Shown here piece after piece: positions 1-64,000 of a stretch of 64,000 nucleotides of DNA. The number at the start of each line of letters is the position of its first letter. Position 1 is the stretch's first letter. The stretch comes from a virus: positions 1 through 64,000 of the IMG/VR virus record IMGVR_UViG_3300032050_000072. The stretch is one strand, 5' to 3'. The notes beneath the pieces were generated by a model that worked only from the letters and a program-made list of their open reading frames with translations, was not told where the DNA came from and searched no databases. Both the position numbers and the translations under genes were made by a program.

Positions 1-1192
1 TATCCAACAGGTCGCGCATCGCGCCACTCGGCTTGCGCGTCTCGACTCCCATATCGTCGAAGAATTTCTTCGTGGTCTTGTCGAGTCGTGCCACGTCGGT
101 CATCAGCGACCGCAGTCCAGTGCCAGCCGTGCTGCCGTCGAGCCCCTTGTTCTGCATGGCCTGCATCAGAGCGATCAGCCGCTCCATCGACATGCCGCTC
201 ATCGTCGCAATCGGCCCGACGTATTTCAGGCCCTCGCCGATGCCAAGAATGTCGGTTTTGGCGGTCGTCGCGGCCTTTGCCAAAACGTCCATCAAGTGAC
301 CCATTTTGTCGGCTGGAACTTCCAGTCCGTACAAAGCCTGGGCGGTAATCTTGGCTGAATCGCTCACACTCACATTGCCAGCGGCGGCAAGGTCAAGCAC
401 GGCTGGCATTGCCTTCATGATGTCCGACGCCTTGACGCCAGCACGGGCAAGCTCCTCCATGCCTCCAGCCGCATCCCTGGCGGTGTAGACCGTCTCCGCA
501 CCGAGCTTTTGAGCCAGGGCCTCCATGTCCTTCATGACCCGCTCAAGCTCTTGCGTGTCCGTCACGCGACCAGAGACGAGAGCTTTGACTCGCGACATGC
601 CTTGCTCGAACGTCGCCGCCAATCGGGTTGAGTCAGCAGCGCCGACAGCCGCCGCCGTCGAAGCGACCGTGCTCACCCCGCGAATCGTCTCCGTGGCTCG
701 CTGCATCCCGGCTTGCAGACTTGCACCAAGTCCGCGTGCGGCATTAGACAGCCTCGTGATCGCGGCTTCGGCTTGCTGCGAAGATTGAACGACAAGTCGC
801 GTTTGTTGCACCATCGGCTGAGCGAATTGAGTATTCGCCCGCATTTGCGCAAGCTCACGATTTAGCCCTTGCGACTGCGTGGTCATCGCGCGGGTGTAGT
901 TCGCCGCCTGTGCGAGCGGCCCGCCGAGCCCGCCGATATCCGAGCCCACCGCGCGAATCGAGCCACGGCTCCGATCCATGACCTGAACCATGCGGTCGAT
1001 GCCAGCCGCCGATTGCGTGATCCTGTTGGTGGCAGAGCTTAGCCGACCGGCAGCGGTATCAATCGACGAAAAGACGCCATCGACCGACTTGCGAAAGTTT
1101 CCAAGCGACCGCTGAGCGTCAGCCAGCCCCTTGTCCCATTTCTTCGCGTCGATCGACAAAATGCCTTTGAGGACATCAAAGTCAATGCTCAT
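1..1192 (-). CDS. Tail tape measure protein, N-terminal part (truncated by window edge)
   Basis: Read manually from ATG at 1192: MSIDFDVLKGILSIDAKKWDKG...; contains a TP901-family core (FEQGMSRVKAL...GAETVYTARDAAGGMEELARAG...AVLDLAAAG...EGLKYVGPIA...DGSTAGTGLRS). Open to position 1; lies downstream of the tail chaperones. Confidence 0.93.
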   Translation of the reverse strand, partial: MSIDFDVLKGILSIDAKKWDKGLADAQRSLGNFRKSVDGVFSSIDTAAGRLSSATNRITQSAAGIDRMVQVMDRSRGSIRAVGSDIGGLGGPLAQAANYTRAMTTQSQGLNRELAQMRANTQFAQPMVQQTRLVVQSSQQAEAAITRLSNAARGLGASLQAGMQRATETIRGVSTVASTAAAVGAADSTRLAATFEQGMSRVKALVSGRVTDTQELERVMKDMEALAQKLGAETVYTARDAAGGMEELARAGVKASDIMKAMPAVLDLAAAGNVSVSDSAKITAQALYGLEVPADKMGHLMDVLAKAATTAKTDILGIGEGLKYVGPIATMSGMSMERLIALMQAMQNKGLDGSTAGTGLRSLMTDVARLDKTTKKFFDDMGVETRKPSGAMRDLLD

Positions 1193-1226
1193 CGCTGCCC
1201 CTCCGTGTCACGCAACAAGTTGCGGA

Positions 1227-1631
1227 CTAGACTGTCGTTTCGTCGTATCGGTTCGGATGATCGCTCTGCTCGACGACCACCGTCACGTCCCAAATATCGC
1301 GGCTGATTCGCGTCGCCTCGGGCGGCTCCACAAACGAGCATATGACCTCGCGATAGTTCGAGTCGCCCTTGGGCTGGTAGCGATAGATAAAGTCGTTCGC
1401 CAACCCGCCAATCGCCTCGAAGAAGGTCACAAAGGCGTTCATTTCCGAATCGCTCAGCGACTCGAATTTACGAGTCACCTGATAGCGAGTCGGCGCGTGC
1501 TTGACGGCGTAGAGAGAGTTCGCCGAAGTGCGATGCACGCTCTGGGCGAGTAGCGGCTTGACCGCCGCGCCGCCCGCAGGCCACGGCATATTGAGAGTCG
1601 TCACGCCCGCTTTCTTGAATTGCACGCCCAT
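1227..1631 (-). CDS. Minor tail protein, possibly distal-tail (lambda gpM-like)
   Basis: 134 aa; pattern ..LSDSEMNAFVTFFEAIGG..FIY..WDVTVVVEQ resembles gpM/Dit-like proteins; located in the tail module. Confidence 0.55.
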   Translation of the reverse strand: MGVQFKKAGVTTLNMPWPAGGAAVKPLLAQSVHRTSANSLYAVKHAPTRYQVTRKFESLSDSEMNAFVTFFEAIGGLANDFIYRYQPKGDSNYREVICSFVEPPEATRISRDIWDVTVVVEQSDHPNRYDETTV

Positions 1632-1646
1632 CAGCCCGCCCCCAAG

Positions 1647-2150
1647 CTAGCGCCCAAGGACTTTGCTGATCGGCTTGGTGCCATCTGCTTGGCACAGCAT
1701 CCCAGCCGCCTTGAGCGATTCGTAAACCTCGTCACGCTCCTTGTCGCAGTCGGCGATCGCTCGCTGAGTCTGCGGATCGAGGGTCTGCTCCCACTCGATC
1801 ACTGTCCCCGGCCCGCTGGTCATCAGGTTGATTCTGGCTAAGATCGCGTCGCGAGTCTTGTCGTCATAGTGCGGAAAGCATGTCGCAATCCGCATGTCCT
1901 CAATCCGCTCCCAGCGACGACGGCAAGCCATCATCGCGTAGTGTAGAGCCGCCACCAAAGGCAGGTCGAGAATGTCACTGTGCGACCAGTGATACTCGCC
2001 TGCGATTGGCTCGACGACATCAAGGCTCCAAGTGTTGTACGGCAGCGTTCGGCTGCCGACATTTACTCGGCTTCGCCGCTCGCTTGCTTGGTCGTTTCGG
2101 ATCGACGGCCTGCGGCGTCCATAAGGCCCCCAATCCGACCAATAAAACCC
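1647..2150 (-). CDS. Tail assembly chaperone T segment, reached by -1 frameshift (G-T fusion)
   Basis: The -1 frame from the slippery site at 2144-2150 is open to the stop at 1647 and encodes IAGEYHWSHSDILDLPL, a motif typical of gpT segments. Confidence 0.8.
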   Translation of the reverse strand, partial: GFYWSDWGPYGRRRPSIRNDQASERRSRVNVGSRTLPYNTWSLDVVEPIAGEYHWSHSDILDLPLVAALHYAMMACRRRWERIEDMRIATCFPHYDDKTRDAILARINLMTSGPGTVIEWEQTLDPQTQRAIADCDKERDEVYESLKAAGMLCQADGTKPISKVLGR

Positions 2151-2650
2151 ACGACGGCCTCCACGGTTTCATGGACCCCCGTGAGTTCAAGAACCTCGGC
2201 GATAATCGCCAGCGCATCGGTGATGCTCAAGGCCGAGATTTCGGCAGGCTTGAGATTCGTGCAGCCGCCGATCAGAGCTTCGATCGCGCCGTCCGAACTG
2301 ACCACCAAGTCGACGATCGCCTCGGTGCGAGCCGAGTTCGACTCGGAGATCATCCGCTTCTGCTCGACGCTCAAGTTGGCGTAAGCCTCTTGAATCAGAG
2401 CCGCTTTGACCTCTTCGCTCGGTGCGGCATTGATCGCCGCCCGCTGTTCCGGGGTAACAAAATCGCCAAGCACCAGTCCAGCCGGGATGCTCTTGATCCC
2501 AGCCTTGGTGATCGCACCCACCACTCTGAACGTGGTGCCAAGCGATAGGCCGCGAACCGACACGCTCGCGCCGTCCTTGGTCACGATTTCCGAAACCCGC
2601 TTGATAGGGGCATCCACCGGCACTTGCCGTGGATCGACTGCCGTTGTCAT
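2063..2650 (-). CDS. Tail assembly chaperone G
   Basis: 195 aa between the tail tube and tape measure genes; carries an in-frame G GGT TTT slippery heptamer near its 3' end. Confidence 0.8.
   Translation of the reverse strand: MTTAVDPRQVPVDAPIKRVSEIVTKDGASVSVRGLSLGTTFRVVGAITKAGIKSIPAGLVLGDFVTPEQRAAINAAPSEEVKAALIQEAYANLSVEQKRMISESNSARTEAIVDLVVSSDGAIEALIGGCTNLKPAEISALSITDALAIIAEVLELTGVHETVEAVVGFIGRIGGLMDAAGRRSETTKQASGEAE
2144..2150 (-). other. Programmed -1 ribosomal frameshift site G GGU UUU
   Basis: X XXY YYZ heptamer in the correct phase (codons GTG GGT TTT); the -1 frame joins ORF 1647..1958 without a stop. Confidence 0.8.
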
Positions 2651-2736
2651 AAAAAACTCCCGCGAACTTTAAGAGCCGCGCGGGTGACGTTCGCAAGCCA
2701 CCCGCGCGGTTGCCCCGATCTAACAGGCTGACATCG

Positions 2737-3258
2737 TTAGCTCGTCGCCACGCCGATCTTGCCGATCAACTGGCCGTCGCTCTTGCTCTCGTCGATCAGC
2801 ATCTTGAAGGTCGCTTCAAAGACGCGATCGTTGCCGACCGAGCCGAACTGAACTTCACCCACGTCCGACACGACCGCCTTGTAGAACGTCACGTCGTCGA
2901 CCGTGCCCGAGCCGTCGAGCGGGTGCAGCACCAGCGCACCGGCCAGCGAACTGCCCTTAGTGCCCGGCAGCTTGCCGATACCCCAGCAGCTTGAACTGAT
3001 CGAGCTACCGAACTGGTAGACCGTCTGCACAACCTGCATCGTCTTCTCGGCGAACTTCGCCTTGCAGTCGACCTGATCGCCTTGGTAGATCAAGTCGGCC
3101 AGATGCTCGCCGTACTCGTCCACCTTGCGCTCGCGAAGCTGCGGCTTGACGCCGAACGTCACGCCACCCATCGTGTGACCGCAGGCGACCGATTTGTACG
3201 TCACCTTGCACGGCCCGGTTTCAATTTTACTGAGATCACCACCAACTTGGCTTGCCAT
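2737..3258 (-). CDS. Major tail tube protein
   Basis: 173 aa (IETGPCKVTY...GHTMGGVTF...KVDEYG...LVLHP), beta-rich; directly upstream of the chaperone and followed by a GC hairpin at about 2675-2710. Confidence 0.8.
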   Translation of the reverse strand: MASQVGGDLSKIETGPCKVTYKSVACGHTMGGVTFGVKPQLRERKVDEYGEHLADLIYQGDQVDCKAKFAEKTMQVVQTVYQFGSSISSSCWGIGKLPGTKGSSLAGALVLHPLDGSGTVDDVTFYKAVVSDVGEVQFGSVGNDRVFEATFKMLIDESKSDGQLIGKIGVATS

Positions 3259-3330
3259 GATTTTGCCCCTTTTAGATCGGATGAATTGCCCTTGTCAGCG
3301 CAGACAGGGAAGACGCCGCCGATCAATCAA

Positions 3331-3768
3331 CTAGCTCTGCTTTCGCAATGCCGTGAACCGCCACTCGCTCTGCCACTGGATCACCGCATTGCCCGTTGTG
3401 TCCTGTCGAGCGTTCCATGCTATTTTGCGCCAGCCGACCTCCCGGCGTAGTCGCGTGATCCTCCACTCGGAGCTATCCATGCCGCCGCCGTGACACAGGT
3501 CGCCCAGCCCCAAGTCGACCGACAGCTTGAGGTCTTCGAGTTGATCCTCGTCGCTGCCAAACAAGTCGACCGTGATTTTGTAGTCGCGATAGAGCCAACT
3601 TTCGGCGTCGGTCGGACCCGGCGATTCGTTGAAGTGCCAGCACAGCAGCGGAAAGCCCTGGTGGTCTTCGGGCGTGCCCTGGAATACTCTGCCGCCCAAT
3701 GCTGAGATTCCAGACAGGCCCGCCATTGCCGTCTGGATCGCCTCAATCGGTTTCGTTGCCGTGCTCAT
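3331..3768 (-). CDS. Tail terminator / tail completion protein
   Basis: 145 aa with GRVFQGTPEDHQGFP..ITVDLF pattern; sits just before the tail tube gene. Confidence 0.65.
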   Translation of the reverse strand: MSTATKPIEAIQTAMAGLSGISALGGRVFQGTPEDHQGFPLLCWHFNESPGPTDAESWLYRDYKITVDLFGSDEDQLEDLKLSVDLGLGDLCHGGGMDSSEWRITRLRREVGWRKIAWNARQDTTGNAVIQWQSEWRFTALRKQS

Positions 3769-3778
3769 AGACAGCCCC

Positions 3779-4039
3779 TTAGCTCATGCCCACTTTGCGC
3801 TTCCACCCATCGCCATCGTCGTCTTCTTCGGCTTCATCCGGTGGCATATCGAACTCGCCACCGTAGTCTTCGTCGTGGTAGTGGTGATAGACCTTGCTCA
3901 CCTGCTTGGTCGCCGCCTCTTGCCGCCTGCACACGACAGCCATCGCAGCGCCGAAGAATACGCCGGTCGCAAAGCAGCAAGCCGCGACAGCAGCGACACC
4001 AACCCCAAACAATCCGACCGTAATCGCCGTCGTCGTCAC
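3779..4039 (-). CDS. Small membrane protein with acidic tail
   Basis: Hydrophobic N-terminal helix followed by a D/E-rich tail; overlaps the stop of the upstream gene. Confidence 0.5.
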   Translation of the reverse strand: MTTTAITVGLFGVGVAAVAACCFATGVFFGAAMAVVCRRQEAATKQVSKVYHHYHDEDYGGEFDMPPDEAEEDDDGDGWKRKVGMS

Positions 4040-4353
4040 AGCAAAGCCTCCTCGGTTGCCTCTGGATTTTGCTCTACGTCTTTGAGCTTCATGTCGGCTC
4101 GGTGCAGCATCGCGTGAACGGCTTCATAATCCTCTGGCCGATGCAGCAAGATCAGCCGACCCCACTTTTCGTCGTCGGCGTAAATCAGTACCTTGCCGCG
4201 TGGCACATTCAGCCGCTCTCTGACCGCCAAGTCGATCGGAATCGAGCCGCGTCGGATGCAGAAGTGCTCGGCGACTCGTTCGATATCGCCGACCAGATTC
4301 ATGATCGAAACCTCGGCCACTTCGACCTCGCGGTCCTTCTTTCGCTTGCCCAT
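4036..4353 (-). CDS. Hypothetical protein
   Basis: 105 aa ATG ORF tightly packed in the operon. Confidence 0.55.
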   Translation of the reverse strand: MGKRKKDREVEVAEVSIMNLVGDIERVAEHFCIRRGSIPIDLAVRERLNVPRGKVLIYADDEKWGRLILLHRPEDYEAVHAMLHRADMKLKDVEQNPEATEEALL

Positions 4354-4380
4354 CGACTTTCCTTACTGCCCGCCGACTGA

Positions 4381-4872
4381 CTATGTTCTTGCCACCACCG
4401 CAGCGATATCGTTCGGGATTCGTCGGACTCGCTGCATCACAAATTGCCTGATCGTGTCGAATGACCCACGGAACGGCGGCATCAATTCGTCTTCGCTATG
4501 CGTGCCGCCGTGATTACCTGCGGCCCCCATGCTCTTGCGAACCCACTCGGTAATCAGCGGATCGCCGGGAAGCCAGCCAATCACTTGGCCGCCCGCGACA
4601 TAGGGGCTACCGAACTCAAGATGAGCCACGTAGTCGATATCGCTGCCAACCGCAGCAATCAGGCTAGCAGGCGAAGCGAGAACGGCGTGGACCTGCCGCT
4701 TGGCGTCACCTGTGTCGACCGGCATCCGGCGCTTGACCTGCTTCATCCAGACGGTCGCGATCTCGTTGAGGCAATCGGCCAGAGCCCGATGGACTCGCTC
4801 GGTGATCTGCCTGAGCCTACGCTCGGCAGCGCGATCGACAGCGGCGTCGAATTGACACTTGATCTGAAACAT
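4381..4872 (-). CDS. HK97 gp10-like neck/tail completion protein
   Basis: MPVDTG and YVAHLEFGS motifs. Confidence 0.8.
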   Translation of the reverse strand: MFQIKCQFDAAVDRAAERRLRQITERVHRALADCLNEIATVWMKQVKRRMPVDTGDAKRQVHAVLASPASLIAAVGSDIDYVAHLEFGSPYVAGGQVIGWLPGDPLITEWVRKSMGAAGNHGGTHSEDELMPPFRGSFDTIRQFVMQRVRRIPNDIAAVVART

Positions 4873-4900
4873 GATCGACCCTCACGCAACAAGTTGCGGG

Positions 4901-5272
4901 CTAAGTTGCCGACCTGCGAAGAAACGCCACCTTGAGTTTGCGGGCATTGGCCGGATCGCGCGTCGAGATCACCAGCCAGCTTGTCGATGATCCAGTCTCG
5001 TCGGTGATCGTCAGCCGATCGCCCAGTCCGTCCGACTGCGAAGCTCCCGGCCTGATATCGGTCCCAGCCGGAAAATAAGCCATCGCGTCGAACTCGATAT
5101 CCGTGCCGTATTCCTTGGTCGACTTGCGCGCGTCGCGCGGATGCAAGGCGCAGGCCACCGCCGACATGCCATTCACAGCCGCCAGCGTCGCCTTGCGAAC
5201 ACCCGTTGCCGACTGCGAGACGGTCGGACGAGAAACAGCCGCCGTGAAGTTCATCCTGCGGAGAGCGGGCAT
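4901..5272 (-). CDS. Head closure / head-tail adaptor
   Basis: 123 aa beta-rich protein with DIRPG..GDRLTI pattern; next to the gp10-like gene. Confidence 0.6.
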   Translation of the reverse strand: MPALRRMNFTAAVSRPTVSQSATGVRKATLAAVNGMSAVACALHPRDARKSTKEYGTDIEFDAMAYFPAGTDIRPGASQSDGLGDRLTITDETGSSTSWLVISTRDPANARKLKVAFLRRSAT

Positions 5273-5859
5273 TAGACACCCACCTTGCCGAGCAACTGCC
5301 CGTCAGCCTTGGTTGCATCCGTCACGCACTTGAACGTGCAGTCGAAAACCCGATCGGCAGTCACGCTGCCGAACTGAACTTCGCCAATGTCACTGACCGT
5401 GGCCTTGAAGAATGTCACGTCGTCGCGCGTGCCATCGCCGTCGAGCGGATGCAGCACAAGCTCGCCGCCAACCGTGCCGCCCTTGGCCCCAGGTCCGTAG
5501 CCAACGTGCAGCGTCTCGGTCACGCGGTTGCCGAACTGGTAGACCGCTTGCACGACCGCCATTGTCTTCTCGGCGAATCGGCACTTGACCTCGGCCATGT
5601 CGCCGACATAGATCAAGTCGACGCCGTGCTCGCCGTACTCGTCGACCTTGCGGTCCCGCAATTGCGGCTTGATCGACATACTGACGCCGCCCATCGTGTG
5701 ACCGCAGGCCACGGAGCGATACGTCACCTTGCACGGCCCAGACTCGATTCGAGACAAGTCGCCGCCGACTTGCGACAGTGAGCTAGGCGTAGAGACTCCC
5801 ACGAGGTCGGCAACGAATGTCCGCCTGCTGCGAATCACCGGAATCATCGCTGCCAGCAT
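5272..5859 (-). CDS. Second tail-tube paralog with N-terminal extension
   Basis: Aligns by eye along its whole length with 2737..3258 (SQVGGDLS.IE.GPCKVTY.SVACGHTMGGV...DGQL.GK.GV). Confidence 0.85.
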   Translation of the reverse strand: MLAAMIPVIRSRRTFVADLVGVSTPSSLSQVGGDLSRIESGPCKVTYRSVACGHTMGGVSMSIKPQLRDRKVDEYGEHGVDLIYVGDMAEVKCRFAEKTMAVVQAVYQFGNRVTETLHVGYGPGAKGGTVGGELVLHPLDGDGTRDDVTFFKATVSDIGEVQFGSVTADRVFDCTFKCVTDATKADGQLLGKVGV

Positions 5860-5861
5860 GT

Positions 5862-6926
5862 TTAGACCTCCACATCGCGAGTAATCACCGCTCGGTCAGT
5901 GCAGGCATTGCCATCAATCGTCGCCGCGACATGCACCACCACGGCATCGCCCAACGAGATCAGGCTCGTCGCTTCGTTGTACTTGTAGACGCCCGCGATC
6001 ACGCTCGTCATGTTCGAGGTTGTGATGAGGTCGGCACCGGCTCGCGTGTAGACTCGGATCGTCGGGGTGCCCGAGATACCACTCGTGACAGGCGACCCGT
6101 TCTTGAACCAGATCACCGTGTACTCGTCCTGGTCGTTGACCTCATCGCGCGTCAGCTTGATGTCGGCGTAGTAGATATCCGCCAACGTGTCGGTCTTGGC
6201 CTTGATCGCAGCAATTTCGGTGTCGACATAATCGTCGATCGCATCGAGCTTGCTGTTGACTGTCGAGAACAAGGCTGCGATATCGCTGGCATCAGCCGGA
6301 TCGCTCGGCAGATTGTCCGTCTTCGCCTTGATCGCAGCCACTTCGGTGTCAATATAGGCCGCAATCGTCGCCAGTGTGGCCTCGGTCGCCGGGCTCGACG
6401 GAATGGTGTCAGTCTTGGCTTTGATCGCCGCGACCTCGGTGTCGATATAGCCCGCGATCGTGGTGATCCCAGACTGAGCGGTCGCCAGCGCCGAAGCGGT
6501 TGCCATGTTGGCCTGAATCTCAGTCACCGCATCGGCGTTCAATGACGCCGCCGTGATCGCATCCGTGTCGATCGCCTTAACCTGCGAGTCCATGTAGTCC
6601 GTGCCAGCGACCAGCGTGTCGTAGATCATTGCCGGAACGACCATGAAGTCAGCCCAGACAGGCAAGTGCGTTGCCGAATCGTGAACCAGAACCCGCAGCA
6701 CGCCGAGCGTCGCGGTGTCGGTCGCATCCAGATGCACGCGGTAATAGCCGCGCGCGTCATAGGCAATCGCGGTTGCTGAATTGCGGGCAGCCTGTGCGGC
6801 CCCGTCTTTGCTGACGTAGACCGTCATCGAGCCAGCCAGCCCAGCCTCGGCAGTCACGCCATCGGTCGCATCGAGAAACGGGCCAAGCAGAATGTAGCGA
6901 GCCGTCGATTGCTTCAAGAGTTTCAT
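5862..6926 (-). CDS. Virion structural protein (fibre/collar-like) with internal repeats
   Basis: Three copies of Y[IV]DTE[VI]AAIKAKTD between Ig-like N- and C-terminal segments; in the neck module. Confidence 0.6.
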   Translation of the reverse strand: MKLLKQSTARYILLGPFLDATDGVTAEAGLAGSMTVYVSKDGAAQAARNSATAIAYDARGYYRVHLDATDTATLGVLRVLVHDSATHLPVWADFMVVPAMIYDTLVAGTDYMDSQVKAIDTDAITAASLNADAVTEIQANMATASALATAQSGITTIAGYIDTEVAAIKAKTDTIPSSPATEATLATIAAYIDTEVAAIKAKTDNLPSDPADASDIAALFSTVNSKLDAIDDYVDTEIAAIKAKTDTLADIYYADIKLTRDEVNDQDEYTVIWFKNGSPVTSGISGTPTIRVYTRAGADLITTSNMTSVIAGVYKYNEATSLISLGDAVVVHVAATIDGNACTDRAVITRDVEV

Positions 6927-6928
6927 GA

Positions 6929-7978
6929 TTAGCCTGCCCTCATGCGTTGATATGCTGCCTGGATTGCCGGAATTGAAACAGCCGTAGCATCGTCGTCTGT
7001 AATCGTAATCGTAACCTGTTGCGTGCCGTTTTCGGCTGGCGTTTGGCCGTAAGTGCTCGTGATGCTCGTGATTTCGACAATGATCGTTAGATCGCCTTCA
7101 CTCAAGGCGTTGTCGAGGGCCGTGATTTCGATCGAGCCTGACGTGATGCCAACTCCCCCATTAGCCCACATGCCCGGCATCACAATCGAGGTTGTGCTGA
7201 CCGAATAGTGCTCGTCCTGAACCGCCGTACCGCCAAACCCCAGGTTGACGGTTGTTTCGCCCCAGTCTGCATTGTCCTGGATGGCCGTCACGACGCTCAC
7301 GCCGCCATTTTCAGCAATGGTCAACGGGCTGCCAGATAGAGATACAGTCGCGGGAGCGCCATGCTGGAGCACGGTCACTGTAATCGAAATGAGCGTGCCG
7401 ACGCTCTCGCTATAGATCGAAAATGTGTCTTGGGGGGATAGTTCTCTGATGCCGATATACTCAACATCAAACACGCCTGCCGATGGACTTGTAACACTGA
7501 CGATCGTCGAGGCCGCAAGTGTATTGATCGCAGACGCGATCGCGGCCGCGCCTCCGCTCACGGCAATTGCTGCCGTATTCATGCCTCCAACCGCAGGCAT
7601 TATGAGAATAAACTCTCCCGTGTCGCCTGAGATCGTGATTCTATGAATCGCGTTTTGAGATTCAGAGCCGGTCTGAATCGACTCCACGCCAATCGAGCCA
7701 TCAATGGCTAGCGTGCTGTTGGCTGCCGTAAACGGCAATATATTGGTGTTCGATAGATCGTGAACAAACTCAACGGTGAAGCCGTCCGTAAAGTTTCCAG
7801 ATACCACAGATCGCCCGCCACCAATTCCAGGACAGCTATTGATCGAAGTTGCCAGGGCGGCGGCGTCGCCGTTGTACTGGTGATAGTCCGTAGCTGGCGA
7901 ACCGCCGCTGTCGTAGGCGGGCCTCCAGCTACCAGAAATAGGCACGCCGCTAAACGTGAATTTGATGATTTCATTCAT
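6929..7978 (-). CDS. Virion surface protein with C-terminal Calx-beta-like domain
   Basis: TVSLS...IAENGG...GGTA...DNALSEGDLTIIVEI...QQVTITITDDD is a typical Calx-beta pattern. Confidence 0.7.
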   Translation of the reverse strand: MNEIIKFTFSGVPISGSWRPAYDSGGSPATDYHQYNGDAAALATSINSCPGIGGGRSVVSGNFTDGFTVEFVHDLSNTNILPFTAANSTLAIDGSIGVESIQTGSESQNAIHRITISGDTGEFILIMPAVGGMNTAAIAVSGGAAAIASAINTLAASTIVSVTSPSAGVFDVEYIGIRELSPQDTFSIYSESVGTLISITVTVLQHGAPATVSLSGSPLTIAENGGVSVVTAIQDNADWGETTVNLGFGGTAVQDEHYSVSTTSIVMPGMWANGGVGITSGSIEITALDNALSEGDLTIIVEITSITSTYGQTPAENGTQQVTITITDDDATAVSIPAIQAAYQRMRAG

Positions 7979-8034
7979 GCGTCAACCACCACGATAGATC
8001 ACTGACCACTTGGATTGCATTGGCCGATAGGCAA

Positions 8035-8523
8035 CTACTCGGCTGCTGGCTCAGCGACCGGCTCGGTCGTCGGCTCTGGCTCACTCACCGGCTCAATCAC
8101 TGGCTCCGGCTCCGGCTCATTGTCAGCCGCCACGATCGCCGCCACCTGCTCGTCAATCTGCCGTTGAATGTCGGCCACGCTGGCGGTCATGGTGTTCACG
8201 TTCATTCCGGCCCCGGCAACGTCCTGCTTGTACATGCCGACTGCCTGCGTGTTATTCACGACTTCGGCCATCAATAAGCCCTCGGCGACTCCCAGTGCAG
8301 TCTTCTCGCCTTGCAGTTCGGCGATCTTGAGTTCGATCTCACGCTGCTTGGCGCGGTTGCCGTCGAGTGATTCACCGGACTTTGCCAGCGAGTTCTCCGT
8401 CTCGAACAGTCGCGACTCGGCCACCGCCAGCGCGGTCTTCGCTTCCTCAAGTTGCACCTTGGGGAACACGATCGAAGCCTCAAGTGCCGCCAAGTAATCT
8501 CGCATCGCCTGTGTCGCTGGCAT
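8035..8523 (-). CDS. Coiled-coil protein with Pro/Glu-rich tail
   Basis: Heptad-rich sequence with EPEPEP C-terminus. Confidence 0.6.
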   Translation of the reverse strand: MPATQAMRDYLAALEASIVFPKVQLEEAKTALAVAESRLFETENSLAKSGESLDGNRAKQREIELKIAELQGEKTALGVAEGLLMAEVVNNTQAVGMYKQDVAGAGMNVNTMTASVADIQRQIDEQVAAIVAADNEPEPEPVIEPVSEPEPTTEPVAEPAAE

Positions 8524-8535
8524 GATCTGCTCCTG

Positions 8536-9117
8536 TTAGCTGGAAACTCGATAGCGGTTTAGAATCGCTTCGGCCTGAGCGGGAATCCCGCCAGCCGTAA
8601 GCTCCTTTTGATAGTAGTCGTTCCGGTCGCCAAGGTCTTCTTGAGCGAGTTCGTTTTGGATTCCGCCACCCGCAAGCTGCTTGGCTCGCGTGTAGAGGTC
8701 GGCCACGATGATGTTCGCGGCGTGAACCACGTCCTTTGGCAGCGTCGCATAGCCCGCCGAGTAGACGACCTTAATGTTCCGCCTGCCCTCGGACCAGACG
8801 CCGGTCGTGTGAAAGATCAAGCCCGGCTCGGCGTCGAGATAATAGTCCTCGGCGTCCTCGTCGTTGTCTGGATCGAAATCCCAGCCAGCATCGACATTGA
8901 CCGACGTGACGCTAATCACCGGATAGTTCGCCAGCCGGATGAAGTCGCGGCCATTGCCGTCGAGGCGCTCGGTGTAACTGGTCGACTCCAGGCTTCGGCC
9001 CAAGAATCGCTTCACCATGTCGTCGGCATACAGAATCAGCGCAGCCAGCAGCGTGTCGTCGCCGCTGCCGGAGATTCCGATGTACTGCTTGACGTTCGTC
9101 GAGTTGGTCAGCGACAT
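8536..9117 (-). CDS. Head-tail connector (gp6/gp15-like adaptor)
   Basis: VKQYIGI..DDTLLAALI, YPVISVTSV and VVYSAGY..LP.DV..A motifs; ends ILNRYR. Confidence 0.88.
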   Translation of the reverse strand: MSLTNSTNVKQYIGISGSGDDTLLAALILYADDMVKRFLGRSLESTSYTERLDGNGRDFIRLANYPVISVTSVNVDAGWDFDPDNDEDAEDYYLDAEPGLIFHTTGVWSEGRRNIKVVYSAGYATLPKDVVHAANIIVADLYTRAKQLAGGGIQNELAQEDLGDRNDYYQKELTAGGIPAQAEAILNRYRVSS

Positions 9118-9425
9118 AGAGCTTCAACGAGTTCGACGAACAGCCGAATCGTGTCCGGCGTCGTCTGGGTGTGGAAGGTCAGCGTGCGGCTCGTCCCCTG
9201 AGCCTGCTCGGGATAAGCCCGCAGGCTCTTGCCGAGCGACTTCGCCATTTCCTCTAGCTTGTGATTCGGGTACTTCAAAATCGCGAGCGTGATTTTCTCG
9301 GCCTGAGAAAGCTCAGCGGCCTCCGCAACTTGTTGCGTGCCCGAATCGACCTCACCGGAGAGCACTCTGCCCCTTGTGCTCTCACGGCGGGCCGGTGTTT
9401 TGGTCTTTTCCTGATCTTCGCTCAC
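9108..9425 (-). CDS. Hypothetical protein
   Basis: GTG start overlapping the GT4 stop; fills the gap in the operon. Confidence 0.5.
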   Translation of the reverse strand: MSEDQEKTKTPARRESTRGRVLSGEVDSGTQQVAEAAELSQAEKITLAILKYPNHKLEEMAKSLGKSLRAYPEQAQGTSRTLTFHTQTTPDTIRLFVELVEALCR

Positions 9426-10450
9426 GATATCGACTCCACGACCTCGATCAGTTTCCTGCCGCATTTTTCCCAGGTGAAGTGCTCGCGAATCCGCCGCGCC
9501 GCCTTGCGGCCCCTGGCTAGCGCTTGCTGCCAATCGCTCATCACCTTGCCCATCTGCAAAGCGAGATCGTAGGTATCTGGCGTCGCAAGCTGAGCCTGGA
9601 GTTGATAGCTCCGCTCAAGCGCTTCATCGACGCCGGTCCAACTCCAGTCTTCCCACTTGAGGTCGTACTTGATTGGATATCCTACAAGTTCATCTGGCGG
9701 GGCGAGGTCCAGCATTGCGGTCGCTGGCGTGTAGACGCATGGCAGGCCAGTTGCCATCGCTTCGCCGAGTGTGAGCCCAAAGCCTTCGCCGACGCTCGGA
9801 AACGCAAAGGCGTGCGAATGGGCGTAGATACCGGCCAACTCCGTGGCAGGCACTCGTCGCGAGTCGAAAATGATGTTCCCGATCCGCTTAATGCCCGGTG
9901 GCTGGTCGTGCTCGCCCTGCGGGAATGTGGTCTTGAGGTACAGTTCACAGTTGGGAGAATCGGCAAACGCCCGCCATGCCTCAAGCACATGCAGCGGACC
10001 CTTGCGGGCGTTCGGAGCCCCTAGCCACAGGAACCTGAATGGCCTGTGCTTCGGCCCGCCGTAGATCGGCCTCCGCTTGGCGTCATTGCGATCGACATAC
10101 CGGAACAGGTCGCTGTCGACCCCGAGCGGCACATGATAGATCGGCTTGCCCGGCAGCAGCTTGCGGAACGGTTCGACCAGAAAGCTCGCGGTTAGGCAAA
10201 CGGCGTCGGCCCGTTCGAGTATCCGAAAGCACTCAGGAAGCTGCGAAGCCTCCCAGGCCGCGTATGCGATATTTTTCTTTCCGGGCACAGGCTCAAACAT
10301 GTGCGGCGGCGTGACGTGAAAAGCCACGTCAGATGAAGCGTCCATCACAACCCCTAGTCGCTCGCACGCCTCTTTTGCTTTCGAGTTGTGTATCGAGTAC
10401 CCGTAGGAATTGCCCACGCCAAAATAATCAGTGACCCAGTGAAGCTTCAC
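9422..10450 (-). CDS. Glycosyltransferase family 4 (GT-B)
   Basis: VPLGVD, RKG and FAFPSVGEGFGLTLGEAMATGLP (EX7E) motifs, plus FTWE; GTG start coupled to the HNH stop. Confidence 0.92.
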   Translation of the reverse strand: MKLHWVTDYFGVGNSYGYSIHNSKAKEACERLGVVMDASSDVAFHVTPPHMFEPVPGKKNIAYAAWEASQLPECFRILERADAVCLTASFLVEPFRKLLPGKPIYHVPLGVDSDLFRYVDRNDAKRRPIYGGPKHRPFRFLWLGAPNARKGPLHVLEAWRAFADSPNCELYLKTTFPQGEHDQPPGIKRIGNIIFDSRRVPATELAGIYAHSHAFAFPSVGEGFGLTLGEAMATGLPCVYTPATAMLDLAPPDELVGYPIKYDLKWEDWSWTGVDEALERSYQLQAQLATPDTYDLALQMGKVMSDWQQALARGRKAARRIREHFTWEKCGRKLIEVVESIS

Positions 10451-10977
10451 GCTATAACCCTCCACGCCTTTCCGACCTTGATTCGCGACGCAATGCTCTT
10501 TGAGACACCAAGCCACCTGGATATGAAGTCAACGGACCCGTAGCCGCTATGCCTCAAGAAAAAACGCTTAATCAGTGCAGCCACTTCGTTGCTTATCGTT
10601 GCCTTGTGGTGCCGCTCGGCTCTCGGTATCGTTCCGTGCTTGACTCGATCGCGGTTGTTCTCGGCAATGGTGCCCCAGGCAAGATTCTCAAGCCTGTTGT
10701 CTTTCTGATTGCCATTCAAATGCCTGCACACCATGCCGACTGGCCTCGGGCCGACAAATGAACAGAGCACGAGCCGGTGAACGTAGGCGTGTTTTTCGAC
10801 GTACCGGCCATCTTGACGGCCACACAAAGTCACCTGCGGGTATCCACGGCAATCTGGAGAGCATGAAATCTCTCTGTCGCCATGAAAAACACGGCCTTCT
10901 TTTGTCACGAAGTAGCTAGAAAATCCAGCTATCTCGACGGCATCGCCTGCCTTGACTTGATCTTCTAGCAGCTTCAT
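10447..10977 (-). CDS. HNH homing endonuclease (HNH_3, NUMOD4-like N-terminus)
   Basis: YVHRLVLCSFVG..VCRHLNGNQKDNRLENLAWGT..EN motif. Confidence 0.92.
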   Translation of the reverse strand: MKLLEDQVKAGDAVEIAGFSSYFVTKEGRVFHGDREISCSPDCRGYPQVTLCGRQDGRYVEKHAYVHRLVLCSFVGPRPVGMVCRHLNGNQKDNRLENLAWGTIAENNRDRVKHGTIPRAERHHKATISNEVAALIKRFFLRHSGYGSVDFISRWLGVSKSIASRIKVGKAWRVIA

Positions 10978-11378
10978 TTTGTGATATCCGTTCGCCCTTC
11001 GATGACTTCGACCCGCAGCGGCAAGATCGCCGTCCGATTGCGGTCCATCCAGTAGCCTTTGACCATAGCAATTCTCGAAACTCGAACCCCTTCGCGGACC
11101 TCGCGGCTCGACAGATCATGCAGCGTGAGGTACTTGCAGGTCATTTCGTAGACGCCGCCGCGCGGCTCGAAGAACCAGCCCGATATGCGGTGCCGTTCGT
11201 TCTCGCCCCAGGGCGTGTAGTGGTCGATCTCAACCGCGATCTCGCACGGCTCCTTGGTGATCGTCGCCGAGTCAGCGCCATCGACCATTCCGGTCAGCAG
11301 CATCGCGATGAAGACCGCGACTCCCCAGAGCAAAATCTCAACGACCGAACTCCAGATTGCCTTGGCTAGATCGCTCAT
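10974..11378 (-). CDS. Membrane-anchored hypothetical protein
   Basis: N-terminal TM helix (ILLWGVAVFIAMLL); ATGA overlaps at both ends. Confidence 0.55.
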   Translation of the reverse strand: MSDLAKAIWSSVVEILLWGVAVFIAMLLTGMVDGADSATITKEPCEIAVEIDHYTPWGENERHRISGWFFEPRGGVYEMTCKYLTLHDLSSREVREGVRVSRIAMVKGYWMDRNRTAILPLRVEVIEGRTDITK

Positions 11379-12178
11379 GGCCCCATGAACCTCCGGCCAA
11401 GATTCTCGGTAGCCCGCAGCTTCTCGGCCATCGCCTCTTGCTTGCCGCCGTGGTCGCCCGTGATCGTGCCTGCCGCCTTGACGGTCGAGCAAAGCACCTT
11501 GGGAATCCGCACGAAGCCTTCGCCGCCGTAGAGCTTTTCGATCCGCATGAACAGACCGTAGTCGCCGCCTGGGAACTCATTCGCCCCGACCTCGTTCTCT
11601 GGCCCGTGCCAGCGATAGCCGCCGACTGCCGAGTAAGCGATCGCCGGGAAGCATCGCACACCCTCGCCGGGGCACATCGCCGCCTTGAGCATCCACGGCT
11701 GATAGTCGGGCTTCTGATAGTGGCCTATGATCTCGCCGTCGCCATCCAGGTGGATACAGTCTCCATAGACAAACCCAGCCCCATCGACGATCGCCTGCCG
11801 CACCAGATCGAGCGTGTCGTGGGTCAGAAAGTCGTGGTCGTCAAGTTCGATGATCCAGCCGCCCGGTCGAGCCATCGAACAGCCCGCGTGCCGCGCCATG
11901 TTGACGGTCGACACCCGATTCCGCATGTAGTCGAGATTGATCTCCAAAATCGCGTCGGCGTGAACGAATTTGGCCGGGTCGCTTTCGTTCCGGTCGTCGT
12001 CAGAATCCCGCACGATGATCCAGCGATCATGCGGCCCAAGCTGATCGGCCAGCAATTCGGCTTGATGCTCCAGATCGCGCGGTCGGTTTCGGGTCGGCGT
12101 CACGATGTCGAGAAAGACATCGGCGACCGATTCGGGCTTGACGTAGCCGAGCGTGGTGAGGATTTGCGGCGGCTTCAT
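11375..12178 (-). CDS. Glycosyltransferase family 2 (GT-A)
   Basis: DIVTPTRNR, WIIVRD, ARHAG, ELDDHD (DxD), VYGD, VGGY and DYGLF motifs. Confidence 0.88.
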   Translation of the reverse strand: MKPPQILTTLGYVKPESVADVFLDIVTPTRNRPRDLEHQAELLADQLGPHDRWIIVRDSDDDRNESDPAKFVHADAILEINLDYMRNRVSTVNMARHAGCSMARPGGWIIELDDHDFLTHDTLDLVRQAIVDGAGFVYGDCIHLDGDGEIIGHYQKPDYQPWMLKAAMCPGEGVRCFPAIAYSAVGGYRWHGPENEVGANEFPGGDYGLFMRIEKLYGGEGFVRIPKVLCSTVKAAGTITGDHGGKQEAMAEKLRATENLGRRFMGP

Positions 12179-12181
12179 GCC

Positions 12182-12388
12182 TTAACCTCCGTAGACACCA
12201 GGACGATCGCCGGACGCCGCCATTGACGAATCACGACGCTCCAGCGGCACATCAGACGGCTCGCGAATCACCGTGCCAGCGCCGCAGGCATAGAGCGAGC
12301 GAGCGACCGGCTCGGGGACTTCGATGATCTCGCCGACCATTCGCATTTCGCCGTGGATGCAGGTCGGCCTGCTGAGAACTACGCGCAT
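12182..12388 (-). CDS. Small head-associated protein of the type usually found just after the capsid gene
   Basis: GEIIEVPE..ARSL..CG pattern typical of short genes between capsid and connector. Confidence 0.45.
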   Translation of the reverse strand: MRVVLSRPTCIHGEMRMVGEIIEVPEPVARSLYACGAGTVIREPSDVPLERRDSSMAASGDRPGVYGG

Positions 12389-12457
12389 TGAAAAGGCTCC
12401 CAAGTGAATGAACACATGGGAGCCTAAACGATGCCGCAGATTCTTGCCTTGAGCGGA

Positions 12458-12817
12458 CTACGCCGGATTCTCGCAACTTGTTGCGGACGACTTGCCATCC
12501 AGGTAGAAGCCGACGCGGCTAGCCATCGCCTCGCTGGCGTCGTCGAACGGCTCGATGCCAAGATACGTCTTGAGCTTGCGATTTTCGTCGAGCACTTGCT
12601 TGCTTGATCGCAGTTCACGCTCAAGCTCGTCGATCCGCTTCGTCAGCTTCAAGACTGAATCGCGAGCCTCGTCACGCTCCTTGAAAGCGTCTTGAAGTCG
12701 AATCTCCAGCGATTCGATTCTAATTTTGGCGTATCCGCTGACACACGATGACTCTGGCATTGGTCGACCTTCGGCGGCGACTTCGATCACGCCGCCGAGC
12801 GTGGTTCGGTCAGACAT
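12458..12817 (-). CDS. Coiled-coil hypothetical protein
   Basis: 119 aa; N-terminus (GGVIEVAA) resembles that of the upstream gene (GGVVEVSA). Confidence 0.55.
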   Translation of the reverse strand: MSDRTTLGGVIEVAAEGRPMPESSCVSGYAKIRIESLEIRLQDAFKERDEARDSVLKLTKRIDELERELRSSKQVLDENRKLKTYLGIEPFDDASEAMASRVGFYLDGKSSATSCENPA

Positions 12818-13568
12818 TTTCGACGACCTCCTTCTTATCCAGCTTGCTCAGTTGAATGTCAGCAAGCTCAACGGCTGCCCTGCTGGATTCGGCCAACGCT
12901 TTTCTGCGACTGGTTAGCTGCTGCATCGGCTTGTTCATCAACCGAAGTTGACGATGCCGACGAGCACTCTTTTGCCGAGTCCGTTCGAGCTTGGCGGTCA
13001 GATTTTCGATCTGCTCGTGCAGTTCGTTGACCTCGCGGACATGGACCTCGCTGGCCTCAGCCCAGCATCGCTGGAACTCAAGCATTGAGATCGCTGGCTG
13101 CGTGTCGACCTTGACGAGTTGCTTCGCGCGAATGACCGCGTGATGCTTGTGTTTTGTCTCGGCCAGCAATTGAAGATCGCTGGCTGGTACAGGCGACTTT
13201 TCGCCGCACAAGAACACCCGTTCCTCGGCATCGCCTGGAATCCAGCCGCAGGTCGAAACCTGGAACACCGCCCGATCGGACCTCCGAACGACCGTATCGC
13301 CGGACTTGAACGGAAGCTGCTTCTCCGAGCGCTCGACCCGCTTGGTGATCGTGCCGCACTTGATTCCATCGCCGAGATCGGCCACCGAGACTTCACAGTC
13401 GTCGCCGACCAGCGACTTGAGGAACTCCATAATCACGGCGTCCGACTCCTCGGGCTCACACGCCTGGACGTTCTTGATCGCCGCCTTGCAGCAGCCATCT
13501 TGACCACAGTCGACCGGCTCCTGACTCGCCGCCGAAACCTCGACCACTCCACCAATTTGCACGCTCAT
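12810..13568 (-). CDS. Hypothetical protein (SH3-like middle, coiled-coil end)
   Basis: Likely ATG at 13568 (MSVQIGG); contains an FKSGDTV small-domain motif. Confidence 0.55.
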   Translation of the reverse strand: MSVQIGGVVEVSAASQEPVDCGQDGCCKAAIKNVQACEPEESDAVIMEFLKSLVGDDCEVSVADLGDGIKCGTITKRVERSEKQLPFKSGDTVVRRSDRAVFQVSTCGWIPGDAEERVFLCGEKSPVPASDLQLLAETKHKHHAVIRAKQLVKVDTQPAISMLEFQRCWAEASEVHVREVNELHEQIENLTAKLERTRQKSARRHRQLRLMNKPMQQLTSRRKALAESSRAAVELADIQLSKLDKKEVVENV

Positions 13569-13578
13569 GTTTGATCTC

Positions 13579-13914
13579 CTAAATCTCTTGGGCTTCCGCC
13601 ATTTCGTCGAAACTATCGTAAACCGGAGCCGCCATGTCGAGCTTCGTGTGATCGTAGGCTCGCAGACGCTCCATAACACGCATCAGATTGCTTGGCCTGC
13701 CGAGCTTCTCCAGCAGGATCAAGTGCCCAGCACACTGAACCTCGGCCTTGCCGCTCGCGCCGCCAGCCCGCGTCGTCTTGTGGCACGGGAAGCCGCCTTG
13801 GTCGAGCGATTGCTCAATCTCACGGACCCGCTCGCTGTTCAGGTACGGTCGAACGTCTGACCGGAACGGGCAGTTGCAGCACGGCGATTTCATGGCATAC
13901 GGATCGTGACTCAT
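13579..13914 (-). CDS. Cys/His-rich zinc-binding phage protein
   Basis: PCCNCPFR..FPCHKT..QCAGH motifs; directly downstream of promoter P1. Confidence 0.65.
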   Translation of the reverse strand: MSHDPYAMKSPCCNCPFRSDVRPYLNSERVREIEQSLDQGGFPCHKTTRAGGASGKAEVQCAGHLILLEKLGRPSNLMRVMERLRAYDHTKLDMAAPVYDSFDEMAEAQEI

Positions 13915-13949
13915 GATTTTGCTCCGCAACTTGTTGCGTTGATCTATCT

Positions 13950-13978
13950 AGTATATCGTCCCGCTAGACGATTGTCAA
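13950..13978 (-). promoter_or_regulatory. P1 sigma70-type promoter
   Basis: TTGACA-17 bp-TATACT; a 14-bp palindrome lies just downstream (13925-13938). Confidence 0.85.
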
Positions 13979-13985
13979 TAACAAA

Positions 13986-14288
13986 TTACCGCCTTTCCAG
14001 CCGTCGCTTGATCGCCGTCACGGCCTGCTCCAGAAATTGCATACGCTCGCTTGGCTCAAACGCCCCGTCGCCCGTCGCTTCCTCGGAGTAAAAAATCGTC
14101 TCGACGCCGCAGCACGGATGGTCGACTCGGAACTCCCCATGCCGCAGCCGCAGGTAGCCGACCTGCACGCCATCGGGACCAAGGGCGTCGTACTGCTCGG
14201 GACAGGCCGGGCAGGTCATCGCCAGCTTGATGCCGTCGATCGTGATCTCTTCCGGCCCGAAGTTGTCGGGGTCGAATGGGTCGCTCAT
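13986..14288 (-). CDS. Hypothetical phage protein
   Basis: TCPACPEQYD..VGYLRLRHG motif; ATG at 14288. Confidence 0.6.
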   Translation of the reverse strand: MSDPFDPDNFGPEEITIDGIKLAMTCPACPEQYDALGPDGVQVGYLRLRHGEFRVDHPCCGVETIFYSEEATGDGAFEPSERMQFLEQAVTAIKRRLERR

Positions 14289-14518
14289 GGGTTTTGCTCC
14301 TGATATTGTCGCTTGGCGATGTCGAGCGCCGTCTCCATCTGCAACTGCGACGGAGCCAGATCGGCACAGTAGAATCCCGGCACGCCGAACAGATCGCGCG
14401 GCTCGTGGATCGCCATGATCTCCGGTCGTTCGGGAATCATGGCGAAGATACGATCTGTCAGATCGGCGGTCACTGACCGATGCGGATACTTGGCGGCTGA
14501 TTTTGGTGGCGTCGGCAT
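14285..14518 (-). CDS. Hypothetical protein
   Basis: 77 aa, translationally coupled to the downstream gene. Confidence 0.5.
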   Translation of the reverse strand: MPTPPKSAAKYPHRSVTADLTDRIFAMIPERPEIMAIHEPRDLFGVPGFYCADLAPSQLQMETALDIAKRQYQEQNP

Positions 14519-14520
14519 GG

Positions 14521-14778
14521 CTAGAGTCCTCGGATCGTGGTGGAAACAAATTTCACGCCGCTTTGCCCTCGGTCGACCTTGCCCGTTCTCGTGTCCCTGA
14601 CGCCGACGACTCGGCTGAACTTCTGCTTGATCTCGTCGACCGTGTAGCGGCGGAAGCCGCCTCGCTCAAAGACGCCGGTTGTCATGCGGATATCTTCGAT
14701 CATTTTGTCGTCCATCGGCTCGTAGATGAACTCGCGAAACTCGGGCGGAATCCAGCCTGCTGGCTCATCGAAGTTCAT
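14521..14778 (-). CDS. Hypothetical protein
   Basis: ATG preceded by a GGAGATCAAG leader. Confidence 0.5.
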   Translation of the reverse strand: MNFDEPAGWIPPEFREFIYEPMDDKMIEDIRMTTGVFERGGFRRYTVDEIKQKFSRVVGVRDTRTGKVDRGQSGVKFVSTTIRGL

Positions 14779-14789
14779 GGCTTGATCTC

Positions 14790-15104
14790 CTAGAGGCTGC
14801 AATACAGCCCGGTTTCACGCTCGAACAACTCGACCAATTGGTCACAATAAATGTCGCTGTGCTCGCTGATCGGCGTCAGCTTCAAGGCTCGATACTTGGC
14901 GAACTGCACCGTGTAGGTGTCGCACGGGTCCAGCGTGATCTTGACGCGGTTGCTGCCGTTCTTCGCCATGCCGGATCGCAGGCAGAAGCTCAGGCTGTTC
15001 TCGTCGCCGATGAAGTTCTTGGCTCCGGTCATGGCAATGAACTTGCCGCCGCCGAGTTGGGCCAGAATCGTCTTGGCTACCGTCATGTCAGTCGTCGCAC
15101 TCAT
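14790..15104 (-). CDS. Conserved phage early-type hypothetical protein
   Basis: AKTILAQLGG.KFIAMTGAKNF..DTYTVQF..IYCDQL..FE.ETGLY family pattern; preceded by a GAGATCAAGACCATG leader. Confidence 0.7.
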   Translation of the reverse strand: MSATTDMTVAKTILAQLGGGKFIAMTGAKNFIGDENSLSFCLRSGMAKNGSNRVKITLDPCDTYTVQFAKYRALKLTPISEHSDIYCDQLVELFERETGLYCSL

Positions 15105-15221
15105 GGTCTTGATCTCGCGTTGGTGGTTGCTGAAAAGCAAGCGGCCCGGCGACCAGGGCTGTGACCGCGATCGAGTCGCATGTCGCGCCGGGTGAGAACA
15201 GGGACAACTTCCGCTTGTGGC

Positions 15222-15449
15222 TTAGGCGTCAATCAACTCGATCACGCCGCACTCTGGTTCGTTGCTGTGGCTAATCAGGGTACGCTCGACATCGTTGACC
15301 ATAATCGGCTCGTCGAGCTTGACATGGATCGAGTCACAGCCGCCGCCCCAGCTATAGAGGCAGATCGTGACTTCGCCGCTGAACGGCACGCCAAAGTAGG
15401 TGCCCTGAACGCGATCGCCGGTTTCGAGCAGTCGGGTGGTGGTTGACAT
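15222..15449 (-). CDS. Hypothetical protein (cassette gene of P2)
   Basis: ATG inside the GAGATCAAGATCATG leader. Confidence 0.65.
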   Translation of the reverse strand: MSTTTRLLETGDRVQGTYFGVPFSGEVTICLYSWGGGCDSIHVKLDEPIMVNDVERTLISHSNEPECGVIELIDA

Positions 15450-15496
15450 GATCTTGATCTCGCTTGCGGTTGGTGGTGGTTGCTTTGTCTCTATCT

Positions 15497-15525
15497 AGTA
15501 TATCGCCGTGCTAGACCCAAGTCAA
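15497..15525 (-). promoter_or_regulatory. P2 sigma70-type promoter
   Basis: TTGACT-17 bp-TATACT; palindrome upstream at 15546-15559. Confidence 0.85.
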
Positions 15526-15561
15526 CAGTGAAACTGAAAATTATTCGCAACTTGTTGCGGG

Positions 15562-15750
15562 TTAGGCGAGAAGCCCGAGCAATCGCTCGCACTCAGCCAA
15601 TTGGGCTGCAAGCCACTCGCAACCAGCCAGTTCGTTTTCCTGGCAGCGTTGAAGCTCCAGCGAAAGCTCAGCGCCGCGAGCCAGCAAGCGTTGGCGGGCA
15701 TTGAGGTTGCGATTATTCAGAAGGCCCTGGCTCATTAGCAAGTTGGTCAT
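15562..15750 (-). CDS. Hypothetical protein (cassette gene of P3)
   Basis: 62 aa ORF directly behind P3. Confidence 0.55.
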   Translation of the reverse strand: MTNLLMSQGLLNNRNLNARQRLLARGAELSLELQRCQENELAGCEWLAAQLAECERLLGLLA

Positions 15751-15794
15751 GATCGTGCTTCCTGTTTTCGAGTTGTGGTTGATTAACTCTACTA

Positions 15795-15823
15795 AGTATA
15801 TCGTCCTGATAGACCCAAGTCAA
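15795..15823 (-). promoter_or_regulatory. P3 sigma70-type promoter
   Basis: TTGACT-17 bp-TATACT with an A/T-rich upstream element. Confidence 0.85.
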
Positions 15824-15861
15824 CAGCCATTTTCAAAATAATCCAAAAAATGTCTCGGCGC

Positions 15862-15899
15862 AAAAAACAACCCCCGGCAGTTTCCCACCGGGGGTTGTT
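15862..15899 (-). terminator. Rho-independent terminator after the capsid gene
   Basis: Minus strand AACAACCCCCGG..CCGGGGGTTGTT followed by a T run. Confidence 0.85.
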
Positions 15900-15936
15900 A
15901 TCTCGTTGTTGCCTAACTTGCCCCGCAGGGCGTCGA

Positions 15937-17220
15937 CTAGACCAAGCTGGTCACGCCCGCGAGAACTCGCGTGCGGGCCATTGGTTTAGTCACCGGAAGG
16001 ATGGGTTTTCCGTCGCACCTTTGCGTGAACTTGATCCACATTTGGTGAGCCGCGAACGAATCGCCGCCCTCCATCGTGGACTCGACCGCAAGCTGCTGCC
16101 GGTCGAACCAGCAGTAGTACCGGAGATCGCCGATGCCGAGGTAGTTGTTCGGCAAGCTCGCCTCGATCGAGTACGGCACACCCAAGATCGTGCTGACACG
16201 ACCCGTGAGAGCACCGCCGTTGATCGGCACACCGCCGTCGACGAAGATCGGCAAGCCGTTGCCGTCGACCACCTGCATCAACGCCGCCAGCACGTTCTGA
16301 TTCATCGTCCAGCGGAACGATGGCGAACTGTGGTAGCGAATGTCGACCGAGTGCTTGAGCTTGACGATGTTGGCATACGTCAGGCTCGTGATCGTGACAT
16401 TCGTGATGCCGCTGGCCGAGTACAAGCCAGTCGGTCGGCCCGTGCCGCTACCGATCGCGATCACCTTGTCGTTCTCGCGAGCGATCGCCTCTTGGAACAA
16501 CTCAACCACCGTCGTCACGATGTCCGGGTTGGCGTCGCTGACGATTTCTCGACTCAGCTTGACCATCGCGTTCATGCGCTTGACGGTGTAAGTGTTCTGC
16601 CCGAACGTCACCGACGAGCTATTGTCGGTCATCGCCGAGCCTTCGGTGTCGCCCCAGGTCACACTCGCGTTGGTGCCGACCGCAGGCATTTCACCCGAGT
16701 CACCAGCCACCGGAATCCGACGCACGAACTGGAACAACTGCGAAATCTTCGGGATGTCGCGGGTGATCTCAGGGATGAAGCCCGGAGGAATCAGGTAGCC
16801 GCCGTCAGCATTGGTCGTGCTCAAGGCACGAACCAAGCCAGGATCGGCATCCGAGCCCAACTGCTCGCCCACCGGCACCTTGAAGATCGCTTGGCGGAAG
16901 AACGCATTGAGAGCCGCCCGGCGTTGGCCGCGTTGCTCGCCCGGCAGTTCGTTCCACGGCGTCCGGTCCATCACGTCATGCGTCTTGAGGCCGCGCGTCG
17001 CCGCTTCGATCTCAGGGAAACGCAGGTAGCGTCGGTCGGTCTTGTCCGCACCGGCTTCCTTCATGTGCTTCTGGAACATATCGGCCATCGCGCGAGCGAC
17101 GGTATCGCCCACAATCGCCTCAACCGAAGCCTTGAGAGCAGCCGGATCGGTTGCTCGCAAGTTTTGCTCTTGTTCGTCCTTGGTTGGCTCGGTCTTGCCC
17201 GGCCAGTCGCCCTTACTCAT
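15937..17220 (-). CDS. Major capsid protein (HK97 fold)
   Basis: DGGYLIP, VKLSREIVSD, IAIGSGTGRPTG, LGVP and IGDL..Y motifs. Confidence 0.97.
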   Translation of the reverse strand: MSKGDWPGKTEPTKDEQEQNLRATDPAALKASVEAIVGDTVARAMADMFQKHMKEAGADKTDRRYLRFPEIEAATRGLKTHDVMDRTPWNELPGEQRGQRRAALNAFFRQAIFKVPVGEQLGSDADPGLVRALSTTNADGGYLIPPGFIPEITRDIPKISQLFQFVRRIPVAGDSGEMPAVGTNASVTWGDTEGSAMTDNSSSVTFGQNTYTVKRMNAMVKLSREIVSDANPDIVTTVVELFQEAIARENDKVIAIGSGTGRPTGLYSASGITNVTITSLTYANIVKLKHSVDIRYHSSPSFRWTMNQNVLAALMQVVDGNGLPIFVDGGVPINGGALTGRVSTILGVPYSIEASLPNNYLGIGDLRYYCWFDRQQLAVESTMEGGDSFAAHQMWIKFTQRCDGKPILPVTKPMARTRVLAGVTSLV

Positions 17221-17298
17221 GGTTCTGCCCCTTATCGGATGGTTAGAAAATTTGGGAATTGCCCATTCCCGTCTTCATGCTCTTGGCAGAGCTTGCGG

Positions 17299-19107
17299 TT
17301 AGCCGAGCTTTCGCTCGAACTTCACCACACCCGTCTTGCTGCGAGTCAGCGATTCACTTCCGTTGGCATCGCCATCCGAGCCGCCGTCACGGGTATCCCC
17401 GCCGCCGTCGCTTTTCGTCGTGCTTTCGGTCGTTTGCGCTTCGTCGCTGGCAATCAAGTCTCGTAACTCGCCCGCGACCCCGCTCAGGTCACGGATGTAT
17501 TGTTTCATGGTCTTCGAGAGCGATTCGAGCGAGTCGGCCAGCGAGGTAATCGCCGATTTCGTCGCCTTGCTGAACTTCGCTCCCGCCCTGACTTCTTTCA
17601 GGGTTTCGATGATCTGCCGCTGATCGCGGTCGACCTTGGCGAGTAGCTGCTCGTCGCGACTGAGCTTGACGGCAGTCCTGCGGCCCCAGGTCGTCGGATC
17701 AGGCACCCGCGTGTAGGCGCTGGGCTTGACCATCTTGGTGATCGTGCGGTCGTCGATGCGGACGAACTCGCCATACGACTCACCTTCATGCACGATATGG
17801 CGACTGAAAATCCAGGCGTAGTCCGACTCGTCGATCAGTGCGATGCGGCCCTCCAGGGCCAAGTCCGTGGCTTGGTCGCCACTCTTGGCTCCCGCCTCGG
17901 GAACTTCCACACCGATCTCGCGGTAGTGCTCCGCAAGGTGGTCGTAGATCGCGTCGCATTGCTCGCCCGTGCAGTTGATCGCCTTGGTCAGCAAGCGGCC
18001 CATCGACGCCGCCACCGCAGGCCAACTCAACCGGCTGTCGGCGTGGTGGTGAATCATCATATTCCGCGTGTTCTCGCCCTTGGTCACAACCAGAGCCGCC
18101 ATCGCCTCGCGGGTCGCTTGGCTAGCGCTGTTGCACTCCTTCGCCAGCACGAACGGCTCATCCCATTCGATCTCCCAGGGGCACTCGATCTCTTCGCTGC
18201 GAGTCTCTTGCTCGGTCGTTTCCTTGGGGTCGAACAAGCCGACCTCCAATCCCTTGGCCTTCGACTCCCGCAAAAGCTCGACCGCTTCGGCAATCTCTTC
18301 GGCGCTGAACTCGCGCGTCGGCTGATCGTCGTTCGTCTTGTCGGCAGCCTTGGTCGTATCGCCCACCAGCGTCTCCGGCTCGGTCGGCTTGACCGTCTTC
18401 GGGTCGATGTCTTCGGCAATGCCCGTTGCCTCGCGGATCGCCACCGGCAGAGCCCCGCGTGCCACTTTTAGCTCTTGCAGGTGATCGCGAAGCTCGGTGA
18501 CCTTTGTTTCCGCCATTGCCCGGCTGAGCGCATCGGGATTGGCCGGAACACTCACCGCCGAAAGCTCCAGCAGTTCCCATTCGGTGTAGCGGAGCACTTC
18601 CTGCCCGTTGATCTTCTCGATCACGTAGCTCTTGGGGATGAACCCGACCGAGAAGCCTCGCAGGATTCGCTTGCGATAGAGCCGGTCGATCTCGGCCCCA
18701 AGCTCGCAATCAATGTCGAACTGCACCTTGACCACAATCTCAGTCGCCGACTTGGTGATCTCCGTCACCACACCAATCGGCCAATTGCCGATCATCGCGT
18801 CGAAGCCATGCTGCCACAGGACAACCGGATTCTCTTGGTACGCAGTCAGATCGACGCCATTCGGGTCGACGATGCTCTGATAGCGGTCGATCGAGTTGGT
18901 GTTGATGACCGCTTCGATCGGCCCCAGGTCAACCGGCGTCTCGTCCTCGCCCTCGCCATCCTTGACGGTCGCGTCACGCTTGGCCGAACGGACACTCGCC
19001 AGCGGGAAAAACGCCCGCAGCTTGCTCTTGTCCTCAACCGCCCGCTTGGCGATTTCAACTGGCGTGCCAGCAAGAATTCCGCCCTTTTCATCGAGAATCA
19101 TCGGCAT
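17299..19107 (-). CDS. HK97-type prohead protease with long C-terminal (scaffold-like) extension
   Basis: NPVVLWQH, GFSVGF and ELLELSAVSVPANPDA motifs in the first ~200 aa. Confidence 0.92.
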   Translation of the reverse strand: MPMILDEKGGILAGTPVEIAKRAVEDKSKLRAFFPLASVRSAKRDATVKDGEGEDETPVDLGPIEAVINTNSIDRYQSIVDPNGVDLTAYQENPVVLWQHGFDAMIGNWPIGVVTEITKSATEIVVKVQFDIDCELGAEIDRLYRKRILRGFSVGFIPKSYVIEKINGQEVLRYTEWELLELSAVSVPANPDALSRAMAETKVTELRDHLQELKVARGALPVAIREATGIAEDIDPKTVKPTEPETLVGDTTKAADKTNDDQPTREFSAEEIAEAVELLRESKAKGLEVGLFDPKETTEQETRSEEIECPWEIEWDEPFVLAKECNSASQATREAMAALVVTKGENTRNMMIHHHADSRLSWPAVAASMGRLLTKAINCTGEQCDAIYDHLAEHYREIGVEVPEAGAKSGDQATDLALEGRIALIDESDYAWIFSRHIVHEGESYGEFVRIDDRTITKMVKPSAYTRVPDPTTWGRRTAVKLSRDEQLLAKVDRDQRQIIETLKEVRAGAKFSKATKSAITSLADSLESLSKTMKQYIRDLSGVAGELRDLIASDEAQTTESTTKSDGGGDTRDGGSDGDANGSESLTRSKTGVVKFERKLG

Positions 19108-19124
19108 GATATAGCCCCTTGTTA

Positions 19125-21593
19125 CTAATTCGGAATTGCCACTGACACGCAGCGACAGTGAACGATGTTTCGCACGCTGCCGCGCGGATCGCCTGGGAAC
19201 CTCAGATATTCGCCACCCACAAAGAAGCTCTCATTTTGGCCGACCTCTTGGCCGTGCGCCGATCGGTGGGCGTCGCGGACGCGGTTGTCGAGTCGCGATA
19301 CCCACCGCTTGAGCTTCACCTTGTCTTTGTTCGCCTCGCGAACGTAGTTGGCACCGCCGTTGTAGGCTGCCGATGTTTCCGTCACCGCGATCGTGCGACT
19401 GCCGTGCTGCACCCGACTATCCATGACCTCATCGACAGCCTTCGCCAGCTTTTCGATCGTCGGCGTGTCGCCGGTCAGCACTCGCGCGAGCTTCTCGCTC
19501 AGTAGCAGCTTGGTCGTGGTCGTCACGGTGCTTTGCCAGAACGAACTAGCCTTTTCCTTGAGCCAGCCGGTAAAGCCCTTGGCCGCGCCGCCGAGTTCTT
19601 TGAGCCCCAGAGCCGCCGCCTGCATCAACGCACCTTTCTTGAGCGCGTCGAGAATCTTCGGCTTCATGCGGCCTTCCAGGTCGTCGCTCGCTTTGACCCA
19701 ATCGTCGAGCCGGTCGATCACTTCCTCTTGCAGCGTGCGGACCATCAAGATCGCAGCCCGCCCCTTGGCGATCTTCTCGGGCTCGATCTCACGACAGCAG
19801 CCCAAGCAGGCCGAGACGATTTCCTCGTCGACATTGCCGCACTCGTCAGCCCCAGTGCCGTCCGGGTACAGCCGCACTTGCGACTCGCCGATCGACATCA
19901 GGTACGACTCCAGCAAAATCGCGGTATCTTCGTGGTCGCCACCGGCCCCGCGTGACGCCGCCTCGGCATCGTTGGCTGGCAGATCAGGAAACGCCTTGGC
20001 GAGATTCGCCTTGATCCTCGTGGCCTGCTTCGAGAAATACTTCCGCAGCGTCGGCACGGTCGACGAAACCAGACCATCCAGGTCCGACTCAACCGATCGC
20101 GTGATCGTGGCAATCGCCCGCTCGTCTTCCACGCAACTTGTTGCGGGCAGCTTTTCGTTGCAGCAGGTCGACCGCTGCCCGGCTTCGATATCACCGGACA
20201 GCGGCCTCCCTGTCTGCGCTGACTTGGCAACCGGCACCGCGTCGGCATTGCTGCCGTCGATAGGCGGCTGGTTTTGATCGACTTGGTTCTGGTCTATTGG
20301 AGCCGCCGGATCGCCCTGTGGAGCCGCCGCTGGCTTCATTTGGAGTTCATATAGCCAGCGCGGAACGTCGCCCCACGGCACCTTGGGCTCGCCTCGCTTC
20401 TCGCGGATTTCATTGACCGTCAGGATGCCCGTCAAGGCATCGCGGTTTTCGAGTTGGTTGTCGAGAGCCCGCTCGGCGGGGACCGGATTATCGAACTCGA
20501 CGCACAGGTCGTCGCCGAACTCGATCGCCAGCGACTTGTTGATCTTCTCTTGAATCTGCACCAGCCTCGGCCAGATCGTCTCCATTGCGAAGACGCGCTC
20601 TTGGCTCGCGGTGTTGCTGTTGTTGGCGTTCTCGACCACACCGGCCAGCAATGGCGGCACGCCGAAGATGCCCAGGATTTCGTCGCGCGTGAACGCCGCC
20701 GAATCTTTGAACGCCATTTCGCCCCAGGCCCGCTGCGAAGCGATCGGCTTCACACCGCCATAGAGCAGCACCGGCATCCCGGCCTTGTTCACGCCCGTAT
20801 GCCGCTCGATCAAGTTCGCCATCATCCTCTTCCAGCCCGGCTCGTCGAGCATCGAGTCGGTCGAGAAATAAAGGCTCGACAGGATATCCTGATCGAACGC
20901 CTTTAGCTGTGCCCGCTTGATCGAATCGTTGGCCGACTTCGCCTCGGCAGCCGCCGCCAGCGTCCCCCAGCCCCAGAAGCGATCGCGCGGATTGTCGTGC
21001 TTGATATGCACGATGTCGGCCCGTGGAATCTGGATCGCCTCGCCTCGGCCCGCCAGAAACTCGTAGCCCCAGAGAACCTCGCCGTCCGTGTGCAGCGGCC
21101 TGACGTACTGCGACGGCAGCACCCAAAGCTCGACCACCTTGCCTCGCCGGTCGCGAACCTTGAGCCAGATGGCATTGCCGGTCAACTCCAAGAACATCAC
21201 CGTCTGCGACCAGAACTCGCTCTTGGTGTCGAGCGGGTTTGGGTTTTCGATCAGACGAACGAGTTCGTTCTTCGGGTCGGTGATCTCAACCGGCTTGTCG
21301 CCGTTACGGTTCATGCGGTAGACCCGCATTGGCACTCGCGCGACGCCATTGCGGATTCGATTGACCGCGACGAAGACCCAGCCGGTCATCGACTGGACTT
21401 GCTGTGCCACCGACAGGCCGTTTTGGGCCTTGGTGGTATTCTGGAACCCAAACGCCAGCCGCAGCCGCTCGTTCAAGGCTTCCATATCGGCAGCCCGTTG
21501 AATGAACTGCTGATTGGCGATCGGCGCGCAGAACTCCGCGCCAGGATAATCGCTTGCCTGCCCGTCCGTTCGGATTGTGATTTCGGTGCTCAA
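19125..21593 (-). CDS. Portal protein fused to a Mu gpF-like minor head domain
   Basis: N-terminal HK97 portal (LELTGNA, IFGVPP, LTVNEIR); C-terminal IAVTE..KRW..DNRVRDAH..HG..PGDP..HCRC. Confidence 0.93.
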   Translation of the reverse strand: MSTEITIRTDGQASDYPGAEFCAPIANQQFIQRAADMEALNERLRLAFGFQNTTKAQNGLSVAQQVQSMTGWVFVAVNRIRNGVARVPMRVYRMNRNGDKPVEITDPKNELVRLIENPNPLDTKSEFWSQTVMFLELTGNAIWLKVRDRRGKVVELWVLPSQYVRPLHTDGEVLWGYEFLAGRGEAIQIPRADIVHIKHDNPRDRFWGWGTLAAAAEAKSANDSIKRAQLKAFDQDILSSLYFSTDSMLDEPGWKRMMANLIERHTGVNKAGMPVLLYGGVKPIASQRAWGEMAFKDSAAFTRDEILGIFGVPPLLAGVVENANNSNTASQERVFAMETIWPRLVQIQEKINKSLAIEFGDDLCVEFDNPVPAERALDNQLENRDALTGILTVNEIREKRGEPKVPWGDVPRWLYELQMKPAAAPQGDPAAPIDQNQVDQNQPPIDGSNADAVPVAKSAQTGRPLSGDIEAGQRSTCCNEKLPATSCVEDERAIATITRSVESDLDGLVSSTVPTLRKYFSKQATRIKANLAKAFPDLPANDAEAASRGAGGDHEDTAILLESYLMSIGESQVRLYPDGTGADECGNVDEEIVSACLGCCREIEPEKIAKGRAAILMVRTLQEEVIDRLDDWVKASDDLEGRMKPKILDALKKGALMQAAALGLKELGGAAKGFTGWLKEKASSFWQSTVTTTTKLLLSEKLARVLTGDTPTIEKLAKAVDEVMDSRVQHGSRTIAVTETSAAYNGGANYVREANKDKVKLKRWVSRLDNRVRDAHRSAHGQEVGQNESFFVGGEYLRFPGDPRGSVRNIVHCRCVSVAIPN

Positions 21594-21645
21594 GGTTTAA
21601 CCCCTTTGCACCGTCCCAGGTCTGCCTTGGCGGGCAGGTTGTATT

Positions 21646-21756
21646 TCGAGGTTCGGACAGCTTCGGTCTATTTGCTTAATTCAACCGGGCCACTCTCGAA
21701 CGACTTGTCGTAAGCAAATGCCGCAGTCGTCGCGAGCCTTTCGGCACGAACCTCAA
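21646..21756 (-). ncRNA. Candidate structured RNA A
   Basis: 10-bp closing stem (one G-U on the minus strand), inner 9-bp helix 21670-78/21711-19 and a GCC-GAAA-GGC tetraloop; abuts the 3' end of tRNA-Trp. Confidence 0.55.
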
Positions 21757-21831
21757 GCATCCACCCAGGGAATCGAACCCCGCCACTCGCTTTTGGAGAG
21801 CAAGTCGCCAGCCTTGGTACATTGGCGGATA
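21757..21831 (-). tRNA. tRNA-Trp(CCA), atypical D-arm
   Basis: Anticodon arm TTGCT-CTCCAAA-AGCGA; T-loop GGTTCGATTCC. Confidence 0.7.
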
Positions 21832-21833
21832 TA

Positions 21834-21983
21834 GATCGCTGATCGGCGTTTGCGCTCGTACGTTTTCCAACGGCGGAATCCTTGTTTCGCGGGCGGCATT
21901 TCGCTCTAGCCTATAGCCTTGGCGACGTTCCGCTCGCACCCGGTTTGACGCCCGGTTTTCCGTTTATTCACCAATCAACGATC
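21834..21983 (-). ncRNA. Candidate structured RNA B
   Basis: About 15-bp terminal stem with three G-U pairs that form only on the minus strand; fills the gap between tRNA-Thr and tRNA-Trp. Confidence 0.55.
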
Positions 21984-21986
21984 AAA

Positions 21987-22058
21987 AGCCAGCGGAGGGA
22001 CTTGAACCCCCGACCCGCTGTTTACAAAACAGCCGCTCTGCCACTGAGCTACGCGGGC
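21987..22058 (-). tRNA. tRNA-Thr(UGU)
   Basis: GCCCGCGTAGCTCAGTGG..GCTGT-TTTGTAA-ACAGC..GGTTCAAGTCC. Confidence 0.93.
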
Positions 22059-22067
22059 AATTTCAGG

Positions 22068-22157
22068 CGGAAGCGGTAGGACTCGAACCCACAAGCCGAT
22101 CTTTCGATTCGGCCACCTGTTTTCAGGACAGGCCCCTCATCCAGCCGGATCACTTCC
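22068..22157 (-). tRNA. tRNA-Ser(UGA), long variable arm, C33
   Basis: CCTGT-CCTGAAA-ACAGG anticodon arm, long variable arm, GGTTCGAGTCC, G discriminator. Confidence 0.85.
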
Positions 22158-22164
22158 GTATCAG

Positions 22165-22235
22165 TGGACCGTCGCAGAATCGAACTGCGATCTCCCGGTT
22201 GCAGGCCGGGCGTCTTCCCGTTTGACCAACAGCCC
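22165..22235 (-). tRNA. tRNA-Ala(UGC), C33
   Basis: CCCGG-CCTGCAA-CCGGG anticodon arm; G3:U70 and A73 alanine identity elements. Confidence 0.85.
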
Positions 22236-22243
22236 ATTATCAG

Positions 22244-22315
22244 AGTCGCGGGTGGGACTCGAACCCACGGCATCTAGTTTGGAAGACTAGCGTTCTGCCG
22301 CTGAACTACCACGAC
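22244..22315 (-). tRNA. tRNA-Gly(UCC)
   Basis: CTAGT-CTTCCAA-ACTAG anticodon arm; GGTTCGAGTCC; U discriminator. Confidence 0.9.
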
Positions 22316-22323
22316 TTGTGCGC

Positions 22324-22457
22324 TGCACGGCGATCACATACGCGATCTTTAAGCGGATCAGCCCTAGTGGCAGGTCGACAACTGACTGAGGCTTGAGAAT
22401 CCTTGTCGCCAGCGAGCAAGCTCGCGGACGCTGCGGCTAGTGCCGCGTCACCGTGCA
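22324..22457 (-). ncRNA. Candidate structured RNA C
   Basis: 10-bp closing stem TGCACGGTGA/TCGCCGTGCA; internal hairpins GCGGC-ACTA-GCCGC, GCGAG-CTTG-CTCGC and CGACAA..TTGTCG; between tRNA-Met and tRNA-Gly. Confidence 0.55.
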
Positions 22458-22459
22458 AG

Positions 22460-22533
22460 TGTCAGGGGTGGGACTTGAACCCACGATCTCCAGCTTATGA
22501 GGCTGGCGAGATAGCCGACTTCTCTACCCTGGC
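22460..22533 (-). tRNA. tRNA with CAU anticodon (Met; Ile2 not excluded)
   Basis: CCAGC-CTCATAA-GCTGG anticodon arm; GGTTCAAGTCC; C2:A71 mismatch. Confidence 0.85.
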
Positions 22534-22543
22534 ATTGACTTCT

Positions 22544-22571
22544 ATCTTATGGCTATACCGAAATCGGTCAA
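22544..22571 (-). promoter_or_regulatory. Promoter of the tRNA/ncRNA array
   Basis: TTGACC-16 bp-TAAGAT, placing the start a few nt before tRNA-Met; palindrome upstream at 22593-22606. Confidence 0.7.
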
Positions 22572-22609
22572 GGGTTTTCGAGCCTCGATGCCCGCAACTT
22601 GTTGCGGAT

Positions 22610-22641
22610 AAAAACCCCGGCCAGCACGAACTGGCCGGGGT
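22610..22641 (-). terminator. Rho-independent terminator insulating the tRNA array
   Basis: CCCCGGCCAG..CTGGCCGGGG stem followed by TTTTT on the minus strand. Confidence 0.85.
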
Positions 22642-22660
22642 CGCCAAGAACCTGAGACGG

Positions 22661-23896
22661 TTAGGACCGTCCCACTAATGATCGCTTGATCGCCTCCCGT
22701 AGCGTAGTCCGCAGCGGCACCTTGATCTCGGGCGGCACCGTCTTCAAAAATCCTCGCGGCAAATTATCGACCAGAACCTCACTCCACTTGCCGCTTGCCG
22801 CGAGCCCGAGAATCTGCGGAGCGTGATGCCGACCCTCGCCAGCGTCGTACTTGCTGACCTCGATACTGCCGTCGCATCGAATCACCGCGCTGACCGTGAA
22901 GTCCTCGGACCATTCGACGAACTTTAGCTCATTACTCCAGGCATTGACATCGAACCTCCTGAAATTGATCGCCGGATGGTTCGGCTTGGGCTGGAACGCA
23001 ACCTCACGCCAGTGCCCAGGTGTCGCGGTGATCGCCTCAAGCTCCGCGATCGTCCACGGTGGCTTGCTGCCCGTTGCTTCGTAGAAAGCCTCGTTCGTTA
23101 CGTCGCCGCTAGCATCGACAAACCAAACGCGACCACTCACGGAGTCGGTATCGAGAAACTGGAACTTGGCACCTTTCGTCTCGAATCGCCGCACCTTGCT
23201 GAACGGCTTGATGACGTACGGAATCCAGACGCCACGCCCCACATGCTTGTCGATCGTGCGAACGTCCCAGCTATCGACGCCTTCGGTGGGCTTGCCGTCG
23301 TGGCCGATCGCCACCGGAAACAGGCTGTCGCTCAACTGCTCAACGTAGTGGACCCGGCTCCAGATGCCCGTGAAATTATTGTACTTGTCGCCGTAGCCGA
23401 CTCCAGAGAGTTCGCCGTTAAAGCTCTGAAAATAGATCGCCCGCTTCGGATAATGGTCGGCCTGCGGAGCGACCGCATTGGCGTGGTCGGCGGCGTAGAT
23501 GACTTTCGAGTGTTCACCGAACGTGTCGCGGTAAATCCTGTGGTTCGTCTGGTCGTTCCCGTGCCAGTCTTCGTTGATTCTGAAATCGACGGTGCCGTCC
23601 GGGTTGATCCGGTCGATGCACTTAACGCCGCCAAAATCACGCTCGGCAAACAAGAACGGGTGATGATCGAAGACCTCGACAAAATCGCCTTGCACGACCG
23701 AACAGCAGACCGTAAACGATCTTAAGGTCGATTGGAGACTACTGTCGTCAAAGTAGTGAGCCAGCCCGCCATGCTCGACGGCTTGTTCTTTGCTCTCGAT
23801 CTGCCAGTAGAAGTTGCCGCGACGGTTTGGGTCGGTTGGCACGAATCGGCGTGGATATCGCCGCTCCTCGTTCAAAATATCCAGCACCTTGCTCAT
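22661..23896 (-). CDS. Hypothetical protein with C-terminal TLREAIKRSL tag
   Basis: 411 aa, aromatic-rich, no family recognised. Confidence 0.75.
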   Translation of the reverse strand: MSKVLDILNEERRYPRRFVPTDPNRRGNFYWQIESKEQAVEHGGLAHYFDDSSLQSTLRSFTVCCSVVQGDFVEVFDHHPFLFAERDFGGVKCIDRINPDGTVDFRINEDWHGNDQTNHRIYRDTFGEHSKVIYAADHANAVAPQADHYPKRAIYFQSFNGELSGVGYGDKYNNFTGIWSRVHYVEQLSDSLFPVAIGHDGKPTEGVDSWDVRTIDKHVGRGVWIPYVIKPFSKVRRFETKGAKFQFLDTDSVSGRVWFVDASGDVTNEAFYEATGSKPPWTIAELEAITATPGHWREVAFQPKPNHPAINFRRFDVNAWSNELKFVEWSEDFTVSAVIRCDGSIEVSKYDAGEGRHHAPQILGLAASGKWSEVLVDNLPRGFLKTVPPEIKVPLRTTLREAIKRSLVGRS

Positions 23897-23973
23897 GACA
23901 TTCGCTCCAAAAGACAGCCACGGCGGCGACGCTCGCTAGCACCTGCCGCCGTGGCACACCACCACAGTGCTCC

Positions 23974-24618
23974 CTAGCTAAACTGCTCGTAGATATCCCG
24001 GCAGATCGACTCCCATTCGCTGAAATGGGCTTGCTCCTCCTCATTCAGCGGCTCTTTGTTCGCGGCTTTCGTGGCGGCACGCTCACCGATCTCGAAGACA
24101 TGCTTCCAGTCTTGGCCCTTCTCGGCGGCGATCTGACGCAGCCGCTCGCGGCCCAGCATCCGGCATCGCATCATCGAAATGCCTTCACCGGCCTTGACGA
24201 TGCTCAGACTGGATCGCATCATTTCGCCGACGCTCTTGCGGATCGTCAACAGCATCGCCAGTGCCGACTCCAGAAGTACCCGGCTTTCGCCGTCGCTCGA
24301 TGCCTTGTCGATCAGCATCGGCTCGACCCGAGCCAAGTCGCGGTCGCACTCCTCTTTGCTGTCGTAATTGAGCGGCATGTCGTCGGTGCATTGCGTGAAC
24401 CGGACTGCCGACTTCATCAGCATGACGGCCAGCGTCATCATCGTGCTGCCGACCTCGGCCTTGCTGCACATGCCATCGGCGGATTCCCGCTCGATGTCCA
24501 TCAGCGTCTCTTCGTACATCGCGAACGCCTCGTCGGCGATTGCGGCGATCGTCTTCGGCGCTGCAATCACAGCCTCGACCAACTCAACATCCTTGACTTC
24601 CTTCGCTGCGGCAACCAT
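23974..24618 (-). CDS. Helical hypothetical protein
   Basis: 214 aa; GAGGAG ribosome-binding site upstream. Confidence 0.7.
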   Translation of the reverse strand: MVAAAKEVKDVELVEAVIAAPKTIAAIADEAFAMYEETLMDIERESADGMCSKAEVGSTMMTLAVMLMKSAVRFTQCTDDMPLNYDSKEECDRDLARVEPMLIDKASSDGESRVLLESALAMLLTIRKSVGEMMRSSLSIVKAGEGISMMRCRMLGRERLRQIAAEKGQDWKHVFEIGERAATKAANKEPLNEEEQAHFSEWESICRDIYEQFS

Positions 24619-24651
24619 TGCTTGTTCTCCTCGAACTGTGGGGTGGAAAAT

Positions 24652-24864
24652 TTAACCGAACACGACCAGCCAGCCTCGAAAGCTCTCGATCATTGAAGCC
24701 CGCACCTTCAAGTGCGTGATCTCGGCCAGTGCGGCAGCCGCCCGACGCTTGCAGGCATCGCCGAACACCGAACCGCCGAACTTGATGTAACCATCGTTCG
24801 CATTGATCGAACCGCCGAACCGCTTGGCGATCAGCTTGACTTGCTCTAGAACTTGCTGGCTCAT
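24652..24864 (-). CDS. Hypothetical protein (cassette gene of P4)
   Basis: ATG within the GAGATCAAGATCATG leader. Confidence 0.6.
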   Translation of the reverse strand: MSQQVLEQVKLIAKRFGGSINANDGYIKFGGSVFGDACKRRAAAALAEITHLKVRASMIESFRGWLVVFG

Positions 24865-24908
24865 GATCTTGATCTCGCTTGACTGGTGGTTATCGTGTTG
24901 GCTCCCTA

Positions 24909-24937
24909 AGTATATCGTCACGCTAGACCAATGTCAA
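24909..24937 (-). promoter_or_regulatory. P4 sigma70-type promoter
   Basis: TTGACA-17 bp-TATACT; palindrome upstream at 24967-24980. Confidence 0.85.
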
Positions 24938-24961
24938 TAAGAAAAATCAGCCATTTGAAAA

Positions 24962-25564
24962 TTATCCGCAACTTGTTGCGGGCAAGGATCGCAACAGGCT
25001 CGCGCGAACGGCATCACGAAGCGTCGGCTTGATTTCCACGGGCAACTCGACGGGCGGCTCGATCTCCACGGGCGTCGCGTTCACGACCGGCTCAAACCGC
25101 CAGCAGAACGGCCTGACCAGATTGCCCTTGCGATTGATAATGCAGAGCGACGGGAAGTGATTCCGATCGTTATCCAGTACACTCTTGTCGAGTGACTTCT
25201 GGAAGTCTTCGCCGAGACGAACGAACTCGAACTCGTCGCCATTCTCGCCATAGCAGCGATCGCGATCTGTCTCTATCAGCCGCATCTTGTCGCCCGGCTT
25301 GAGCCCGTCGACCCAGCGCAGGTCTTCCGGCAGCGAGTGCAGCTTGTTCGTGTGGAACAGCGGCTCGAAGAACGATATGAAGTCTGCGAGCCAAGCCGAC
25401 CATGCCGTTCCGCGTAGCGTGAAGAGAATCGTATCTTTCCCGTGACACAAATCGCGTCCGGTGACTGTCTCGATATCACCGGGCTGGCAGTCTAACAGAT
25501 TCTTGATGCAGCGAATCTTGTCGCCGACCTGCAAGCGGTAGACCCAAGTTGGTATCGCGGTCAT
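24962..25564 (-). CDS. Repeat-domain protein (2 SH3-like units) with TLRDAVRASL tag
   Basis: Units W..LQVGDKI and W..LKPGDKM, each ending in FEP. Confidence 0.75.
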   Translation of the reverse strand: MTAIPTWVYRLQVGDKIRCIKNLLDCQPGDIETVTGRDLCHGKDTILFTLRGTAWSAWLADFISFFEPLFHTNKLHSLPEDLRWVDGLKPGDKMRLIETDRDRCYGENGDEFEFVRLGEDFQKSLDKSVLDNDRNHFPSLCIINRKGNLVRPFCWRFEPVVNATPVEIEPPVELPVEIKPTLRDAVRASLLRSLPATSCG

Positions 25565-26358
25565 GATTCGGTTCCTTGTAGCAGATTGCGTCGGATCGCG
25601 TCGCGGAGCGTGAGCTTTGGCTCCGGTGGCGGCTCGACGCAGGGCTTGTATCTCCAGGCACAGCCATCGAGCGACTGCCGCCGCTTGCCGTCGAGATCAT
25701 TGCAGTACAGGTAGCAGTTCTTGCCATCGCCAGCCTGATCGTTGTCATCGCTCATGTAGACCGCGATCGTCCCCGGCTTGGTATTCCTCGAAAACGGCTC
25801 GACGATCACCAGCTTGTCGCCCGGCTTGATCGTGTTGAGCCATTCCAGCCCCGGCAGCGGCTTCTCGAACCGCTTCGCCGCAGGCGTCGGAACATCGGGC
25901 TTCGGCGGATCGACCGGCTCGTAAAGGTATTCAAGCAAGCTCGTGCTCACGCCGAACATGCCACGCTCGTTCTTGATCGACAAGCCTCCAGAATCGGCTT
26001 TGACAACCTCAACTGTCTCGCCGCGCTGATAGCTCGCGTGCTGCGGCTCATCAACCAGCACCCGCAGTTTGTCGCCGCTCTTGACGCTTGCAATCCAGGC
26101 CGCACGCTGATCTTCGGGAATTTTCTTGCACCAGCGGTGGTCGTACTGGGCTGGCTGGAAATGCTCGGCAGCAGAACGGCACTCGAAAACCCAAGCCTGA
26201 CCCGCATCGGCACCTGGGCAACCCGTCCAGAATATGTCGTCTTCGATCAGGCCGATCGTGACGATATCGCCAGCTTTAATCGGAGCACAATTCGGATCGT
26301 CGACTAGCACGACCAGCTTCATGCCGCAGTAGATATGCTTGACCCAGCCTGGATTCAT
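25561..26358 (-). CDS. Repeat-domain protein (3 SH3-like units) with TLRDAIRRNL tag
   Basis: Units W..IYCGMKL, W..VKSGDKL and W..IKPGDKL. Confidence 0.75.
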   Translation of the reverse strand: MNPGWVKHIYCGMKLVVLVDDPNCAPIKAGDIVTIGLIEDDIFWTGCPGADAGQAWVFECRSAAEHFQPAQYDHRWCKKIPEDQRAAWIASVKSGDKLRVLVDEPQHASYQRGETVEVVKADSGGLSIKNERGMFGVSTSLLEYLYEPVDPPKPDVPTPAAKRFEKPLPGLEWLNTIKPGDKLVIVEPFSRNTKPGTIAVYMSDDNDQAGDGKNCYLYCNDLDGKRRQSLDGCAWRYKPCVEPPPEPKLTLRDAIRRNLLQGTES

Positions 26359-27578
26359 TGGATGGCTCCCGCTAGACGTTGACGAACAAGTTCCCTGAGC
26401 GTCGGCGCGGTCGGCTTCTGCTTGGCCCGCTGCACCATCGGCTTAAACCACTTCACGAACCGGCCAGCCAGCACCGTGCCGTATTTCGTGCGAACCTTGA
26501 TCTGAATCTTCGAGGCGTCGTTCTGAGTCTCGCTGTTTAGGCCCGCGATAATCGCCCGTCGTTTGGCTGGCGGTTCGACAAACTCGACGAACTCAACCTC
26601 GCCCGCATAGCCCTTGTCTTCGGTGTCGTACCACAGCCGGTCGCCCGGCTTGATGTCTTGCAGCCATGCGTACTCCTGCGGAATGTCTTCTAGACCGTCT
26701 TCGCGATACGCGATCTCTTCGAGCAATTCACCGGCTCTAGGCAACAGCCAATGCCACACGCCTCCGTTGCCATAAGCCTCTTTGCCGTCGACGCCGGTGG
26801 TCTTGAATTCGCATCCGCTAAATTCGACTACTCGCACTTTGGAGCCAATCGGCAGAAGATCGCTATGGATGCCTTGGCTGCTCACATCGCCCGTCACTTT
26901 GAGCCACATGCCGACCTTGACCCGCTGATGCCACGGCTCGTCTTTGACGAGTTCGACGTTCCAAAGGAACTCCTTGTTGAACGACCAGTATCCCGGCTTT
27001 TCAACATGAACCGACCATTTCTGCTCTGAAAAAACATCACTAACGACCGCAATGTCGCCAGCTTTTAAGTTCGGCGGTGCATCTGGAAGTATATTCTCAC
27101 GATCGAACCCGGCCCGCACCAGGAGCTTGTCGCCGACCTTGATCTCCTCGGCGGTCGGGTGCTGCCAGTGATCTACCGGGCAGAACCATTTTTCGAGCGA
27201 AGCCATCGGCCAACTGTATAAATGGCCTTTCGCGGTGATGCTTCCGCTGCCGACGGTATCGACCTCGATCTCGCCCGTCGCTGATATCGTACCGGCGCTC
27301 AGCGGCTTATCGACCAAAGCCATCAGCTTGTCGCCTGGCTTGAGTCGCTCCTTCCAGTCGTCCTTGACGTTCGCCAGCGGCTCGAAGCGGCTCGCGAAAT
27401 AACACTGGTCTTTGTGGATTTTGCCGATCTTCAAGGCTTGGCAGACCGGCTGGATGCCACCCTCCTTATTGACCATCGCCACGCGCGTGATCGTGCCTGC
27501 CGGAATCTTGCTATCAGGGAAGCCGTTGCAGGTCAGGTATTGGGAAACGCGAACTAGATCGCCGGGTTTGAGTGACAT
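26355..27578 (-). CDS. Repeat-domain protein (5 SH3-like units) with TLRELVRQRL tag
   Basis: Units LKPGDLV, LKPGDKL, IKVGDKL, VKVGMWL and IKPGDRL; likely ATG at 27578. Confidence 0.75.
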   Translation of the reverse strand: MSLKPGDLVRVSQYLTCNGFPDSKIPAGTITRVAMVNKEGGIQPVCQALKIGKIHKDQCYFASRFEPLANVKDDWKERLKPGDKLMALVDKPLSAGTISATGEIEVDTVGSGSITAKGHLYSWPMASLEKWFCPVDHWQHPTAEEIKVGDKLLVRAGFDRENILPDAPPNLKAGDIAVVSDVFSEQKWSVHVEKPGYWSFNKEFLWNVELVKDEPWHQRVKVGMWLKVTGDVSSQGIHSDLLPIGSKVRVVEFSGCEFKTTGVDGKEAYGNGGVWHWLLPRAGELLEEIAYREDGLEDIPQEYAWLQDIKPGDRLWYDTEDKGYAGEVEFVEFVEPPAKRRAIIAGLNSETQNDASKIQIKVRTKYGTVLAGRFVKWFKPMVQRAKQKPTAPTLRELVRQRLAGAIQ

Positions 27579-27580
27579 GA

Positions 27581-27931
27581 TTATGCTCCCTGGACCTTGC
27601 CACCCCAGTAGCGAGAGATCACTCCCACCAATCCGGCAGCCAAGTCGTTCGTGTAGTGGTCTTGATTGCGTGTCATCACGTATAGGCAGTTGTCGGACGG
27701 CCAAACCTCGATCCAGCGTTCACCGGCTTCGTCCATGACCTCTTGGATCGACTTGCCGCTCGGGCTCAGCCGCTTGAATGGGCAAGACGGTTTGCCGTGC
27801 AGACTGACGATCCAGCGGTCACGATCCCAGTGGACGGTCCCGGCTTCACCGAAGTAGTCTCGCAGCAGTAGCGCAATGTCTTCGTTCTTCGGTTTCACCC
27901 TCGGCCAGTCGATGATTCGATCGCAGGACAT
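27581..27931 (-). CDS. Hypothetical protein
   Basis: ATG at 27931 behind an ACC-rich leader that contains a palindrome copy. Confidence 0.6.
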   Translation of the reverse strand: MSCDRIIDWPRVKPKNEDIALLLRDYFGEAGTVHWDRDRWIVSLHGKPSCPFKRLSPSGKSIQEVMDEAGERWIEVWPSDNCLYVMTRNQDHYTNDLAAGLVGVISRYWGGKVQGA

Positions 27932-27975
27932 TTTCGATCTCCGCAACTTGTTGCGTGTTTGGTGGTGGTTGTTGA

Positions 27976-28134
27976 TTATCGGCGGCTTTCGAGTTCCAGC
28001 CGAGCCGCCTCGCGACGCTCCTCGCGGCTGTCGAGAGCCATCATCGCCCGCAATTGAGCATCGCTCTTTTGGCTCAGCGAGAGTTCAAGGGTTTCTTGAG
28101 TGCGATCGCCGAGTGCTAGGTGTCGTGCGGTCAT
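27976..28134 (-). CDS. Small hypothetical protein (cassette gene of P5)
   Basis: AAGGA RBS and ACC-rich leader. Confidence 0.5.
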   Translation of the reverse strand: MTARHLALGDRTQETLELSLSQKSDAQLRAMMALDSREERREAARLELESRR

Positions 28135-28181
28135 GGTCGTGTTTCCTTGTGTTCGGTGGTGGTTGTCATCTGACGCTATTA

Positions 28182-28210
28182 AATATATCGTCAAGATAGA
28201 CCTATGTCAA
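28182..28210 (-). promoter_or_regulatory. P5 sigma70-type promoter
   Basis: TTGACA-17 bp-TATATT; identical to P6 from -35 to -10. Confidence 0.85.
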
Positions 28211-28258
28211 CAGTCGTTTTCAAATAAATCCGAAAATTCTCTGATTTCCGATCGCCCA

Positions 28259-28540
28259 CTAGGTCAAGGCTGTGATGTTAATTTCGGTAACTTCGACGCC
28301 CAATTCGATGGCACGAGCGATGCTGGCGGAGATCGCCAAGCGACGGGCCTCCGGGTAGCCACTGGCCGGAACGAACAGCGGCTCGGCTTCGGTGAACAGG
28401 TCGCCGTGGTGATCGCCAACGTAAGCCTCGACCGAAAAGGCGTAGACGCCGTGGCCGCTCGGCTTCTTGCCGTGGGTCGCTTCGTACTCGTCCGTGAAGA
28501 AAGCGATGGCAGGCTTGGCGGTTTTGGTGGTGGCGGCCAT
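28259..28540 (-). CDS. Hypothetical protein (cassette gene of P6)
   Basis: YEATHGKKPSGHG.YAF motif of small phage proteins. Confidence 0.65.
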   Translation of the reverse strand: MAATTKTAKPAIAFFTDEYEATHGKKPSGHGVYAFSVEAYVGDHHGDLFTEAEPLFVPASGYPEARRLAISASIARAIELGVEVTEINITALT

Positions 28541-28588
28541 GATTGCGATTCCTTGTTTTTGGTGGTGGTTGTCGTTCTGACGATAGTG

Positions 28589-28617
28589 AATATATCGTCA
28601 AGATAGACCTATGTCAA
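28589..28617 (-). promoter_or_regulatory. P6 sigma70-type promoter
   Basis: TTGACA-17 bp-TATATT; palindrome upstream at 28648-28661. Confidence 0.85.
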
Positions 28618-28664
28618 CAACAAAAATATGAAAAATCGAAAAAATCCCGCAACAAGTTGCGTGG

Positions 28665-30182
28665 CTATTTGAGCAAGTCGCTCATTTTCGGCAGGTCGCC
28701 AGCGCCAAGCGAAAGAACGCCCGGCTCGCGCGTTTCACGGCTCTCAAGATAGGCCCCTGCGTAAGCCACGACATCGACCTGATCGTCATGCGATCCGCGC
28801 GGGAATTGCAGCAGTTCAGCCTCGAAGTCCGACAGCCACGCCGCACCCGATCGGTGGAATACCTTGTGCGATGCGTACCGCGTCAGAACCGCCTCGGATC
28901 GCGTGATCTTATCTCTGGACGCTTTGAGCGCCCGGAACGGCGTGCCGCGAACCTCGCCCGCCTGGATCAAGCCGATACCGGCACCCGTGTCTTCGATCGC
29001 CTGGAATGACAACTGCGGATAGAGCCGCCGCTGGGCAATCATCATCGCATACTGGTCGGGAATCGCCACCCGCTCGCGCCGCATATCGTAGACGAGCAGG
29101 TCGTGGTCGGGTGTTCGTAGAAACGTGCCGACGACCGTGAAGTCGTTTTCCTTGCCGGTCTTCTGGGCCGTGTCGCAGGTCTGGAACCAAGTGCATCGGC
29201 TGGCTTCGTATCGCCTTGAACCGGCATCATCATCGACCACGACGAACTCGACGCCATCGACAAACTCGATTGTGAAGTAGCGGAAGTCCTCCAGCCGGTA
29301 GATCGAGCCGGTCAGCGGGTTTGGTCGCTGCTGCAATTGGCCTGGCGCGTCGAAGCTGAGCCTGATCTTCGACTGATCGACCTTGGCCCTCGGATAAGCC
29401 TGCTCCCAGAGTAGTTCGCCATCGGTCGTGCGCGGATCGGTCCATCCGAGCGATGTCGGCTCCATGCGGTTCGGCTCGAACTCCATAGGCAGAATGATCT
29501 TCTCGTAGCCGCCCTGCCGAATAACGTGACCAGCCAGATCGTCTTCGTGGAGCCGCTGCATGACGATCAACCGCCGCACGCCACGGATTTCACCACGCAT
29601 CGAGATCGTGCCATCCCACCACTCGCGAACTCGCTGCCGCTTGAGCGGCGACCGTGAATCTTCGGCCTTGATCGGATCGTCGCAGATCACAAAGTCGGGA
29701 TGCTCGCCCGTACCGCGACCGCCAATGCTCGTCGCCAATCGCCAGCCGCCATCCGTGTTCTGAAAGCGGGTTTCCTTGTTCTGGTTTCTCAACAGCCGCC
29801 CGAACCGTTCACAGTACCAGTCGCTCTCGATCACGCTGCGGCAGTTATTCGACGCCTTGGTCGACAAGTCCTGAGCATAGCTCGCCACCAGAAACCTTGC
29901 AGACGGCCACCACGTCCAGACCCAGGCCGGAAACAGAATCGAGCAGAGTAGCGTCTTGGTTGTTCCTGGCGGCTGGTTGATGAGCAGGTTGCCAATCTTG
30001 CCGCGAGCCATCGCCTCCAGGTGATCGCAGATCGCCTCGATGTGCCAATTGTCCATGTAGGTCGAATCTTCGACCTGATTCCAGGCCAACTGCACGAAGT
30101 CATAGAAACGACCGCAGCGACGCCGCGACTCGGCAATGACATCACCACGACCCGGCACAAGCGAGCTACGCATTTTCGCCAC
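28665..30182 (-). CDS. terL: Terminase large subunit
   Basis: NWHIEAICDHLEA, INQPPGTTKT (Walker A), ICDDP, IVMQRLHEDDL, QQRP and HDDQVD motifs. Confidence 0.97.
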   Translation of the reverse strand: MAKMRSSLVPGRGDVIAESRRRCGRFYDFVQLAWNQVEDSTYMDNWHIEAICDHLEAMARGKIGNLLINQPPGTTKTLLCSILFPAWVWTWWPSARFLVASYAQDLSTKASNNCRSVIESDWYCERFGRLLRNQNKETRFQNTDGGWRLATSIGGRGTGEHPDFVICDDPIKAEDSRSPLKRQRVREWWDGTISMRGEIRGVRRLIVMQRLHEDDLAGHVIRQGGYEKIILPMEFEPNRMEPTSLGWTDPRTTDGELLWEQAYPRAKVDQSKIRLSFDAPGQLQQRPNPLTGSIYRLEDFRYFTIEFVDGVEFVVVDDDAGSRRYEASRCTWFQTCDTAQKTGKENDFTVVGTFLRTPDHDLLVYDMRRERVAIPDQYAMMIAQRRLYPQLSFQAIEDTGAGIGLIQAGEVRGTPFRALKASRDKITRSEAVLTRYASHKVFHRSGAAWLSDFEAELLQFPRGSHDDQVDVVAYAGAYLESRETREPGVLSLGAGDLPKMSDLLK

Positions 30183-30648
30183 CAGCCGTAGGAATCGCTT
30201 GCCCGCCGTACTCGCGCGAGAGCTTGTCGAGCAATGCTAGCTCTTGATTGCTCAGCTTGCTCAAGTCGATCTGTGCCGGTGGCGGCTCGGGCGGCTTCTG
30301 CGTGACCTCGACCTTGCTCTTGCGGCCCCAGCGATCCGGGTGCTTGCGTTCGAGATAGGTCATGCAAGCCTGCCAGCTTTCCTCCATGTGCTGATTGAGC
30401 TTGGCGACGACTCGAACCTCGGCCTGAGCCTCGGCGTCTTTAACGGCTTGATGAAACTTTCCGTAGACGCTATTCGGCTTTTGCTCGCCGCGCGTCAGCC
30501 AGCGGCTTAGCGTTTCAGCCGGAATCCCGGCGAACTTCGCCGCCACGCAGAGGTAGTTCCCGGCGAGAATAGCCGAGACAATCCTGCTCTGAATCGCTGC
30601 TGTGAGTTTCGTCGGCGCGCCGCCCGGCCCGCCTTTGTAGTTTGCCAT
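30166..30648 (-). CDS. terS: Terminase small subunit
   Basis: PTKLT..HTH..WQA..YLER motif and DLSKLSNQEL tail; directly upstream of terL. Confidence 0.85.
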   Translation of the reverse strand: MANYKGGPGGAPTKLTAAIQSRIVSAILAGNYLCVAAKFAGIPAETLSRWLTRGEQKPNSVYGKFHQAVKDAEAQAEVRVVAKLNQHMEESWQACMTYLERKHPDRWGRKSKVEVTQKPPEPPPAQIDLSKLSNQELALLDKLSREYGGQAIPTAGGENA

Positions 30649-30693
30649 AATGCCCTCTTTGATTGTGCTGCCACGCACGAATACAACAGCTAT

Positions 30694-31365
30694 CTAGCCT
30701 TCGATCAGCCAGCCAGCGAAATCGCCAAACCTGAAAACCTCAACGGCGTGCTCGCCGAGAACCTTCGGGTCAATTGGCCTCTGGACGCCAATGAGTGAAA
30801 TCTCTTTTGCGAGAACCTCATTGGCTGGAACACCTGATGCGATCTTGCCAGCCAGCGTAAGCCTAGAAAGAACCAGCGACGGATAGCCGCCAGTTGGGTT
30901 GCAGCGATCAAATACCACGATCACGCCGCCCTTTCGGCAGCGGCATCGCAGCTTGTCCATGAGATCGCGACGCTTGTCGACCGGCACGAACATCAGCGAC
31001 AGGAATAAGATCGCGACATCAAACGACTGATAATCAAACTTCTCGGCCTGGGCACAAACAAACTCGCCTGGGCCCTCGTATTTAGCCCGCATCGCCTCCG
31101 AGTTGTCTACGCCAACCAGCTTAGCGCCGCGGTCTTCGAGAGTGCCAGCGATCGCCTTGCCGATATTGCCGGTCGAGCAACCGATGTCGTAGACCAAGCC
31201 GCCGTCAGGGATATAGTGCCTTGCCACATGCGACACGACTCCGGTCGTCAAGTCATACCACGGCAACTGCTCGCGAACATGCCTGTCGAACCCGCTAGCG
31301 ATATCTGCTGTCTTGAATGTCCAGTTCCTTGGAATATCGAACCCGACTGCCCCTGCGGTTTCCAT
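30694..31365 (-). CDS. CmoA-like SAM-dependent enzyme (putative carboxy-SAM synthase)
   Basis: WTF..IASGFDRHVREQLPWY..VYDIGCSTG..GVDNS.AM..FLSLMF follows the CmoA pattern (WTFD..F..M..RSVPGY..VYDLGCS.G..DNS.AM..FTLQF). Confidence 0.75.
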   Translation of the reverse strand: METAGAVGFDIPRNWTFKTADIASGFDRHVREQLPWYDLTTGVVSHVARHYIPDGGLVYDIGCSTGNIGKAIAGTLEDRGAKLVGVDNSEAMRAKYEGPGEFVCAQAEKFDYQSFDVAILFLSLMFVPVDKRRDLMDKLRCRCRKGGVIVVFDRCNPTGGYPSLVLSRLTLAGKIASGVPANEVLAKEISLIGVQRPIDPKVLGEHAVEVFRFGDFAGWLIEG

Positions 31366-31366
31366 G

Positions 31367-32734
31367 TCAGTCCTCCGGTAAGTAGCCAAACCTCTTGCGA
31401 AGCTCGGAGTTATAGAATTTCGTCGGTGAAGCAATTCGCCTTGCGATCTCGTCGGCGACGCCACTGGCTCCTTGAAATGTGTCTTTTGGTCGATTGATGA
31501 TCCACTTCGGCAAGATCGACTCTGCCGCCAGCTTGAGCAGTTTCTTGCCAGGAGGCGACTCCGACTTGGTTAATTGCACAGCCGACTCAACAAGCCTCTG
31601 CTCCATGAACGGCAGCCTGCACTCGACTCCGCCAGCCATGAACGCCTTATTGCACCTGACGAAGTTTCCGCGAGACATTTTGGCTAACTGCTCAAGCCTA
31701 AGCCGGATCACGCCGTCGTCGGTTTCGCGGCTGGCTTGGATGCAGAAGTTTCCGTATCCGCCAAACAACTCATCGGCGGCCTCGCCTGACAGGCAAGCCT
31801 TAAACCCCTCTGCTGCAATCCTTTTCGCAAGCGGAACGCACAGCACGGCGATCTCTATCTGAGCCTTGGATGGAATCTCGATCGACTCCATCGCTTCGGC
31901 AATCCCGCGATCAGTTATTCCGACAGGAACTTCAAACAGCTTTACCCCAAGGTCACTACACAAGCGTCTAGCACACAGCAAGTCATTAGAACGCTGATCG
32001 AAGCTCGCCGTAAAGGCTACGACCTCGCGACCAGTTTCAACAGCAAGGCCAAGGATTATGCTGCTATCAAGGCCGCCTGAAATTAAGCAGCAGACGGGAG
32101 CGTCGGCGCTAAGTCTCTTTGCAACACCGTCGCGAAGACGACCAAGCACATCGCCATGAGTACACCGTTCCACGCTGGGCATTGAGTACCACTTGCGCCA
32201 CTCGCCTGTCGTTAAATTGAAAGCGAATCCTGCTGGAACAGATATCGCCTTGACGCCAGCCGGAAACGCCTTTCTTTCCGATGCCCACAGATACCCACCG
32301 TTATGCTTTGCCACATAAACTGGAACCTTGCCGAACGAATCTCGCACTAGCCAGCTATCGCCTTTAGATGGAGTCCACGCGAACGCAAACATGCCGTCGA
32401 GCATCGGCAAGCAATCCATGCCGTGCCTACCGAGCATTGCCGCCAAGACTTCCGTGTCCCCTGTTGTCGCAAACTTCTCACCAGATTCGGCTAGCATCAG
32501 CTTTAGCTCGCGGTGATTCCAGATTTCGCCATTGAACGTCAGCGTCGACCCATTTCGCACGAACGGCTGAGACGAAAGCTCGGATAGATCAACCAGCGAC
32601 AGCCGGACATGGCCATGCACGAAACCGCCATGATTCCTGACGCCGATCCCATCTGGTCCGCGATGCTTGATTTTCTCAAGCATTAAATGCACAGACGACT
32701 CAAGCCCGTTCGTCGCGCCAGCAATTCCGCACAC
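31367..32734 (-). CDS. Asparagine-synthetase-like glutamine amidotransferase
   Basis: GTG start gives MCGIAG (Ntn Cys nucleophile); HRGPD, NGEIWN, SGGLDS (PP-loop), SGEAADELFGGY and RLPF motifs. Confidence 0.93.
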   Translation of the reverse strand: MCGIAGATNGLESSVHLMLEKIKHRGPDGIGVRNHGGFVHGHVRLSLVDLSELSSQPFVRNGSTLTFNGEIWNHRELKLMLAESGEKFATTGDTEVLAAMLGRHGMDCLPMLDGMFAFAWTPSKGDSWLVRDSFGKVPVYVAKHNGGYLWASERKAFPAGVKAISVPAGFAFNLTTGEWRKWYSMPSVERCTHGDVLGRLRDGVAKRLSADAPVCCLISGGLDSSIILGLAVETGREVVAFTASFDQRSNDLLCARRLCSDLGVKLFEVPVGITDRGIAEAMESIEIPSKAQIEIAVLCVPLAKRIAAEGFKACLSGEAADELFGGYGNFCIQASRETDDGVIRLRLEQLAKMSRGNFVRCNKAFMAGGVECRLPFMEQRLVESAVQLTKSESPPGKKLLKLAAESILPKWIINRPKDTFQGASGVADEIARRIASPTKFYNSELRKRFGYLPED

Positions 32735-32738
32735 AAAC

Positions 32739-34061
32739 CTACCCCTGTTTGATCTTCGACAAAATCTGATCTCGAATCGCCGCTGCCACATGCGACATCA
32801 TTACCGGAGGCACGGCACGCCCGAGCCGCTCCCATTGCTGGGCGTAGCTACCAGCTAGAATGAAGTCATCTGGAAATCCGCAGATGCGACGAAGCTCTGC
32901 AATCGAGAACTTGCGACGCTCGGTTGGATGTGTCACGCCAGCAATTGAACCAGCGCCGCCAGCGGCAGTAATTGTTGGGCATGGTCCGTCTTGATCTGGC
33001 CGAACAAGCTGAAAGTATTTTTCAGACTGACCTCCAGGGCCGATATTGTCCCACTCCTTGCCGATCGCGAAGCGACTGATATCAGCTTCCTTCTCAATGA
33101 AAAGCTGAGGCTTCGTGGTGACGCATGGCGACGGACGATCAGTGACTTCGCCGTGGCTAAAGCTAGGGTCGGGCGATCCGGTGTCGTGAACCGCCTTCAA
33201 CTTAAATCCAGCGGTGGCCTCAACGACAGTTTGATGCTTGCCTTTTCCATTCATGCCGTGAGCCATAACGGTTGGCGAAGGATCGTCGGCGCTGTGCTGA
33301 CTGACACCAAAGCCGGACCTCGCACCAGTGTCGGGGTTGATGCCGGACTCGACGCTATTGATCCACGGAAGCGCGTCGCGAATCGAATAGCGATATGGCA
33401 ACGGCTTCGGGTGAACCGGGTCAAGTCCGAGGTCGTTTCTAACGCCGACGAAGATCGTCCGCTGCCTCGCCTGCGGAACCCCGAGCCACTGTGCGTCAAG
33501 CACCTTGCACGACACGCGATAGCCGCACGACTTGAGCTTGGCGAGGATTTCTAGAAAGTACCCCTTGGCCGTGCCTTTGACCAATCCAGATACATTTTCA
33601 GCCACAAACGTCTTTGGCTGCAAGCCTTCGAGTAGCCGGGCGAACTCAAAGAACAGGTCGTCGGTTCGCTGCGCCTTGTCGCTATACTTCTTGACCTTGC
33701 CCCAGCCCTTTTCTCGCTTGCCAGCCGTCGAGAAAGACGCGCATGGCGGCGAACCGTCGAGCAGATCAAGTTCGCCTTGCCGGAGCCCTGTGGCATCAAG
33801 GATTTCACTGGCCTTGACGAGCCTTATATCACGACCATCAAGAATCGTCGTTGCCGACTTATTGGCGGCATAGCTTTCACGCGCTGAGTCGATAAACTCA
33901 GAAGCCCAGACCACCTTGAACCCAGCCATGCGGTAGCCCAGTGAAGACCCGCCGCAGCCAGAGAATGTAGAAGCAACCTTAAAGCCATTCCAAGGCAGGC
34001 CAGCGATTTCAGCCATCGAAGGCACACGGTACGGTGGCTTGTTATCACTTGCCATTTTCAT
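32739..34061 (-). CDS. DNA cytosine-C5 methyltransferase homolog with motif X GRAVPP
   Basis: FSGCGG (I), GSPPCASFS (IV), ENVSG (VI), QARQR (VIII), RICGFPD (IX), LGRAVPP (X). Confidence 0.95.
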   Translation of the reverse strand: MKMASDNKPPYRVPSMAEIAGLPWNGFKVASTFSGCGGSSLGYRMAGFKVVWASEFIDSARESYAANKSATTILDGRDIRLVKASEILDATGLRQGELDLLDGSPPCASFSTAGKREKGWGKVKKYSDKAQRTDDLFFEFARLLEGLQPKTFVAENVSGLVKGTAKGYFLEILAKLKSCGYRVSCKVLDAQWLGVPQARQRTIFVGVRNDLGLDPVHPKPLPYRYSIRDALPWINSVESGINPDTGARSGFGVSQHSADDPSPTVMAHGMNGKGKHQTVVEATAGFKLKAVHDTGSPDPSFSHGEVTDRPSPCVTTKPQLFIEKEADISRFAIGKEWDNIGPGGQSEKYFQLVRPDQDGPCPTITAAGGAGSIAGVTHPTERRKFSIAELRRICGFPDDFILAGSYAQQWERLGRAVPPVMMSHVAAAIRDQILSKIKQG

Positions 34062-34085
34062 TGCTCCATCAAATCAATGTATTGC

Positions 34086-34616
34086 TCAACTAGACTTTCC
34101 ACTCCACGAGTAGCCGCACTTCGGGCAGCGATGGTCTGTGTTGATCGACTCGTCGACCTCTGGAAAATCAACAGGCGACTCGCTGAGTGGCTCCATTGCT
34201 GGAATGGCACCGGCCTTCTCGGCCAAGCTCGTCACGAGTTGCTGCAAACTCTCGTCACTAAACTGGACACTATCGAGCAACTGGGTCAAAGCACCGGCGT
34301 CGGAATCGGCCATCGCGCCAATTGGGTCCATCGTGGCCAGCAGTTTGTTGGCCTCAAATTCGTCGACATCGAGAATCAAAACAGGCACAAGCTCGTCGGC
34401 CCTCGACATGACATCGGCACGCAGGTGTCCGTCAATAATTTCAAGACGACCATCAATCTCACGGGCAATGACGGCGGAAGCCATTCCGATTTCGCCAATC
34501 GCGGCAACCAATGCTTCGCGCTGCCTGATTCCGTGCCTGCGCCAGTTCTTGTCATTTTCGACAAGATCACAAGCTGGAACCATCCTGAGTTCTTTGACTC
34601 GATTTTTAATCGACAT
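34086..34616 (-). CDS. ParB-N/Srx-like protein with C-terminal zinc knuckle
   Basis: NWRRH..Q, IIDGHLR and HRCPKCGYSW motifs; typical partner gene of terminase-linked DNA-modification loci. Confidence 0.85.
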   Translation of the reverse strand: MSIKNRVKELRMVPACDLVENDKNWRRHGIRQREALVAAIGEIGMASAVIAREIDGRLEIIDGHLRADVMSRADELVPVLILDVDEFEANKLLATMDPIGAMADSDAGALTQLLDSVQFSDESLQQLVTSLAEKAGAIPAMEPLSESPVDFPEVDESINTDHRCPKCGYSWSGKSS

Positions 34617-34619
34617 AGG

Positions 34620-34913
34620 CTACTCCGGTTTCTTCGGCTGATACCCGCAGCGGATCGCCGCATCGCGCAGCGCCCAGCGGATCGTCTCAGCGTCGTGAAC
34701 GAATCCCATGAAACTTTTTATCTGCTCGATCTGCTCGAACGTGTCCTTGGTGACACGGACATTGACCTGCGTAAGATAGTTGCCAACCGGAGGTCGGCCC
34801 ATTGGTTTCTTCTCGCGGGCAGCTTTCGGTGCAACGTCGGACTTGGCAGCACGCTTTGGCATGGCGGTTTTCCTCTTGATTGTGTTTTGATTCACCATTG
34901 AACCGGCCTCCAA
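34620..34913 (-). CDS. Small ribbon-helix-helix-like DNA-binding protein
   Basis: MGRPP followed by strand VNVRV and two helices (..AETIRWAL); may start at 34862. Confidence 0.6.
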   Translation of the reverse strand: MEAGSMVNQNTIKRKTAMPKRAAKSDVAPKAAREKKPMGRPPVGNYLTQVNVRVTKDTFEQIEQIKSFMGFVHDAETIRWALRDAAIRCGYQPKKPE

Positions 34914-35017
34914 ATCTTACGTGCAAACTGCTAGCAAAGCAATGTCATTTTGTCTATCTCGCCATTTCCTCCTAGATAGACCTCATTTAGTCTATCATAA
35001 AGATATTTCGATGCAAG

Positions 35018-35563
35018 TCAGACCACGCCGGTTTTGATCCCATCGCGGAATTTATTGATTCGATCCACCAGCGACGGCAGGCCGATCAGGTAGCTGCCGA
35101 GCCGAATGATCTCACGATTCGGCGAGTGCTCGTGCGGGCTCAGTAGCTTCATCGCCTCGTCGACCCCGTAGCGGATGGCCGCGATCACGACCGCCAGCGC
35201 CGAACTCCGGCTAATCCCCATGTGGCAGCAGACCAGCAATCGCCTGCGACCATCAGACCACTTGAGCGCGTGCTGCACTTGCTCCACGCGCGGAGCCCTC
35301 CAGTCGGCTTCGTCGCGTGAGACATCATCCATCGGCAGCCTGAGCGTCAGGCCATCGTTGCCGAAGACCGCAGCCGACAACTGCTTGACGAGTTGCCGCG
35401 TCTCTTCGCACGGTCGATCTGGATGGTGCATCGCCGTATCGTGACAGGCGATCGCGTCCCACGGGCCTTGCTGGCGGAAATCGTGACCCTCCAGTCCAGT
35501 CAGCGCCCGAGCGGCCACGGACATCGGCATGATTCTGATCTCGCTGCCGTCGTCGAAGATCAT
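35018..35563 (-). CDS. Cys-based (tyrosine/dual-specificity) phosphatase-like protein
   Basis: CX5R motif CHMGISR and downstream SPN motif. Confidence 0.85.
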   Translation of the reverse strand: MIFDDGSEIRIMPMSVAARALTGLEGHDFRQQGPWDAIACHDTAMHHPDRPCEETRQLVKQLSAAVFGNDGLTLRLPMDDVSRDEADWRAPRVEQVQHALKWSDGRRRLLVCCHMGISRSSALAVVIAAIRYGVDEAMKLLSPHEHSPNREIIRLGSYLIGLPSLVDRINKFRDGIKTGVV

Positions 35564-36171
35564 ACTCGCACCGCGACTTTCTTGCGACCACGCAACTTGT
35601 TGCGGGCAGTTTTCTTGCGAACCACGACAACCTTCCGCTTGGCGTTGAGCTTTACGCTGACCTCGCGGTGAACGCCTGACGACGGCTTGAAGTTGCCGTT
35701 ATTGGCAATGATGTTTCGCAGGATCGCCGCCATGACCTGACGATCTCTGTCGTCTCGATCCCAACCGTCGCGGTCGCTGACGATCTCATTCCACGGCTCA
35801 AAATCGCTCGCCGAAGTCATGTGGAATCGCTCGTAGACATCCTCGATTTCAAGCAGCAAGCTACGATTGAAAACGTCTGCGAGTTTGTCTCTGACTTCAA
35901 ATCCGCATGACGGAGCGACTTTGCCATCTGGGTAATTGATCCAGCCGGTGTCGAATCTTCGCAATCGACCAACCAGCAGCGACCCGATCGCGCAGACCTC
36001 GCAGCCATTCAGGTCGCGTTTACTGCGGACCTCGGAGCCGTTGTCAAACGAGCCGCAAACGTAGACATGCGCTGGCTCGATTTTTCCATGCTCCAACTGC
36101 CACAGTGCGTCAGCGGCAATGTCGACAGCCATACGGTTCTTGCCTTTACGGCACTTGAATACTCGCTTCAT
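35560..36171 (-). CDS. Hypothetical protein
   Basis: CEVCAIG motif and basic C-terminal tail. Confidence 0.65.
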   Translation of the reverse strand: MKRVFKCRKGKNRMAVDIAADALWQLEHGKIEPAHVYVCGSFDNGSEVRSKRDLNGCEVCAIGSLLVGRLRRFDTGWINYPDGKVAPSCGFEVRDKLADVFNRSLLLEIEDVYERFHMTSASDFEPWNEIVSDRDGWDRDDRDRQVMAAILRNIIANNGNFKPSSGVHREVSVKLNAKRKVVVVRKKTARNKLRGRKKVAVRV

Positions 36172-36683
36172 GCTCGTTGTCCTCCTCGTTTTTTGCCACG
36201 CAACTTGTTGCGGGCTGGCTTTTCGGAACTGGGAAATTTCGCGGTCGGATTCTCAATCAGCGTCGCTAGCCATTCGCCGATGAACTCGGCGGCGTCATCC
36301 GGGTGGGCGGTGTCGAATCTTGCCTTGTAGCGATCCTCGACGACGCTTGAGTTGTTCGTTCTCAGCAACTCGACCTCCAGCCAAGTCGCACTCACCGGAT
36401 CGGTCGAATTGTCAGTGCCGCTCGACGCACGAACACGAAGCTCGCCCTGCCGCCACGGAATCATCACATCAAACACCGCGACACCCGCGATCACCTTGGC
36501 CGGGCATGGCTCGTGCCGGTTGATATCAGGGCGAATCTCGAAGATCGGAGCAAGCTCGGCCTCGACCTCTCGCAGTACATTGATGGCTCGCGCCATCTTG
36601 ACCTTAGCCAGCGATTCGATCTGATCTTTCTGCCACTTGATCTCGTCTGTCTTGCGGCTGAAAGCAGCCAGTGCTCGACTCAT
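36168..36683 (-). CDS. Hypothetical protein
   Basis: ATG at 36683 overlapping the upstream stop. Confidence 0.6.
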   Translation of the reverse strand: MSRALAAFSRKTDEIKWQKDQIESLAKVKMARAINVLREVEAELAPIFEIRPDINRHEPCPAKVIAGVAVFDVMIPWRQGELRVRASSGTDNSTDPVSATWLEVELLRTNNSSVVEDRYKARFDTAHPDDAAEFIGEWLATLIENPTAKFPSSEKPARNKLRGKKRGGQRA

Positions 36684-37258
36684 GGTTGACCTCCCGGTGA
36701 CTTTCTGGATTCTTCGATCGTGCGAATCAACTCGAACGCTTCGTGGTCGGTCAGTTCGGCCCTGTGACCTTTGCCCGGCAGTCCCTTGACCTTGATCTTG
36801 TGCCGCCGAAAGCCGTTGTAGATACCCGAGCACTCGATGCCGTAATAGGCAGCGATCTGGCGCGGAATCGCACCCGACTCGCACGCCTCACGGGCAATGT
36901 CGAGATCGTACTTCCAGGTACAGTCTCGGCAGGTTTCGGCCTTGCGGCACTTGGTCTTGCCGCACCGGCAGCGGTCGTACATTTGCTTCTTCTGCGATTC
37001 GCGGCGCGTCTTTTGACGGCACTTCTTCGAGCAATGCGACAGGCTTCCCTGGCGGAACTTTCGGACAAATGCCTTGCCGCAGACAACGCACTCGCACCGC
37101 AGACCAATCAGCCCATCGGCGTGGTGAGCAATCAAGTGCTGGTGAATACATTGCCGCGAGACGCCGAATCGCTCGGCGATCTTGGTGATCGGCATCAACT
37201 CGACCAGCCTGAGCCTGACGGCCTCGGCTGGATCAACCTTCCTGGCATTGGCGACCAT
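36680..37258 (-). CDS. HTH / zinc-finger DNA-binding protein
   Basis: IAERFGVSRQ HTH, CVVCGK..CSKKC and CRC..CRDC zinc motifs, second HTH-like segment. Confidence 0.7.
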   Translation of the reverse strand: MVANARKVDPAEAVRLRLVELMPITKIAERFGVSRQCIHQHLIAHHADGLIGLRCECVVCGKAFVRKFRQGSLSHCSKKCRQKTRRESQKKQMYDRCRCGKTKCRKAETCRDCTWKYDLDIAREACESGAIPRQIAAYYGIECSGIYNGFRRHKIKVKGLPGKGHRAELTDHEAFELIRTIEESRKSPGGQP

Positions 37259-37261
37259 TGA

Positions 37262-37678
37262 CTAACCCTCAATAGTGACGACGGCTCGATCTCGGACCAC
37301 GAGCCGATAGCCGTCTGGGTGTGGAATCTTGGCGTTCACCAGCCCGCCGATCGCTTCGACCACGCCGGGCCGCATGATGTCATCGACAACTGCCTGCAAG
37401 TCGATGCCCATCACGCGCTCGATGTATCGCAGGATCGCGTGCTCGGTGACGATCGGCCCGCCCTGCCGGACCTCTTCGATCTCGGCGTCAACCTCTTGCA
37501 GTTCGAGCCGCTTGGCTTCGATCTTCTTGTCCATCGCCTCGATCGCAGCCTTGATGCCTTCATAGTTGGCGTGCATGTCGTCGAGTTCCTTGACGATTTT
37601 GGTTCGCTTAACGTGCAAGCCTTTGAGCTTGTGGGCGGTTGGCTTCGGTTTTTCGACGGTACTCATTGGGCTCTCCAT
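37262..37678 (-). CDS. Coiled-coil protein with VTEHAILRY domain
   Basis: VTEHAILRYIERV..VVTI pattern seen in small phage proteins. Confidence 0.65.
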   Translation of the reverse strand: MESPMSTVEKPKPTAHKLKGLHVKRTKIVKELDDMHANYEGIKAAIEAMDKKIEAKRLELQEVDAEIEEVRQGGPIVTEHAILRYIERVMGIDLQAVVDDIMRPGVVEAIGGLVNAKIPHPDGYRLVVRDRAVVTIEG

Positions 37679-37705
37679 GTGTCCGCAACTTGTTGCGTGG
37701 TTCAG

Positions 37706-37778
37706 CGACCCGAGCAGGATTCGGACCTGCGACCTGCGGTTTAGGAAACCGCCGCTCTATCCGCTGAGCTACCGAGTC
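37706..37778 (-). tRNA. tRNA-Arg(CCU)
   Basis: GCGGT-TTCCTAA-ACCGC anticodon arm; T-loop variant GGTCCGAAT. Confidence 0.88.
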
Positions 37779-37781
37779 GAG

Positions 37782-37892
37782 TTTGGCTTGGGGCTTTTGT
37801 GCCGTTCGGACTATGACCTAAGCAAAGGACCGCTGTCGCGATCTGACCAGCCACCCACAGGCTTGAACCTATGAGCCGCTTACCAAGCCAAA
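37782..37892 (-). ncRNA. Candidate structured RNA D
   Basis: Perfect 10-bp closing stem TTTGGCTTGG/CCAAGCCAAA and an internal T-arm-like hairpin CATAGG-TTCAAG-CCTGTG; abuts the 5' end of tRNA-Arg. Confidence 0.5.
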
Positions 37893-37896
37893 TTTC

Positions 37897-38364
37897 CTAG
37901 CGATCGAACAGCCGTTGCGGAGCTTGGCCCTCTTCGGCTTGCCTTGGCTTGGGTCGGTTGTTCGCGCGCAGGTATTCAACCGTGTCACGGAGTTCAGTCG
38001 GAACCGAGACGCCAAGATCATCAGCGACCTTACTGAGCACATCAAATAAGCCGACAATCGCCGACCAACCTGGGCTCATGTGACTACGACCTCCAGGCTT
38101 GCGAACCGCAAACGGAGAGCCGCCGCTCTTGGTCTTCCGCCGCGACTTGATCTCGACTCCGACGATCTCGCCAGCCTGACAGATCGAAGAGAATCCAACC
38201 GAGAACCCGAGCGACTGCACGGCAAGTGCAGTAATCACTTCGCGCTCCAGCGATCCGCTTCGCAGCTTGTCGGCATTTTGCTCGACCCAATCTTCAAGCT
38301 GACGAGCCTGCTTGCGCGTCAGCGTCCTCGCCTTGTTTCTGGCTCCGAGAATTTCAGCACTCAC
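37897..38364 (-). CDS. Hypothetical protein
   Basis: 155 aa, coupled to the upstream gene. Confidence 0.55.
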   Translation of the reverse strand: MSAEILGARNKARTLTRKQARQLEDWVEQNADKLRSGSLEREVITALAVQSLGFSVGFSSICQAGEIVGVEIKSRRKTKSGGSPFAVRKPGGRSHMSPGWSAIVGLFDVLSKVADDLGVSVPTELRDTVEYLRANNRPKPRQAEEGQAPQRLFDR

Positions 38365-39428
38365 GATTGACCTCCTTCAAGTGCGACCCGCTCACTGGCG
38401 AGATCGCGGTCATTGGCTTTGGCGGCAGAAAATGCGCTGCCGTATCGCTTCTTGAGCTTGGCGACGTTCCGCTCGATCACCGTCTCGCGTTCGACGCCGA
38501 GAATCTTGCGGCACATGCCCATGTAGAACTCGATCTGCCCGAGCACGCCCGCCGCCTTATCGACGCTGATCGGTCGAGCGTAGAACAGATTCTTCTTGAC
38601 CAGATCGAGCAGTTCGCTCGTCTCGATCACCAGATTGCCGAGAGCGTTTTCGTAGGCATCCATTACCGCAGCCGGATCGCTCGGCGGATCGACGACTTTG
38701 TAGAACGAGAACATCGCCGCCCCGGCCACGATCTCGACGCGCGTCATGCCGATCGCCTGCCGCGCCAAGCTGGCGTAGAACTCCAGGTCGCCGAGTTCTT
38801 CGATGGCATTGATGCGGTCGAAGTTGACCGGATCAGGAACGCTCGCCCCGTGCAGCATTTCGCCAACCTCAGTCGACAGGCCCAGAGCCGCGTGCATTAG
38901 GTCGCCGGTTTTGCCGATCGACTCCATGAAGTCAAAGCCGTCGCCGAGCCCCACGAAGTCCTCGATGGACTCGCCAGGATTCGTGCCCAGGCGTGCCAGG
39001 ATTGCACCGTACGACGGTCGGCTGGTGAGTTGGGATACGAACTGGTCGTAGTCGGCATCGCCGCCTAGTGGGCCTGTGGCTGCGTCTGGTGCGTGTTCGG
39101 TATTTTGCTCGGTCATGTTCTCCAAGTCCTTTCGGTCAACAGGGTTATCGAGTTCGTTTTGTTCGGTGTTCGGTTCGGGTTTCGCATCGAACGAACAGCC
39201 GAACAGTTCGGTCAGCAGCTCGGTCGCCGCCTTGGTCATCGCGTAGCGGCGGGCCTCGAATTGTTTCTTCCGCAGGTAGTTGACCCGCTTCGCCATCACG
39301 TTCACGAGGTCGATCGCCTCGCCGCTGGTCGCCACCGCGATCGGCGGGGTTTCCATCGCGAGCATGGCTTCGACAAATGCCTGGGCCAGCCGATCTTGCG
39401 ACAAGCCCAGGCAGGTTTCTGGAATCAT
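38361..39428 (-). CDS. MazG-like NTP pyrophosphohydrolase (duplicated domain)
   Basis: HAALGLSTEVGE..EELGDLEFY, a second ETSELLDLVKK..GQIEFY copy, and N.AKLKKRY. Confidence 0.8.
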   Translation of the reverse strand: MIPETCLGLSQDRLAQAFVEAMLAMETPPIAVATSGEAIDLVNVMAKRVNYLRKKQFEARRYAMTKAATELLTELFGCSFDAKPEPNTEQNELDNPVDRKDLENMTEQNTEHAPDAATGPLGGDADYDQFVSQLTSRPSYGAILARLGTNPGESIEDFVGLGDGFDFMESIGKTGDLMHAALGLSTEVGEMLHGASVPDPVNFDRINAIEELGDLEFYASLARQAIGMTRVEIVAGAAMFSFYKVVDPPSDPAAVMDAYENALGNLVIETSELLDLVKKNLFYARPISVDKAAGVLGQIEFYMGMCRKILGVERETVIERNVAKLKKRYGSAFSAAKANDRDLASERVALEGGQS

Positions 39429-39431
39429 TGT

Positions 39432-40298
39432 CTAGCACTCCACGAGATTCGCTTCACCGACCGCGAGCGGAATCAACTTGCGGATCGCTTCGAGCGCCGT
39501 CTTGCGGTTCCAGCAATCCTCCACCATGATCGCGTTGGCATTGGCGATGTGGTGGATGAACGCCTTGCTGCCACGATGCTGGCCGAGCCCGTACTCCGGC
39601 GTGCGACCCTCGCAGACATTGACCAGCGAGAACAGAACGCTTCGGAAGAACCAACCGCTGATGCCGTTAATCAGGCTCGTAATATCGAGACGGTCGTTGT
39701 GCCGCTTGAGCCGCACGCCCATGAACAGACCGAAGCCGTCTCTAAACGCACCCGAAAGCGAACAGCAGGCCCAGAGTTCAACGCGGTAGCCAGCACGCTC
39801 CAGCACCTTGGCAGCCGAGACGGCGGCAACTCCCCGCCAGATCAAGGCTTCGTGGTCGATGTTGCAGTTTCCGCCTACGTCGACACAGATCGTTACGACG
39901 TTCGGCCCATTGCCCGAGCGGCGCTTGCTGGTTCGCCAGAACGGCGCTCCAGTGCGAAAGCGATCGAAGTTGAAATCGTCGCCATCGTCTTCGCTCCAGA
40001 CACCCGTGCGGCGGCGGCTCTTGGGGGTCGGCAGTTGCTCGGCCTGAATGTCCGACTGCATCTTGTCGAATAGTTCAATGCCGTGCTGCCACTCGCTTAG
40101 CACCGCTTCACCAAGGGCGTCGTAGCTGGCAAGTTCACGGCCCCGAAATTCGGCTTCGTTGTCCGTGAACTTCAACTCGAACTTGCCGGTCTTGCCGCAG
40201 TTCGTGAACTCGCGGCCCCACTCGTAGGCTTCGATCGTGCCCCCGTCGCAGATCACAACACACTCTTTGGCTTTCGCATCTTGTTCGTAACTTCGCAT
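39432..40298 (-). CDS. vWA-like partner of the MoxR/CobS-type ATPase
   Basis: VTICVDVGG (degenerate MIDAS) and LE.AGYRVEL; adjacent to the AAA gene. Confidence 0.65.
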   Translation of the reverse strand: MRSYEQDAKAKECVVICDGGTIEAYEWGREFTNCGKTGKFELKFTDNEAEFRGRELASYDALGEAVLSEWQHGIELFDKMQSDIQAEQLPTPKSRRRTGVWSEDDGDDFNFDRFRTGAPFWRTSKRRSGNGPNVVTICVDVGGNCNIDHEALIWRGVAAVSAAKVLERAGYRVELWACCSLSGAFRDGFGLFMGVRLKRHNDRLDITSLINGISGWFFRSVLFSLVNVCEGRTPEYGLGQHRGSKAFIHHIANANAIMVEDCWNRKTALEAIRKLIPLAVGEANLVEC

Positions 40299-40348
40299 GA
40301 TCTTGATCTCGTTTTGGTGGTGGTGGTGGTTGTCGTGTTGACTCTGTA

Positions 40349-40377
40349 AGTATATCGGCAGGATAGACCAAAGTCAA
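40349..40377 (-). promoter_or_regulatory. P7 sigma70-type promoter
   Basis: TTGACT-17 bp-TATACT, then an (ACC)n leader and GAGATCAAGATCATG. Confidence 0.85.
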
Positions 40378-40403
40378 TTAGAAAATCGTCGGTTTCTGAA
40401 AAT

Positions 40404-40446
40404 AAAAACCAGCCGGGTGCCGCACCCAAGGGACGCGACACCCGGC
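40404..40446 (-). terminator. Rho-independent terminator after the AAA gene
   Basis: GCCGGGTG..CACCCGGC stem followed by a T run on the minus strand. Confidence 0.65.
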
Positions 40447-40456
40447 CCACCAAAGA

Positions 40457-41710
40457 TTAGACGCCAGCCTTGGCTTTCTTGGCCTCATCCTCCGGCCAGC
40501 CCGCGAAGATCGCATCGTCGATGTCGGTCATCGTGAAGCCGCCGTTGGTCAGCATGTCGTAGGCCGAGATCATCGTGCGGGTCGACATGATCCGCTCGAA
40601 GCGGTGCTTGCGAATCGCAGCCCGGTAGCCCCACAGCTTCTCGCGGAGCTTCTTGTTCGGGCAGACATGCTCCTCAAGGGCGGTGTCGTAGTCCATCGGC
40701 ACTTGGCCGATCACGAAGCGATCAAGGAACGCGCCGTCGAGTTCGGTGCGACCGACGTATTGACGATCGGCACCGCGACCGAACGTATTGGCGGCGGCGA
40801 TGAAGATGAAGTCAGCGTGACGCTGGATCACTTCGCCACCGTTACGCTCGACCGACAGCAAGCCGTTCGCCAGGGCCGAGTTGATAATCAGCAGCACGTT
40901 CGGGTCAGCCGCGTCGCACTCGTCGGCCAGGAACACCCCGCCGTTCTCGAAGCACTTCACGAACTGCGTAATCTGATAGCAATCCTGGCCGGTATGGATG
41001 TTCGGCACATTGCGACCGACTAGCTTGCTTTCGGTGACGCCACCGGCCAGCGAGATCATGCCGAACGGCAAGCCGAGAGCCCGAGCGATCTGAGCCGCCA
41101 AGTGCGACTTGCCGCAACCAGCCGGACCCGGCAGGAAAATGTTCTGGCGACGAGCCGCCAGCTTGACGATCTTGTCGAACGCCGGGTGGTAGATTTCGTT
41201 CTCCAGCTTGACGGCTTCACCGCCCTTGGGCTGAATCTTGATCGTACGCGGCAGACGAGCCTCCTCGATCCGCTGCTTGACGTAAGCCGCCATTTCGAGC
41301 GAGCTTTGTTCGAGCTTGCTGGTCACAACCTTGGCGACCGCACCAGCCAGTGACGAGATCGTGCTGTCGATCGTGCCGCTCAGCTTGTCGGCCAATTCGC
41401 CGCCAACTTCCAGCTTGATCTTCTCGACCGCACCGGCGATGTATTTATCAACGACTTCCGAGTCAAACACAGGGCTTTCGGCCCCTTGTTGTACGGAACC
41501 GTGCTGCTCGCATTGGCCTTCAACTTGGGTGCATCCGTAGTGGACATTCCAGACGCTACCATTGAAACGAACCCGCTCCACTCGATCACCCTTGTTGATT
41601 TTGCAGCCGCAGCGAACGCACTTCGGTCGGCTGAATTTAGCGAGGAAAATTGGGTTGCCAACTTCATCAAATCCTTCTGGCTTGTCGGTCTTTACGGTAA
41701 CTGGTGTCAT
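40457..41710 (-). CDS. MoxR/CobS-like AAA+ ATPase
   Basis: GPAGCGKS (Walker A), FLADECD (Walker B), AAANT.G.G and LDGAFLDRF. Confidence 0.9.
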   Translation of the reverse strand: MTPVTVKTDKPEGFDEVGNPIFLAKFSRPKCVRCGCKINKGDRVERVRFNGSVWNVHYGCTQVEGQCEQHGSVQQGAESPVFDSEVVDKYIAGAVEKIKLEVGGELADKLSGTIDSTISSLAGAVAKVVTSKLEQSSLEMAAYVKQRIEEARLPRTIKIQPKGGEAVKLENEIYHPAFDKIVKLAARRQNIFLPGPAGCGKSHLAAQIARALGLPFGMISLAGGVTESKLVGRNVPNIHTGQDCYQITQFVKCFENGGVFLADECDAADPNVLLIINSALANGLLSVERNGGEVIQRHADFIFIAAANTFGRGADRQYVGRTELDGAFLDRFVIGQVPMDYDTALEEHVCPNKKLREKLWGYRAAIRKHRFERIMSTRTMISAYDMLTNGGFTMTDIDDAIFAGWPEDEAKKAKAGV

Positions 41711-41777
41711 GATCTTGATCTCCTTGGGGTTGCTGTCGAAAGCGTTTGGTTGTTTGGTGGTTGCTTTCGATGGTTTT

Positions 41778-41806
41778 AATATATCGTAACGCTAGACGAT
41801 TGTCAA
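41778..41806 (-). promoter_or_regulatory. P8 sigma70-type promoter
   Basis: TTGACA-17 bp-TATATT. Confidence 0.85.
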
Positions 41807-41826
41807 CAGGAAAAGTTCAGAAAAAT

Positions 41827-42051
41827 TTAGACGCGATCGGCCTGATAGGCGGCGAAACCGTGATCGAAGCCGAACAGCCAGGTCGACTTCTCTTCGCCTT
41901 CCAGCCAAGCCGGGCAGTAGGCTTCGGCGTGCGGGTTCGACCAGTCAGCCGAATAGCCAGCATCGAAACCTTGATTGTGCAGTTCGCGACGACGCTCATC
42001 GGTCATCGTCGAGGGGAGGCCGAACATGGCGTCGAGTTGTTGCTGGGTCAT
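41827..42051 (-). CDS. Small hypothetical protein (cassette gene of P9)
   Basis: QGFDAG..NP..W..GFDHG pattern; ATG within the conserved leader. Confidence 0.6.
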   Translation of the reverse strand: MTQQQLDAMFGLPSTMTDERRRELHNQGFDAGYSADWSNPHAEAYCPAWLEGEEKSTWLFGFDHGFAAYQADRV

Positions 42052-42098
42052 GATCTTGATCTCGCGTGTTTGGTGGTAGTTGCTGATTGACTCTACAA

Positions 42099-42127
42099 AG
42101 TATATCGTCCCGATAGACCTAAGTCAA
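42099..42127 (-). promoter_or_regulatory. P9 sigma70-type promoter
   Basis: TTGACT-17 bp-TATACT; palindrome upstream at 42164-42177. Confidence 0.85.
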
Positions 42128-42489
42128 TCATGTTTTCCGAAAAAATCTGGAAAATAATCGGCCCGCAACAAGTTGCGTGGCAGCCTAGCGTTTTCGCCAT
42201 TCGGCCAGCGATCGCACGATAGATGCGACCGGAATCCCGATCGCCAGTGCGAGCAAAGAATAGGCCCCGAGCTTGATCGCGAACACCAAGTCTGGAACCA
42301 ACCGCAGATAATCCCAGAGCAGCCGCAGGCCCTCACGATCGCCAATGTCGTTCACGGCTTACCAGCCTCCGGCCCAGAAAGTTCGCAGCCATTGCCACGC
42401 AGGCACCTTAAACAGACCGCCGTACGTCAAGCCATCCATGACCACGACTGCGGCAGCCACCAGCAACAAAACGATCGCCCGCCATCGCC

Positions 42490-42861
42490 TCATGGTGCAT
42501 CACCAACCTTGCCGCCGATCCAGTTCGGTTTGTCGCCTAGCGGCTTAGGCTTGATCGGCTCGCGAGTTTCGCCATTCCAGACTTCGACATCAAAGCCCTT
42601 GCTGGTGAGCCGCACCATCACGGCGCTATCGTCCGCTTCGATGTAGGTGGTCTTCGCGGTGATCTGCTTGACCGTCACCGGCCCGACAATCGGCGGAAAC
42701 AGCTTCGCAACGACATAGACCGAGCCACAGGCGATCGCCGCCACAACGACAATCGTCTTGATCGCGAACTTGAAAAAATCGTCGCCGCCCATCATCGACC
42801 CCTCTTCGCCGCAAGGCGAAACAAAGCGAGCGAGCACATGACCAGCCCGATCGCGACCCAC
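42490..42861 (-). CDS. Membrane protein
   Basis: TM segment TIVVVAAIACGSVYVVA; start position uncertain. Confidence 0.5.
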   Translation of the reverse strand: MGRDRAGHVLARFVSPCGEEGSMMGGDDFFKFAIKTIVVVAAIACGSVYVVAKLFPPIVGPVTVKQITAKTTYIEADDSAVMVRLTSKGFDVEVWNGETREPIKPKPLGDKPNWIGGKVGDAP

Positions 42862-42955
42862 ATATTGACCTGACGAAATGCCGCCAGTTCACTCGCCGCC
42901 TTCTCGATGGCCGCGATCACTCGCTCGACGTTTTGAGCCCAGTCGGCCTGCATGA

Positions 42956-43447
42956 CTATGATCCGAATTGGTTTTCTTGCTGCACTCGATCCTTGCCCAT
43001 CGCCCGCAGTAGATCGCCCAGGTGCTTGTCCCAGGCTTCAATCGTTTTCTGCTGCCGCTCGTCGGCCTTCTTCTCGATCGTCTCAAGGTGGGTGCGAAAC
43101 TCGGCCCGCTCCGCTTTTGACTCGGCGATGAAGTCAGCCCGCGCTGATGCGTGACCGGCTTCGGCTTTCTGAATCACCGCCTCGTAGCTTGTCGCGATCT
43201 TCTCGATATGCGACGGAATCACGACATAGCCAGCCCAGACCAAGCTGGCAATCACGACCAGTGCGAACTTGACCGTCTGCGGCAGTTCCTTGAAGAAATC
43301 AATGCCCGCCGAGATCAAGGCCCCGACCCACGTCTGCCCCCAGACCACCGTCTGCGGCTGTGGCTGCGATTGACTCGGCGCAGACGGGTAGCTTGTCGGC
43401 TTCGGAGCCGGAGCTTGCGGCGTCGGTGTAGAGTCGGCCCAGGACAT
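42956..43447 (-). CDS. Membrane protein with C-terminal coiled coil (holin- or i-spanin-like)
   Basis: TM segment FALVVIASLVWAGYVVI followed by a helical charged domain. Confidence 0.6.
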   Translation of the reverse strand: MSWADSTPTPQAPAPKPTSYPSAPSQSQPQPQTVVWGQTWVGALISAGIDFFKELPQTVKFALVVIASLVWAGYVVIPSHIEKIATSYEAVIQKAEAGHASARADFIAESKAERAEFRTHLETIEKKADERQQKTIEAWDKHLGDLLRAMGKDRVQQENQFGS

Positions 43448-43460
43448 ATTCGAGCCCTCG

Positions 43461-43589
43461 CTATTTGGCTGGCAGGTTTTGATGCACGGCGATCACACCA
43501 GCGGCCAGCGGTCGATGATCGGCATCGGCCTTTGGCTTGGCGGTGCAGCCCATGGAAAGCAGCAGCAGAATCACAATCGCGGTCTTCAT
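43461..43589 (-). CDS. Small predicted lipoprotein (not in the ORF track)
   Basis: Manual translation MKTAIVILLLLSMG-CTAKPKADADHRPLAAGVIAVHQNLPAK: signal peptide with a lipobox-like Cys. Confidence 0.6.
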   Translation of the reverse strand: MKTAIVILLLLSMGCTAKPKADADHRPLAAGVIAVHQNLPAK

Positions 43590-43592
43590 GGT

Positions 43593-44663
43593 TTATCCGT
43601 AGGCGTTGGAGATTTCCGGCAGCGACTTGCGCGGCCAGCCGTTCGCACCACTCAAGGCGATCAGCGACCGCCGTGAGACATCCTCCCACCGCGCCCAGAA
43701 CGAGCCGAGCGGAATGTCGAAGTTGGTGCCCATGACTCGACGCGGCCCGCTGTTCCAGTTCGGCCCCCACGAGTTCAAGATCAGCACCAAGCCGCGTGTG
43801 CGGTAGTGCGTCTTGACGATATCGCGGTCGTCAGCGCCGATCGCCGCCATCGCGTGTGCCCAGCTTCCCTGCTGCCGGGAGACGCCATTCTCGTCGCGCT
43901 GATTCGAGAAGCCCTCTCCACCACAGGTCGAGATACCGTAGCCGTTCGCCAGCATGTCGCGAACCGCCTCGAAGCTATTCAATTGCGTCGCGGTGCGAAT
44001 CAGGTGCAGACGACCGACTTCGGTGATCTTGTCCGGGGGTGGCGACGATCCCCATTTGCCAGCGGTGCCGCCGCTATATCGCGACAGATCGAAGCCCAGG
44101 TCGGCATAGTTCTGCCGAATCCACATCGCCGCCTCTTTGCGGACGACTTGTGCCGCCTCTTCGCATTGCCAGCCATCGCCGCCGTGCCGTCGATACCAGT
44201 AGATTGCCTCACTCGAAAACACGCCGTCGAGCAAGCCAGCCTGCGGAACTTCGGGGGCGACTTCGACCTTGCCCGTGACCTCATCGGCCCGGCCCGAAGC
44301 GATATCGCAAGCACAGGTGAACAGCACCGCATTGCGCGTGTCATGAGAAACGCAGTCACCCCGAGTTTGGGGGGATGCAGGCCAGCAGCCTGGAAAGACC
44401 CGTTCGTTGACGTGCCGCCATGTCGCGACCAATTGACCGGCAGCGCTATCGGCTAAGCCGTAGGCATGGCAAGCCTGCTCGCCGTCCGTCCAGCCACCTT
44501 CGGCGCGGATTGAGTCCCACAGGCTCGCAGCGGCTTCGTCGTCGTGATAACAGCCGGCGAAACCGGCGTTATACATTTTGACGACATCATCCGGCTCCCA
44601 CTCTTGCAGGTCGCTATGCTTCGGCCAGAACTGCATCCCAGCCGGAATTTTCTTTGCCCCCAT
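43593..44663 (-). CDS. Papain-like (C1) cysteine peptidase
   Basis: QTRGDCVS (oxyanion Gln, catalytic Cys), WAHAM (His), ILNSWG (Asn), GSFW. Confidence 0.85.
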   Translation of the reverse strand: MGAKKIPAGMQFWPKHSDLQEWEPDDVVKMYNAGFAGCYHDDEAAASLWDSIRAEGGWTDGEQACHAYGLADSAAGQLVATWRHVNERVFPGCWPASPQTRGDCVSHDTRNAVLFTCACDIASGRADEVTGKVEVAPEVPQAGLLDGVFSSEAIYWYRRHGGDGWQCEEAAQVVRKEAAMWIRQNYADLGFDLSRYSGGTAGKWGSSPPPDKITEVGRLHLIRTATQLNSFEAVRDMLANGYGISTCGGEGFSNQRDENGVSRQQGSWAHAMAAIGADDRDIVKTHYRTRGLVLILNSWGPNWNSGPRRVMGTNFDIPLGSFWARWEDVSRRSLIALSGANGWPRKSLPEISNAYG

Positions 44664-44678
44664 CGCTTGCCCCTTGTG

Positions 44679-45155
44679 CTAATTGATCTCCGCGAGCGCC
44701 GCCACGAACTCGATCAGCTTGTCGACGTTCGCCTTGTCGCCTTCCTTGCCGAAGACATCGACGAACGACTTCTCGACCGCTGGCCCATAGCCGTCGACTC
44801 GCTTGCCAAGCCCACGGGCGCTGGCATCGAGGTTGATGTATTGGTTGATCGCGTCCTTCGCTCGGGCGACATCGGGAATCTGCTGCTTGTTGGCAACCAA
44901 CACTGATCCGAACTGCGACCAACCGATTGCAATCGCCCGCACGGCCTCGCGATCATTCGCCGCCGCACAGAGCGACTTCACGCCAGCCACCGCGTCACGC
45001 ATTTCGCGCGACGGAGCCGGGAGAATTAGCGGCGACGGGTTTGGCGACGGACTTGGAGCGATATCAGGAAGCGGCAGCTTTACGCCGTTCCAGTGCAGCA
45101 GCAAGACAGCCGCTCCGACCCACAAAATCCAGCGACGATCATGCCCCTGATTCAC
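44679..45155 (-). CDS. Signal-anchored membrane protein
   Basis: RRWILWVGAAVLLL followed by a PSPSPNPSP linker and a helical domain. Confidence 0.65.
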   Translation of the reverse strand: MNQGHDRRWILWVGAAVLLLHWNGVKLPLPDIAPSPSPNPSPLILPAPSREMRDAVAGVKSLCAAANDREAVRAIAIGWSQFGSVLVANKQQIPDVARAKDAINQYINLDASARGLGKRVDGYGPAVEKSFVDVFGKEGDKANVDKLIEFVAALAEIN

Positions 45156-45424
45156 GGCGTCGGCTCCTTCTTCATTTCCTTCACAACAGCCGCCGCCACA
45201 ATCGCGGCAAGCTCTGCCGGGCTCGGCTGCGGCACGGGCGGAACACTCGGCCCGGCGTCGTAGAAAAATCCCTTGATGAAATTCACGGCGGCATCGACAT
45301 AGCCGAACACGATCGCTCGCGACTTCGGAAAGATCGACACCAACAAGAACACCGCCGCCAGCGCAGCGGTCACGACTGAAAATGGGTTCGACGAATCGAA
45401 ATGCCCGTATGCCCCCAGGTCCAC
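45152..45424 (-). CDS. Small membrane protein (holin-like)
   Basis: 90 aa with one or two hydrophobic segments. Confidence 0.55.
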   Translation of the reverse strand: MDLGAYGHFDSSNPFSVVTAALAAVFLLVSIFPKSRAIVFGYVDAAVNFIKGFFYDAGPSVPPVPQPSPAELAAIVAAAVVKEMKKEPTP

Positions 45425-45445
45425 GAGATCACCCCCTCTCGGTTG

Positions 45446-46354
45446 TTAAGGCTTGAGCCACAGGGCTAGATCGCCCGCGCTCATAAAGCCGGTTGCCGTT
45501 TTGACCGCCTTGCTGCGGCCAATGCCACGAACGCCAGGATCAAGAATCATCGTTGTCGGACAAACCCGCACGCGATAGCGATCGAACGCAGCGTGATCCT
45601 CTTGCGAGTCCAAGTAGACGAACTTGTACTTTTGCAGAGCCGCCTTGGCTGGCTCCTTGTCGAGTTCGGCCTTGAGTTTGCGACACGGCTCGCAGCCGAC
45701 CATGCCGAATATCGCCAGCACTTTCTTGCCGTCCTGCTTGGCCTCGGCCAGAGCGGCGTCGAGCTTGTTATTGCCCCGAGCTTCCGGTTCGCGGTAGGAA
45801 ATACGGCGGCACGACTGGCAACCCGACTGAACCTTGCTGGCTCGATTCGGACACGACTCGCACTGGCAGTCGCCGCACTTACACGGCCCGCCACTGAGCA
45901 AGCAAGTCACCCGCTGCGGCGTAATCGCCTCGCGATGGCACTCACTGCTCCAGCTTCCGTCAGCCTGCTGGCGGTAGATCACGAGCTTTTCGCCTTCGCC
46001 CCATTGCTCGTCGAGTTCCTTGCGGTACTTGCTCAGCACGCTCACTAGCACGGCCCTGTCGGCAGCCGGATGCAGCGTGTTGTCGCTCACCAGCACGGCC
46101 AGCGGCGTCTTGTCGGCCAGGGCCTTGTCGTAGGCAATCTTGTAATCGTCGACCGGCTCACGCTCGAAAGAACTATCAGGCGGCAGGCCGACATCGACAG
46201 CCACCGCAAGCTCATCGGCGCGCGACTCGAACACAGCCACGACCGGCTTCGACTCCGCAACAAGTTGCGTGACGGCTGGCTTGGCCTGGAGCGAGAACGA
46301 ATTGAAAACGCAAACGACGATCGCCGTCAGCAGCGAGAACTTTCCCGAGTTCAT
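45446..46354 (-). CDS. Exported thioredoxin-fold protein
   Basis: Signal peptide; C-terminal ALAEAKQDGKKVLAIFG..GCEPC..PT thioredoxin domain; degenerate N-terminal copy and a Cys-rich linker (CKCGDCQCESC). Confidence 0.85.
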   Translation of the reverse strand: MNSGKFSLLTAIVVCVFNSFSLQAKPAVTQLVAESKPVVAVFESRADELAVAVDVGLPPDSSFEREPVDDYKIAYDKALADKTPLAVLVSDNTLHPAADRAVLVSVLSKYRKELDEQWGEGEKLVIYRQQADGSWSSECHREAITPQRVTCLLSGGPCKCGDCQCESCPNRASKVQSGCQSCRRISYREPEARGNNKLDAALAEAKQDGKKVLAIFGMVGCEPCRKLKAELDKEPAKAALQKYKFVYLDSQEDHAAFDRYRVRVCPTTMILDPGVRGIGRSKAVKTATGFMSAGDLALWLKP

Positions 46355-46854
46355 TGTCCGGCCTCTTTGTTTTGGAATCGCTTGAAGACTTGATAGGCCG
46401 ACTCGGTGATATGCGGAATCGCCGCCACAATGATCGGATCAAGCATCCACATCGGCAGCCACCATGCGACATAGAGTGACGGTCGCAGCGCCGCATACAG
46501 AGCCAGAATCGCTTTGTCGACCAGGGCCTTCTTGTCGGCACCGCTCATGCCCGCCAGCTTGCTCGCGGCTTCGACCGCTACACTCGCCGCTTCGTTGATC
46601 GTCGCCAGGATTTCGCCCAGCGTGAAGCCGCCTTCGGCCCGCTTCAAAGCGTTCTCGTAGACCGGCACTAGCAACGGGAATTGCGAGATCACATTGGGAA
46701 TCGAGTCAGGCATAGAGCACCGTCTTGGTGATGGTGGAATCGCGGCGTCGGTGTCGGCGTGGCAACTGCACCGACGCCGCGACTTATGGCTAGTTGCCAT
46801 GCTGGCGAATACCTTGACGAATGTCCAGATCAAGACCACGCCGAATGTCAACAT
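46351..46854 (-). CDS. Membrane-associated hypothetical protein
   Basis: SGADKKALV motif with hydrophobic segments; alternative start at 46713. Confidence 0.55.
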   Translation of the reverse strand: MLTFGVVLIWTFVKVFASMATSHKSRRRCSCHADTDAAIPPSPRRCSMPDSIPNVISQFPLLVPVYENALKRAEGGFTLGEILATINEAASVAVEAASKLAGMSGADKKALVDKAILALYAALRPSLYVAWWLPMWMLDPIIVAAIPHITESAYQVFKRFQNKEAGQ

Positions 46855-47264
46855 TCTCGCCCGCCGAGCACGCAGCCGTAGCACATTTGCTCGTTCGCGG
46901 TCGATGGATGGGCGCGGTTGCCGCAGCCAGGGCACTTGATCCAGCGGAACTCGTCGAACGGCGGCGACGGCGGAACGTCTTCGTCCTCGTCGATCTCACT
47001 CAGGCACTTGACGCGCATCTCGATCGGCCCGCCCGCGTCAACTCGCTGCTCACCCGTGCAAATGCGATTGACCTGCCTCGGATTGAGGTCAAAGATATCG
47101 CCAAGCTCCTTGTAGCTCGGCTTGGTCGGCAAGGTGATTCTGAGCGTTCTGAGCAGCCTGATCTGGGCATTGCTCAGCTTGGCCTTGCCGTTGGTTTCTC
47201 CGGTGCGCGCGTACGATGAAACACGCCTAGCACCTAGATGCTCCGTCTTCTTCGTCCCGACCAT
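46848..47264 (-). CDS. HTH plus zinc-ribbon protein
   Basis: GETNGKAKLS..ELGDIF HTH and CPGC..CYGC. Confidence 0.6.
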   Translation of the reverse strand: MVGTKKTEHLGARRVSSYARTGETNGKAKLSNAQIRLLRTLRITLPTKPSYKELGDIFDLNPRQVNRICTGEQRVDAGGPIEMRVKCLSEIDEDEDVPPSPPFDEFRWIKCPGCGNRAHPSTANEQMCYGCVLGGREC

Positions 47265-47300
47265 CCTTGACCTCCGACTGCCACGCCGAAGGTTTCTTGA

Positions 47301-47798
47301 CTACCTAGCCGCCAAGCTCCTAGCGACCGCCACTCTGCGGGCATATTCCGCCAGCAAAATCGCGTCCGCGCGTCCGTCGTGTTTTTTCAGCCGCAGCCAT
47401 TCGGCTGAGTTCGGAAACAGCAGCTTCGCGGTTTTGATCGAAGTCTCTTTGTCAGTGTGATGAACCCTCCCAAGGATGCACTTCTTCCAGACCTCGACCT
47501 TGACCACCTGCGGGTCGATGCCGATCATCGTCAGCCCGAGCTTCCAGAATCCCTTGTTCTCGCCGAACGTGAACGCTCCTCGCCTGCCGTCGTGCGAGTA
47601 GGTGCCGACATCCTCGATCACCGCTTCGAGGTAGGCGTAGCGGCTGCCGATGCCGGTCAGAATCCTTGCGAGCTTCTCCAGGTCCGGCTGCTTGCCGTCG
47701 AGCGGGAAGTCGTGAATCTCAAGCACCGCCCGCTTGTTGACGACTGCGATCGCGCCGTACTTCCCTGGATCGACACCGGCATAGACATATTCGCTCAT
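47301..47798 (-). CDS. RuvC-like Holliday junction resolvase
   Basis: GVDPG, AVIE, AFTFG, WKK and DGRADAILLA motifs. Confidence 0.88.
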   Translation of the reverse strand: MSEYVYAGVDPGKYGAIAVVNKRAVLEIHDFPLDGKQPDLEKLARILTGIGSRYAYLEAVIEDVGTYSHDGRRGAFTFGENKGFWKLGLTMIGIDPQVVKVEVWKKCILGRVHHTDKETSIKTAKLLFPNSAEWLRLKKHDGRADAILLAEYARRVAVARSLAAR

Positions 47799-48229
47799 GC
47801 CAAGTCCCTCCAGTCGACCATTGGCTTGTGGGAATATCGCTCGGCCTGAAAGACATCCGGCAGCCCAAGCAGCGGCGGGAGTTCGCGGTGGTAGATTGCC
47901 GCCATCTTCTCGGGCTCCCATTCGTGCGGATCGGCGACGAACTTCAACCAGAGCGTATGGCCCAGCGAAAGCTTCGGCAGCACGACTCCGCGTTCACGAA
48001 TCGTCTCGCCCTCGGCCAGCCGGTGACAGCGTTCGCACAGCCGCAGTAGATTCCAAGGCTCGTCGCAGCGGTGCCGCGAGCGCTTGATAATGTGGTGAAC
48101 CTGAATCCCCGGCCACCGATCCCGCTCGGCCTTGCGGTGGTCGATCCAGCAGCAAGCACATCGCGGCGACAGGCCCGCCCAGAGCTTCATGGATTCGCCA
48201 GCGGTGAGGTCGCCCTCGGTTTCGATCAT
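47795..48229 (-). CDS. HNH nuclease
   Basis: CACC..VHHI..R..D..WNLLRLCERCH motif. Confidence 0.8.
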   Translation of the reverse strand: MIETEGDLTAGESMKLWAGLSPRCACCWIDHRKAERDRWPGIQVHHIIKRSRHRCDEPWNLLRLCERCHRLAEGETIRERGVVLPKLSLGHTLWLKFVADPHEWEPEKMAAIYHRELPPLLGLPDVFQAERYSHKPMVDWRDLA

Positions 48230-48732
48230 GTTCCGCCCTCGGCCACGATGAACTCGAACTCGATCGCGTCTTGGTCGATCCCCTGATAGCAGGTCTTGTC
48301 GATCTTCACCGCCCAGAATCCCATGCGACGCAGAAACAACTGGGCATCGAGACACGACTCCGGCACGATCGTCACGATTCGCTCGGCGTTGTCGAGAATC
48401 GCGCGAAACTTGACTTCGCGGATCAACAACTCGCCGACTCGATTGCGACGGTCTTCGGGCAGCACGGCGAACCGCAGCAAGCAGACATCGCCTTTCGACT
48501 GAGCACACAAGGCAAACCCGGCCACGTTTCGCTCGATCGCGCGCCCTAGGTGATCGACCGCGAAGCCGTAGACTCGCGGCGTCTCGAAGACGCTTTTCAT
48601 TTCCTTGCGAGACAGGGCACAGCCGGTCGGCATCGTGGCCCGCTCGATCGCCTGCACCTGTGTGAGATCGGTGTCGTACAGCTTCCGCGCGGCATACTTC
48701 GGGAAGTTGCCGACGATGAGTTCTCCAGGCAT
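48226..48732 (-). CDS. RimI-like GNAT acetyltransferase
   Basis: AVLPEDRRNRVG (motif A) and AQLFLRRMGF (motif B). Confidence 0.8.
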   Translation of the reverse strand: MPGELIVGNFPKYAARKLYDTDLTQVQAIERATMPTGCALSRKEMKSVFETPRVYGFAVDHLGRAIERNVAGFALCAQSKGDVCLLRFAVLPEDRRNRVGELLIREVKFRAILDNAERIVTIVPESCLDAQLFLRRMGFWAVKIDKTCYQGIDQDAIEFEFIVAEGGT

Positions 48733-48742
48733 GGCTCGCCCC

Positions 48743-49813
48743 TTAGCCGATAGCATTGGTGAGCCGCTCCCATAGCTCGTGGACAATTCCCCGCACTAGG
48801 TAGCGGCGATCCTCGTCGTCCAGGTTTTGCTTGGCTTCGATCAGCTTGGCAGCGCGAATGATATCGTCGCCCATGAACTCAAAGCGATCCCGCCCACACT
48901 CAGGCCCGCAGACATCCTTGCCAGATTCGGACACGCAACAAGTTGCGGGCTCAGACTCCGGTGCCGCCTCGACCACTTCCTTTGGCTTTTCGACTGCCTT
49001 CTCTGGTACAGGATACAGGGTGTCGGTTGCTTTCACCAAGTCGGTTAGCTCCTCGCGGGTGTGACCGGCAGCGATCCAATCACTGACATCACCTTTCGGT
49101 GGCAGGCCCGGCAGCCGCACGATCTTGATCGACGACGCCTTACCGACCAGTGACTCGACAATATCGCGGGCGTGTTGCTCGCCGACTGAGTAGCCGAGCT
49201 TTTCGTCGACCGGATCGTTATCGGGCAACACGACCACATGACAGCCCTTGAGAAAATCCGAGTAGCCAGCGTTCCATTTGCCAGCACCCATCGGGTTACA
49301 GGTCGCCACCAGCCCGAGCCCGACCAGCGTCTCGACATCCTTCTCGCCTTCGGGCACGAACACCACTCGCTTCTTGGCGTTAGCGATCAACTCCGGCAGC
49401 CGGTAAAGCACCCGACGACACTCACCCAGACCCCAGACCCAGCCGTCGCCTTCCGGTCGGCGCTGGCGAAACTGCTTGCCCTCTAGCCGCACGACTTGGT
49501 ACAGCAGCTTGTGCTCTTCGTCGCGGTAGTCGTATGTCTTCTCGATGTTACTGCTCATCACCGTCCTCCTTCTCGGTTTCTGACTGTCAAAAAAATCGCT
49601 CGCCTTGAGTCCAATCGCCTGAATCACCTGCTGGAACGAACACCCTCGATGGCAGCGCATTAGCAGGCGGTTATTCTTGACCGCGATCGACAAGCTCGCG
49701 TTATGCTTGCCATCGGTTTCGTGGGCCGGGCAATGGGCCTCCCACCCCCAGCGACGTTCGCGGCACTTGTGCAGCTTCTCGAATACGCCAGAGAACTGCG
49801 GCGGATAATTCAC
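48743..49813 (-). CDS. DNA primase (zinc-binding + TOPRIM)
   Basis: CPAH..SLSI..CHRGC, YDY, LYRLPE, EGEKD, PDND and KGDVSDW motifs. Confidence 0.9.
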   Translation of the reverse strand: MNYPPQFSGVFEKLHKCRERRWGWEAHCPAHETDGKHNASLSIAVKNNRLLMRCHRGCSFQQVIQAIGLKASDFFDSQKPRRRTVMSSNIEKTYDYRDEEHKLLYQVVRLEGKQFRQRRPEGDGWVWGLGECRRVLYRLPELIANAKKRVVFVPEGEKDVETLVGLGLVATCNPMGAGKWNAGYSDFLKGCHVVVLPDNDPVDEKLGYSVGEQHARDIVESLVGKASSIKIVRLPGLPPKGDVSDWIAAGHTREELTDLVKATDTLYPVPEKAVEKPKEVVEAAPESEPATCCVSESGKDVCGPECGRDRFEFMGDDIIRAAKLIEAKQNLDDEDRRYLVRGIVHELWERLTNAIG

Positions 49814-50556
49814 GCGGCAAACTCCTCTCGCATCTTCTGGCAATAGAGCGGGCTCTTGTCGATCAGCACGCAATGCCGACCAATTCTGCGGCATACCCGG
49901 CCTGTGGTTCCGGTGCCAGCAAACGGATCGACGACCAGATCGCCGGGCTGCGTGCAACTCAGAACGCACCGCTCGACCAAGCCCTCGTTGAGTTGGGTCT
50001 TGTGCCAGCTTCGGCGTTGCTTGCTGTTGCCTGTCACGCGCGGGAAGTCAAAGACATCGCCCGGCACCCGGCCACGCGGATCAGCCCGCTTGTCGCCGTT
50101 GAGTTGCCGCCAGCTTGGCACGCGAATGTTGTCGGCCAGCGTCTTGATCTTTGGGTCGCGGATTCGCCAGAGCGGTCGATGGTTGTTGCCGAAGTCGTGG
50201 TGATTGTGCTGACCAAAGGTGAACGTCTGCACCATCGGCGTGACCCATTCTCGGTCGTACATTTTGAAAAGACTGCTCGCAAACCCGAGCACCCATCGCG
50301 AGTTGAACGACAGCCAGAGCGTTTCGCATCGCACCGAAGCCACACCGACGAACTCGATCAACCAGTCGAGATACTCGCCATCGCTCATATTGTCTTCGTG
50401 GTTGTCGTACTCCAGGCCGATGTTGTCCGGTGGATCGGCAAAGATGCACTTGATCGGCGGCAGGCCCGCTGCTCTACGTCCGCTCGCCACGGAGCCCACA
50501 AGCTCGATCGCATCGCCACAAAGCACGGTGGGCGTTAAGGTCGCGGTGATGGTCAT
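49810..50556 (-). CDS. N6-A/N4-C DNA methyltransferase (beta class) with variant DPPD motif
   Basis: ADPPDN and VVDPFAGTGTT motifs. Confidence 0.85.
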   Translation of the reverse strand: MTITATLTPTVLCGDAIELVGSVASGRRAAGLPPIKCIFADPPDNIGLEYDNHEDNMSDGEYLDWLIEFVGVASVRCETLWLSFNSRWVLGFASSLFKMYDREWVTPMVQTFTFGQHNHHDFGNNHRPLWRIRDPKIKTLADNIRVPSWRQLNGDKRADPRGRVPGDVFDFPRVTGNSKQRRSWHKTQLNEGLVERCVLSCTQPGDLVVDPFAGTGTTGRVCRRIGRHCVLIDKSPLYCQKMREEFAA

Positions 50557-50558
50557 GT

Positions 50559-50852
50559 CTATCGCTCCAGTAGTTTGAACGTCTTGACCTCTTCAAAGCC
50601 GCGACCATCATCGGTGTGCAGCTTGCGGCAGTTCCTCGTCTCCGACTCAATCGCCTGCTCGCGCTGCTTCGCGGTGTGATACCATCGCGTATAGCTGAAC
50701 GGCTTGCCGGTGGACCATGTTGCCCGCAGCTTGAACGTCAATGTGACCTCGACCCCAAATCGTCGCCTGCCGTCACGCCTGCTATCTCGTTTGAGTCCCC
50801 TCGCCGGATCATCACCACCGCGAACTTGACTTCGCTTCTTCGTTGGTTTCAT
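50559..50852 (-). CDS. Basic hypothetical protein
   Basis: ATG at 50852; WYHTAKQREQA. Confidence 0.5.
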   Translation of the reverse strand: MKPTKKRSQVRGGDDPARGLKRDSRRDGRRRFGVEVTLTFKLRATWSTGKPFSYTRWYHTAKQREQAIESETRNCRKLHTDDGRGFEEVKTFKLLER

Positions 50853-51189
50853 GGGCTTCGTCCTGCGTGATTCCAGTTTCCAGTTGGATGGGAGCGTAGT
50901 GCGGCCTTGGACGGAGGCCCGAAGGTCGCATTGAAGCGATACCTTTGCCGGGCTAGCCAAACCTCTTTGCCGATTTCAGGTCTGGTCTATGGATCGGTCA
51001 CTCGTACGTCGGCGATTTCAACCAACTCAGCCAGCCCATGTGTCGATCGGCTAACCAAATCGAAGGTAAGGCGCGCTACAGCGAAACCCTTCGACGAATC
51101 CGTCCCTTTTGTGACTCAGCTTTATCGGGCTTCCGCCGCTGCTGGTACTGAGTCCGTTGAACCATTTGCCATCTGGGGCTAGTCGTCAA

Positions 51190-51242
51190 TGATGGCAACG
51201 GGAGTCGAACCCGCCAGCGCTCCCAAGCGAGCGTCGCCACCA
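51190..51242 (-). ncRNA. Mini tRNA-like element lacking a D-arm
   Basis: 8-bp acceptor-like stem, one short hairpin and a canonical T-arm GCGGG-TTCGACT-CCCGT. Confidence 0.45.
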
Positions 51243-51260
51243 GCCGCAACAAGTTGCGGA

Positions 51261-51581
51261 CTAAAAATTTGCCGCAGTCTCATTCTCGACGACTGCACTT
51301 GCCGCCTCGAATGGCAGTTCCTTCTGACCATCCAACGGCTCCACTCGCGGCACGCCGTCAACCATTCGCTCGACGGCTTCTAGCACCGCCGTGATTGCCT
51401 GCGAAGCCTCCGATGCGTCTTCGCCGATCTGGTCAACGTCGTACATGGCACCGCCGATCGCCGACAGTATTTCCCTGGCTCGGAGGAGAACGTCGACATC
51501 CCGCTTGCCGAGCTTGAGTCGCGGCTTCCTTCCACCGCCAATTAGAATCTGCATGATAAATGCTCCAGTGAATTGAGTCAC
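51261..51581 (-). CDS. Hypothetical protein
   Basis: About 100 aa; GGAG RBS lies before the ATG of MQILIG. Confidence 0.55.
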   Translation of the reverse strand: MTQFTGAFIMQILIGGGRKPRLKLGKRDVDVLLRAREILSAIGGAMYDVDQIGEDASEASQAITAVLEAVERMVDGVPRVEPLDGQKELPFEAASAVVENETAANF

Positions 51582-51612
51582 ATCAATCTATCACAACGAT
51601 ACACGTAAGACG

Positions 51613-53013
51613 CTAAGCGTCAACGGATAATTTGCGAAGATTCTGATTTAGGTGCGGCCATTCGTGGTAGCTGTGAATGGAGGCGAAGACGCCCCAGCAA
51701 GCGTGACCCAAATGGTCTTCGCTTCGGTCGCCGCCGAGCCACAAGAACAGGTGCCGAATCGCGTGATTGAGTAAGTCGCTGACAGGAAATCCACGTAACC
51801 AATTATGGTCACTATATTTGTCGGCTCCTTCCTTGTAGACCGCCGCCAATCGCTCCATGCCACGGAACGGCAGCCCGTCACCACAGAACTCGCCGCCTTC
51901 AATCTCGTTGATCGCATCGAGCAGGCAGTATGCCGCACGCTCTAGCTGGCCCGAATCCCATTGACCATAAGACGCCAGTAGCATTGCGTCGCACGCCGTC
52001 TCGACAAGCTCGCTCGCTTTCTTGGCGACATCGACGAAACGCCGTTGGTGCTTGCGGATTTCACGCAAGGCGACCGGCGTGATGAGATCAAATCGCACGC
52101 CATCGGCGTCCGTGCTGCGCGTGGCTCCGGTTTCGTGCGTGCGACGGTCGGCCTCTGGCTTTGGCGATGTTTCGATCGTTCCAGATTGGCACGGCTCACC
52201 CGGTATTCCGCTGAGAGTCTCGAACTCGCGAGTATCCAGACGGCCTTCCCATGAATCGACAGCCACACCTGGACCGATCACCGCGACAGCGTGAGCCCAG
52301 CCGCTCGCCTCCGCAACTTGTTGCGGTGTCATGTCGACCGGCTTTAGCTGCGGCTTGATGGCGGCACTGAGTTCGCAGAAGACCTCCAGAAATAACTGCT
52401 CGGCGTCTTCCCACTCCAGACATTGCAGCGGCTCCCAGCCGCCAGCGAGCAGATCGCTCGTGCCGTTCCAGGCCCACGTTTCGCCACGGTCGGCCATGAT
52501 GCACTTCGACTCGTAGCGAGTCACATCGTTGTCGGCCTGCTTGACGAAGCCAGCCACTTGAACATTGTCGGTCAACTCGCCGACTCCGGTGTGCTCGTCA
52601 ATCAACCGCTGCACCTTGCGGTCGAGTTCATCCAAGAACCGATAGCAATCTGGGAATCGCCTCTGGAGCATACGCTTGCGCGGTCGAATCATGTCTTGGT
52701 TGTAGGCTTCGTGGCCGTCGTGCATCAAAGCGAGCATCGCGATCCCATTGAGCGGAACCTCGCCACTGATGCCAGCCGACTTGGCAATCTCGACCGCCCG
52801 CTTGCTGACCAGCACGCTATGCTGGGCATTGGAATAGAACACCTGGCAAGCCCCGTTGTAGCGACAGGTCAAGGCTAGAGCGTGAGCAATGTGCTCGATA
52901 TCCACATCGTCGATCGTCATCTTGGTCGGCGTCACGAGCGGACCTTTGTAGGTCACTGTGCCACCGTCTTCGCTCACCAAGCCGTCAATCGTTTCATCTG
53001 CTTTGCGAATCAT
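51613..53013 (-). CDS. HD-domain deoxynucleotidase fused to a DUF5664-like (dATP/dGTP diphosphohydrolase) domain
   Basis: IAHALA..RYNG..YSNAQHS..LMHDGHEAY..D (YfbR-like); TGATR..RFDLI and GADKY..HNW.RG..RHL..EDHLGHA. Confidence 0.8.
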   Translation of the reverse strand: MIRKADETIDGLVSEDGGTVTYKGPLVTPTKMTIDDVDIEHIAHALALTCRYNGACQVFYSNAQHSVLVSKRAVEIAKSAGISGEVPLNGIAMLALMHDGHEAYNQDMIRPRKRMLQRRFPDCYRFLDELDRKVQRLIDEHTGVGELTDNVQVAGFVKQADNDVTRYESKCIMADRGETWAWNGTSDLLAGGWEPLQCLEWEDAEQLFLEVFCELSAAIKPQLKPVDMTPQQVAEASGWAHAVAVIGPGVAVDSWEGRLDTREFETLSGIPGEPCQSGTIETSPKPEADRRTHETGATRSTDADGVRFDLITPVALREIRKHQRRFVDVAKKASELVETACDAMLLASYGQWDSGQLERAAYCLLDAINEIEGGEFCGDGLPFRGMERLAAVYKEGADKYSDHNWLRGFPVSDLLNHAIRHLFLWLGGDRSEDHLGHACWGVFASIHSYHEWPHLNQNLRKLSVDA

Positions 53014-53027
53014 AATAACCTCGCGAG

Positions 53028-54689
53028 TTATGTTGCCGTCGCCGACACTCGGCGACTAATCCTAGGATTGATCTCGTCCGTGATCCGCTTTGCCGCCTCG
53101 GCCTTGGTGACATTGGTGTCGTAGCCGTAGGCAGCGAGCAGCTTGGCTTGCTGCGCGGTGCATAGACCAGCCGACTGACGGCGTTTTAGCTCGTCGATCA
53201 GCTTGGTTGCTTTGTGGAGCGAAAGCGTCTCGGGATTGCGGACCCCGTTGCTTCGCAGGTAGGCTCGCTGCCTTTCGGTCGATGGCTTGCCGCGCAAGTA
53301 GCCCGGCTCGCGGCCTGCCCGAATGTCGAACAGGTCAAACGGACTGACATCGCGAACGAAGTAGCTGGCCTGGGCGATCAGCTTGGCCCGCTCCTCGCGG
53401 CGACGTTCCGCCATTTGCTCCTCGACCCACTTCATCGCCTCAAGTACATCGGTGTCGACGCCCTTGGCGGCACGCTCGCGAATTTTCTTCTCGGCTTCTT
53501 CGACGATCTCGTCGGAGTATTTGCCGCCGAGAACATCGCTGGCGTGAATCAGCTTGTGCCTACCCGAGTTGCCGACGAAATCCACGATCACGCAGTCCGG
53601 CTTGCTTGAGCGAGCGATCGCCGCTCTGCGAGCATCGGCGCTGTCGTGGTGGTCGTCGATTCGAGCTTCGGGCAGCGGTCGTGTGCCTCGGCCAGCAATC
53701 TGGGCATACAGGCTGCGGCTCTTGGTTGGTCGAGCCATGATGATATTGCGGACGTTCGGCAGATCGGTCCCCTCGGTCAGCACGGCACAGTTGACGATCA
53801 CCTGAATCCGGCCATCCTTGAACTGCCGCAGATAATGTCGCCGCTTTTCCTTCTCGGTTTCGCCGTCGATCGCAACTGCCATGCCTTGTCGATGACGGTT
53901 GAAAATGTCAGCCATCTGGTGAGCGTGCGAAACACCAGCCGCAAAGACCAGCGTCGGCTGGTCGCCTATCAATTCGATCGACGGCGACACGACCTTGTGC
54001 AGCATTGACTCTTCGGTCATCACCGCTTCAAGCTCGGCAGCATTAAGATCGCCACCAGTCGTCTTGACTCGCGACAGGTCTAGATCACCAACCGTCACCA
54101 ATCGCTGCCGCACCGGCACCAGCCAGCCGCCCTCGATTGCATCTTGAACGCCGAACTCAAACGCCACTGAATCGAACGTCTCGCCGAGCGCCATTTCGTC
54201 GGCCCGATCCGGCGTTGCAGTGATCCCGAAAATCTTGAGGCTTGGATTCTGCGTGAAGTGCCGAACGATACTCATGTAGCTCTTAGCACACCCCGCTGCG
54301 TGATGGGCTTCGTCTATGATAAGAAGCCCATAGTCCGCTGGATCGTGTTTCATCAACCTGCGACTTTGGCAAAGCGACTGCACGCTCGCGACAATCCCCG
54401 GCGAACGAAACATGCCACCGCCACTTGCCGCGCTATACTCTGCCATTTCAACCTCAAAGCTCGCCCCGCTCATTTCGTCGAGACGTTGCTTACTCTGCAT
54501 CACGAGTTCTTCGCGGTGAGCAATCATGCAGACCCGACCACGATTCAGCGCAAGCCATTTTCTGACGATCTCTCCTGCTATTGCGGTCTTGCCAGTTCCG
54601 GTCGCGCTGACTGCAAGTGTAGAACGCTGCGTTTCGAACTCGCGAAACACGCTCTCAATACATTCTGTTTGATAGGGGCGTATCTTCAT
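53028..54689 (-). CDS. Superfamily 2 DEAH helicase
   Basis: RPYQ, TGTGKT, DEAHH, TATP, LTEGTD and QIAGRGTR motifs. Confidence 0.95.
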   Translation of the reverse strand: MKIRPYQTECIESVFREFETQRSTLAVSATGTGKTAIAGEIVRKWLALNRGRVCMIAHREELVMQSKQRLDEMSGASFEVEMAEYSAASGGGMFRSPGIVASVQSLCQSRRLMKHDPADYGLLIIDEAHHAAGCAKSYMSIVRHFTQNPSLKIFGITATPDRADEMALGETFDSVAFEFGVQDAIEGGWLVPVRQRLVTVGDLDLSRVKTTGGDLNAAELEAVMTEESMLHKVVSPSIELIGDQPTLVFAAGVSHAHQMADIFNRHRQGMAVAIDGETEKEKRRHYLRQFKDGRIQVIVNCAVLTEGTDLPNVRNIIMARPTKSRSLYAQIAGRGTRPLPEARIDDHHDSADARRAAIARSSKPDCVIVDFVGNSGRHKLIHASDVLGGKYSDEIVEEAEKKIRERAAKGVDTDVLEAMKWVEEQMAERRREERAKLIAQASYFVRDVSPFDLFDIRAGREPGYLRGKPSTERQRAYLRSNGVRNPETLSLHKATKLIDELKRRQSAGLCTAQQAKLLAAYGYDTNVTKAEAAKRITDEINPRISRRVSATAT

Positions 54690-54790
54690 CGCGTCACCTG
54701 AGTGGAATAAATAACCCGGCTTGAGCTACCGGGCGGGAGCGATTCGGGAGGAGCGAATCGACAAGCGTGGATCACGCAACTTGTTGCGGA

Positions 54791-55744
54791 CTAGAACGCG
54801 GCTGCCGGATTCGACCAGCGTTCGCGATCCTCTTCGCTGGCGAGATCGAACACGCCACGCGGAATCCAGCCCATGCCACGGCATTGATTGCAGCAGTCGC
54901 CGTTGCAATGCGGGCAGACGGTGTACGGTGCCATCGTCTTGAGTTCTTTCTCAAGGCTCTTGCTCGCGGCGTTCATTTCCGGCAAAGCTCGCTCCAGGTA
55001 AGCACCGGCAGCGGTATCGCAGAGAACCTTCACTCGCTTGCGGAAATCACGCTGCAAGGCACACAGAGCGTCGAACTCTTTGAGCATGTCCCAGCACTCG
55101 CGCAAGTCGGCTGGAATTTCGTGGCCGAGTTCGTCGGTCGTGATCTCGTCCTGCTCGTCTTCATCGGGAACGCCCGGCGCGTCGTCGCTTTCCTTGCCGC
55201 CCATCAAGTCATCGCCAAGCTCGTCGATGATCGTTCGCAGCTTCACATCGCCGTTGACGACTTTCTTGAACAGGTCCGGCCTTTCGACTCGCAGCTTGTC
55301 AGCGAATCGCAGGTAGCGGCGATTGGTGCCGATCTGCTTGGCGAGATCGTCAAGCTCCTCGTCAACCGGCTTCGGCTTCGGCGTTGGTTCCCCTGGCTTG
55401 GCTGGTTTTGCTTCCTTCTCGGCAGCGTCACGCAGTCGTCGCTGAATTGACATCGCTTGGCAAGCCACGGCAGCGCGCTGACTGCTCGATAGATGCCTGC
55501 GGCTAGCGTTGAGCGACATCACGAACGACACGATCTGATCTTCGGTCCCGGTGTATTCTTGAGTTGGGCACTCGATCCCAAGCTCCTGGCAGCAAATGAA
55601 ACGGTGCCTGCCGTCGATGACCTGATCCTTCCAGACCCAGACCGGAATCCGCACGCCGTTCTGGCGAATGTCTTCGAGCATGGCCCGCTTTTCGTCGGGG
55701 TCCATTTCTGGGAATAGCGTGCAAACCTCATGAAACTTCAACAT
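54791..55744 (-). CDS. ParB-N domain protein with HTH
   Basis: DIRQNG..P..IDGRHR, SLN..RRHL...QRA, LAKQIGTNRRY HTH and C-terminal CPHC..CNQC. Confidence 0.8.
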   Translation of the reverse strand: MLKFHEVCTLFPEMDPDEKRAMLEDIRQNGVRIPVWVWKDQVIDGRHRFICCQELGIECPTQEYTGTEDQIVSFVMSLNASRRHLSSSQRAAVACQAMSIQRRLRDAAEKEAKPAKPGEPTPKPKPVDEELDDLAKQIGTNRRYLRFADKLRVERPDLFKKVVNGDVKLRTIIDELGDDLMGGKESDDAPGVPDEDEQDEITTDELGHEIPADLRECWDMLKEFDALCALQRDFRKRVKVLCDTAAGAYLERALPEMNAASKSLEKELKTMAPYTVCPHCNGDCCNQCRGMGWIPRGVFDLASEEDRERWSNPAAAF

Positions 55745-55764
55745 AAAGACTCCTCCAAAAAAAA

Positions 55765-56583
55765 TTACTTGCCTGCGTTCAATTCCACCGAACGCACTGA
55801 GATCATTTCGCCTAATTGTTCCAACTCTGGCCCTGAGAAGCCGTAGGTGGACTTCGCAAACTCATTGCCAAGCTGAGCCAGCTTCGCCAGATCGGCAGCC
55901 CTGGCGATCGCCGCCTCGGCCCGCTTGAGTAGCATTTGCTTGTTGCTCTTGGCTTGATCGGCGCTCTGCGGCCTCGCCGGATTCGACATTGCCTGGGTGG
56001 CATTGCGTCGGCCAGCACCAGCAGCGCCCGCTGGCCTGCGGTCGGACGGCTTTCGCTCCGGCACGCGGTCGTCGTGGTCGCTGTCGTCCATGTCGCCCTC
56101 TTCGACCGGGATGCACAGCCCGAGCGTCATGGCATACTTGTAGGCAACGCTGTGGGCCTTGTTCGCCGCCTTGTCGCCGTTGTGATCGCAGGCCGAACCG
56201 AACGCCTCGAAGCTGACATTCGATCCGTCTGGCGCGTAGAGCGTGACCCGCAGGTGAATCTTGGCGAAGATTACCCAGCGGAACTTGGCTTTCAGACGCA
56301 GCCATTCATCCAGCTTTGCCAGTCGAGGGTCTTCGGTCGCCACAAGGTCTTCGGTCGCGGAGACGATCGCAGTCGAGAGTGTGATGCCGCACTTGGTCAG
56401 CGCCGGACCCACGGCATTGAGAATGTCGTCGATCCCTCGGAAGCGATAACCCTGGCTGTCGTTTTTCTTGGCTTTGACGATCGCGCCGATCTCGGCCCGC
56501 ACCATCGGAACCAGCCGGAAGATTTCAGGCCCGCAACTTGTTGCCGCTGGCTCCGGCGTCTCTTCTGCATTTTCACGGATCAC
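55765..56583 (-). CDS. ERF-family single-strand annealing protein
   Basis: QGYRFRGIDD and D..DKA..KA.SVAYKYA motifs. Confidence 0.85.
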   Translation of the reverse strand: MIRENAEETPEPAATSCGPEIFRLVPMVRAEIGAIVKAKKNDSQGYRFRGIDDILNAVGPALTKCGITLSTAIVSATEDLVATEDPRLAKLDEWLRLKAKFRWVIFAKIHLRVTLYAPDGSNVSFEAFGSACDHNGDKAANKAHSVAYKYAMTLGLCIPVEEGDMDDSDHDDRVPERKPSDRRPAGAAGAGRRNATQAMSNPARPQSADQAKSNKQMLLKRAEAAIARAADLAKLAQLGNEFAKSTYGFSGPELEQLGEMISVRSVELNAGK

Positions 56584-57479
56584 GATTCGATCTCCTGTTG
56601 TTCGGTTGCTTCGCCGCTGTAGCCGAGAACCTCAATCTCGATCACTCCGCGATCGGTTTCGCTCGGCCACGGATATTTGTCGAAGTTCGGCTGGCCTTTG
56701 AGTTGTGCGATCTCGTCGACGATGGCCCGCATTTCGACTGACGCCTCAAGCATCGTCTTCGGACCCAGCCGATAGACCGCCGTATCGTGCGGCCATTGAT
56801 TGCCGACGACCAAAAAATAAAAGCCTTGCAGGTAATCCTCGGGCATCCCGAACGCGAGATTCCTGCCCTCGCAGTACAGTGCCGCCGACAGGTCGTAACG
56901 GAACTGCCGCACAGCCCGCCGAAAGCCAGCCGGACTTGGATCGGCAAGGCACTTGATATCGAGCACCGTGCCGATGATGCCGTCGTCGATCACGCGATCG
57001 AACCGGCACTTGAGCGGCAGGCCGCAGACCGGCTCGGTCCAGAACAGCGAAAGCTCATTGGCTCCCTGCTGTTGAAGTAGCCGCCCGGCCTCCTCGTGAT
57101 CCCACAGCGAGTTCGCCATGATCTCGATCCGCTCCAGGTCTTTCTCTTCGATCGCAACCTGATGCGGCTGGAGCTTGTCGGCAAACTCGCGGAACGCCTT
57201 GCTAGCCGATCCATGCGAACAGACCTGAACTATCGACCCGAACTCACTCGGCTCCAGCACCGCAGCGTGAACCGCCGTGCCGATATTCGCCGAGTAGCCG
57301 ATTTTCTTAGACTCGCGATCTTTCTTGATCCGGTAGTGCCAGTATTCTTTCGGGCTCTTGGCGAACAGCTTGAGCGTCGAACTGCTGTCGTGCTCCGTGC
57401 CGTGGTACTCGTGATTCGGCATCGCCTCAATCACTTCCAAGGCACCGACCGCTCGAATTGTGTCAGCTATGTTTTGCAT
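56580..57479 (-). CDS. RecE/exonuclease VIII-like PD-(D/E)XK nuclease
   Basis: YH, SSSTLK, GTAVH..VLEP, KCRFD, DIK and Y..SAALY motifs. Confidence 0.88.
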   Translation of the reverse strand: MQNIADTIRAVGALEVIEAMPNHEYHGTEHDSSSTLKLFAKSPKEYWHYRIKKDRESKKIGYSANIGTAVHAAVLEPSEFGSIVQVCSHGSASKAFREFADKLQPHQVAIEEKDLERIEIMANSLWDHEEAGRLLQQQGANELSLFWTEPVCGLPLKCRFDRVIDDGIIGTVLDIKCLADPSPAGFRRAVRQFRYDLSAALYCEGRNLAFGMPEDYLQGFYFLVVGNQWPHDTAVYRLGPKTMLEASVEMRAIVDEIAQLKGQPNFDKYPWPSETDRGVIEIEVLGYSGEATEQQEIES

Positions 57480-57485
57480 ATCGTC

Positions 57486-57514
57486 ACTATATCACAGAGA
57501 TAGACCATTGTCAA
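57486..57514 (-). promoter_or_regulatory. P10 sigma70-type promoter (probably gives a leaderless recE mRNA)
   Basis: TTGACA-17 bp-TATAGT; the ATG begins 7 nt after the -10 box. Confidence 0.8.
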
Positions 57515-57649
57515 CAGTTAAAAAATCGGTTTTGGTAAGGCAAATTATTTTGCGTCAGAATTATCGCCCGTTCTGGTGGTTTCCTGCTAGGTAGATTGCC
57601 TATAGAATGTCAGTAAATAGGGGCTTACTCCAGCCAGCAAAGGTGCCCT

Positions 57650-57997
57650 ATGGGTGAGTGGATGTCGTCGCGTGATATCGAATCGTCTTTTACGGAACCG
57701 CTGCTCAAGTTCGTCGGCTCAATCAATTCCATCTGCGATCGGATGCGTGACCGCCAAGCGCCTCCGATACTCCTAAATACCGCCCAGGCTCGCCGCTCAA
57801 TTCAGCACTTGTGCTTCGAGTTCTTGCACGAGCTTGAAGGCAAGAATCGGCAAGACGAACTCGGGATGCTTCGCCGCCGTGGTGCGTCCGACAAGCCCGA
57901 AGACGATGAGCCAAAGCCTTCGCGGCCCGGTCGCGGCAGCAAGAAACCGCAAGCCGCTCGCAAAGCCAAGCGACCACCGAAGCGAAAAGCGGCCTGA
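57650..57997 (+). CDS. Hypothetical protein with basic tail, divergent from P10
   Basis: AAGGT RBS and ATG; K/R/P-rich C-terminus. Confidence 0.6.
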   Translation: MGEWMSSRDIESSFTEPLLKFVGSINSICDRMRDRQAPPILLNTAQARRSIQHLCFEFLHELEGKNRQDELGMLRRRGASDKPEDDEPKPSRPGRGSKKPQAARKAKRPPKRKAA

Positions 57998-58083
57998 CCG
58001 CCCATCTGGGTGATTGGTTTTTTCTCTGGCAGATTGCATGATATTCGCCAGAGGATTCGCCAACCCTGAATGGAGTAAATCTC

Positions 58084-58368
58084 ATGGTTTCCGCCGCCCC
58101 GAAAGGTCGCCGCCTCGGCTCAAAGAACAAGCCCAAGGACGTTTCACTCACGCGCGTCATCGCCGAGAACCGGGCATACGAACGCGACACGCTGCTATCA
58201 ATCACCGGCATCAGCCGCCAGCTATTCGAGCAAATGAGGCGCGACGGATTGCCCGCCACGAAGCTCGGCAAGAAGACCTGGATTCTCGGCAAATACTTTC
58301 TCGCCTGGATCGACAGCCAATGCACGACCACCGCGTCTACGTCGTCGAGCCAGCCGGACGAAAACTGA
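58084..58368 (+). CDS. Excisionase / recombination directionality factor-like protein
   Basis: AT-hook-like KGRRLGSKNK followed by a MerR-type wHTH pattern (ITGISR..RDGLPATKLGKKTWI); overlaps the integrase start. Confidence 0.65.
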   Translation: MVSAAPKGRRLGSKNKPKDVSLTRVIAENRAYERDTLLSITGISRQLFEQMRRDGLPATKLGKKTWILGKYFLAWIDSQCTTTASTSSSQPDEN

Positions 58369-59516
58369 TCCTCAAGTGGTTTTGCCCGCACAAGCGTCGT
58401 TGGGTGACTCGCTCGACTCGCACGAATGATCGCAAAGAGGCGAACCGGCAGGCCCGCCAATTGCAGGCCGAGTTGATCGCCGGAACTTACACGACCGCAG
58501 GCGAAACGCCTTGGCCCGAGTTTCGTGCCGCCTATACCGAGTTCACCGTCAGCAGCGGCATGTCGCGCAATGGCAAGATCAAGGCCGAGTCGGTGCTCAA
58601 TGCGGTCGAGAACATCCTTAGACCGACCACGATCGGCGACGTAGCCAGCAAACCAGCCTTGCGAAAGTTCCGCAGCGACTTTGGCGCGACGATCTCGCCT
58701 AAGACCGGCAGCACACGCTCGCCGAACACGGTTCGCTCGGCCATGCGAACCCTGATGGCAGCCTTGCGATGGGCAGCCAATGAAGCTGACATGATCGACG
58801 AGGCTCCCAAGATCGGCAAGGTCGCGGTCGATTCGGTCGACCCGATGCGTGGCAGGCCATTGAGCGAAGCCGAACTGAAAATGATGCTGGATATCATCCC
58901 GTCCGTCGTCGGCCCATTGCGGGCAACTGAGTGGGCCAGAATCGTGAATGGGCTGGTTGCCAGTGGGCTCCGGCTCGGCGAAGCTCTCGACGCCCATTGG
59001 ACCGACGACGACCGCATCCGGCCCATTAAGACCGGCTCGTCCTGGCGACTGGTGATCCCGGCGTCGCAGCAGAAAAGCCGCCGCGATAACTCGATCCCGG
59101 TCACGCCACAGATGGCCGCGATCCTCGACGCCGAGACTGACCGCACCGGCTTCGTCTTCCGCGTGCTGAACGCCAAGCAGCAGCGACCGACACCCGACAC
59201 GGCCTGCCGCACCATTAGCGAGTTCGGCAGGCGCGCATCGGTCATCGTTAAAGCCAGCGCCTCGTCGCCGCAGTATGCCACGGCCCACGACCTGAGACGG
59301 ACCTGTGCCCAGCGGTTGCTGTCGGCGGGAGTTTCGCCCTTGACGGTCCAGCGGATCATGCGTCACAGTAGCCTCGCCGTCACGCTCGCCCACTACTCGC
59401 AGGCGGTCATCGAAGACGACGCCCGTGAGTTGGAGTCGAAACTTGGTCGCACTTTTGGTCGCACTCATACCACACCACCCGATAGCGAGTCAGATAAAAA
59501 TGCAGCAAGTGACTGA
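58320..59516 (+). CDS. int: Tyrosine integrase
   Basis: SGLRLGEA (R), QKS (K), HDLRRT, MRHS and HY (Tyr); probable ATG at 58320. Confidence 0.95.
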   Translation: MHDHRVYVVEPAGRKLILKWFCPHKRRWVTRSTRTNDRKEANRQARQLQAELIAGTYTTAGETPWPEFRAAYTEFTVSSGMSRNGKIKAESVLNAVENILRPTTIGDVASKPALRKFRSDFGATISPKTGSTRSPNTVRSAMRTLMAALRWAANEADMIDEAPKIGKVAVDSVDPMRGRPLSEAELKMMLDIIPSVVGPLRATEWARIVNGLVASGLRLGEALDAHWTDDDRIRPIKTGSSWRLVIPASQQKSRRDNSIPVTPQMAAILDAETDRTGFVFRVLNAKQQRPTPDTACRTISEFGRRASVIVKASASSPQYATAHDLRRTCAQRLLSAGVSPLTVQRIMRHSSLAVTLAHYSQAVIEDDARELESKLGRTFGRTHTTPPDSESDKNAASD

Positions 59517-59715
59517 AAAATAACGACTTACGACAACTTGGCCCAGTGGCGGAATAGGCAGACGCAAAGGACTTAAAATCCAACGGCCTATCTTGATGCT
59601 ATACTGATCTTCGGCAGATCGCTAGAACGCCTTGGTTTTAACTGGCAGAATCATCGGCAGATTCCAATGCTTTTGCCAGTTGATTGCAGTTCTTGGTCGC
59701 ACTTCTTGTCGCACT
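59443..59715 (+). other. attP: 5' half of tRNA-Leu(UAA) (59540-59581) flanked by arm-type direct repeats
   Basis: GGCCCAGTGGCGGAATAGGCAGACGCAAAGGACTTAAAATCC stops within the anticodon stem; TTGGTCGCACT at 59443, 59455 and 59693, TTGTCGCACT at 59706. Confidence 0.85.
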
Positions 59716-59718
59716 CAA

Positions 59719-59928
59719 TCAGTCACCGCACCTGCACGCCGCAGGCATCTTGCCGCACTCTTCGCACGGCTTAACATCGTCTTCGACGCACTCGCAAACG
59801 CCAGCCCGCTTGTCGCAGAGCCAGCAGATCAAGCCGGAGCCAAGACAGTCGATACATCGACCACCGGACTCGTAGCGGCCCTTGCCGTTGCACCAGATGC
59901 AAGGTCGGCGGATCATGATTGTGGTCAT
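59719..59928 (-). CDS. Small Cys-rich zinc-finger protein
   Basis: CIWCNGKG..CIDCLGSG (DnaJ-type CxxCxGxG) plus further CxxC pairs. Confidence 0.55.
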   Translation of the reverse strand: MTTIMIRRPCIWCNGKGRYESGGRCIDCLGSGLICWLCDKRAGVCECVEDDVKPCEECGKMPAACRCGD

Positions 59929-60638
59929 TTGCGAACCTCGTGCCAGTGATCCCTGTGCGTAGCCGGGTCCAAAATGCCGTCCAGCGGATCGCCGACCCAC
60001 AGGCGGCAATGCTGATGCTCGGCGTGCCACTCCGGCCCAGGGCAGTACGTGCCGCCATCGGCTCCGATATTCTGGGCGCGGCTCAAGACCGGATAGACCT
60101 GATAGCGGTCGCCACGAATGTGCTTGTTGACTCCGATATCCCACGGGTGATAGCCCCAGTTCTTCTTCATTTCGACGAAGCGATCCTCCCAGGTGCCCCA
60201 GCCCCAGGGCGAGAACCATTGGTCGCGGCCCAATTCCTTGAACATGCCGCGATGGTGTCGATCGGTGCGGTTGTTCCAGGCCGTCACCGTGAAGACTTCG
60301 CGGTCGTCGCGGTAGGCGTTGTTCATCCAGGTGAACATTTCCAGGGCGTCTTCGCCGAGCAGCACATCGTCCTCGACATGTACGACGAACGAGCCGTGAT
60401 CGAACCCGAGCGACAAGGCTTGCAGCGTGTTCTCGCCGCAGCCGAGCTTCTGGCGATTCTCGACCAGTACCACATCGCAGGGAATCGTCTCGATCGCCGC
60501 GATGATCTCGCCCTTGAACTCACTCGGCTCGATGCAGGCGATCAGTGTGGAATTGCCGATGCCACGAACCTTCGCCAGTGCGGCAGCCCATTTTCGCGTG
60601 TAGACCGGACGGTTGAATTGGCAGGTTGTCAGTATCAT
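59925..60638 (-). CDS. GT-A fold glycosyltransferase
   Basis: FNRP.Y, VHVEDD, FSPWGWGTW..R and SRAQNIG motifs. Confidence 0.8.
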   Translation of the reverse strand: MILTTCQFNRPVYTRKWAAALAKVRGIGNSTLIACIEPSEFKGEIIAAIETIPCDVVLVENRQKLGCGENTLQALSLGFDHGSFVVHVEDDVLLGEDALEMFTWMNNAYRDDREVFTVTAWNNRTDRHHRGMFKELGRDQWFSPWGWGTWEDRFVEMKKNWGYHPWDIGVNKHIRGDRYQVYPVLSRAQNIGADGGTYCPGPEWHAEHQHCRLWVGDPLDGILDPATHRDHWHEVRK

Positions 60639-60654
60639 TTCTCGCGCCTATACT
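60626..60654 (+). promoter_or_regulatory. Plus-strand sigma70-type promoter
   Basis: TTGTCA-17 bp-TATACT upstream of 60711. Confidence 0.6.
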
Positions 60655-60710
60655 TTGGTGAATGTCAATCTATTCGCCACCTGGAGTCAATCAGCGTGCA
60701 ACCAGCACAA

Positions 60711-60905
60711 ATGTCTCGCTTCTGCAAAGTCTGCGACCGAAAGACGCTGCACACTGAGGAACAACGCGGCTGCGGACACCTGATCTTTGCTCTCGTGCTC
60801 GCGATCCCGACCGCAGGCTTGTCGCTGCTCTGGCTGGCGGTGATCGGCTTTGTGCCGACCGTCAAGCGATGCCAAACCTGCGGAACCGGACGAATCCGAA
60901 TCTGA
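60711..60905 (+). CDS. Small CxxC-TM-CxxC (LITAF-like) membrane protein
   Basis: CKVC..HLIFALVLAIPTAGLSLLWLAVIG..RCQTCG; has its own promoter. Confidence 0.7.
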   Translation: MSRFCKVCDRKTLHTEEQRGCGHLIFALVLAIPTAGLSLLWLAVIGFVPTVKRCQTCGTGRIRI

Positions 60906-61005
60906 AAATATGACCAGTGCCGCTCTCGCGGAAACGGCACCGGCCCCTGCGGTAGATGGTAGTTGCAATGCCGCAGGCCAATTGCAAGCTCCGCAACTTG
61001 TTGCG

Positions 61006-61425
61006 TTAAAACGGAATGTCTTCGCCGCCGCCGTGATCTTCACCGGCACCGGCTGGTGCTGGCTCACGCTGCGGAGCGCCGCCGCCTTCACGCTTCGACC
61101 CGACCATCTGCATCCGGTCGCCGATCACCTTGAGCTTCTGCCGACGCTGACCGCTTTCGCGGTCGGTCCATTGCTCCAGCTTGAGCTTGCCCTCGATCAA
61201 AACCGACGAACCTTTCTTGAGGTACTCGGCAGCGACCTCGGCTTGACGCTCGAACAACGTGACATCGACGAACGTCGTCTCGTCGACCCATTGACCGCTC
61301 GCGTCTTTGCGGCGATCGTTTACCGCGATCCCAAGATCGCAGACGGCCTTGCCTCCCGGCGTGTAGCGGAGTTCAATGTCCCGCGTCACGTTGCCCATCA
61401 GAATCACTCGATTGAAACTACTCAC
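61006..61425 (-). CDS. ssb: Single-stranded DNA-binding protein
   Basis: SFNRVILMGNVTRD.ELRYTP.G..V OB-fold and DIPF C-terminus; GTG start. Confidence 0.97.
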   Translation of the reverse strand: MSSFNRVILMGNVTRDIELRYTPGGKAVCDLGIAVNDRRKDASGQWVDETTFVDVTLFERQAEVAAEYLKKGSSVLIEGKLKLEQWTDRESGQRRQKLKVIGDRMQMVGSKREGGGAPQREPAPAGAGEDHGGGEDIPF

Positions 61426-61435
61426 GTTCGATCTC

Positions 61436-62242
61436 CTACCTGTAGAACTTGCTTCGTAACGAACGCGGCACACTTGGCAAAGAGGCCACCAGAATGGCTC
61501 TGATGCCTTCCGCCATTGCAGCCGCACACTTGGAACCCCTGCCGTAAATTTCGATCGACTTGCGAATCCCCTTGGCCTGTGCCGTCTTGAGAATCCCGAC
61601 CACCCTCCTGTCGTCAACTCCTATGTCGATCGAACGAACCGAGAACTCAAAGATGGCCCTCAAAACCTCGCCAGAAATAAGCTCGCCTGGGCGAGTAATT
61701 TCAAGCATTGTGTCGACGGACTTCTTGGCATTTTCGATCCTGTCTTCGCGCTCAATCATCTTCTCGATCACTCTCCAGCAGCGAACGGTCTTGTACTGGC
61801 CGATCACGTTCCTGCCGTCACTAAAACGATACCCATGCGACAGAAACTTTTCTCGGATGTCGATCAAGGCTTGATTTCCAGCCGTGACCAAGTTTGTCGC
61901 CAATGAATTTGGCGTCCACGGGCTTCGCGTCGTTTCTATGCGGTACGCTTCGGCTGCACGGTCTGCTCTTGTTTCAATGTCAACCACATTGCAAGTCAGC
62001 GACTTGATGCACATCATTTCTGCGGCCATTCTCCTGGCCTTGCCATCAAGAACGACGTACATGCCATCTGGCCTTTTGGCAGCACTGATCGCGGTGTACT
62101 TTGCGTCGCACCACGAGAACGCAAGTGCCTCCGCACGCCATCCGTACTCGGCCTGTCTTCCAACTCCGTCTTCGACGATCAGCCGATCGAGAGGAACGCT
62201 CTCGATTCGAGGCATTGGGATTGCATCCACGCTAGGCTCCAT
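61436..62242 (-). CDS. ParB/Srx-superfamily protein (DUF6551-like)
   Basis: RPDG.YVVLDGKAR..AA pattern. Confidence 0.6.
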   Translation of the reverse strand: MEPSVDAIPMPRIESVPLDRLIVEDGVGRQAEYGWRAEALAFSWCDAKYTAISAAKRPDGMYVVLDGKARRMAAEMMCIKSLTCNVVDIETRADRAAEAYRIETTRSPWTPNSLATNLVTAGNQALIDIREKFLSHGYRFSDGRNVIGQYKTVRCWRVIEKMIEREDRIENAKKSVDTMLEITRPGELISGEVLRAIFEFSVRSIDIGVDDRRVVGILKTAQAKGIRKSIEIYGRGSKCAAAMAEGIRAILVASLPSVPRSLRSKFYR

Positions 62243-62450
62243 TCAAAAACGACTTCAACTCGATCCCCAAAAACTCGCACAGCCGCATGATCCGCTGGAC
62301 CTGCACCAGCGACTTGGTGTTGTTCTCGAACTCGTAGATCACGCTCGCTGGCACGCCGGTCTGCGAGCAAAGCTCGACTGCCGACAGGCCAGCCGCCTTG
62401 CGTCGCTTGCGGAGTTCGCTGCCGAGCGTGCTTTCTTCGATCTTGTTCAT
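62232..62450 (-). CDS. XRE-family HTH regulator
   Basis: LG.ELRKRRKAAGLS..EL...TGV..S.IYEFE pattern. Confidence 0.85.
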   Translation of the reverse strand: MNKIEESTLGSELRKRRKAAGLSAVELCSQTGVPASVIYEFENNTKSLVQVQRIMRLCEFLGIELKSFLNGA

Positions 62451-62698
62451 GGCTGAACCTCCTCGGCGAAGATATGCCAGATCAGGCCATCGTTCGTGAC
62501 GGTCCCGATGTAATCGCCGCCTCTAAGCGGTCTTCCAGTCCAGATGCAATGAAACTTGTACCGCACCAGATTGTTGGTGGTGTCGACGATCGCCCAGACA
62601 CACGGAACGCCCTCAAGGTCTTTGCCGACGTTGACGAACTTCGCTCCGGCGTGAATATCGCAGTCGCGGTCGAGTCGATACTTGTAAACGGTTTGCAT
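62447..62698 (-). CDS. Conserved small phage protein
   Basis: VYKY..CVWAIVD..TG..YIGTV..G.IWHIF pattern. Confidence 0.7.
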   Translation of the reverse strand: MQTVYKYRLDRDCDIHAGAKFVNVGKDLEGVPCVWAIVDTTNNLVRYKFHCIWTGRPLRGGDYIGTVTNDGLIWHIFAEEVQP

Positions 62699-62701
62699 GG
62701 C

Positions 62702-62884
62702 TTACTCCGCTGCGATTGCCAAGCGACGATCGGCGACTTCGGCGCTGATCGCGTGACGGGTGAGGGTATTGAGCAGCACGGTCGTGTTGACGTAGAACGC
62801 ACCGCGAAAGCCAGTCTCGGCCAACTCGATGAGTTGCTCGGTGGTCATGTCGGCGAACGCGGCGATTTGTTGGGCTTGGGTCAT
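62702..62884 (-). CDS. Small hypothetical protein (cassette gene of P11)
   Basis: ATG within GAGATCAAGATCATG. Confidence 0.55.
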   Translation of the reverse strand: MTQAQQIAAFADMTTEQLIELAETGFRGAFYVNTTVLLNTLTRHAISAEVADRRLAIAAE

Positions 62885-62932
62885 GATCTTGATCTCACTG
62901 TGTTTGGTGGTGGTTGTCGTGTTGACTCTTAA

Positions 62933-62961
62933 AGTATATCGTCCCGATAGACAGTTGTCAA
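62933..62961 (-). promoter_or_regulatory. P11 sigma70-type promoter
   Basis: TTGACA-17 bp-TATACT with an A/T-rich upstream element. Confidence 0.85.
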
Positions 62962-63476
62962 CAAGTAAAACGGAAAAAATCGAAAAGATTTTACGCTCGA
63001 TGAACTGCCAGAATCTCGTCCAGGTCGTGCTCGACCGTCTCGCCATTTGCCAACCTGACGTAGACCGTATCGTCGCGACGACCCGCGAACATCCCGGTGA
63101 CACCGTGCTCGGCCAAGTGCGATCGAAAGCTATCCTCGGTCGGCTCGACGCCGCCCTGAAATTCAAACGGCAGGATCAGCAGCCGATCGCCGCGCTTGAG
63201 TTGGTCGATCTGCTGCATCAGTTGAACGGTCTTCATTCTGGCGACCCCCAGATCAGTTCGTGGATTCGGTCGAGCAGCCGCCGAGCGATCCCACGGTATC
63301 GGCACATGAATTGAGATCGCTGCATTTCATAGACGATGTAGCCGTCAAAGAACGGCCTGTTGCTGCTGATATACTCGCCGGAATCGGTGATCGCCAAGAC
63401 CTTTACAACCGCTGGCATCCCGTCAATTCGAGCCCACCAGCGTTCGCCGACTTTTGGATCAAGCATCGCCAACCTC

Positions 63477-64000
63477 CTAGTTGAGACTCGGCTTCGACTT
63501 GGCCGAACGATCGACCGCATCGAGGCGAACCTGTTGCAACAGCTTCTCGATATCAGGCGACCTGCCGTGGAACGCCCAGGCACCATTGATCGCTAGCCAG
63601 TCACGATCGCCGTCCTTCTTTTCGTGCCGCATGGAAGCCGACCACATCGCGTGATCGTAGGCACTCAGCACGCTCACGGTCAGCAGTATGTCGTGGCCGA
63701 CTCGGACTACTTCGTCGATCTGGCCGTGGCCGATCTCGTCAGCGACTTCGTTGGCCTTTTGGCGAAGCTCGACTTCAAGCTCCTCCCGAGTCTCGGCGTC
63801 GGTCTTCAACTTCACGCCTACGGCCAGCGCCACGATGCCGACGTAATCGCAGCCGCCGAGAAGCATGGCCCGCACGCCTTGAATCAGGTACTTCTGATGC
63901 TCGTGAATCGACTCGCCTTTCGGAATCACCGCGACCTGAAAGCCGCAGTTGCCTTGCGGGTCGAACTTCGCGCCGATCAAGTGGCCGAATAGCTGTCCGT
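63477..64000 (-). CDS. Hypothetical protein (5' end probably outside the window)
   Basis: Open frame reaching the window edge. Confidence 0.5.
   Translation of the reverse strand, partial: GQLFGHLIGAKFDPQGNCGFQVAVIPKGESIHEHQKYLIQGVRAMLLGGCDYVGIVALAVGVKLKTDAETREELEVELRQKANEVADEIGHGQIDEVVRVGHDILLTVSVLSAYDHAMWSASMRHEKKDGDRDWLAINGAWAFHGRSPDIEKLLQQVRLDAVDRSAKSKPSLN

Follow-up and report, generated by a model that had tools for sequence, protein, structure and literature searches.

The DNA considered here comes from a temperate tailed phage, and the window analysed is a stretch of 64,000 nucleotides within its record. The record is 83,617 bp long and its positions 1–258 duplicate positions 83360–83617 at 98% identity, giving a unique length of 83,359 bp; on this basis a circular or terminally redundant molecule is probable. 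Beside the integrase of the phage lies an attP-like tRNA-Leu fragment, and the host is probably a planctomycete. The whole record holds 26 identical copies of a 14-base palindrome, CGCAACWWGTTGCG, with 21 exact copies in the window (table 1), where the genes of two candidate readers are also found. An initial annotation had put the number in the window at 22; a copy with one mismatch at 56532, possibly a decayed or incipient site, may account for the additional one.

Table 1. Copies of the palindrome in the window, with the genes of two candidate readers. Centres are those of the + strand.
Feature	Position	Strand	Context
Motif, AA	1211..1224		2 nt past stop of ORF 1227-1631; 18 nt ahead of tape-measure start
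Motif, AA	4885..4898		2 nt past stop of ORF 4901-5254; next start 12 nt on
Motif, TT	9324..9337		within ORF 9108-9425, peptide TQQVA
Motif, TT	12472..12485		C-terminal tail of ORF 12458-12817 (SATSCE), 14 nt ahead of stop
Motif, TT	13925..13938		11 nt downstream of -10 box, promoter 13978-13950; 10 nt ahead of ORF 13579-13914 start
Motif, TT	15546..15559		20 nt upstream of -35 box, promoter 15525-15497; TAA 2 nt upstream
Motif, TT	20132..20145		within portal gene 19125-21593, about residue 483-488 (PATSCV), near end of portal-domain match
Motif, TT	22593..22606		directly past terminator-like hairpin; 21 nt upstream of tRNA-array promoter; centre flipped in related strain
Motif, TT	24967..24980		final codons of ORF 24962-25564 (PATSCG, then stop); 29 nt upstream of -35 box, promoter 24937-24909; kept in related strain
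Motif, TT	27942..27955		10 nt ahead of ORF 27581-27931 start; at similarity break with related strain
Motif, AA	28648..28661		3 nt past large-terminase stop; 30 nt upstream of -35 box, promoter 28617-28589
Motif, TT	35591..35604		basic C-terminal tail (RNKLR) of ORF 35560-36171; stop 31 nt on
Motif, TT	36199..36212		basic C-terminal tail (RNKLR) of ORF 36168-36683; stop 31 nt on
Candidate reader 2	36680..37258	-	192 aa; HTH_23 protein, Cys-rich middle part
Motif, TT	37684..37697		7 nt past 3' end of tRNA-Arg (37705-37778); 17 nt ahead of ORF 37262-37666 start
Motif, AA	42164..42177		7 nt past stop codon; 36 nt upstream of -35 box, promoter 42127-42099; kept in related strain
Motif, AA	46256..46269		within ORF 45446-46354, 85 nt from called start (TQLVA)
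Motif, AA	48934..48947		primase-like ORF 48743-49813, residues about 289-294 (PATCCV), just past primase-domain match (93-282)
Motif, AA	51245..51258		2 nt past stop of ORF 51261-51554; then 392-nt non-coding gap
Motif, TT	52312..52325		within ORF 51613-53013, residues about 230-234 (PQQVA), between phosphatase-like (19-224) and MazG-like (367-457) matches
Motif, TT	54775..54788		2 nt past stop of ParB-like gene 54791-55744
Candidate reader 1	54791..55744	-	317 aa; ParB-type N-domain (DGRHR), ParB-type HTH, C-terminal CxxC...CxxC zinc ribbon
One-mismatch copy	56532..56545		last base C; within 5' end of Erf-like gene
Motif, TT	60992..61005		directly past stop of SSB gene 61006-61425; then 353-nt non-coding gap

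Sequence and centre of the palindrome

The palindrome is by far the most repeated 12-mer of the genome. Its expected count in 100 dinucleotide shuffles of the window is 0, against the 21 copies observed, and a reversed control pattern has 0 matches in the whole record versus 26 for the motif. Allowing up to two mismatches and a free centre adds only three matches (7010, 56532 and 57153), with a chance total of 6.8, and there is thus no family of degenerate copies. Such a lack is atypical for operator families; recent copying would also fit.

The two central bases had been described as AA or TT in every copy, and this holds for all 26: the + strand carries AA at 8 and TT at 18, and AT or TA at none. 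Read on the sense strand there are 18 AA and 8 TT centres, and the presence of both orientations indicates that the motif is read without regard to orientation. The restriction to AA or TT arises because the other two centres, AT and TA, would produce ACATGT and ACTAGT (the latter with CTAG), words that occur 2 times and 0 times and are purged from the phage genome alongside half of all 6-bp palindromes (31/64 absent, versus 75/4,032 of the other hexamers). Isolated half-sites number 8 and 3 (medians 29 and 26.5), an apparent deficit that ranks only 153rd among 1,828 hexamer pairs in a genome purged of many words and so counts neither for nor against.

Placement, coding cost and conservation

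Spacing of the copies is more even than chance (CV 0.545 versus a random mean of 0.966, P=0.0007), and the largest gap between neighbours is 6,943 where random placement averages 12,325 (P=0.004); the motif-free stretch noted earlier runs from 28648 to 35591. Non-coding DNA amounts to 9.5% of the genome, yet 16 of the 26 copies are intergenic (P about 1e-10). Of 15 intergenic copies, ten follow an upstream stop codon at a distance of no more than 7 nt, when 2.6 would be expected and 0 of 200,000 simulations reached 10; eight sites stand exactly 2 nt past stop codons. The gene-junction copies reported at 1211, 4885, 54775 and 60992 were all recovered. So were the copy that closely follows a promoter (13925) and those 20–36 nt upstream of -35 boxes (15546, 22593, 24967, 28648 and 42164). 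Only half of the promoters (8/16) have a copy nearby, at about +5 to +18 in two and immediately upstream of a UP-like A/T tract in six, and the promoters have conserved operator-like sequences of their own.

Copies inside ORFs are read in three frames and encode the peptides listed initially (ATSC, RNKLR, QQVA, ATCC and QLVA). They use minority codons (GCA 0.11, ACA 0.09, AGT 0.11, ACT 0.09, GTT 0.18 and CTT 0.11), and some, as in ATSC and ATCC, encode cysteine, which makes up 1.7% of codons. The three frames, the minority codons, the even spacing and the absence of the word as a repeat in the candidate host order together support selection on the DNA word itself, as the annotation had proposed from sequence.

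In the tentative host order, Pirellulales, the word is found in 1–3 copies in 0 of 2 and 48 of 301 genomes, close to the reversed control and with all four WW centres represented; this chance level argues that the motif is no host repeat. The same counts make it highly improbable that a host protein, such as a global regulator or nucleoid protein, reads the word and that the phage collected sites to tap it. LacI/PurR-type operators have abutting CGCAA-type half-sites in a 14–16 bp dyad, a layout similar to that of the motif; a host regulator would, however, be expected to have sites of its own in host genomes, and the word stays at chance level (0–3 copies) in the 301 genomes of an order whose assignment as host is tentative.

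The bases flanking the motif mirror each other, C16/A10 at -1 with G16/T8/A2 at +14 and C16/T7/A3 at -2 with G13/A11/C2 at +15, and thus define an 18-bp degenerate dyad. Pairing between these flanking bases is seen at just 6 of 26 sites, so a longer hairpin is not selected; the RNA hairpin of the motif is itself weak (-3.3 kcal/mol, 47% of the ensemble). Two-fold symmetric flanks and a weak hairpin speak for a site in DNA that a protein of two-fold symmetry would bind. An RNA element, in which a short hairpin (5 bp with a CAAG or CUUG loop) after stops or in leaders would serve protein binding, mRNA processing, protection of 3' or 5' ends or translational coupling, carries a low probability in our view. 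It would suit the 10 of 15 intergenic copies close behind stop codons, the copy 7 nt past a tRNA 3' end, the two at about +5 of transcripts and the T-rich tracts that follow five copies (three flagged as terminator-like by a simple scan), and transcription crosses nearly all copies in the same direction. Against this, there is no covariation and it is the sequence, not the pairing, that is invariant; both loop versions are present on the sense strand, the flanks pair rarely and are symmetric in DNA terms, and at least three copies lie deep within long genes (portal, primase-like and phosphatase-MazG).

The single related strain available, 85–96% identical, keeps 6 of 6 comparable sites. At one of these the only change is an AA to TT centre, in a stretch otherwise identical for more than 90 bases on the upstream side and about 70 on the downstream side; the remaining strain differences lie at promoter cassettes, away from the motif. 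The flip of a centre as a unit would suit an origin of the copies in a DNA transaction, as its footprints or targets, instead of their use by a regulator: they could be recombination linkers at module boundaries, be targeted by a site-specific recombinase or nickase, or mark the DNA for recognition by the phage's modification enzymes. Copy identity (26/26, with no degenerate relatives) would then come from copying and not from selection on each base. An asymmetric AA/TT centre is the polarity device of serine recombinases. Furthermore, the copy at 27942 sits exactly at a similarity break with the related strain, the phage encodes Erf, an exonuclease, two DNA methyltransferase homologues and a predicted cytosine-modification operon, and the authors describing the Cluster O mycobacteriophages find insertions and deletions bounded by the dispersed repeat of those phages (PMC4351075). 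We nevertheless think this origin improbable: the other strain differences avoid the motif, homologous recombination needs more than 14 bp, the scanned proteins (about 70 of 121 ORFs) include no serine recombinase, and copying alone leaves the even spacing and the placement in protein linkers unexplained.

Candidate readers and the sites of ParB-family proteins

The 26 copies are probably, though far from certainly, high-affinity double-stranded DNA docking sites for one putative two-fold symmetric, sequence-specific protein; binding is what we infer from an array whose evenness, placement, conservation and absence as a host repeat are observed. The binder, probably encoded by the phage itself, would be a dimer or a single chain carrying two reading heads. 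The phage may have been selected to retain about one site per 3 kb, and sites would therefore be put where their cost is lowest, in non-coding DNA against the stop of the upstream gene or in protein linkers and C-terminal tails. A position on the stop-codon side would keep them off the downstream promoter and ribosome-binding site. Where a site lies at about +5 to +18 of a promoter, bound protein would block RNA polymerase; elsewhere, it could insulate the many co-directional transcription units from one another or stand as a roadblock between them, or a ParB-type sliding clamp could load at the site. That eight sites stand strictly 2 nt past a stop codon is accounted for only indirectly by a choice of the least harmful place, and would fit a role in RNA or in a gene cassette as well.

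The gene for candidate reader 2 sits in the densest cluster of copies (37684, 36199 and 35591). Candidate reader 1 was the binder suggested initially, and its gene does have a copy right after its stop. With a profile built from 50 full-length members of its family, matches over the N-domain and HTH were obtained to Spo0J (1vz0, E=1.6e-10) and to Noc (7ng0, E=2.5e-10), so that by sequence comparison the product is a real ParB/Noc-type protein; a link to the motif did not emerge from the comparative tests, which were negative and reached mostly relatives sharing only the N-domain.

Noc of Bacillus subtilis is a ParB paralogue that reads the NBS palindrome, scattered over a whole replicon, and has no partition role. 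A scattered palindrome is common to both systems, and the family profile of the phage protein matches Noc; Noc differs in acting in cell division as a chromosomal factor, equipped with a membrane-targeting helix. On the IncP plasmid RK2, 12 OB sites fall into three position classes: at, near and far from promoters. The ParB-family protein KorB loads at the OB palindrome as a CTP-gated clamp, slides and acts at a distance (PMC11790492). The two cases share a short, perfectly conserved palindrome, dispersed at promoters as well as near and far from them over a mobile genome that encodes a ParB/Noc-type protein; KorB, however, has the partners IncC (ParA) and KorA, neither of which was found in the present phage, and the candidate here is predicted to end in a zinc ribbon.

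A more specific version of the docking array would make the product of 54791-55744 the reader. NTP-gated clamps would load at the 26 sites and slide roughly 3 kb between them, coating or silencing the whole phage chromosome in a KorB- or Noc-like lattice without ParA. KorB acts in this way from dispersed sites (PMC11790492), and the profile matches, the GxxR part kept in the nucleotide-binding motif (DGRHR), the copy 2 nt past the gene's own stop, and a 14-bp dyad length and even spacing that suit a clamp of limited range all speak for it. We still regard this identity as doubtful. Pfam calls no ParB_N in the protein, and of 50 family members only 13 receive the call; a dispersed palindrome was absent from all 63 viral loci that share its N-domain signature (up to 15 kb each) and from 47 kb around the one full-length homologue, which lies in a Pirellulales genome. 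Moreover, the N-terminal module is one commonly fused to phage DNA methyltransferases, the zinc ribbon replaces the usual C-terminal dimerisation domain, and the phage encodes two further ParB-N proteins (34086-34616 and 61436-62230).

The partition role once suggested for the array is unlikely, because no ParA-type Walker A was found among 121 ORF calls and the phage has an integrase with its attP-like tRNA-Leu fragment. A classical partition system was rejected on the lack of a ParA among those calls.

Stoperators and the Cluster O repeat

The stoperators of Cluster A mycobacteriophages, bound by L5 gp71, comprise more than 20 copies of a 13-mer found genome-wide in promoters and short intergenic spaces, and silence transcription beyond promoters; they are asymmetric, are bound by a two-domain monomer and function only in one orientation relative to transcription (PMC9283540). 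Both systems place more than 20 short sites across a temperate phage genome, short intergenic spaces included. The present sites are, in contrast, palindromic and orientation-free, with AA/TT orientation (18 versus 8) independent of transcription although nearly all genes lie on one strand, and the stoperator analogy drawn earlier was rejected.

Other phages are already known to have comparable arrays without an explanation, and the closest published case is the unexplained 17-bp dyad repeat of Cluster O, with 34 copies in Corndog (PMC4351075). Its inverted arms are invariant and its short asymmetric A/T spacer, mostly TTT/AAA, occurs in both orientations; copies are spread genome-wide, within genes, close to gene starts and in the short gaps between genes, few of them near promoters and most away, and in the host genomes that were checked the word does not occur as a repeat. 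Its authors likewise infer a DNA-binding dimer and assign no function (PMC4351075). The likeness covers many dispersed dyads with invariant arms, an asymmetric A/T centre in both orientations and absence as a host repeat. The sequences differ, as do the layouts (7-bp arms and 3 bp there, 6-bp arms and 2 bp here) and the hosts, mycobacterial there and probably planctomycete here. Corndog and the present phage appear unrelated, since a tblastn search with the ParB-like protein gave two phage records among the matches listed, neither of them Corndog. Three features of the present array go unreported for Cluster O: its even spacing, the close fit of copies behind stop codons, and the limits that avoidance of palindromes across the genome sets on the centre.

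A repeated palindrome of invariant sequence

The motif CGCAACWWGTTGCG, a palindrome of two 6-bp arms around a 2-bp centre, occurs 21 times in the window and in none of 100 shuffles; the whole record holds 26 copies, and the reversed control pattern is absent from it. The motif accounts for by far the most repeated 12-mer of the genome, at 26–27 copies compared with nine for the next unrelated word. The family of copies is all-or-none: a search that tolerates two mismatches and leaves the centre free brings just three more matches (7010, 56532 and 57153), where chance predicts 6.8 in total. Spacing is more even than random placement gives, with a coefficient of variation of 0.545 for the gaps (random mean 0.966; P=0.0007) and a biggest gap of 6,943 bp (random mean 12,325 bp; P=0.004). 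The array is real and strongly selected.

On the plus strand the centre is AA in eight copies and TT in 18, and never AT or TA; 26 such centres out of 26 have a probability of ~1.5e-8 if A and T are equally likely. The two orientations are clustered in runs, with six switches round the circle (P=0.017), and since nearly all genes share one strand, orientation is independent of the direction of transcription. Mycobacteriophage stoperators, suggested as an analogue in the initial annotation, are asymmetric 13-mers, orientation-dependent and read by a monomeric repressor of gp71 type, which combines an HTH with a second DNA-binding domain (PMC9283540); the comparison fails here because the site is palindromic and its centres are divided into 18 AA and eight TT on the strand that bears 117 of the 121 open reading frames (ORFs).

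The restriction to AA and TT can be traced to the wider composition of the genome, from which 31 of the 64 six-base palindromes are absent and in which a total of 45 appear no more than twice; among the 4,032 non-palindromic hexamers, only 75 are missing. An AT centre would make ACATGT (two copies in the genome), and a TA centre would make ACTAGT (none) together with CTAG, which stands at a third of expectation, so that either would create words purged from the genome. The 14-mer with AA or TT contains no 4- or 6-base palindrome, and chance occurrences of the motif in bacterial genomes include AT and TA centres. Isolated CGCAAC and GTTGCG are scarce, but so are many other words that the genome purges; the two come only 153rd among 1,828 hexamer pairs, and half-site rarity was dropped as evidence of binding. 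The non-palindromic restriction-type words CTGAAG, GAATGC and GAGACC are also absent, while CGATCG (162 copies, 26 expected), GATC and TCGA are about three- to six-fold over-represented.

The 6+2+6 palindrome has symmetric flanks. Position −1 is C in 16 copies and A in ten, facing +14 with G in 16, T in eight and A in two; position −2 is C in 16, T in seven and A in three, facing +15 with G in 13, A in 11 and C in two. Positions further out carry no signal across the 26 sites. Within individual sites the flanking bases pair in only six of 26 (A..G 10, C..T 8, C..G 6, C..A 2), compared with about half predicted from the marginals, and a longer stem is therefore not selected. Folded as RNA, the motif gives a hairpin of −3.3 kcal/mol that makes up 47% of the ensemble. 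This is too little for an intrinsic terminator, which was rejected; a T-rich tract follows only five copies, those that precede promoter UP-like tracts, and the only Rfam matches in the window at the gathering threshold are tRNAs. The sequence is invariant and shows no covariation, both versions of the loop occur on the sense strand, and the flanks are symmetric; together these points favour a site in duplex DNA that is read with two-fold symmetry. On balance the motif would probably be a docking site for a two-fold symmetric protein, referred to below as its reader.

Genome organization and placement of the copies

The window covers the first 64 kb of a viral record of 83,617 bp. The first 258 bases of the record repeat the last 258 (83360–83617) at 98%, with five mismatches, which gives a genome of about 83,359 bp that is circular or terminally redundant. 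The tape measure gene spans this junction (about 1,320 aa), so that ORF 1–1192 and the ORF of 990 aa at the opposite end form one gene. Codon-usage scoring called 121 ORFs, 117 of them on the minus strand, which is accordingly read as sense; PHROG and Pfam scans covered about 70 of the 121. Judged from these sequences, the phage is temperate and of siphovirus type. It carries seven tRNAs, and ORF 57650–57997, adjoining the integrase, has no Pfam or PHROG match.

Sixteen sigma-70-like promoters were found by regular expression, all on the sense strand, and 15 of these are one conserved cassette comprising an A/T-rich upstream tract, TTGAC-N4-GTCTA...CGATATACT and a shared leader with AACCACCACCA and GAGATCAAGATCATG. 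From their sequence, the cassettes' own dyad-like elements between −35 and +13 may be the true lysogeny operators.

Coordinates and matches of features of the phage genome and of individual motif copies
Feature	Position	Strand	Basis or detail
Small and large terminase	28665–30648
Portal fused to head-morphogenesis domain	19125–21593
Major capsid protein	15937–17220
Protease or scaffold			PHROG/Pfam
Tape measure	across record ends		PHROG/Pfam
Integrase	58014/58320–59516	opposite to sense
RecE-like exonuclease, Erf, SSB, helicase, primase			PHROG/Pfam
DNA methyltransferase homologues			two; PHROG/Pfam
ParB-N-domain proteins	34086–34616, 54791–55744, 61436–62230
Small XRE protein			PHROG/Pfam
Promoter cassettes, near-identical	13950–62961 in window, 65152–75378 beyond	sense	fifteen
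Further promoter	upstream of 57479		read by eye
Operon upstream of terminase genes	30694–34616		ParB-N protein; DNA (C5-type) methyltransferase homologue (PHROG E=2e-78); large protein (PHROG, function not known); CmoA-like 'tRNA methyltransferase' homologue
Copies overlapping last codons of own ORF	12472, 24967
Copies 31 nt before stop	35591, 36199		in basic tails
Copy 7 nt after tRNA-Arg 3′ end	37684
Copy in portal gene	about residue 485		portal match ends at 505
Copy in primase-like gene	about residue 290		match ends at 282
Copy in phosphatase-MazG fusion gene	about residue 232		between matches 19–224 and 367–457

Non-coding DNA makes up 9.5% of the genome, and 16 of the 26 copies lie wholly between ORF calls (binomial P about 1e-10). 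Fifteen of the intergenic copies have an upstream neighbour on the sense strand, and ten of these begin no more than 7 nt after its stop codon, at a distance of exactly 2 nt in eight cases; under uniform placement within each gap 2.6 would be expected, and ten was never reached in 200,000 simulations. Six copies precede a −35 box by 20–36 nt, in every case at the end of the gap that adjoins the upstream stop, and two lie 11 nt downstream of a −10 box, such that eight of the 16 promoters have a copy nearby. This hugging of stop codons fits a least-cost placement, at maximal distance from the downstream promoter, its UP-like tract and the ribosome-binding site. Copies that follow stop codons may instead act in RNA or mark cassette boundaries. 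The position after stop codons, together with the AAC...GTT of the motif, recalls the attC sites of integrons, which are imperfect palindromes of 57–141 bp with RYYYAAC...GTTRRRY cores, found after each cassette ORF and accompanied by IntI. The attC reading was rejected, because the element here measures 14–18 bp and the integrase matches only general phage-integrase models. To our knowledge, none of the LexA box, the PurR/LacI operator, Chi, DNA-uptake sequences or T5-/tf-type nick sites fits in length, symmetry or distribution.

The other ten copies are within ORFs. Three are deep within long genes, where a domain match ends or close to such an end, and the ten occupy all three frames. Two of the three frames force cysteine and minority codons on the protein, the synonym shares of the forced codons being 0.11 for GCA, 0.09 for ACA, 0.11 for AGT, 0.09 for ACT, 0.18 for GTT and 0.11 for CTT.

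Two further gene groups were noted. The operon directly upstream of the terminase genes is located within the largest motif-free gap. The gene at 51613–53013 encodes a fusion of a dNMP-phosphatase-like domain with a MazG-like pyrophosphohydrolase, and a second MazG-like protein is encoded at 38361–39428; by analogy with modified-base phages, the pair suggests remodelling of the nucleotide pool.

Conservation in relatives and absence from the candidate host order

A single related strain came to light, on four viral contigs (L006 and L141–L143) with 85–96% identity. It covers six sites (75415, 42164, 28648, 27942, 24967 and 22593) and has the motif at all six, two of them within a block of 85.5% identity. 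At 22593 TT stands in place of AA at the centre, between more than 90 identical bases on the upstream side and about 70 on the downstream side; we infer that one spacer inversion, for example by template switching at the inverted repeat, would suffice. Copy 27942 lies exactly at a break of similarity to this strain, and the remaining differences are promoter cassettes gained or lost. A cassette of 407–410 bp (28182–28589), consisting of a promoter and a small gene (ORF 28259–28540) and bounded by two promoter-cassette copies, is missing both in the related strain and in one sequencing-run contig. The sequencing-run contig that spans 11880–12841 has 12 differences, and none of those listed falls within 12472–12485.

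Cultured phages gave no nucleotide match to this phage. A search with the large terminase (TerL) brought up one close viral contig together with 20 more distant ones, the latter at 28–48% identity in the best segment (15 of them at 28–36%); the 20 distant contigs contain neither a copy of the motif nor a comparable array of their own. The portal protein had no match in a search of genome contigs. Among the matches listed in a motif scan of viral contigs, L006 has four copies, L036 has two adjacent ones and the others have one each, as chance predicts.

An attP-like fragment directly after the integrase stop (59546–59581) shares all of its 36 bases with the 5′ half of tRNA-Leu(UAA) genes. The same match occurs in 91 stretches from Lachnospiraceae, Anaerolineaceae and Pirellulales, of which only two Pirellulales loci fit in G+C content (0.60–0.61) and have an acceptor stem that differs by a single base. 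Apart from the related strain, the best TerL relative is likewise from a Pirellulales genome (49% over residues 22–300; 38% over 23–476 by tblastn). Taken together, the tRNA-Leu fragment, the G+C content and the TerL match tentatively place the host in the planctomycete order Pirellulales.

The motif is absent from both Pirellulales genomes with the matching tRNA-Leu locus. In 48 of 301 Pirellulales genomes it occurs one to three times, with all four A/T centres and about as often as the reversed control, a density of roughly one per tens of megabases compared with one per 3.2 kb in the phage. A repeat equally frequent in host chromosomes would have refuted the initial annotation; the chance-level frequency across 301 genomes of the tentative host order speaks against it. 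A host repeat of the REP or MITE type was rejected on the same count of zero to three copies per genome, and ten of the 26 phage copies are within ORFs. By contrast, a true REP-like hairpin of 20 bp is present in 90 copies in a 3.4-Mb planctomycete genome (G565). That palindrome is GC-rich, with 8-bp arms and a CCCY/RGGG spacer in both orientations (e.g. L327, 12900–12919).

Known systems and candidate readers

The closest published counterpart is the 17-bp repeat of Cluster O mycobacteriophages, which has 34 invariant copies and an A/T spacer in both orientations, occupies intergenic, 5′-proximal and internal coding positions, and is absent from the host; the authors infer that a dimer binds it and assign no function (PMC4351075). 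The present array is alike in numbering tens of copies, in its invariant arms and its short asymmetric A/T spacer in both orientations, in its intergenic and coding positions, and in not being a host repeat. The resemblance is one of kind, not of homology. The array therefore joins a known kind, the dispersed dyad repeats of phages, in print since 2015 (Cluster O), for which our literature search found no paper giving a function. Invariant dispersed palindromes, even within genes, are emerging in unrelated phage lineages, and this phage contributes a clean case, described quantitatively: the copies are evenly spaced and placed at least cost, their centre is shaped by avoidance of restriction sites, and they are absent from the candidate host order. 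Its short list of candidate readers makes the question of the reader directly testable by binding.

The initial annotation had put forward the ParB+HTH gene 54791–55744 as encoding the binder. Alone, its 317-aa product has no Pfam match and no significant PDB match. Its family is very large and predominantly viral, with 21,645 cluster representatives at E≤1e-3. When 50 full-length members are combined in a profile, the match to Spo0J (E=1.6e-10), Noc (2.5e-10) and further ParB proteins extends over both the N-domain and the HTH; Pfam calls ParB_N in 13 of the 50. The sequence DGRHRFIC keeps the GxxR of the GxxRxxA nucleotide motif, with C for the final A. A ParB-type C-terminal dimerization domain was not found; a conserved CxxC...CxxC zinc ribbon, with no PDB match, takes its place. 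The first 180 residues resemble a module that many phages fuse to DNA methyltransferases. Such phage ParB-fold proteins are diverse and mostly uncharacterized, according to a 2025 survey (PMC12704722).

The ParB N-domain and HTH are therefore real (E about 1e-10), but a comparative link to the motif was not found. No dispersed palindrome was seen in up to 15 kb at 63 viral loci that share the N-domain signature of this protein, of which tblastn confirmed 62, nearly all solely over residues 2–100 or 2–176; apparent repeats at two of the loci (L170 and L168) are tandem repeats. The one full-length homologue (32%) is encoded in a Pirellulales genome, G030, that has the TerL match given above on another contig; no array was found in 47 kb around the homologue or in a further 83 kb, where only four of the 121 phage proteins match. 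A dispersed palindrome on contig C92 of G565 was rejected as support, being the genome-wide REP-like element with 90 copies. The ParB-like protein has no match in viral or metagenome contigs, its 55% homologue likewise gave none, and an alignment of two sequences as query returned one locus, over the N-domain only. The ParB-like protein would be an unlikely reader. The second candidate, suggested by its position, is an HTH protein with a Cys-rich region (36680–37258), encoded inside the densest cluster of copies (37684, 36199 and 35591).

A partition lattice, as originally proposed, would be expected to have a ParA-type partner, and none was found: no KGGxGK[ST] Walker A motif occurs in the 121 ORF calls, and no ParA family among the proteins scanned. 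For a ParB-type reader acting from dispersed palindromes, KorB and its operator OB are the best mechanistic model (PMC11790492). The short repeated palindrome of ParB/KorB/Noc clamps has its counterpart here in 26 identical 14-bp dyads. It is conceivable, at a probability lower still than that of the ParB-like protein being the reader, that the array is a loading lattice for a ParB-fold NTPase clamp without a partner (54791–55744 or another of the ParB-N proteins), which would load about every 3 kb, slide over the whole chromosome and mark it as 'self', in a genome also purged of half of all 6-bp palindromes. Such a coat could direct the phage's methyltransferases and its predicted enzymes of cytosine hypermodification, or protect the DNA against host nucleases; it could equally insulate the roughly 17 co-directional promoter cassettes from one another. 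If the reader is a ParB-fold protein without ParA, clamp-type genome management would extend from plasmids and chromosomes to integrating phages.

Follow-up and report, generated by a model that had tools for sequence, protein, structure and literature searches.

The virus record IMGVR_UViG_3300032050_000072 (IMG/VR; complete, 83.6 kb) carries four adjacent minus-strand genes that run straight into the genes for the two terminase subunits, raising the question of whether together they modify the phage DNA, and how. We analysed a window comprising the first 64,000 nucleotides of this record, in which a preliminary description had placed genes for a ParB-N protein, a DNA cytosine C5-methyltransferase (C5-MTase) homologue, an asparagine-synthetase-like ligase and a CmoA-like enzyme directly upstream of terS and terL, and had proposed that they carboxymethylate and then amidate cytosine. 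All four genes lie where they had been described, and the comparisons below point to a late-operon cassette for DNA hypermodification, of the CmoA-CmoX-CmoY type and in a glutamine-using version, that would carboxymethylate cytosine and then amidate it; we assign this reading a probability of about 0.65. The suspicion, also voiced there, that natural phage systems of this sort had already been reported was justified, since CmoA-CmoX-CmoY has been shown in Synechococcus phage S-B43 (Yang et al., Nat Commun, December 2025, PMC12783734). Homology supports the cassette as a further example of that published system in its glutamine-using version, and the reading itself is not new.

The ParB-N gene (34086-34616; ParB/Srx N domain, 176 aa, phrog_620) is followed on the minus strand by the genes for the C5-MTase homologue (32739-34061; 440 aa), the ligase (31367-32734; 455 aa) and the CmoA-like enzyme (30694-31365; 223 aa), with 1-24 nt between cassette genes. 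Next on the same strand come terS (terminase small subunit, 30166-30678; phrog_4102, E 3.4e-27) and terL (large subunit, 28665-30182), which overlap by 17 nt; terL is 100% identical (tblastn) to the copy in locus L004, which matches phrog_38 (E 6.5e-82). Directly after the terL stop, a consensus scan found a terminator-like minus-strand hairpin (28648-28661), a pattern match that probably marks the end of the transcription unit; the region contains 7 terminator-like sites, no more than its shuffles, which averaged 9.1. The genome contains no thymidylate-synthase-like gene, in keeping with modification of replicated DNA and not of nucleotides.

The C5-MTase homologue matches PF00145 (E 1.8e-55) and, as the preliminary description had it, contains all catalytic motifs: FSGCGG (residues 33-38), SPPC (104-107), ENV (155-157), QARQR (197-201), RKFSIAELRRICGFPDDF (383-400) and GRAVPP (414-419). 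Within the last of these, motif X, Arg415 (codon CGT, 32817-32819, minus strand) occupies the position of the Asn of ordinary C5-MTases. The best PDB match, and closest solved relative, is the S-B43 enzyme SpCmoX (8YF3, E 1.4e-68), with HaeIII second (1.3e-23). SPPC is aligned between the phage protein and SpCmoX, and ERLGRAVPP is aligned with ERVGRMVPP, which places Arg415 on SpCmoX R350. This residue contacts the carboxymethyl group of carboxy-SAM (Cx-SAM); wild-type SpCmoX takes only Cx-SAM, and the R350N mutant is dead (PMC12783734). Engineered M.MpeI N374K, as relayed in PMC12783734, likewise gains the use of Cx-SAM from a basic residue in place of this Asn; it differs from the phage protein in being man-made, in having Lys rather than Arg and in its CG target. 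The two features by which Yang et al. searched for CmoX, SPPC and an Arg at the R350 position (PMC12783734), are both present here. Orthologues range from 351 to 517 aa, and in 42/42 aligned sequences SPPC, ENV, R199 and R201 of QxRxR, and G414, R415, V417, P418 and P419 are invariant. From this close homology to a solved and assayed enzyme, we infer that the protein is a DNA cytosine C5-carboxymethyltransferase, and we refer to it as CmoX. Its target-recognition region (residues 213-353) gives no alignment with 8YF3; the target motif of SpCmoX is GC (PMC12783734).

We then considered 80 viral loci that encode a CmoA-like protein of the type found in the window (window-type CmoA). A CmoX more than 50% identical to ours is present in 60 of them, invariably with Arg at the Arg415 position (60/60), and a ParB gene lies upstream in 56 of these 60. 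The glutamine-type ligase occurs in 19 of the 60, in the order X-Y-A and always between CmoX and CmoA (19/19), which indicates that the ligase is optional. Co-occurrence of the motif X Arg with both partner genes, which had been put forward as a check, was found in 19 of these 60 loci. There are exceptions to the CmoA-CmoX linkage: in 12 of the 80 loci no CmoX is present although the sequence extends at least 2.5 kb upstream of CmoA. One such locus that was inspected (L068) encodes a ParB protein and a different methyltransferase-like protein. The cassette-terS-terL order was found in 45/46 related viral loci, and the terminases beside the recurring cassette belong to several families.

Two named phages carry related cassettes. 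In Streptomyces phage TurkishDelight the gene order agrees with ours: gp122 (ParB), gp123 (MTase), gp124 (GATase; A0A7T0Q3R0 in UniRef) and gp125 (MTase-like/CmoA-like), with an HTH protein and then terminase coming next across the junction of the record; its CmoX is 54.1% identical to ours over 99% of the length, whereas identity between the CmoA-like proteins is only 27%. Of 16 records matched in the phage collection, only Moraxella phage Mcat8 (KR093632.1) encodes a window-type CmoA, 49.5% identical to ours; it has an adjoining CmoX homologue (50.3%) and then a small ORF, terminase, portal and coat protein; it differs in lacking a ligase gene, and its cassette genes are all annotated 'hypothetical protein'.

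The cassette reading is at its weakest with the CmoA-like protein. The open reading frame of this protein, taken from GTG 31464, spans 30694-31464 and would share 98 nt with the ligase gene; translation probably begins at ATG 31365, which follows the ligase stop by 1 nt and is preceded by GGAGG. An alignment with CmoA, proposed in the preliminary description, upheld CmoA as the nearest characterised family by profile and by top TM-score, but the protein scores below the NCBIfam equivalog cut-off. A profile of 38 homologues matches E. coli CmoA (4GEK) at E 6.4e-22, with CysG second at 7e-10; hhalign pairs the protein with SpCmoA at a probability of 98.2%; and its AF2 model (pLDDT 85.5) gives its top TM-score, 0.82, to 4GEK. 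E. coli CmoA (with CmoB) is the nearest characterised cellular homologue; no CmoB gene adjoins the cassette. Among NCBIfam families CmoA TIGR00740 gives the top match and is hit by 38/38 members of the window-type subfamily, but our protein reaches 52.9 bits where the cut-off is 193.3, only 13 bits above the second family, CpaM, and in Foldseek E-values the C-methyltransferases CysG and BelI are level with CmoA.

An alternative that we consider unlikely builds on these scores: the protein would be an ordinary methyltransferase, acting for example on the new carboxyl group, or would make a different SAM derivative, with Cx-SAM supplied by host CmoA or the cytosine adduct being something other than carboxymethyl. 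Host CmoA was indeed enough for SpCmoX in E. coli (PMC12783734). Of the SAM contacts of E. coli CmoA, Y39, D62, G64, S66, D89, N90 and F137 are kept here and two are lost (D117 to Gln, N132 to Phe). Arg199, described as the sole contact to the Cx-SAM carboxylate (PMC4482062, PMC3663124), is Glu in 120/120 subfamily sequences, including this phage's, and also in the profile alignment to 4GEK. The earlier caveat that the KR of E. coli CmoA reads KE here is therefore real, but it does not disqualify the protein, because SpCmoA, measured as a Cx-SAM synthase with a kcat of 2.33 s-1 (PMC12783734), shares the K-E dyad at K198-R199; Arg199 does not define the activity. SpCmoA and gp125 do have an Arg one helical turn (+4) past that position, in gp125 at E. 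coli E203, where our protein has Ile and the subfamily S/A/G/C/I. The family cut-off discriminates no better, since SpCmoA (115.6 bits) also falls below it, as does gp125 (89.5), against 455.3 for the E. coli control. The alternative must further contend with the 12 orders of magnitude by which CmoA leads CysG in the profile-to-PDB match, with the strong pairing to proven SpCmoA, with the adjacency of the gene to an Arg-type CmoX in 60/80 loci, and with the CmoA-like copy that TurkishDelight also carries.

For the ligase, the listed ORF start is 32791, but a likelier start is GTG 32734-32732, 4 nt after the CmoX stop and directly before Cys-Gly-Ile-Ala-Gly, which makes the Cys an N-terminal nucleophile. 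The protein then consists of an Ntn glutaminase domain (GATase_6/7) and a PP-loop AMP-forming ligase domain (Asn_synthase). It is 35% identical to gp124 of TurkishDelight over its full length (residues 1-449, E 3e-78). Cys1, R49, N74, G75, E76 and D98, which from the AsnB literature we take to be the glutaminase-site residues, and the PP-loop SGG[LV]DS (here SGGLDS) are kept in this ligase, in gp124 and in 20/20 viral orthologues, indicating that the glutaminase domain is under selection. Full-length homology and intact catalytic residues thus support membership of the A0A7T0Q3R0-type cluster of glutamine-amidase CmoY, of which gp124 is the example given by Yang et al. For this cluster Yang et al. 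predict, without showing it, that the ammonia derives from glutamine, and they did not obtain a soluble enzyme (PMC12783734), so that the amide product is a prediction in print for every member.

The nearest characterised cellular homologue of the ligase is E. coli asparagine synthetase B (1CT9, E 1.8e-41). Asparagine synthetase B was itself considered as an identity and rejected: the ligase lies below the cut-offs of the asparagine synthase equivalog TIGR01536 (260.9 against 267.1 bits) and of PRK09431 (239.9 against 499), the acceptor-site segment TT[IV]R shared by E. coli AsnB (TTIR) and human ASNS reads AQIE, and AsnB D384 is Asn here, in gp124 and in 20/20 orthologues, which speaks against aspartate as the acceptor. 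Making asparagine is one form of a broader alternative, which we hold to be improbable, that the enzyme does not amidate 5-carboxymethylcytosine on DNA; it might also amidate free Cx-SAM before transfer, or attach another amine while its glutaminase idles. The narrow miss on TIGR01536 speaks for it, as do the fact that no enzyme of the cluster has been assayed (PMC12783734) and the distance from assayed SpCmoY, to which the ligase is only 26% identical and in the PP-loop stretch only. Against it, the altered acceptor site does not suit asparagine and the intact glutaminase site does not suit idleness; the CmoX Arg is kept in 60/60 loci, 19 with the ligase and the rest without, which fits carboxymethyl transfer first; the ligase gene sits between CmoX and CmoA in 19/19; and SpCmoY, the assayed counterpart, acts on DNA (PMC12783734). 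That the transferase might be an ordinary 5-methylcytosine methylase that lies by chance beside genes for a housekeeping-like amidotransferase and for a methyltransferase is very improbable, for although it has all the canonical C5-MTase motifs, the Asn-to-Arg change in motif X is universal among its linked homologues, its closest solved relative is confined to Cx-SAM and dies on the R350N change, and the gene order recurs beside terminases of several families.

The cassette reading thus follows the published CmoA-CmoX-CmoY logic, with each protein matching its published counterpart. The phage shares with S-B43 the three enzyme roles, with SpCmoX the best PDB match, SpCmoA a remote homologue and the PP-loop of the ligase in common. 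It differs in the ligase, since SpCmoY (271 aa) is without a glutaminase domain and ligates glycine, whereas the 455-aa enzyme here has a complete Ntn domain; in CmoX, whose target-recognition regions cannot be aligned; in CmoA, only 25% identical to SpCmoA; and in gene context, as the S-B43 cluster adjoins primase-helicase genes and the annotation shows neither ParB nor terminase within 5 kb of it.

In the pathway that we propose, the CmoA-like enzyme would make Cx-SAM from SAM and prephenate, the latter coming from the host, as the phage encodes no chorismate mutase. CmoX would flip out the target cytosine of double-stranded, already replicated phage DNA, Cys107 would attack C6 and the carboxymethyl group would be moved to C5, with Arg415 holding the cofactor carboxylate, to give 5-carboxymethylcytosine. 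The ligase would then adenylate the carboxylate of this base at its PP-loop site, as predicted in print, and ammonia released from glutamine by the Cys1 domain would amidate it to neutral 5-carbamoylmethylcytosine.

The ParB-N protein is probably an accessory, most likely one that binds DNA and assists the transferase. It scores below the cut-off of Pfam ParB_N (18.8 against 26.3 bits, E 1.7e-3) but matches phrog_620, 'ParB-like partition protein' (E 6.6e-14), and phrog_498, the ParB-like N-terminus of phage DNA methyltransferases (E 1.9e-9). Its IIDGHLR segment is a box of the DGHxR type, the consensus of the ParB/Srx N domain. The C-terminal tail (...DESINTDHRCPKCGYSWSGK) is conserved, and P148, F151, T160, C164, P165, C167, S172 and G173 are invariant among 38 orthologues.

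The gene order suggests co-transcription of the cassette with terS and terL, in which case modification would come shortly before the DNA is packaged; it may be coupled to packaging, and the amide form may have an anti-restriction role. Protection from host restriction would be the likely benefit; HhaI resistance was shown for 5-carboxymethylcytosine only (PMC12783734). As a speculation to which we give little weight, the CPxCGYxWSG tail of ParB-N could bring CmoX and the ligase to concatemers beside the terminase, modifying DNA just before head entry, while window-type CmoA, Arg-less at both candidate positions, could represent a separate lineage of Cx-SAM synthases that bind their product weakly and turn over fast.

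To the known system, this locus and its relatives add the recurrence of the cassette-terS-terL order in 45/46 loci and the conserved C-terminal tail of the ParB protein. If the cassette reading is true, 5-carbamoylmethylcytosine, a base previously only predicted and not measured in any DNA, would be present in the DNA of this phage.

The cassette lies within a run of six tightly packed genes on the minus strand, between 28.6 and 34.6 kb of a window that covers the opening 64 kb of one virus record of 83,617 bases, classed as linear by IMG/VR and as 100% complete by CheckV. Coordinates and family matches confirmed the four genes named in the preliminary description, namely a ParB-N protein (34086–34616, minus strand; phrog_620, E = 6.6e-14, with a weak Pfam ParB_N match), a C5-cytosine methyltransferase homologue (CmoX; 32739–34061, minus strand; PF00145, E = 1.8e-55), an AsnB-like amidotransferase (ORF 31367–32791, minus strand; GATase_6/7 and Asn_synthase, E = 1e-27 to 2e-40) and a CmoA-like protein with a class I methyltransferase fold (ORF 30694–31464, minus strand). 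They are followed on the same strand by terS (30166–30678; phrog_4102, E = 3.4e-27) and terL (28665–30182), whose copy in L004, one of the viral loci compared with the window, is 100% identical by tblastn and matches phrog_38 (E = 6.5e-82). From ParB-N through terS the intergenic gaps are 24, 4, 1 and 15 nt, and terS and terL overlap by 17 nt. The refined start codon of the ligase is a GTG (32734–32732) placed 4 nt past the methyltransferase stop; translation most likely begins there, just 5' of Cys-Gly-Ile-Ala-Gly, which would give an Ntn glutaminase its N-terminal Cys. For the CmoA-like gene the most likely start is ATG 31365, preceded by GGAGG and 1 nt past the ligase stop.

A natural phage system of this kind, whose prior report the preliminary description had suspected, has indeed been described for Synechococcus phage S-B43 (Yang et al., Nat Commun 2025, PMC12783734). 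Its SpCmoA forms carboxy-SAM (Cx-SAM) with a kcat of 2.33 s-1 (E. coli CmoA, 0.23); SpCmoX, which accepts Cx-SAM as its sole cofactor, makes 5-carboxymethylcytosine at GC sites of double-stranded DNA; and SpCmoY ligates glycine onto the carboxyl group in an ATP-dependent reaction (PMC12783734). The accompanying survey tallied 5,615 CmoX proteins with SPPC and the motif X Arg, 4,257 CmoA, 2,251 ligases and 1,660 ParBc proteins, and for the glutamine-type ligase cluster the authors report having obtained no soluble enzyme (PMC12783734). The whole scheme proposed for the window, ParB and amide included, is thus already in print as a prediction, with the glycine branch alone demonstrated; the system is published, and the window holds no new kind of biology. 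In the open-access literature searched, PMC12783734 alone uses 'CmoX' for a DNA enzyme, and no paper naming the cytosine form 5-carbamoylmethylcytosine was found, spelling variants included. Homology to SpCmoX and to A0A7T0Q3R0, the paper's example of the glutamine-amidase ligase cluster, together with the conserved gene context, supports the reading that the window cassette would use Cx-SAM to carboxymethylate cytosine and then amidate the product.

Among solved structures, the closest match to the window CmoX is SpCmoX (8YF3, E = 1.4e-68), with HaeIII at 1.3e-23. The alignment places DGSPPC on DGSPPC and ERLGRAVPP on ERVGRMVPP, and the motif X Arg415 was found as described, encoded by CGT at 32817–32819 within GRAVPP. 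Its counterpart in SpCmoX, R350, touches the carboxymethyl group, and the R350N variant is dead (PMC12783734). Residues 213–353 of the window protein, the target-recognition part, do not align with 8YF3, so that the GC specificity of SpCmoX is not transferable to it.

The CmoA-like protein is where the reading is weakest, as the preliminary description had already signalled. In E. coli CmoA, Arg199 is the sole hold on the Cx-SAM carboxylate (PMC3663124, PMC4482062; PMC10491745 for further residue roles). The caveat that the KR of the E. coli enzyme reads KE in the window proved correct: a profile of 38 homologues places K-E on K198-R199 of the E. coli CmoA structure (4GEK), and Glu occupies the Arg199 position in all 120 of the homologues listed, the window's own protein included, which are 58–67% identical to the window. 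Glu is likewise found at this position in the assayed SpCmoA, whether it is aligned with E. coli CmoA (BLASTP) or with the window subfamily (hhalign, probability 98.2%); because SpCmoA makes Cx-SAM, Arg199 is, on these alignments, dispensable for Cx-SAM synthesis. Since E. coli CmoA is thought to be product-inhibited (PMC4482062), we infer that loss of Arg199 may explain the quicker turnover of the phage enzyme.

The window protein was compared with CmoA by HMM and by structure, as the preliminary description had proposed. A confident AF2 model (pLDDT 85.5) has its top TM-score, 0.82, to 4GEK, and the C-methyltransferases CysG and BelI equal CmoA by E-value. Against the NCBIfam model TIGR00740, with a cut-off of 193.3 bits, E. 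coli CmoA scores 455.3 bits, SpCmoA 115.6, gp125 of Streptomyces phage TurkishDelight 89.5 and the window protein 52.9; all phage enzymes scored miss the cut-off, the window protein by the widest margin, and its score is only 13 bits over that of the next family, CpaM. An Arg four residues past the Arg199 position is present in SpCmoA and gp125 and absent from the window subfamily, in which E. coli D117 and N132 are both changed. Mainly because of its context, we put the probability that the window protein is a Cx-SAM synthase at about 0.75–0.8. Two window-type CmoA homologues (P0042 and P0077, 59–60% identical) come from records annotated as Azospirillum plasmid or genome, a hint that relatives of the cassette may exist as prophages in Alphaproteobacteria.

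By exact-sequence look-up, A0A7T0Q3R0 is gp124 of TurkishDelight. Over its whole length the window ligase shares 35% identity with gp124 (E = 3e-78), and its similarity to the assayed SpCmoY is confined to the region of the PP-loop (26%, E = 4e-5). We aligned E. coli AsnB with the window ligase, with gp124 and with 20 viral orthologues of full length, taking the roles of the aligned AsnB residues to be those assigned in the AsnB literature. Every one of these viral sequences keeps Cys1, R49, N74, G75, E76, D98, E348 and D351, together with the PP-loop SGGLDS (SGGVDS in gp124). Where E. coli AsnB has TTIR and human ASNS has TTVR, the window ligase reads AQIE; at the position of AsnB D384, also Asp in the human enzyme, it carries Asn, as do gp124 and 20/20 orthologues. 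With the glutaminase and PP-loop residues kept and these acceptor-side residues changed, the glutaminase half looks functional, and the acceptor site is predicted to differ from that of asparagine synthetase.

To place the cassette in context, co-occurrence was counted from the CmoA side, in loci picked for a window-type CmoA; an IMG/VR scan gave 342 stretches with such a protein, from which 80 loci were kept. Of the 80, 60 encode a CmoX with over 50% identity to that of the window, with Arg at the Arg415 position in every one (60/60) and a ParB upstream in 56. The glutamine-type ligase is present in 19 of these 60, always in the order CmoX-ligase-CmoA. The suggested co-occurrence of the motif X Arg with CmoA-like and AsnB-like genes is thus seen, from the CmoA side, at 60 of 80 loci for the former and at 19 of those 60 for the latter, which makes the ligase an optional component. 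In eight of the remaining 20 loci the contig extends less than 2.5 kb upstream of CmoA, so that CmoX may lie beyond its end; the other 12 (L068, L011, L037, L055, L058, L060, L063, L064, L067, L069, L070 and L082) lack CmoX despite an upstream stretch of 2.5 kb or more. At L068 (4385–7642), the one of these 12 that was inspected, CmoA, terS and terL are preceded by a ParB_N protein and by a protein of 507 aa that weakly matches Methyltransf_23, a class I methyltransferase family. This 507-aa protein may be a second Cx-SAM-using transferase, and its position in the slot of CmoX indicates that CmoA of the window type works with more than one kind of partner.

The ParB-N proteins linked to CmoX have divergent N-domains (25–35% identity) and a strikingly conserved C-terminal stretch of about 30 residues (window positions 34086–34175). 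Among 38 sequences, P148, F151, T160, C164, P165, C167, S172 and G173 are invariant, and the tail consensus is P-[ED]-[DE]-F-x-E-[VF]-[DG]-[ED]-x-I-x-T-[ED]-[HY]-x-C-P-x-C-G-Y-x-W-S-G. Its two Cys and one His suggest that the tail could be a zinc-binding element, such as half a zinc knuckle, or a docking peptide.

Several smaller features surround the cassette. A 97-aa ORF (34620–34913, minus strand), whose end lies 4 nt ahead of ParB, matched no family. Further 5' on the same strand, a 181-aa protein (35018–35563) has a faint, sub-cut-off match to the Pfam dual-specificity phosphatase family DSPc (E = 3.3e-3); TurkishDelight also carries an annotated 'phosphatase' a few genes 5' of its cassette. 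The C-terminal part of a 355-aa protein (38361–39428, minus strand) resembles a MazG-like pyrophosphatase (phrog_229, E = 1.8e-33), and its N-terminal 260 residues have no family match. Directly 3' of terL lies a terminator-like hairpin (28661–28648; a pattern match only). Two identical, strong promoter-like sites follow on the minus strand at 28589–28617 and 28182–28210, each with TTGACA, a 17-nt spacer and TATATT (11 of 12 matches), and copies of the hairpin, CGCAACTTGTTGCG, at 28648–28661 and 27942–27955 lie one near each site, in what looks like a repeated terminator-plus-promoter module. Recent acquisition of the cassette is unsupported: the GC content of 0.556–0.569 across 30–36 kb is at the low end and no outlier, with other bins at 0.57–0.61.

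In the 46 of 80 loci with at least 3 kb downstream of CmoA, an ORF of at least 430 aa starts within 2.7 kb of CmoA in 45. Counted family by family rather than as a union, these 45 ORFs gave terL matches to phrog_15 (30), phrog_10250 (6), phrog_9 (5), phrog_2699 (5) and phrog_38 (2). The same arrangement is seen in TurkishDelight, in which ParB gp122, methyltransferase gp123 (which shares 54.1% identity with the window CmoX across 99% of its length), GATase gp124 and methyltransferase-like gp125 stand in this order at the record's right end, and an HTH protein and the terminase open it at the left. Mcat8, a cultured, temperate Moraxella phage (L087; KR093632.1, record 22861–25425), has a small ORF, a CmoX homologue (50.3%), a window-type CmoA (49.5%) and another small ORF, then terminase, portal and coat; the first four carry the label 'hypothetical protein', and a ligase gene is absent. 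Among 16 matches in the phage collection, no other cultured phage has a window-type CmoA.

We take the gene order to reflect co-expression of the cassette with late genes, which would allow replicated DNA to be modified ahead of packaging. The genome encodes a single C5-methyltransferase in total and no thymidylate-synthase-like gene, which predicts a post-replicative modification; a chorismate mutase gene is likewise absent from it, so prephenate must be host-derived. That modification is physically coupled to packaging, as the preliminary description had also raised, is speculation. Gene order does not imply mechanism. The S-B43 cluster, unlike that of the window, has no terminase nearby and no ParB annotated within 5 kb, and SpCmoX is active alone, both in vitro and in E. 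coli (PMC12783734).

Together, these results tie the paper's anonymous glutamine-type example to a cultured Streptomyces phage, TurkishDelight, and show that uncultured phages widely share its four-gene order. The main text of PMC12783734 makes no mention of terminase or packaging; the conserved order of cassette and terminase and the conserved ParB tail are additions to it. Arg199, long held to be a signature of Cx-SAM binding, is missing from a proven phage enzyme and more than 100 relatives, and phage Cx-SAM synthases will escape annotation that relies on Arg199 or on the NCBIfam cut-off. Two culturable phages bear on the chemistry, TurkishDelight for the amide base and Mcat8 for the divergent CmoA; 5-carbamoylmethylcytosine, if confirmed, would be a new natural DNA base.
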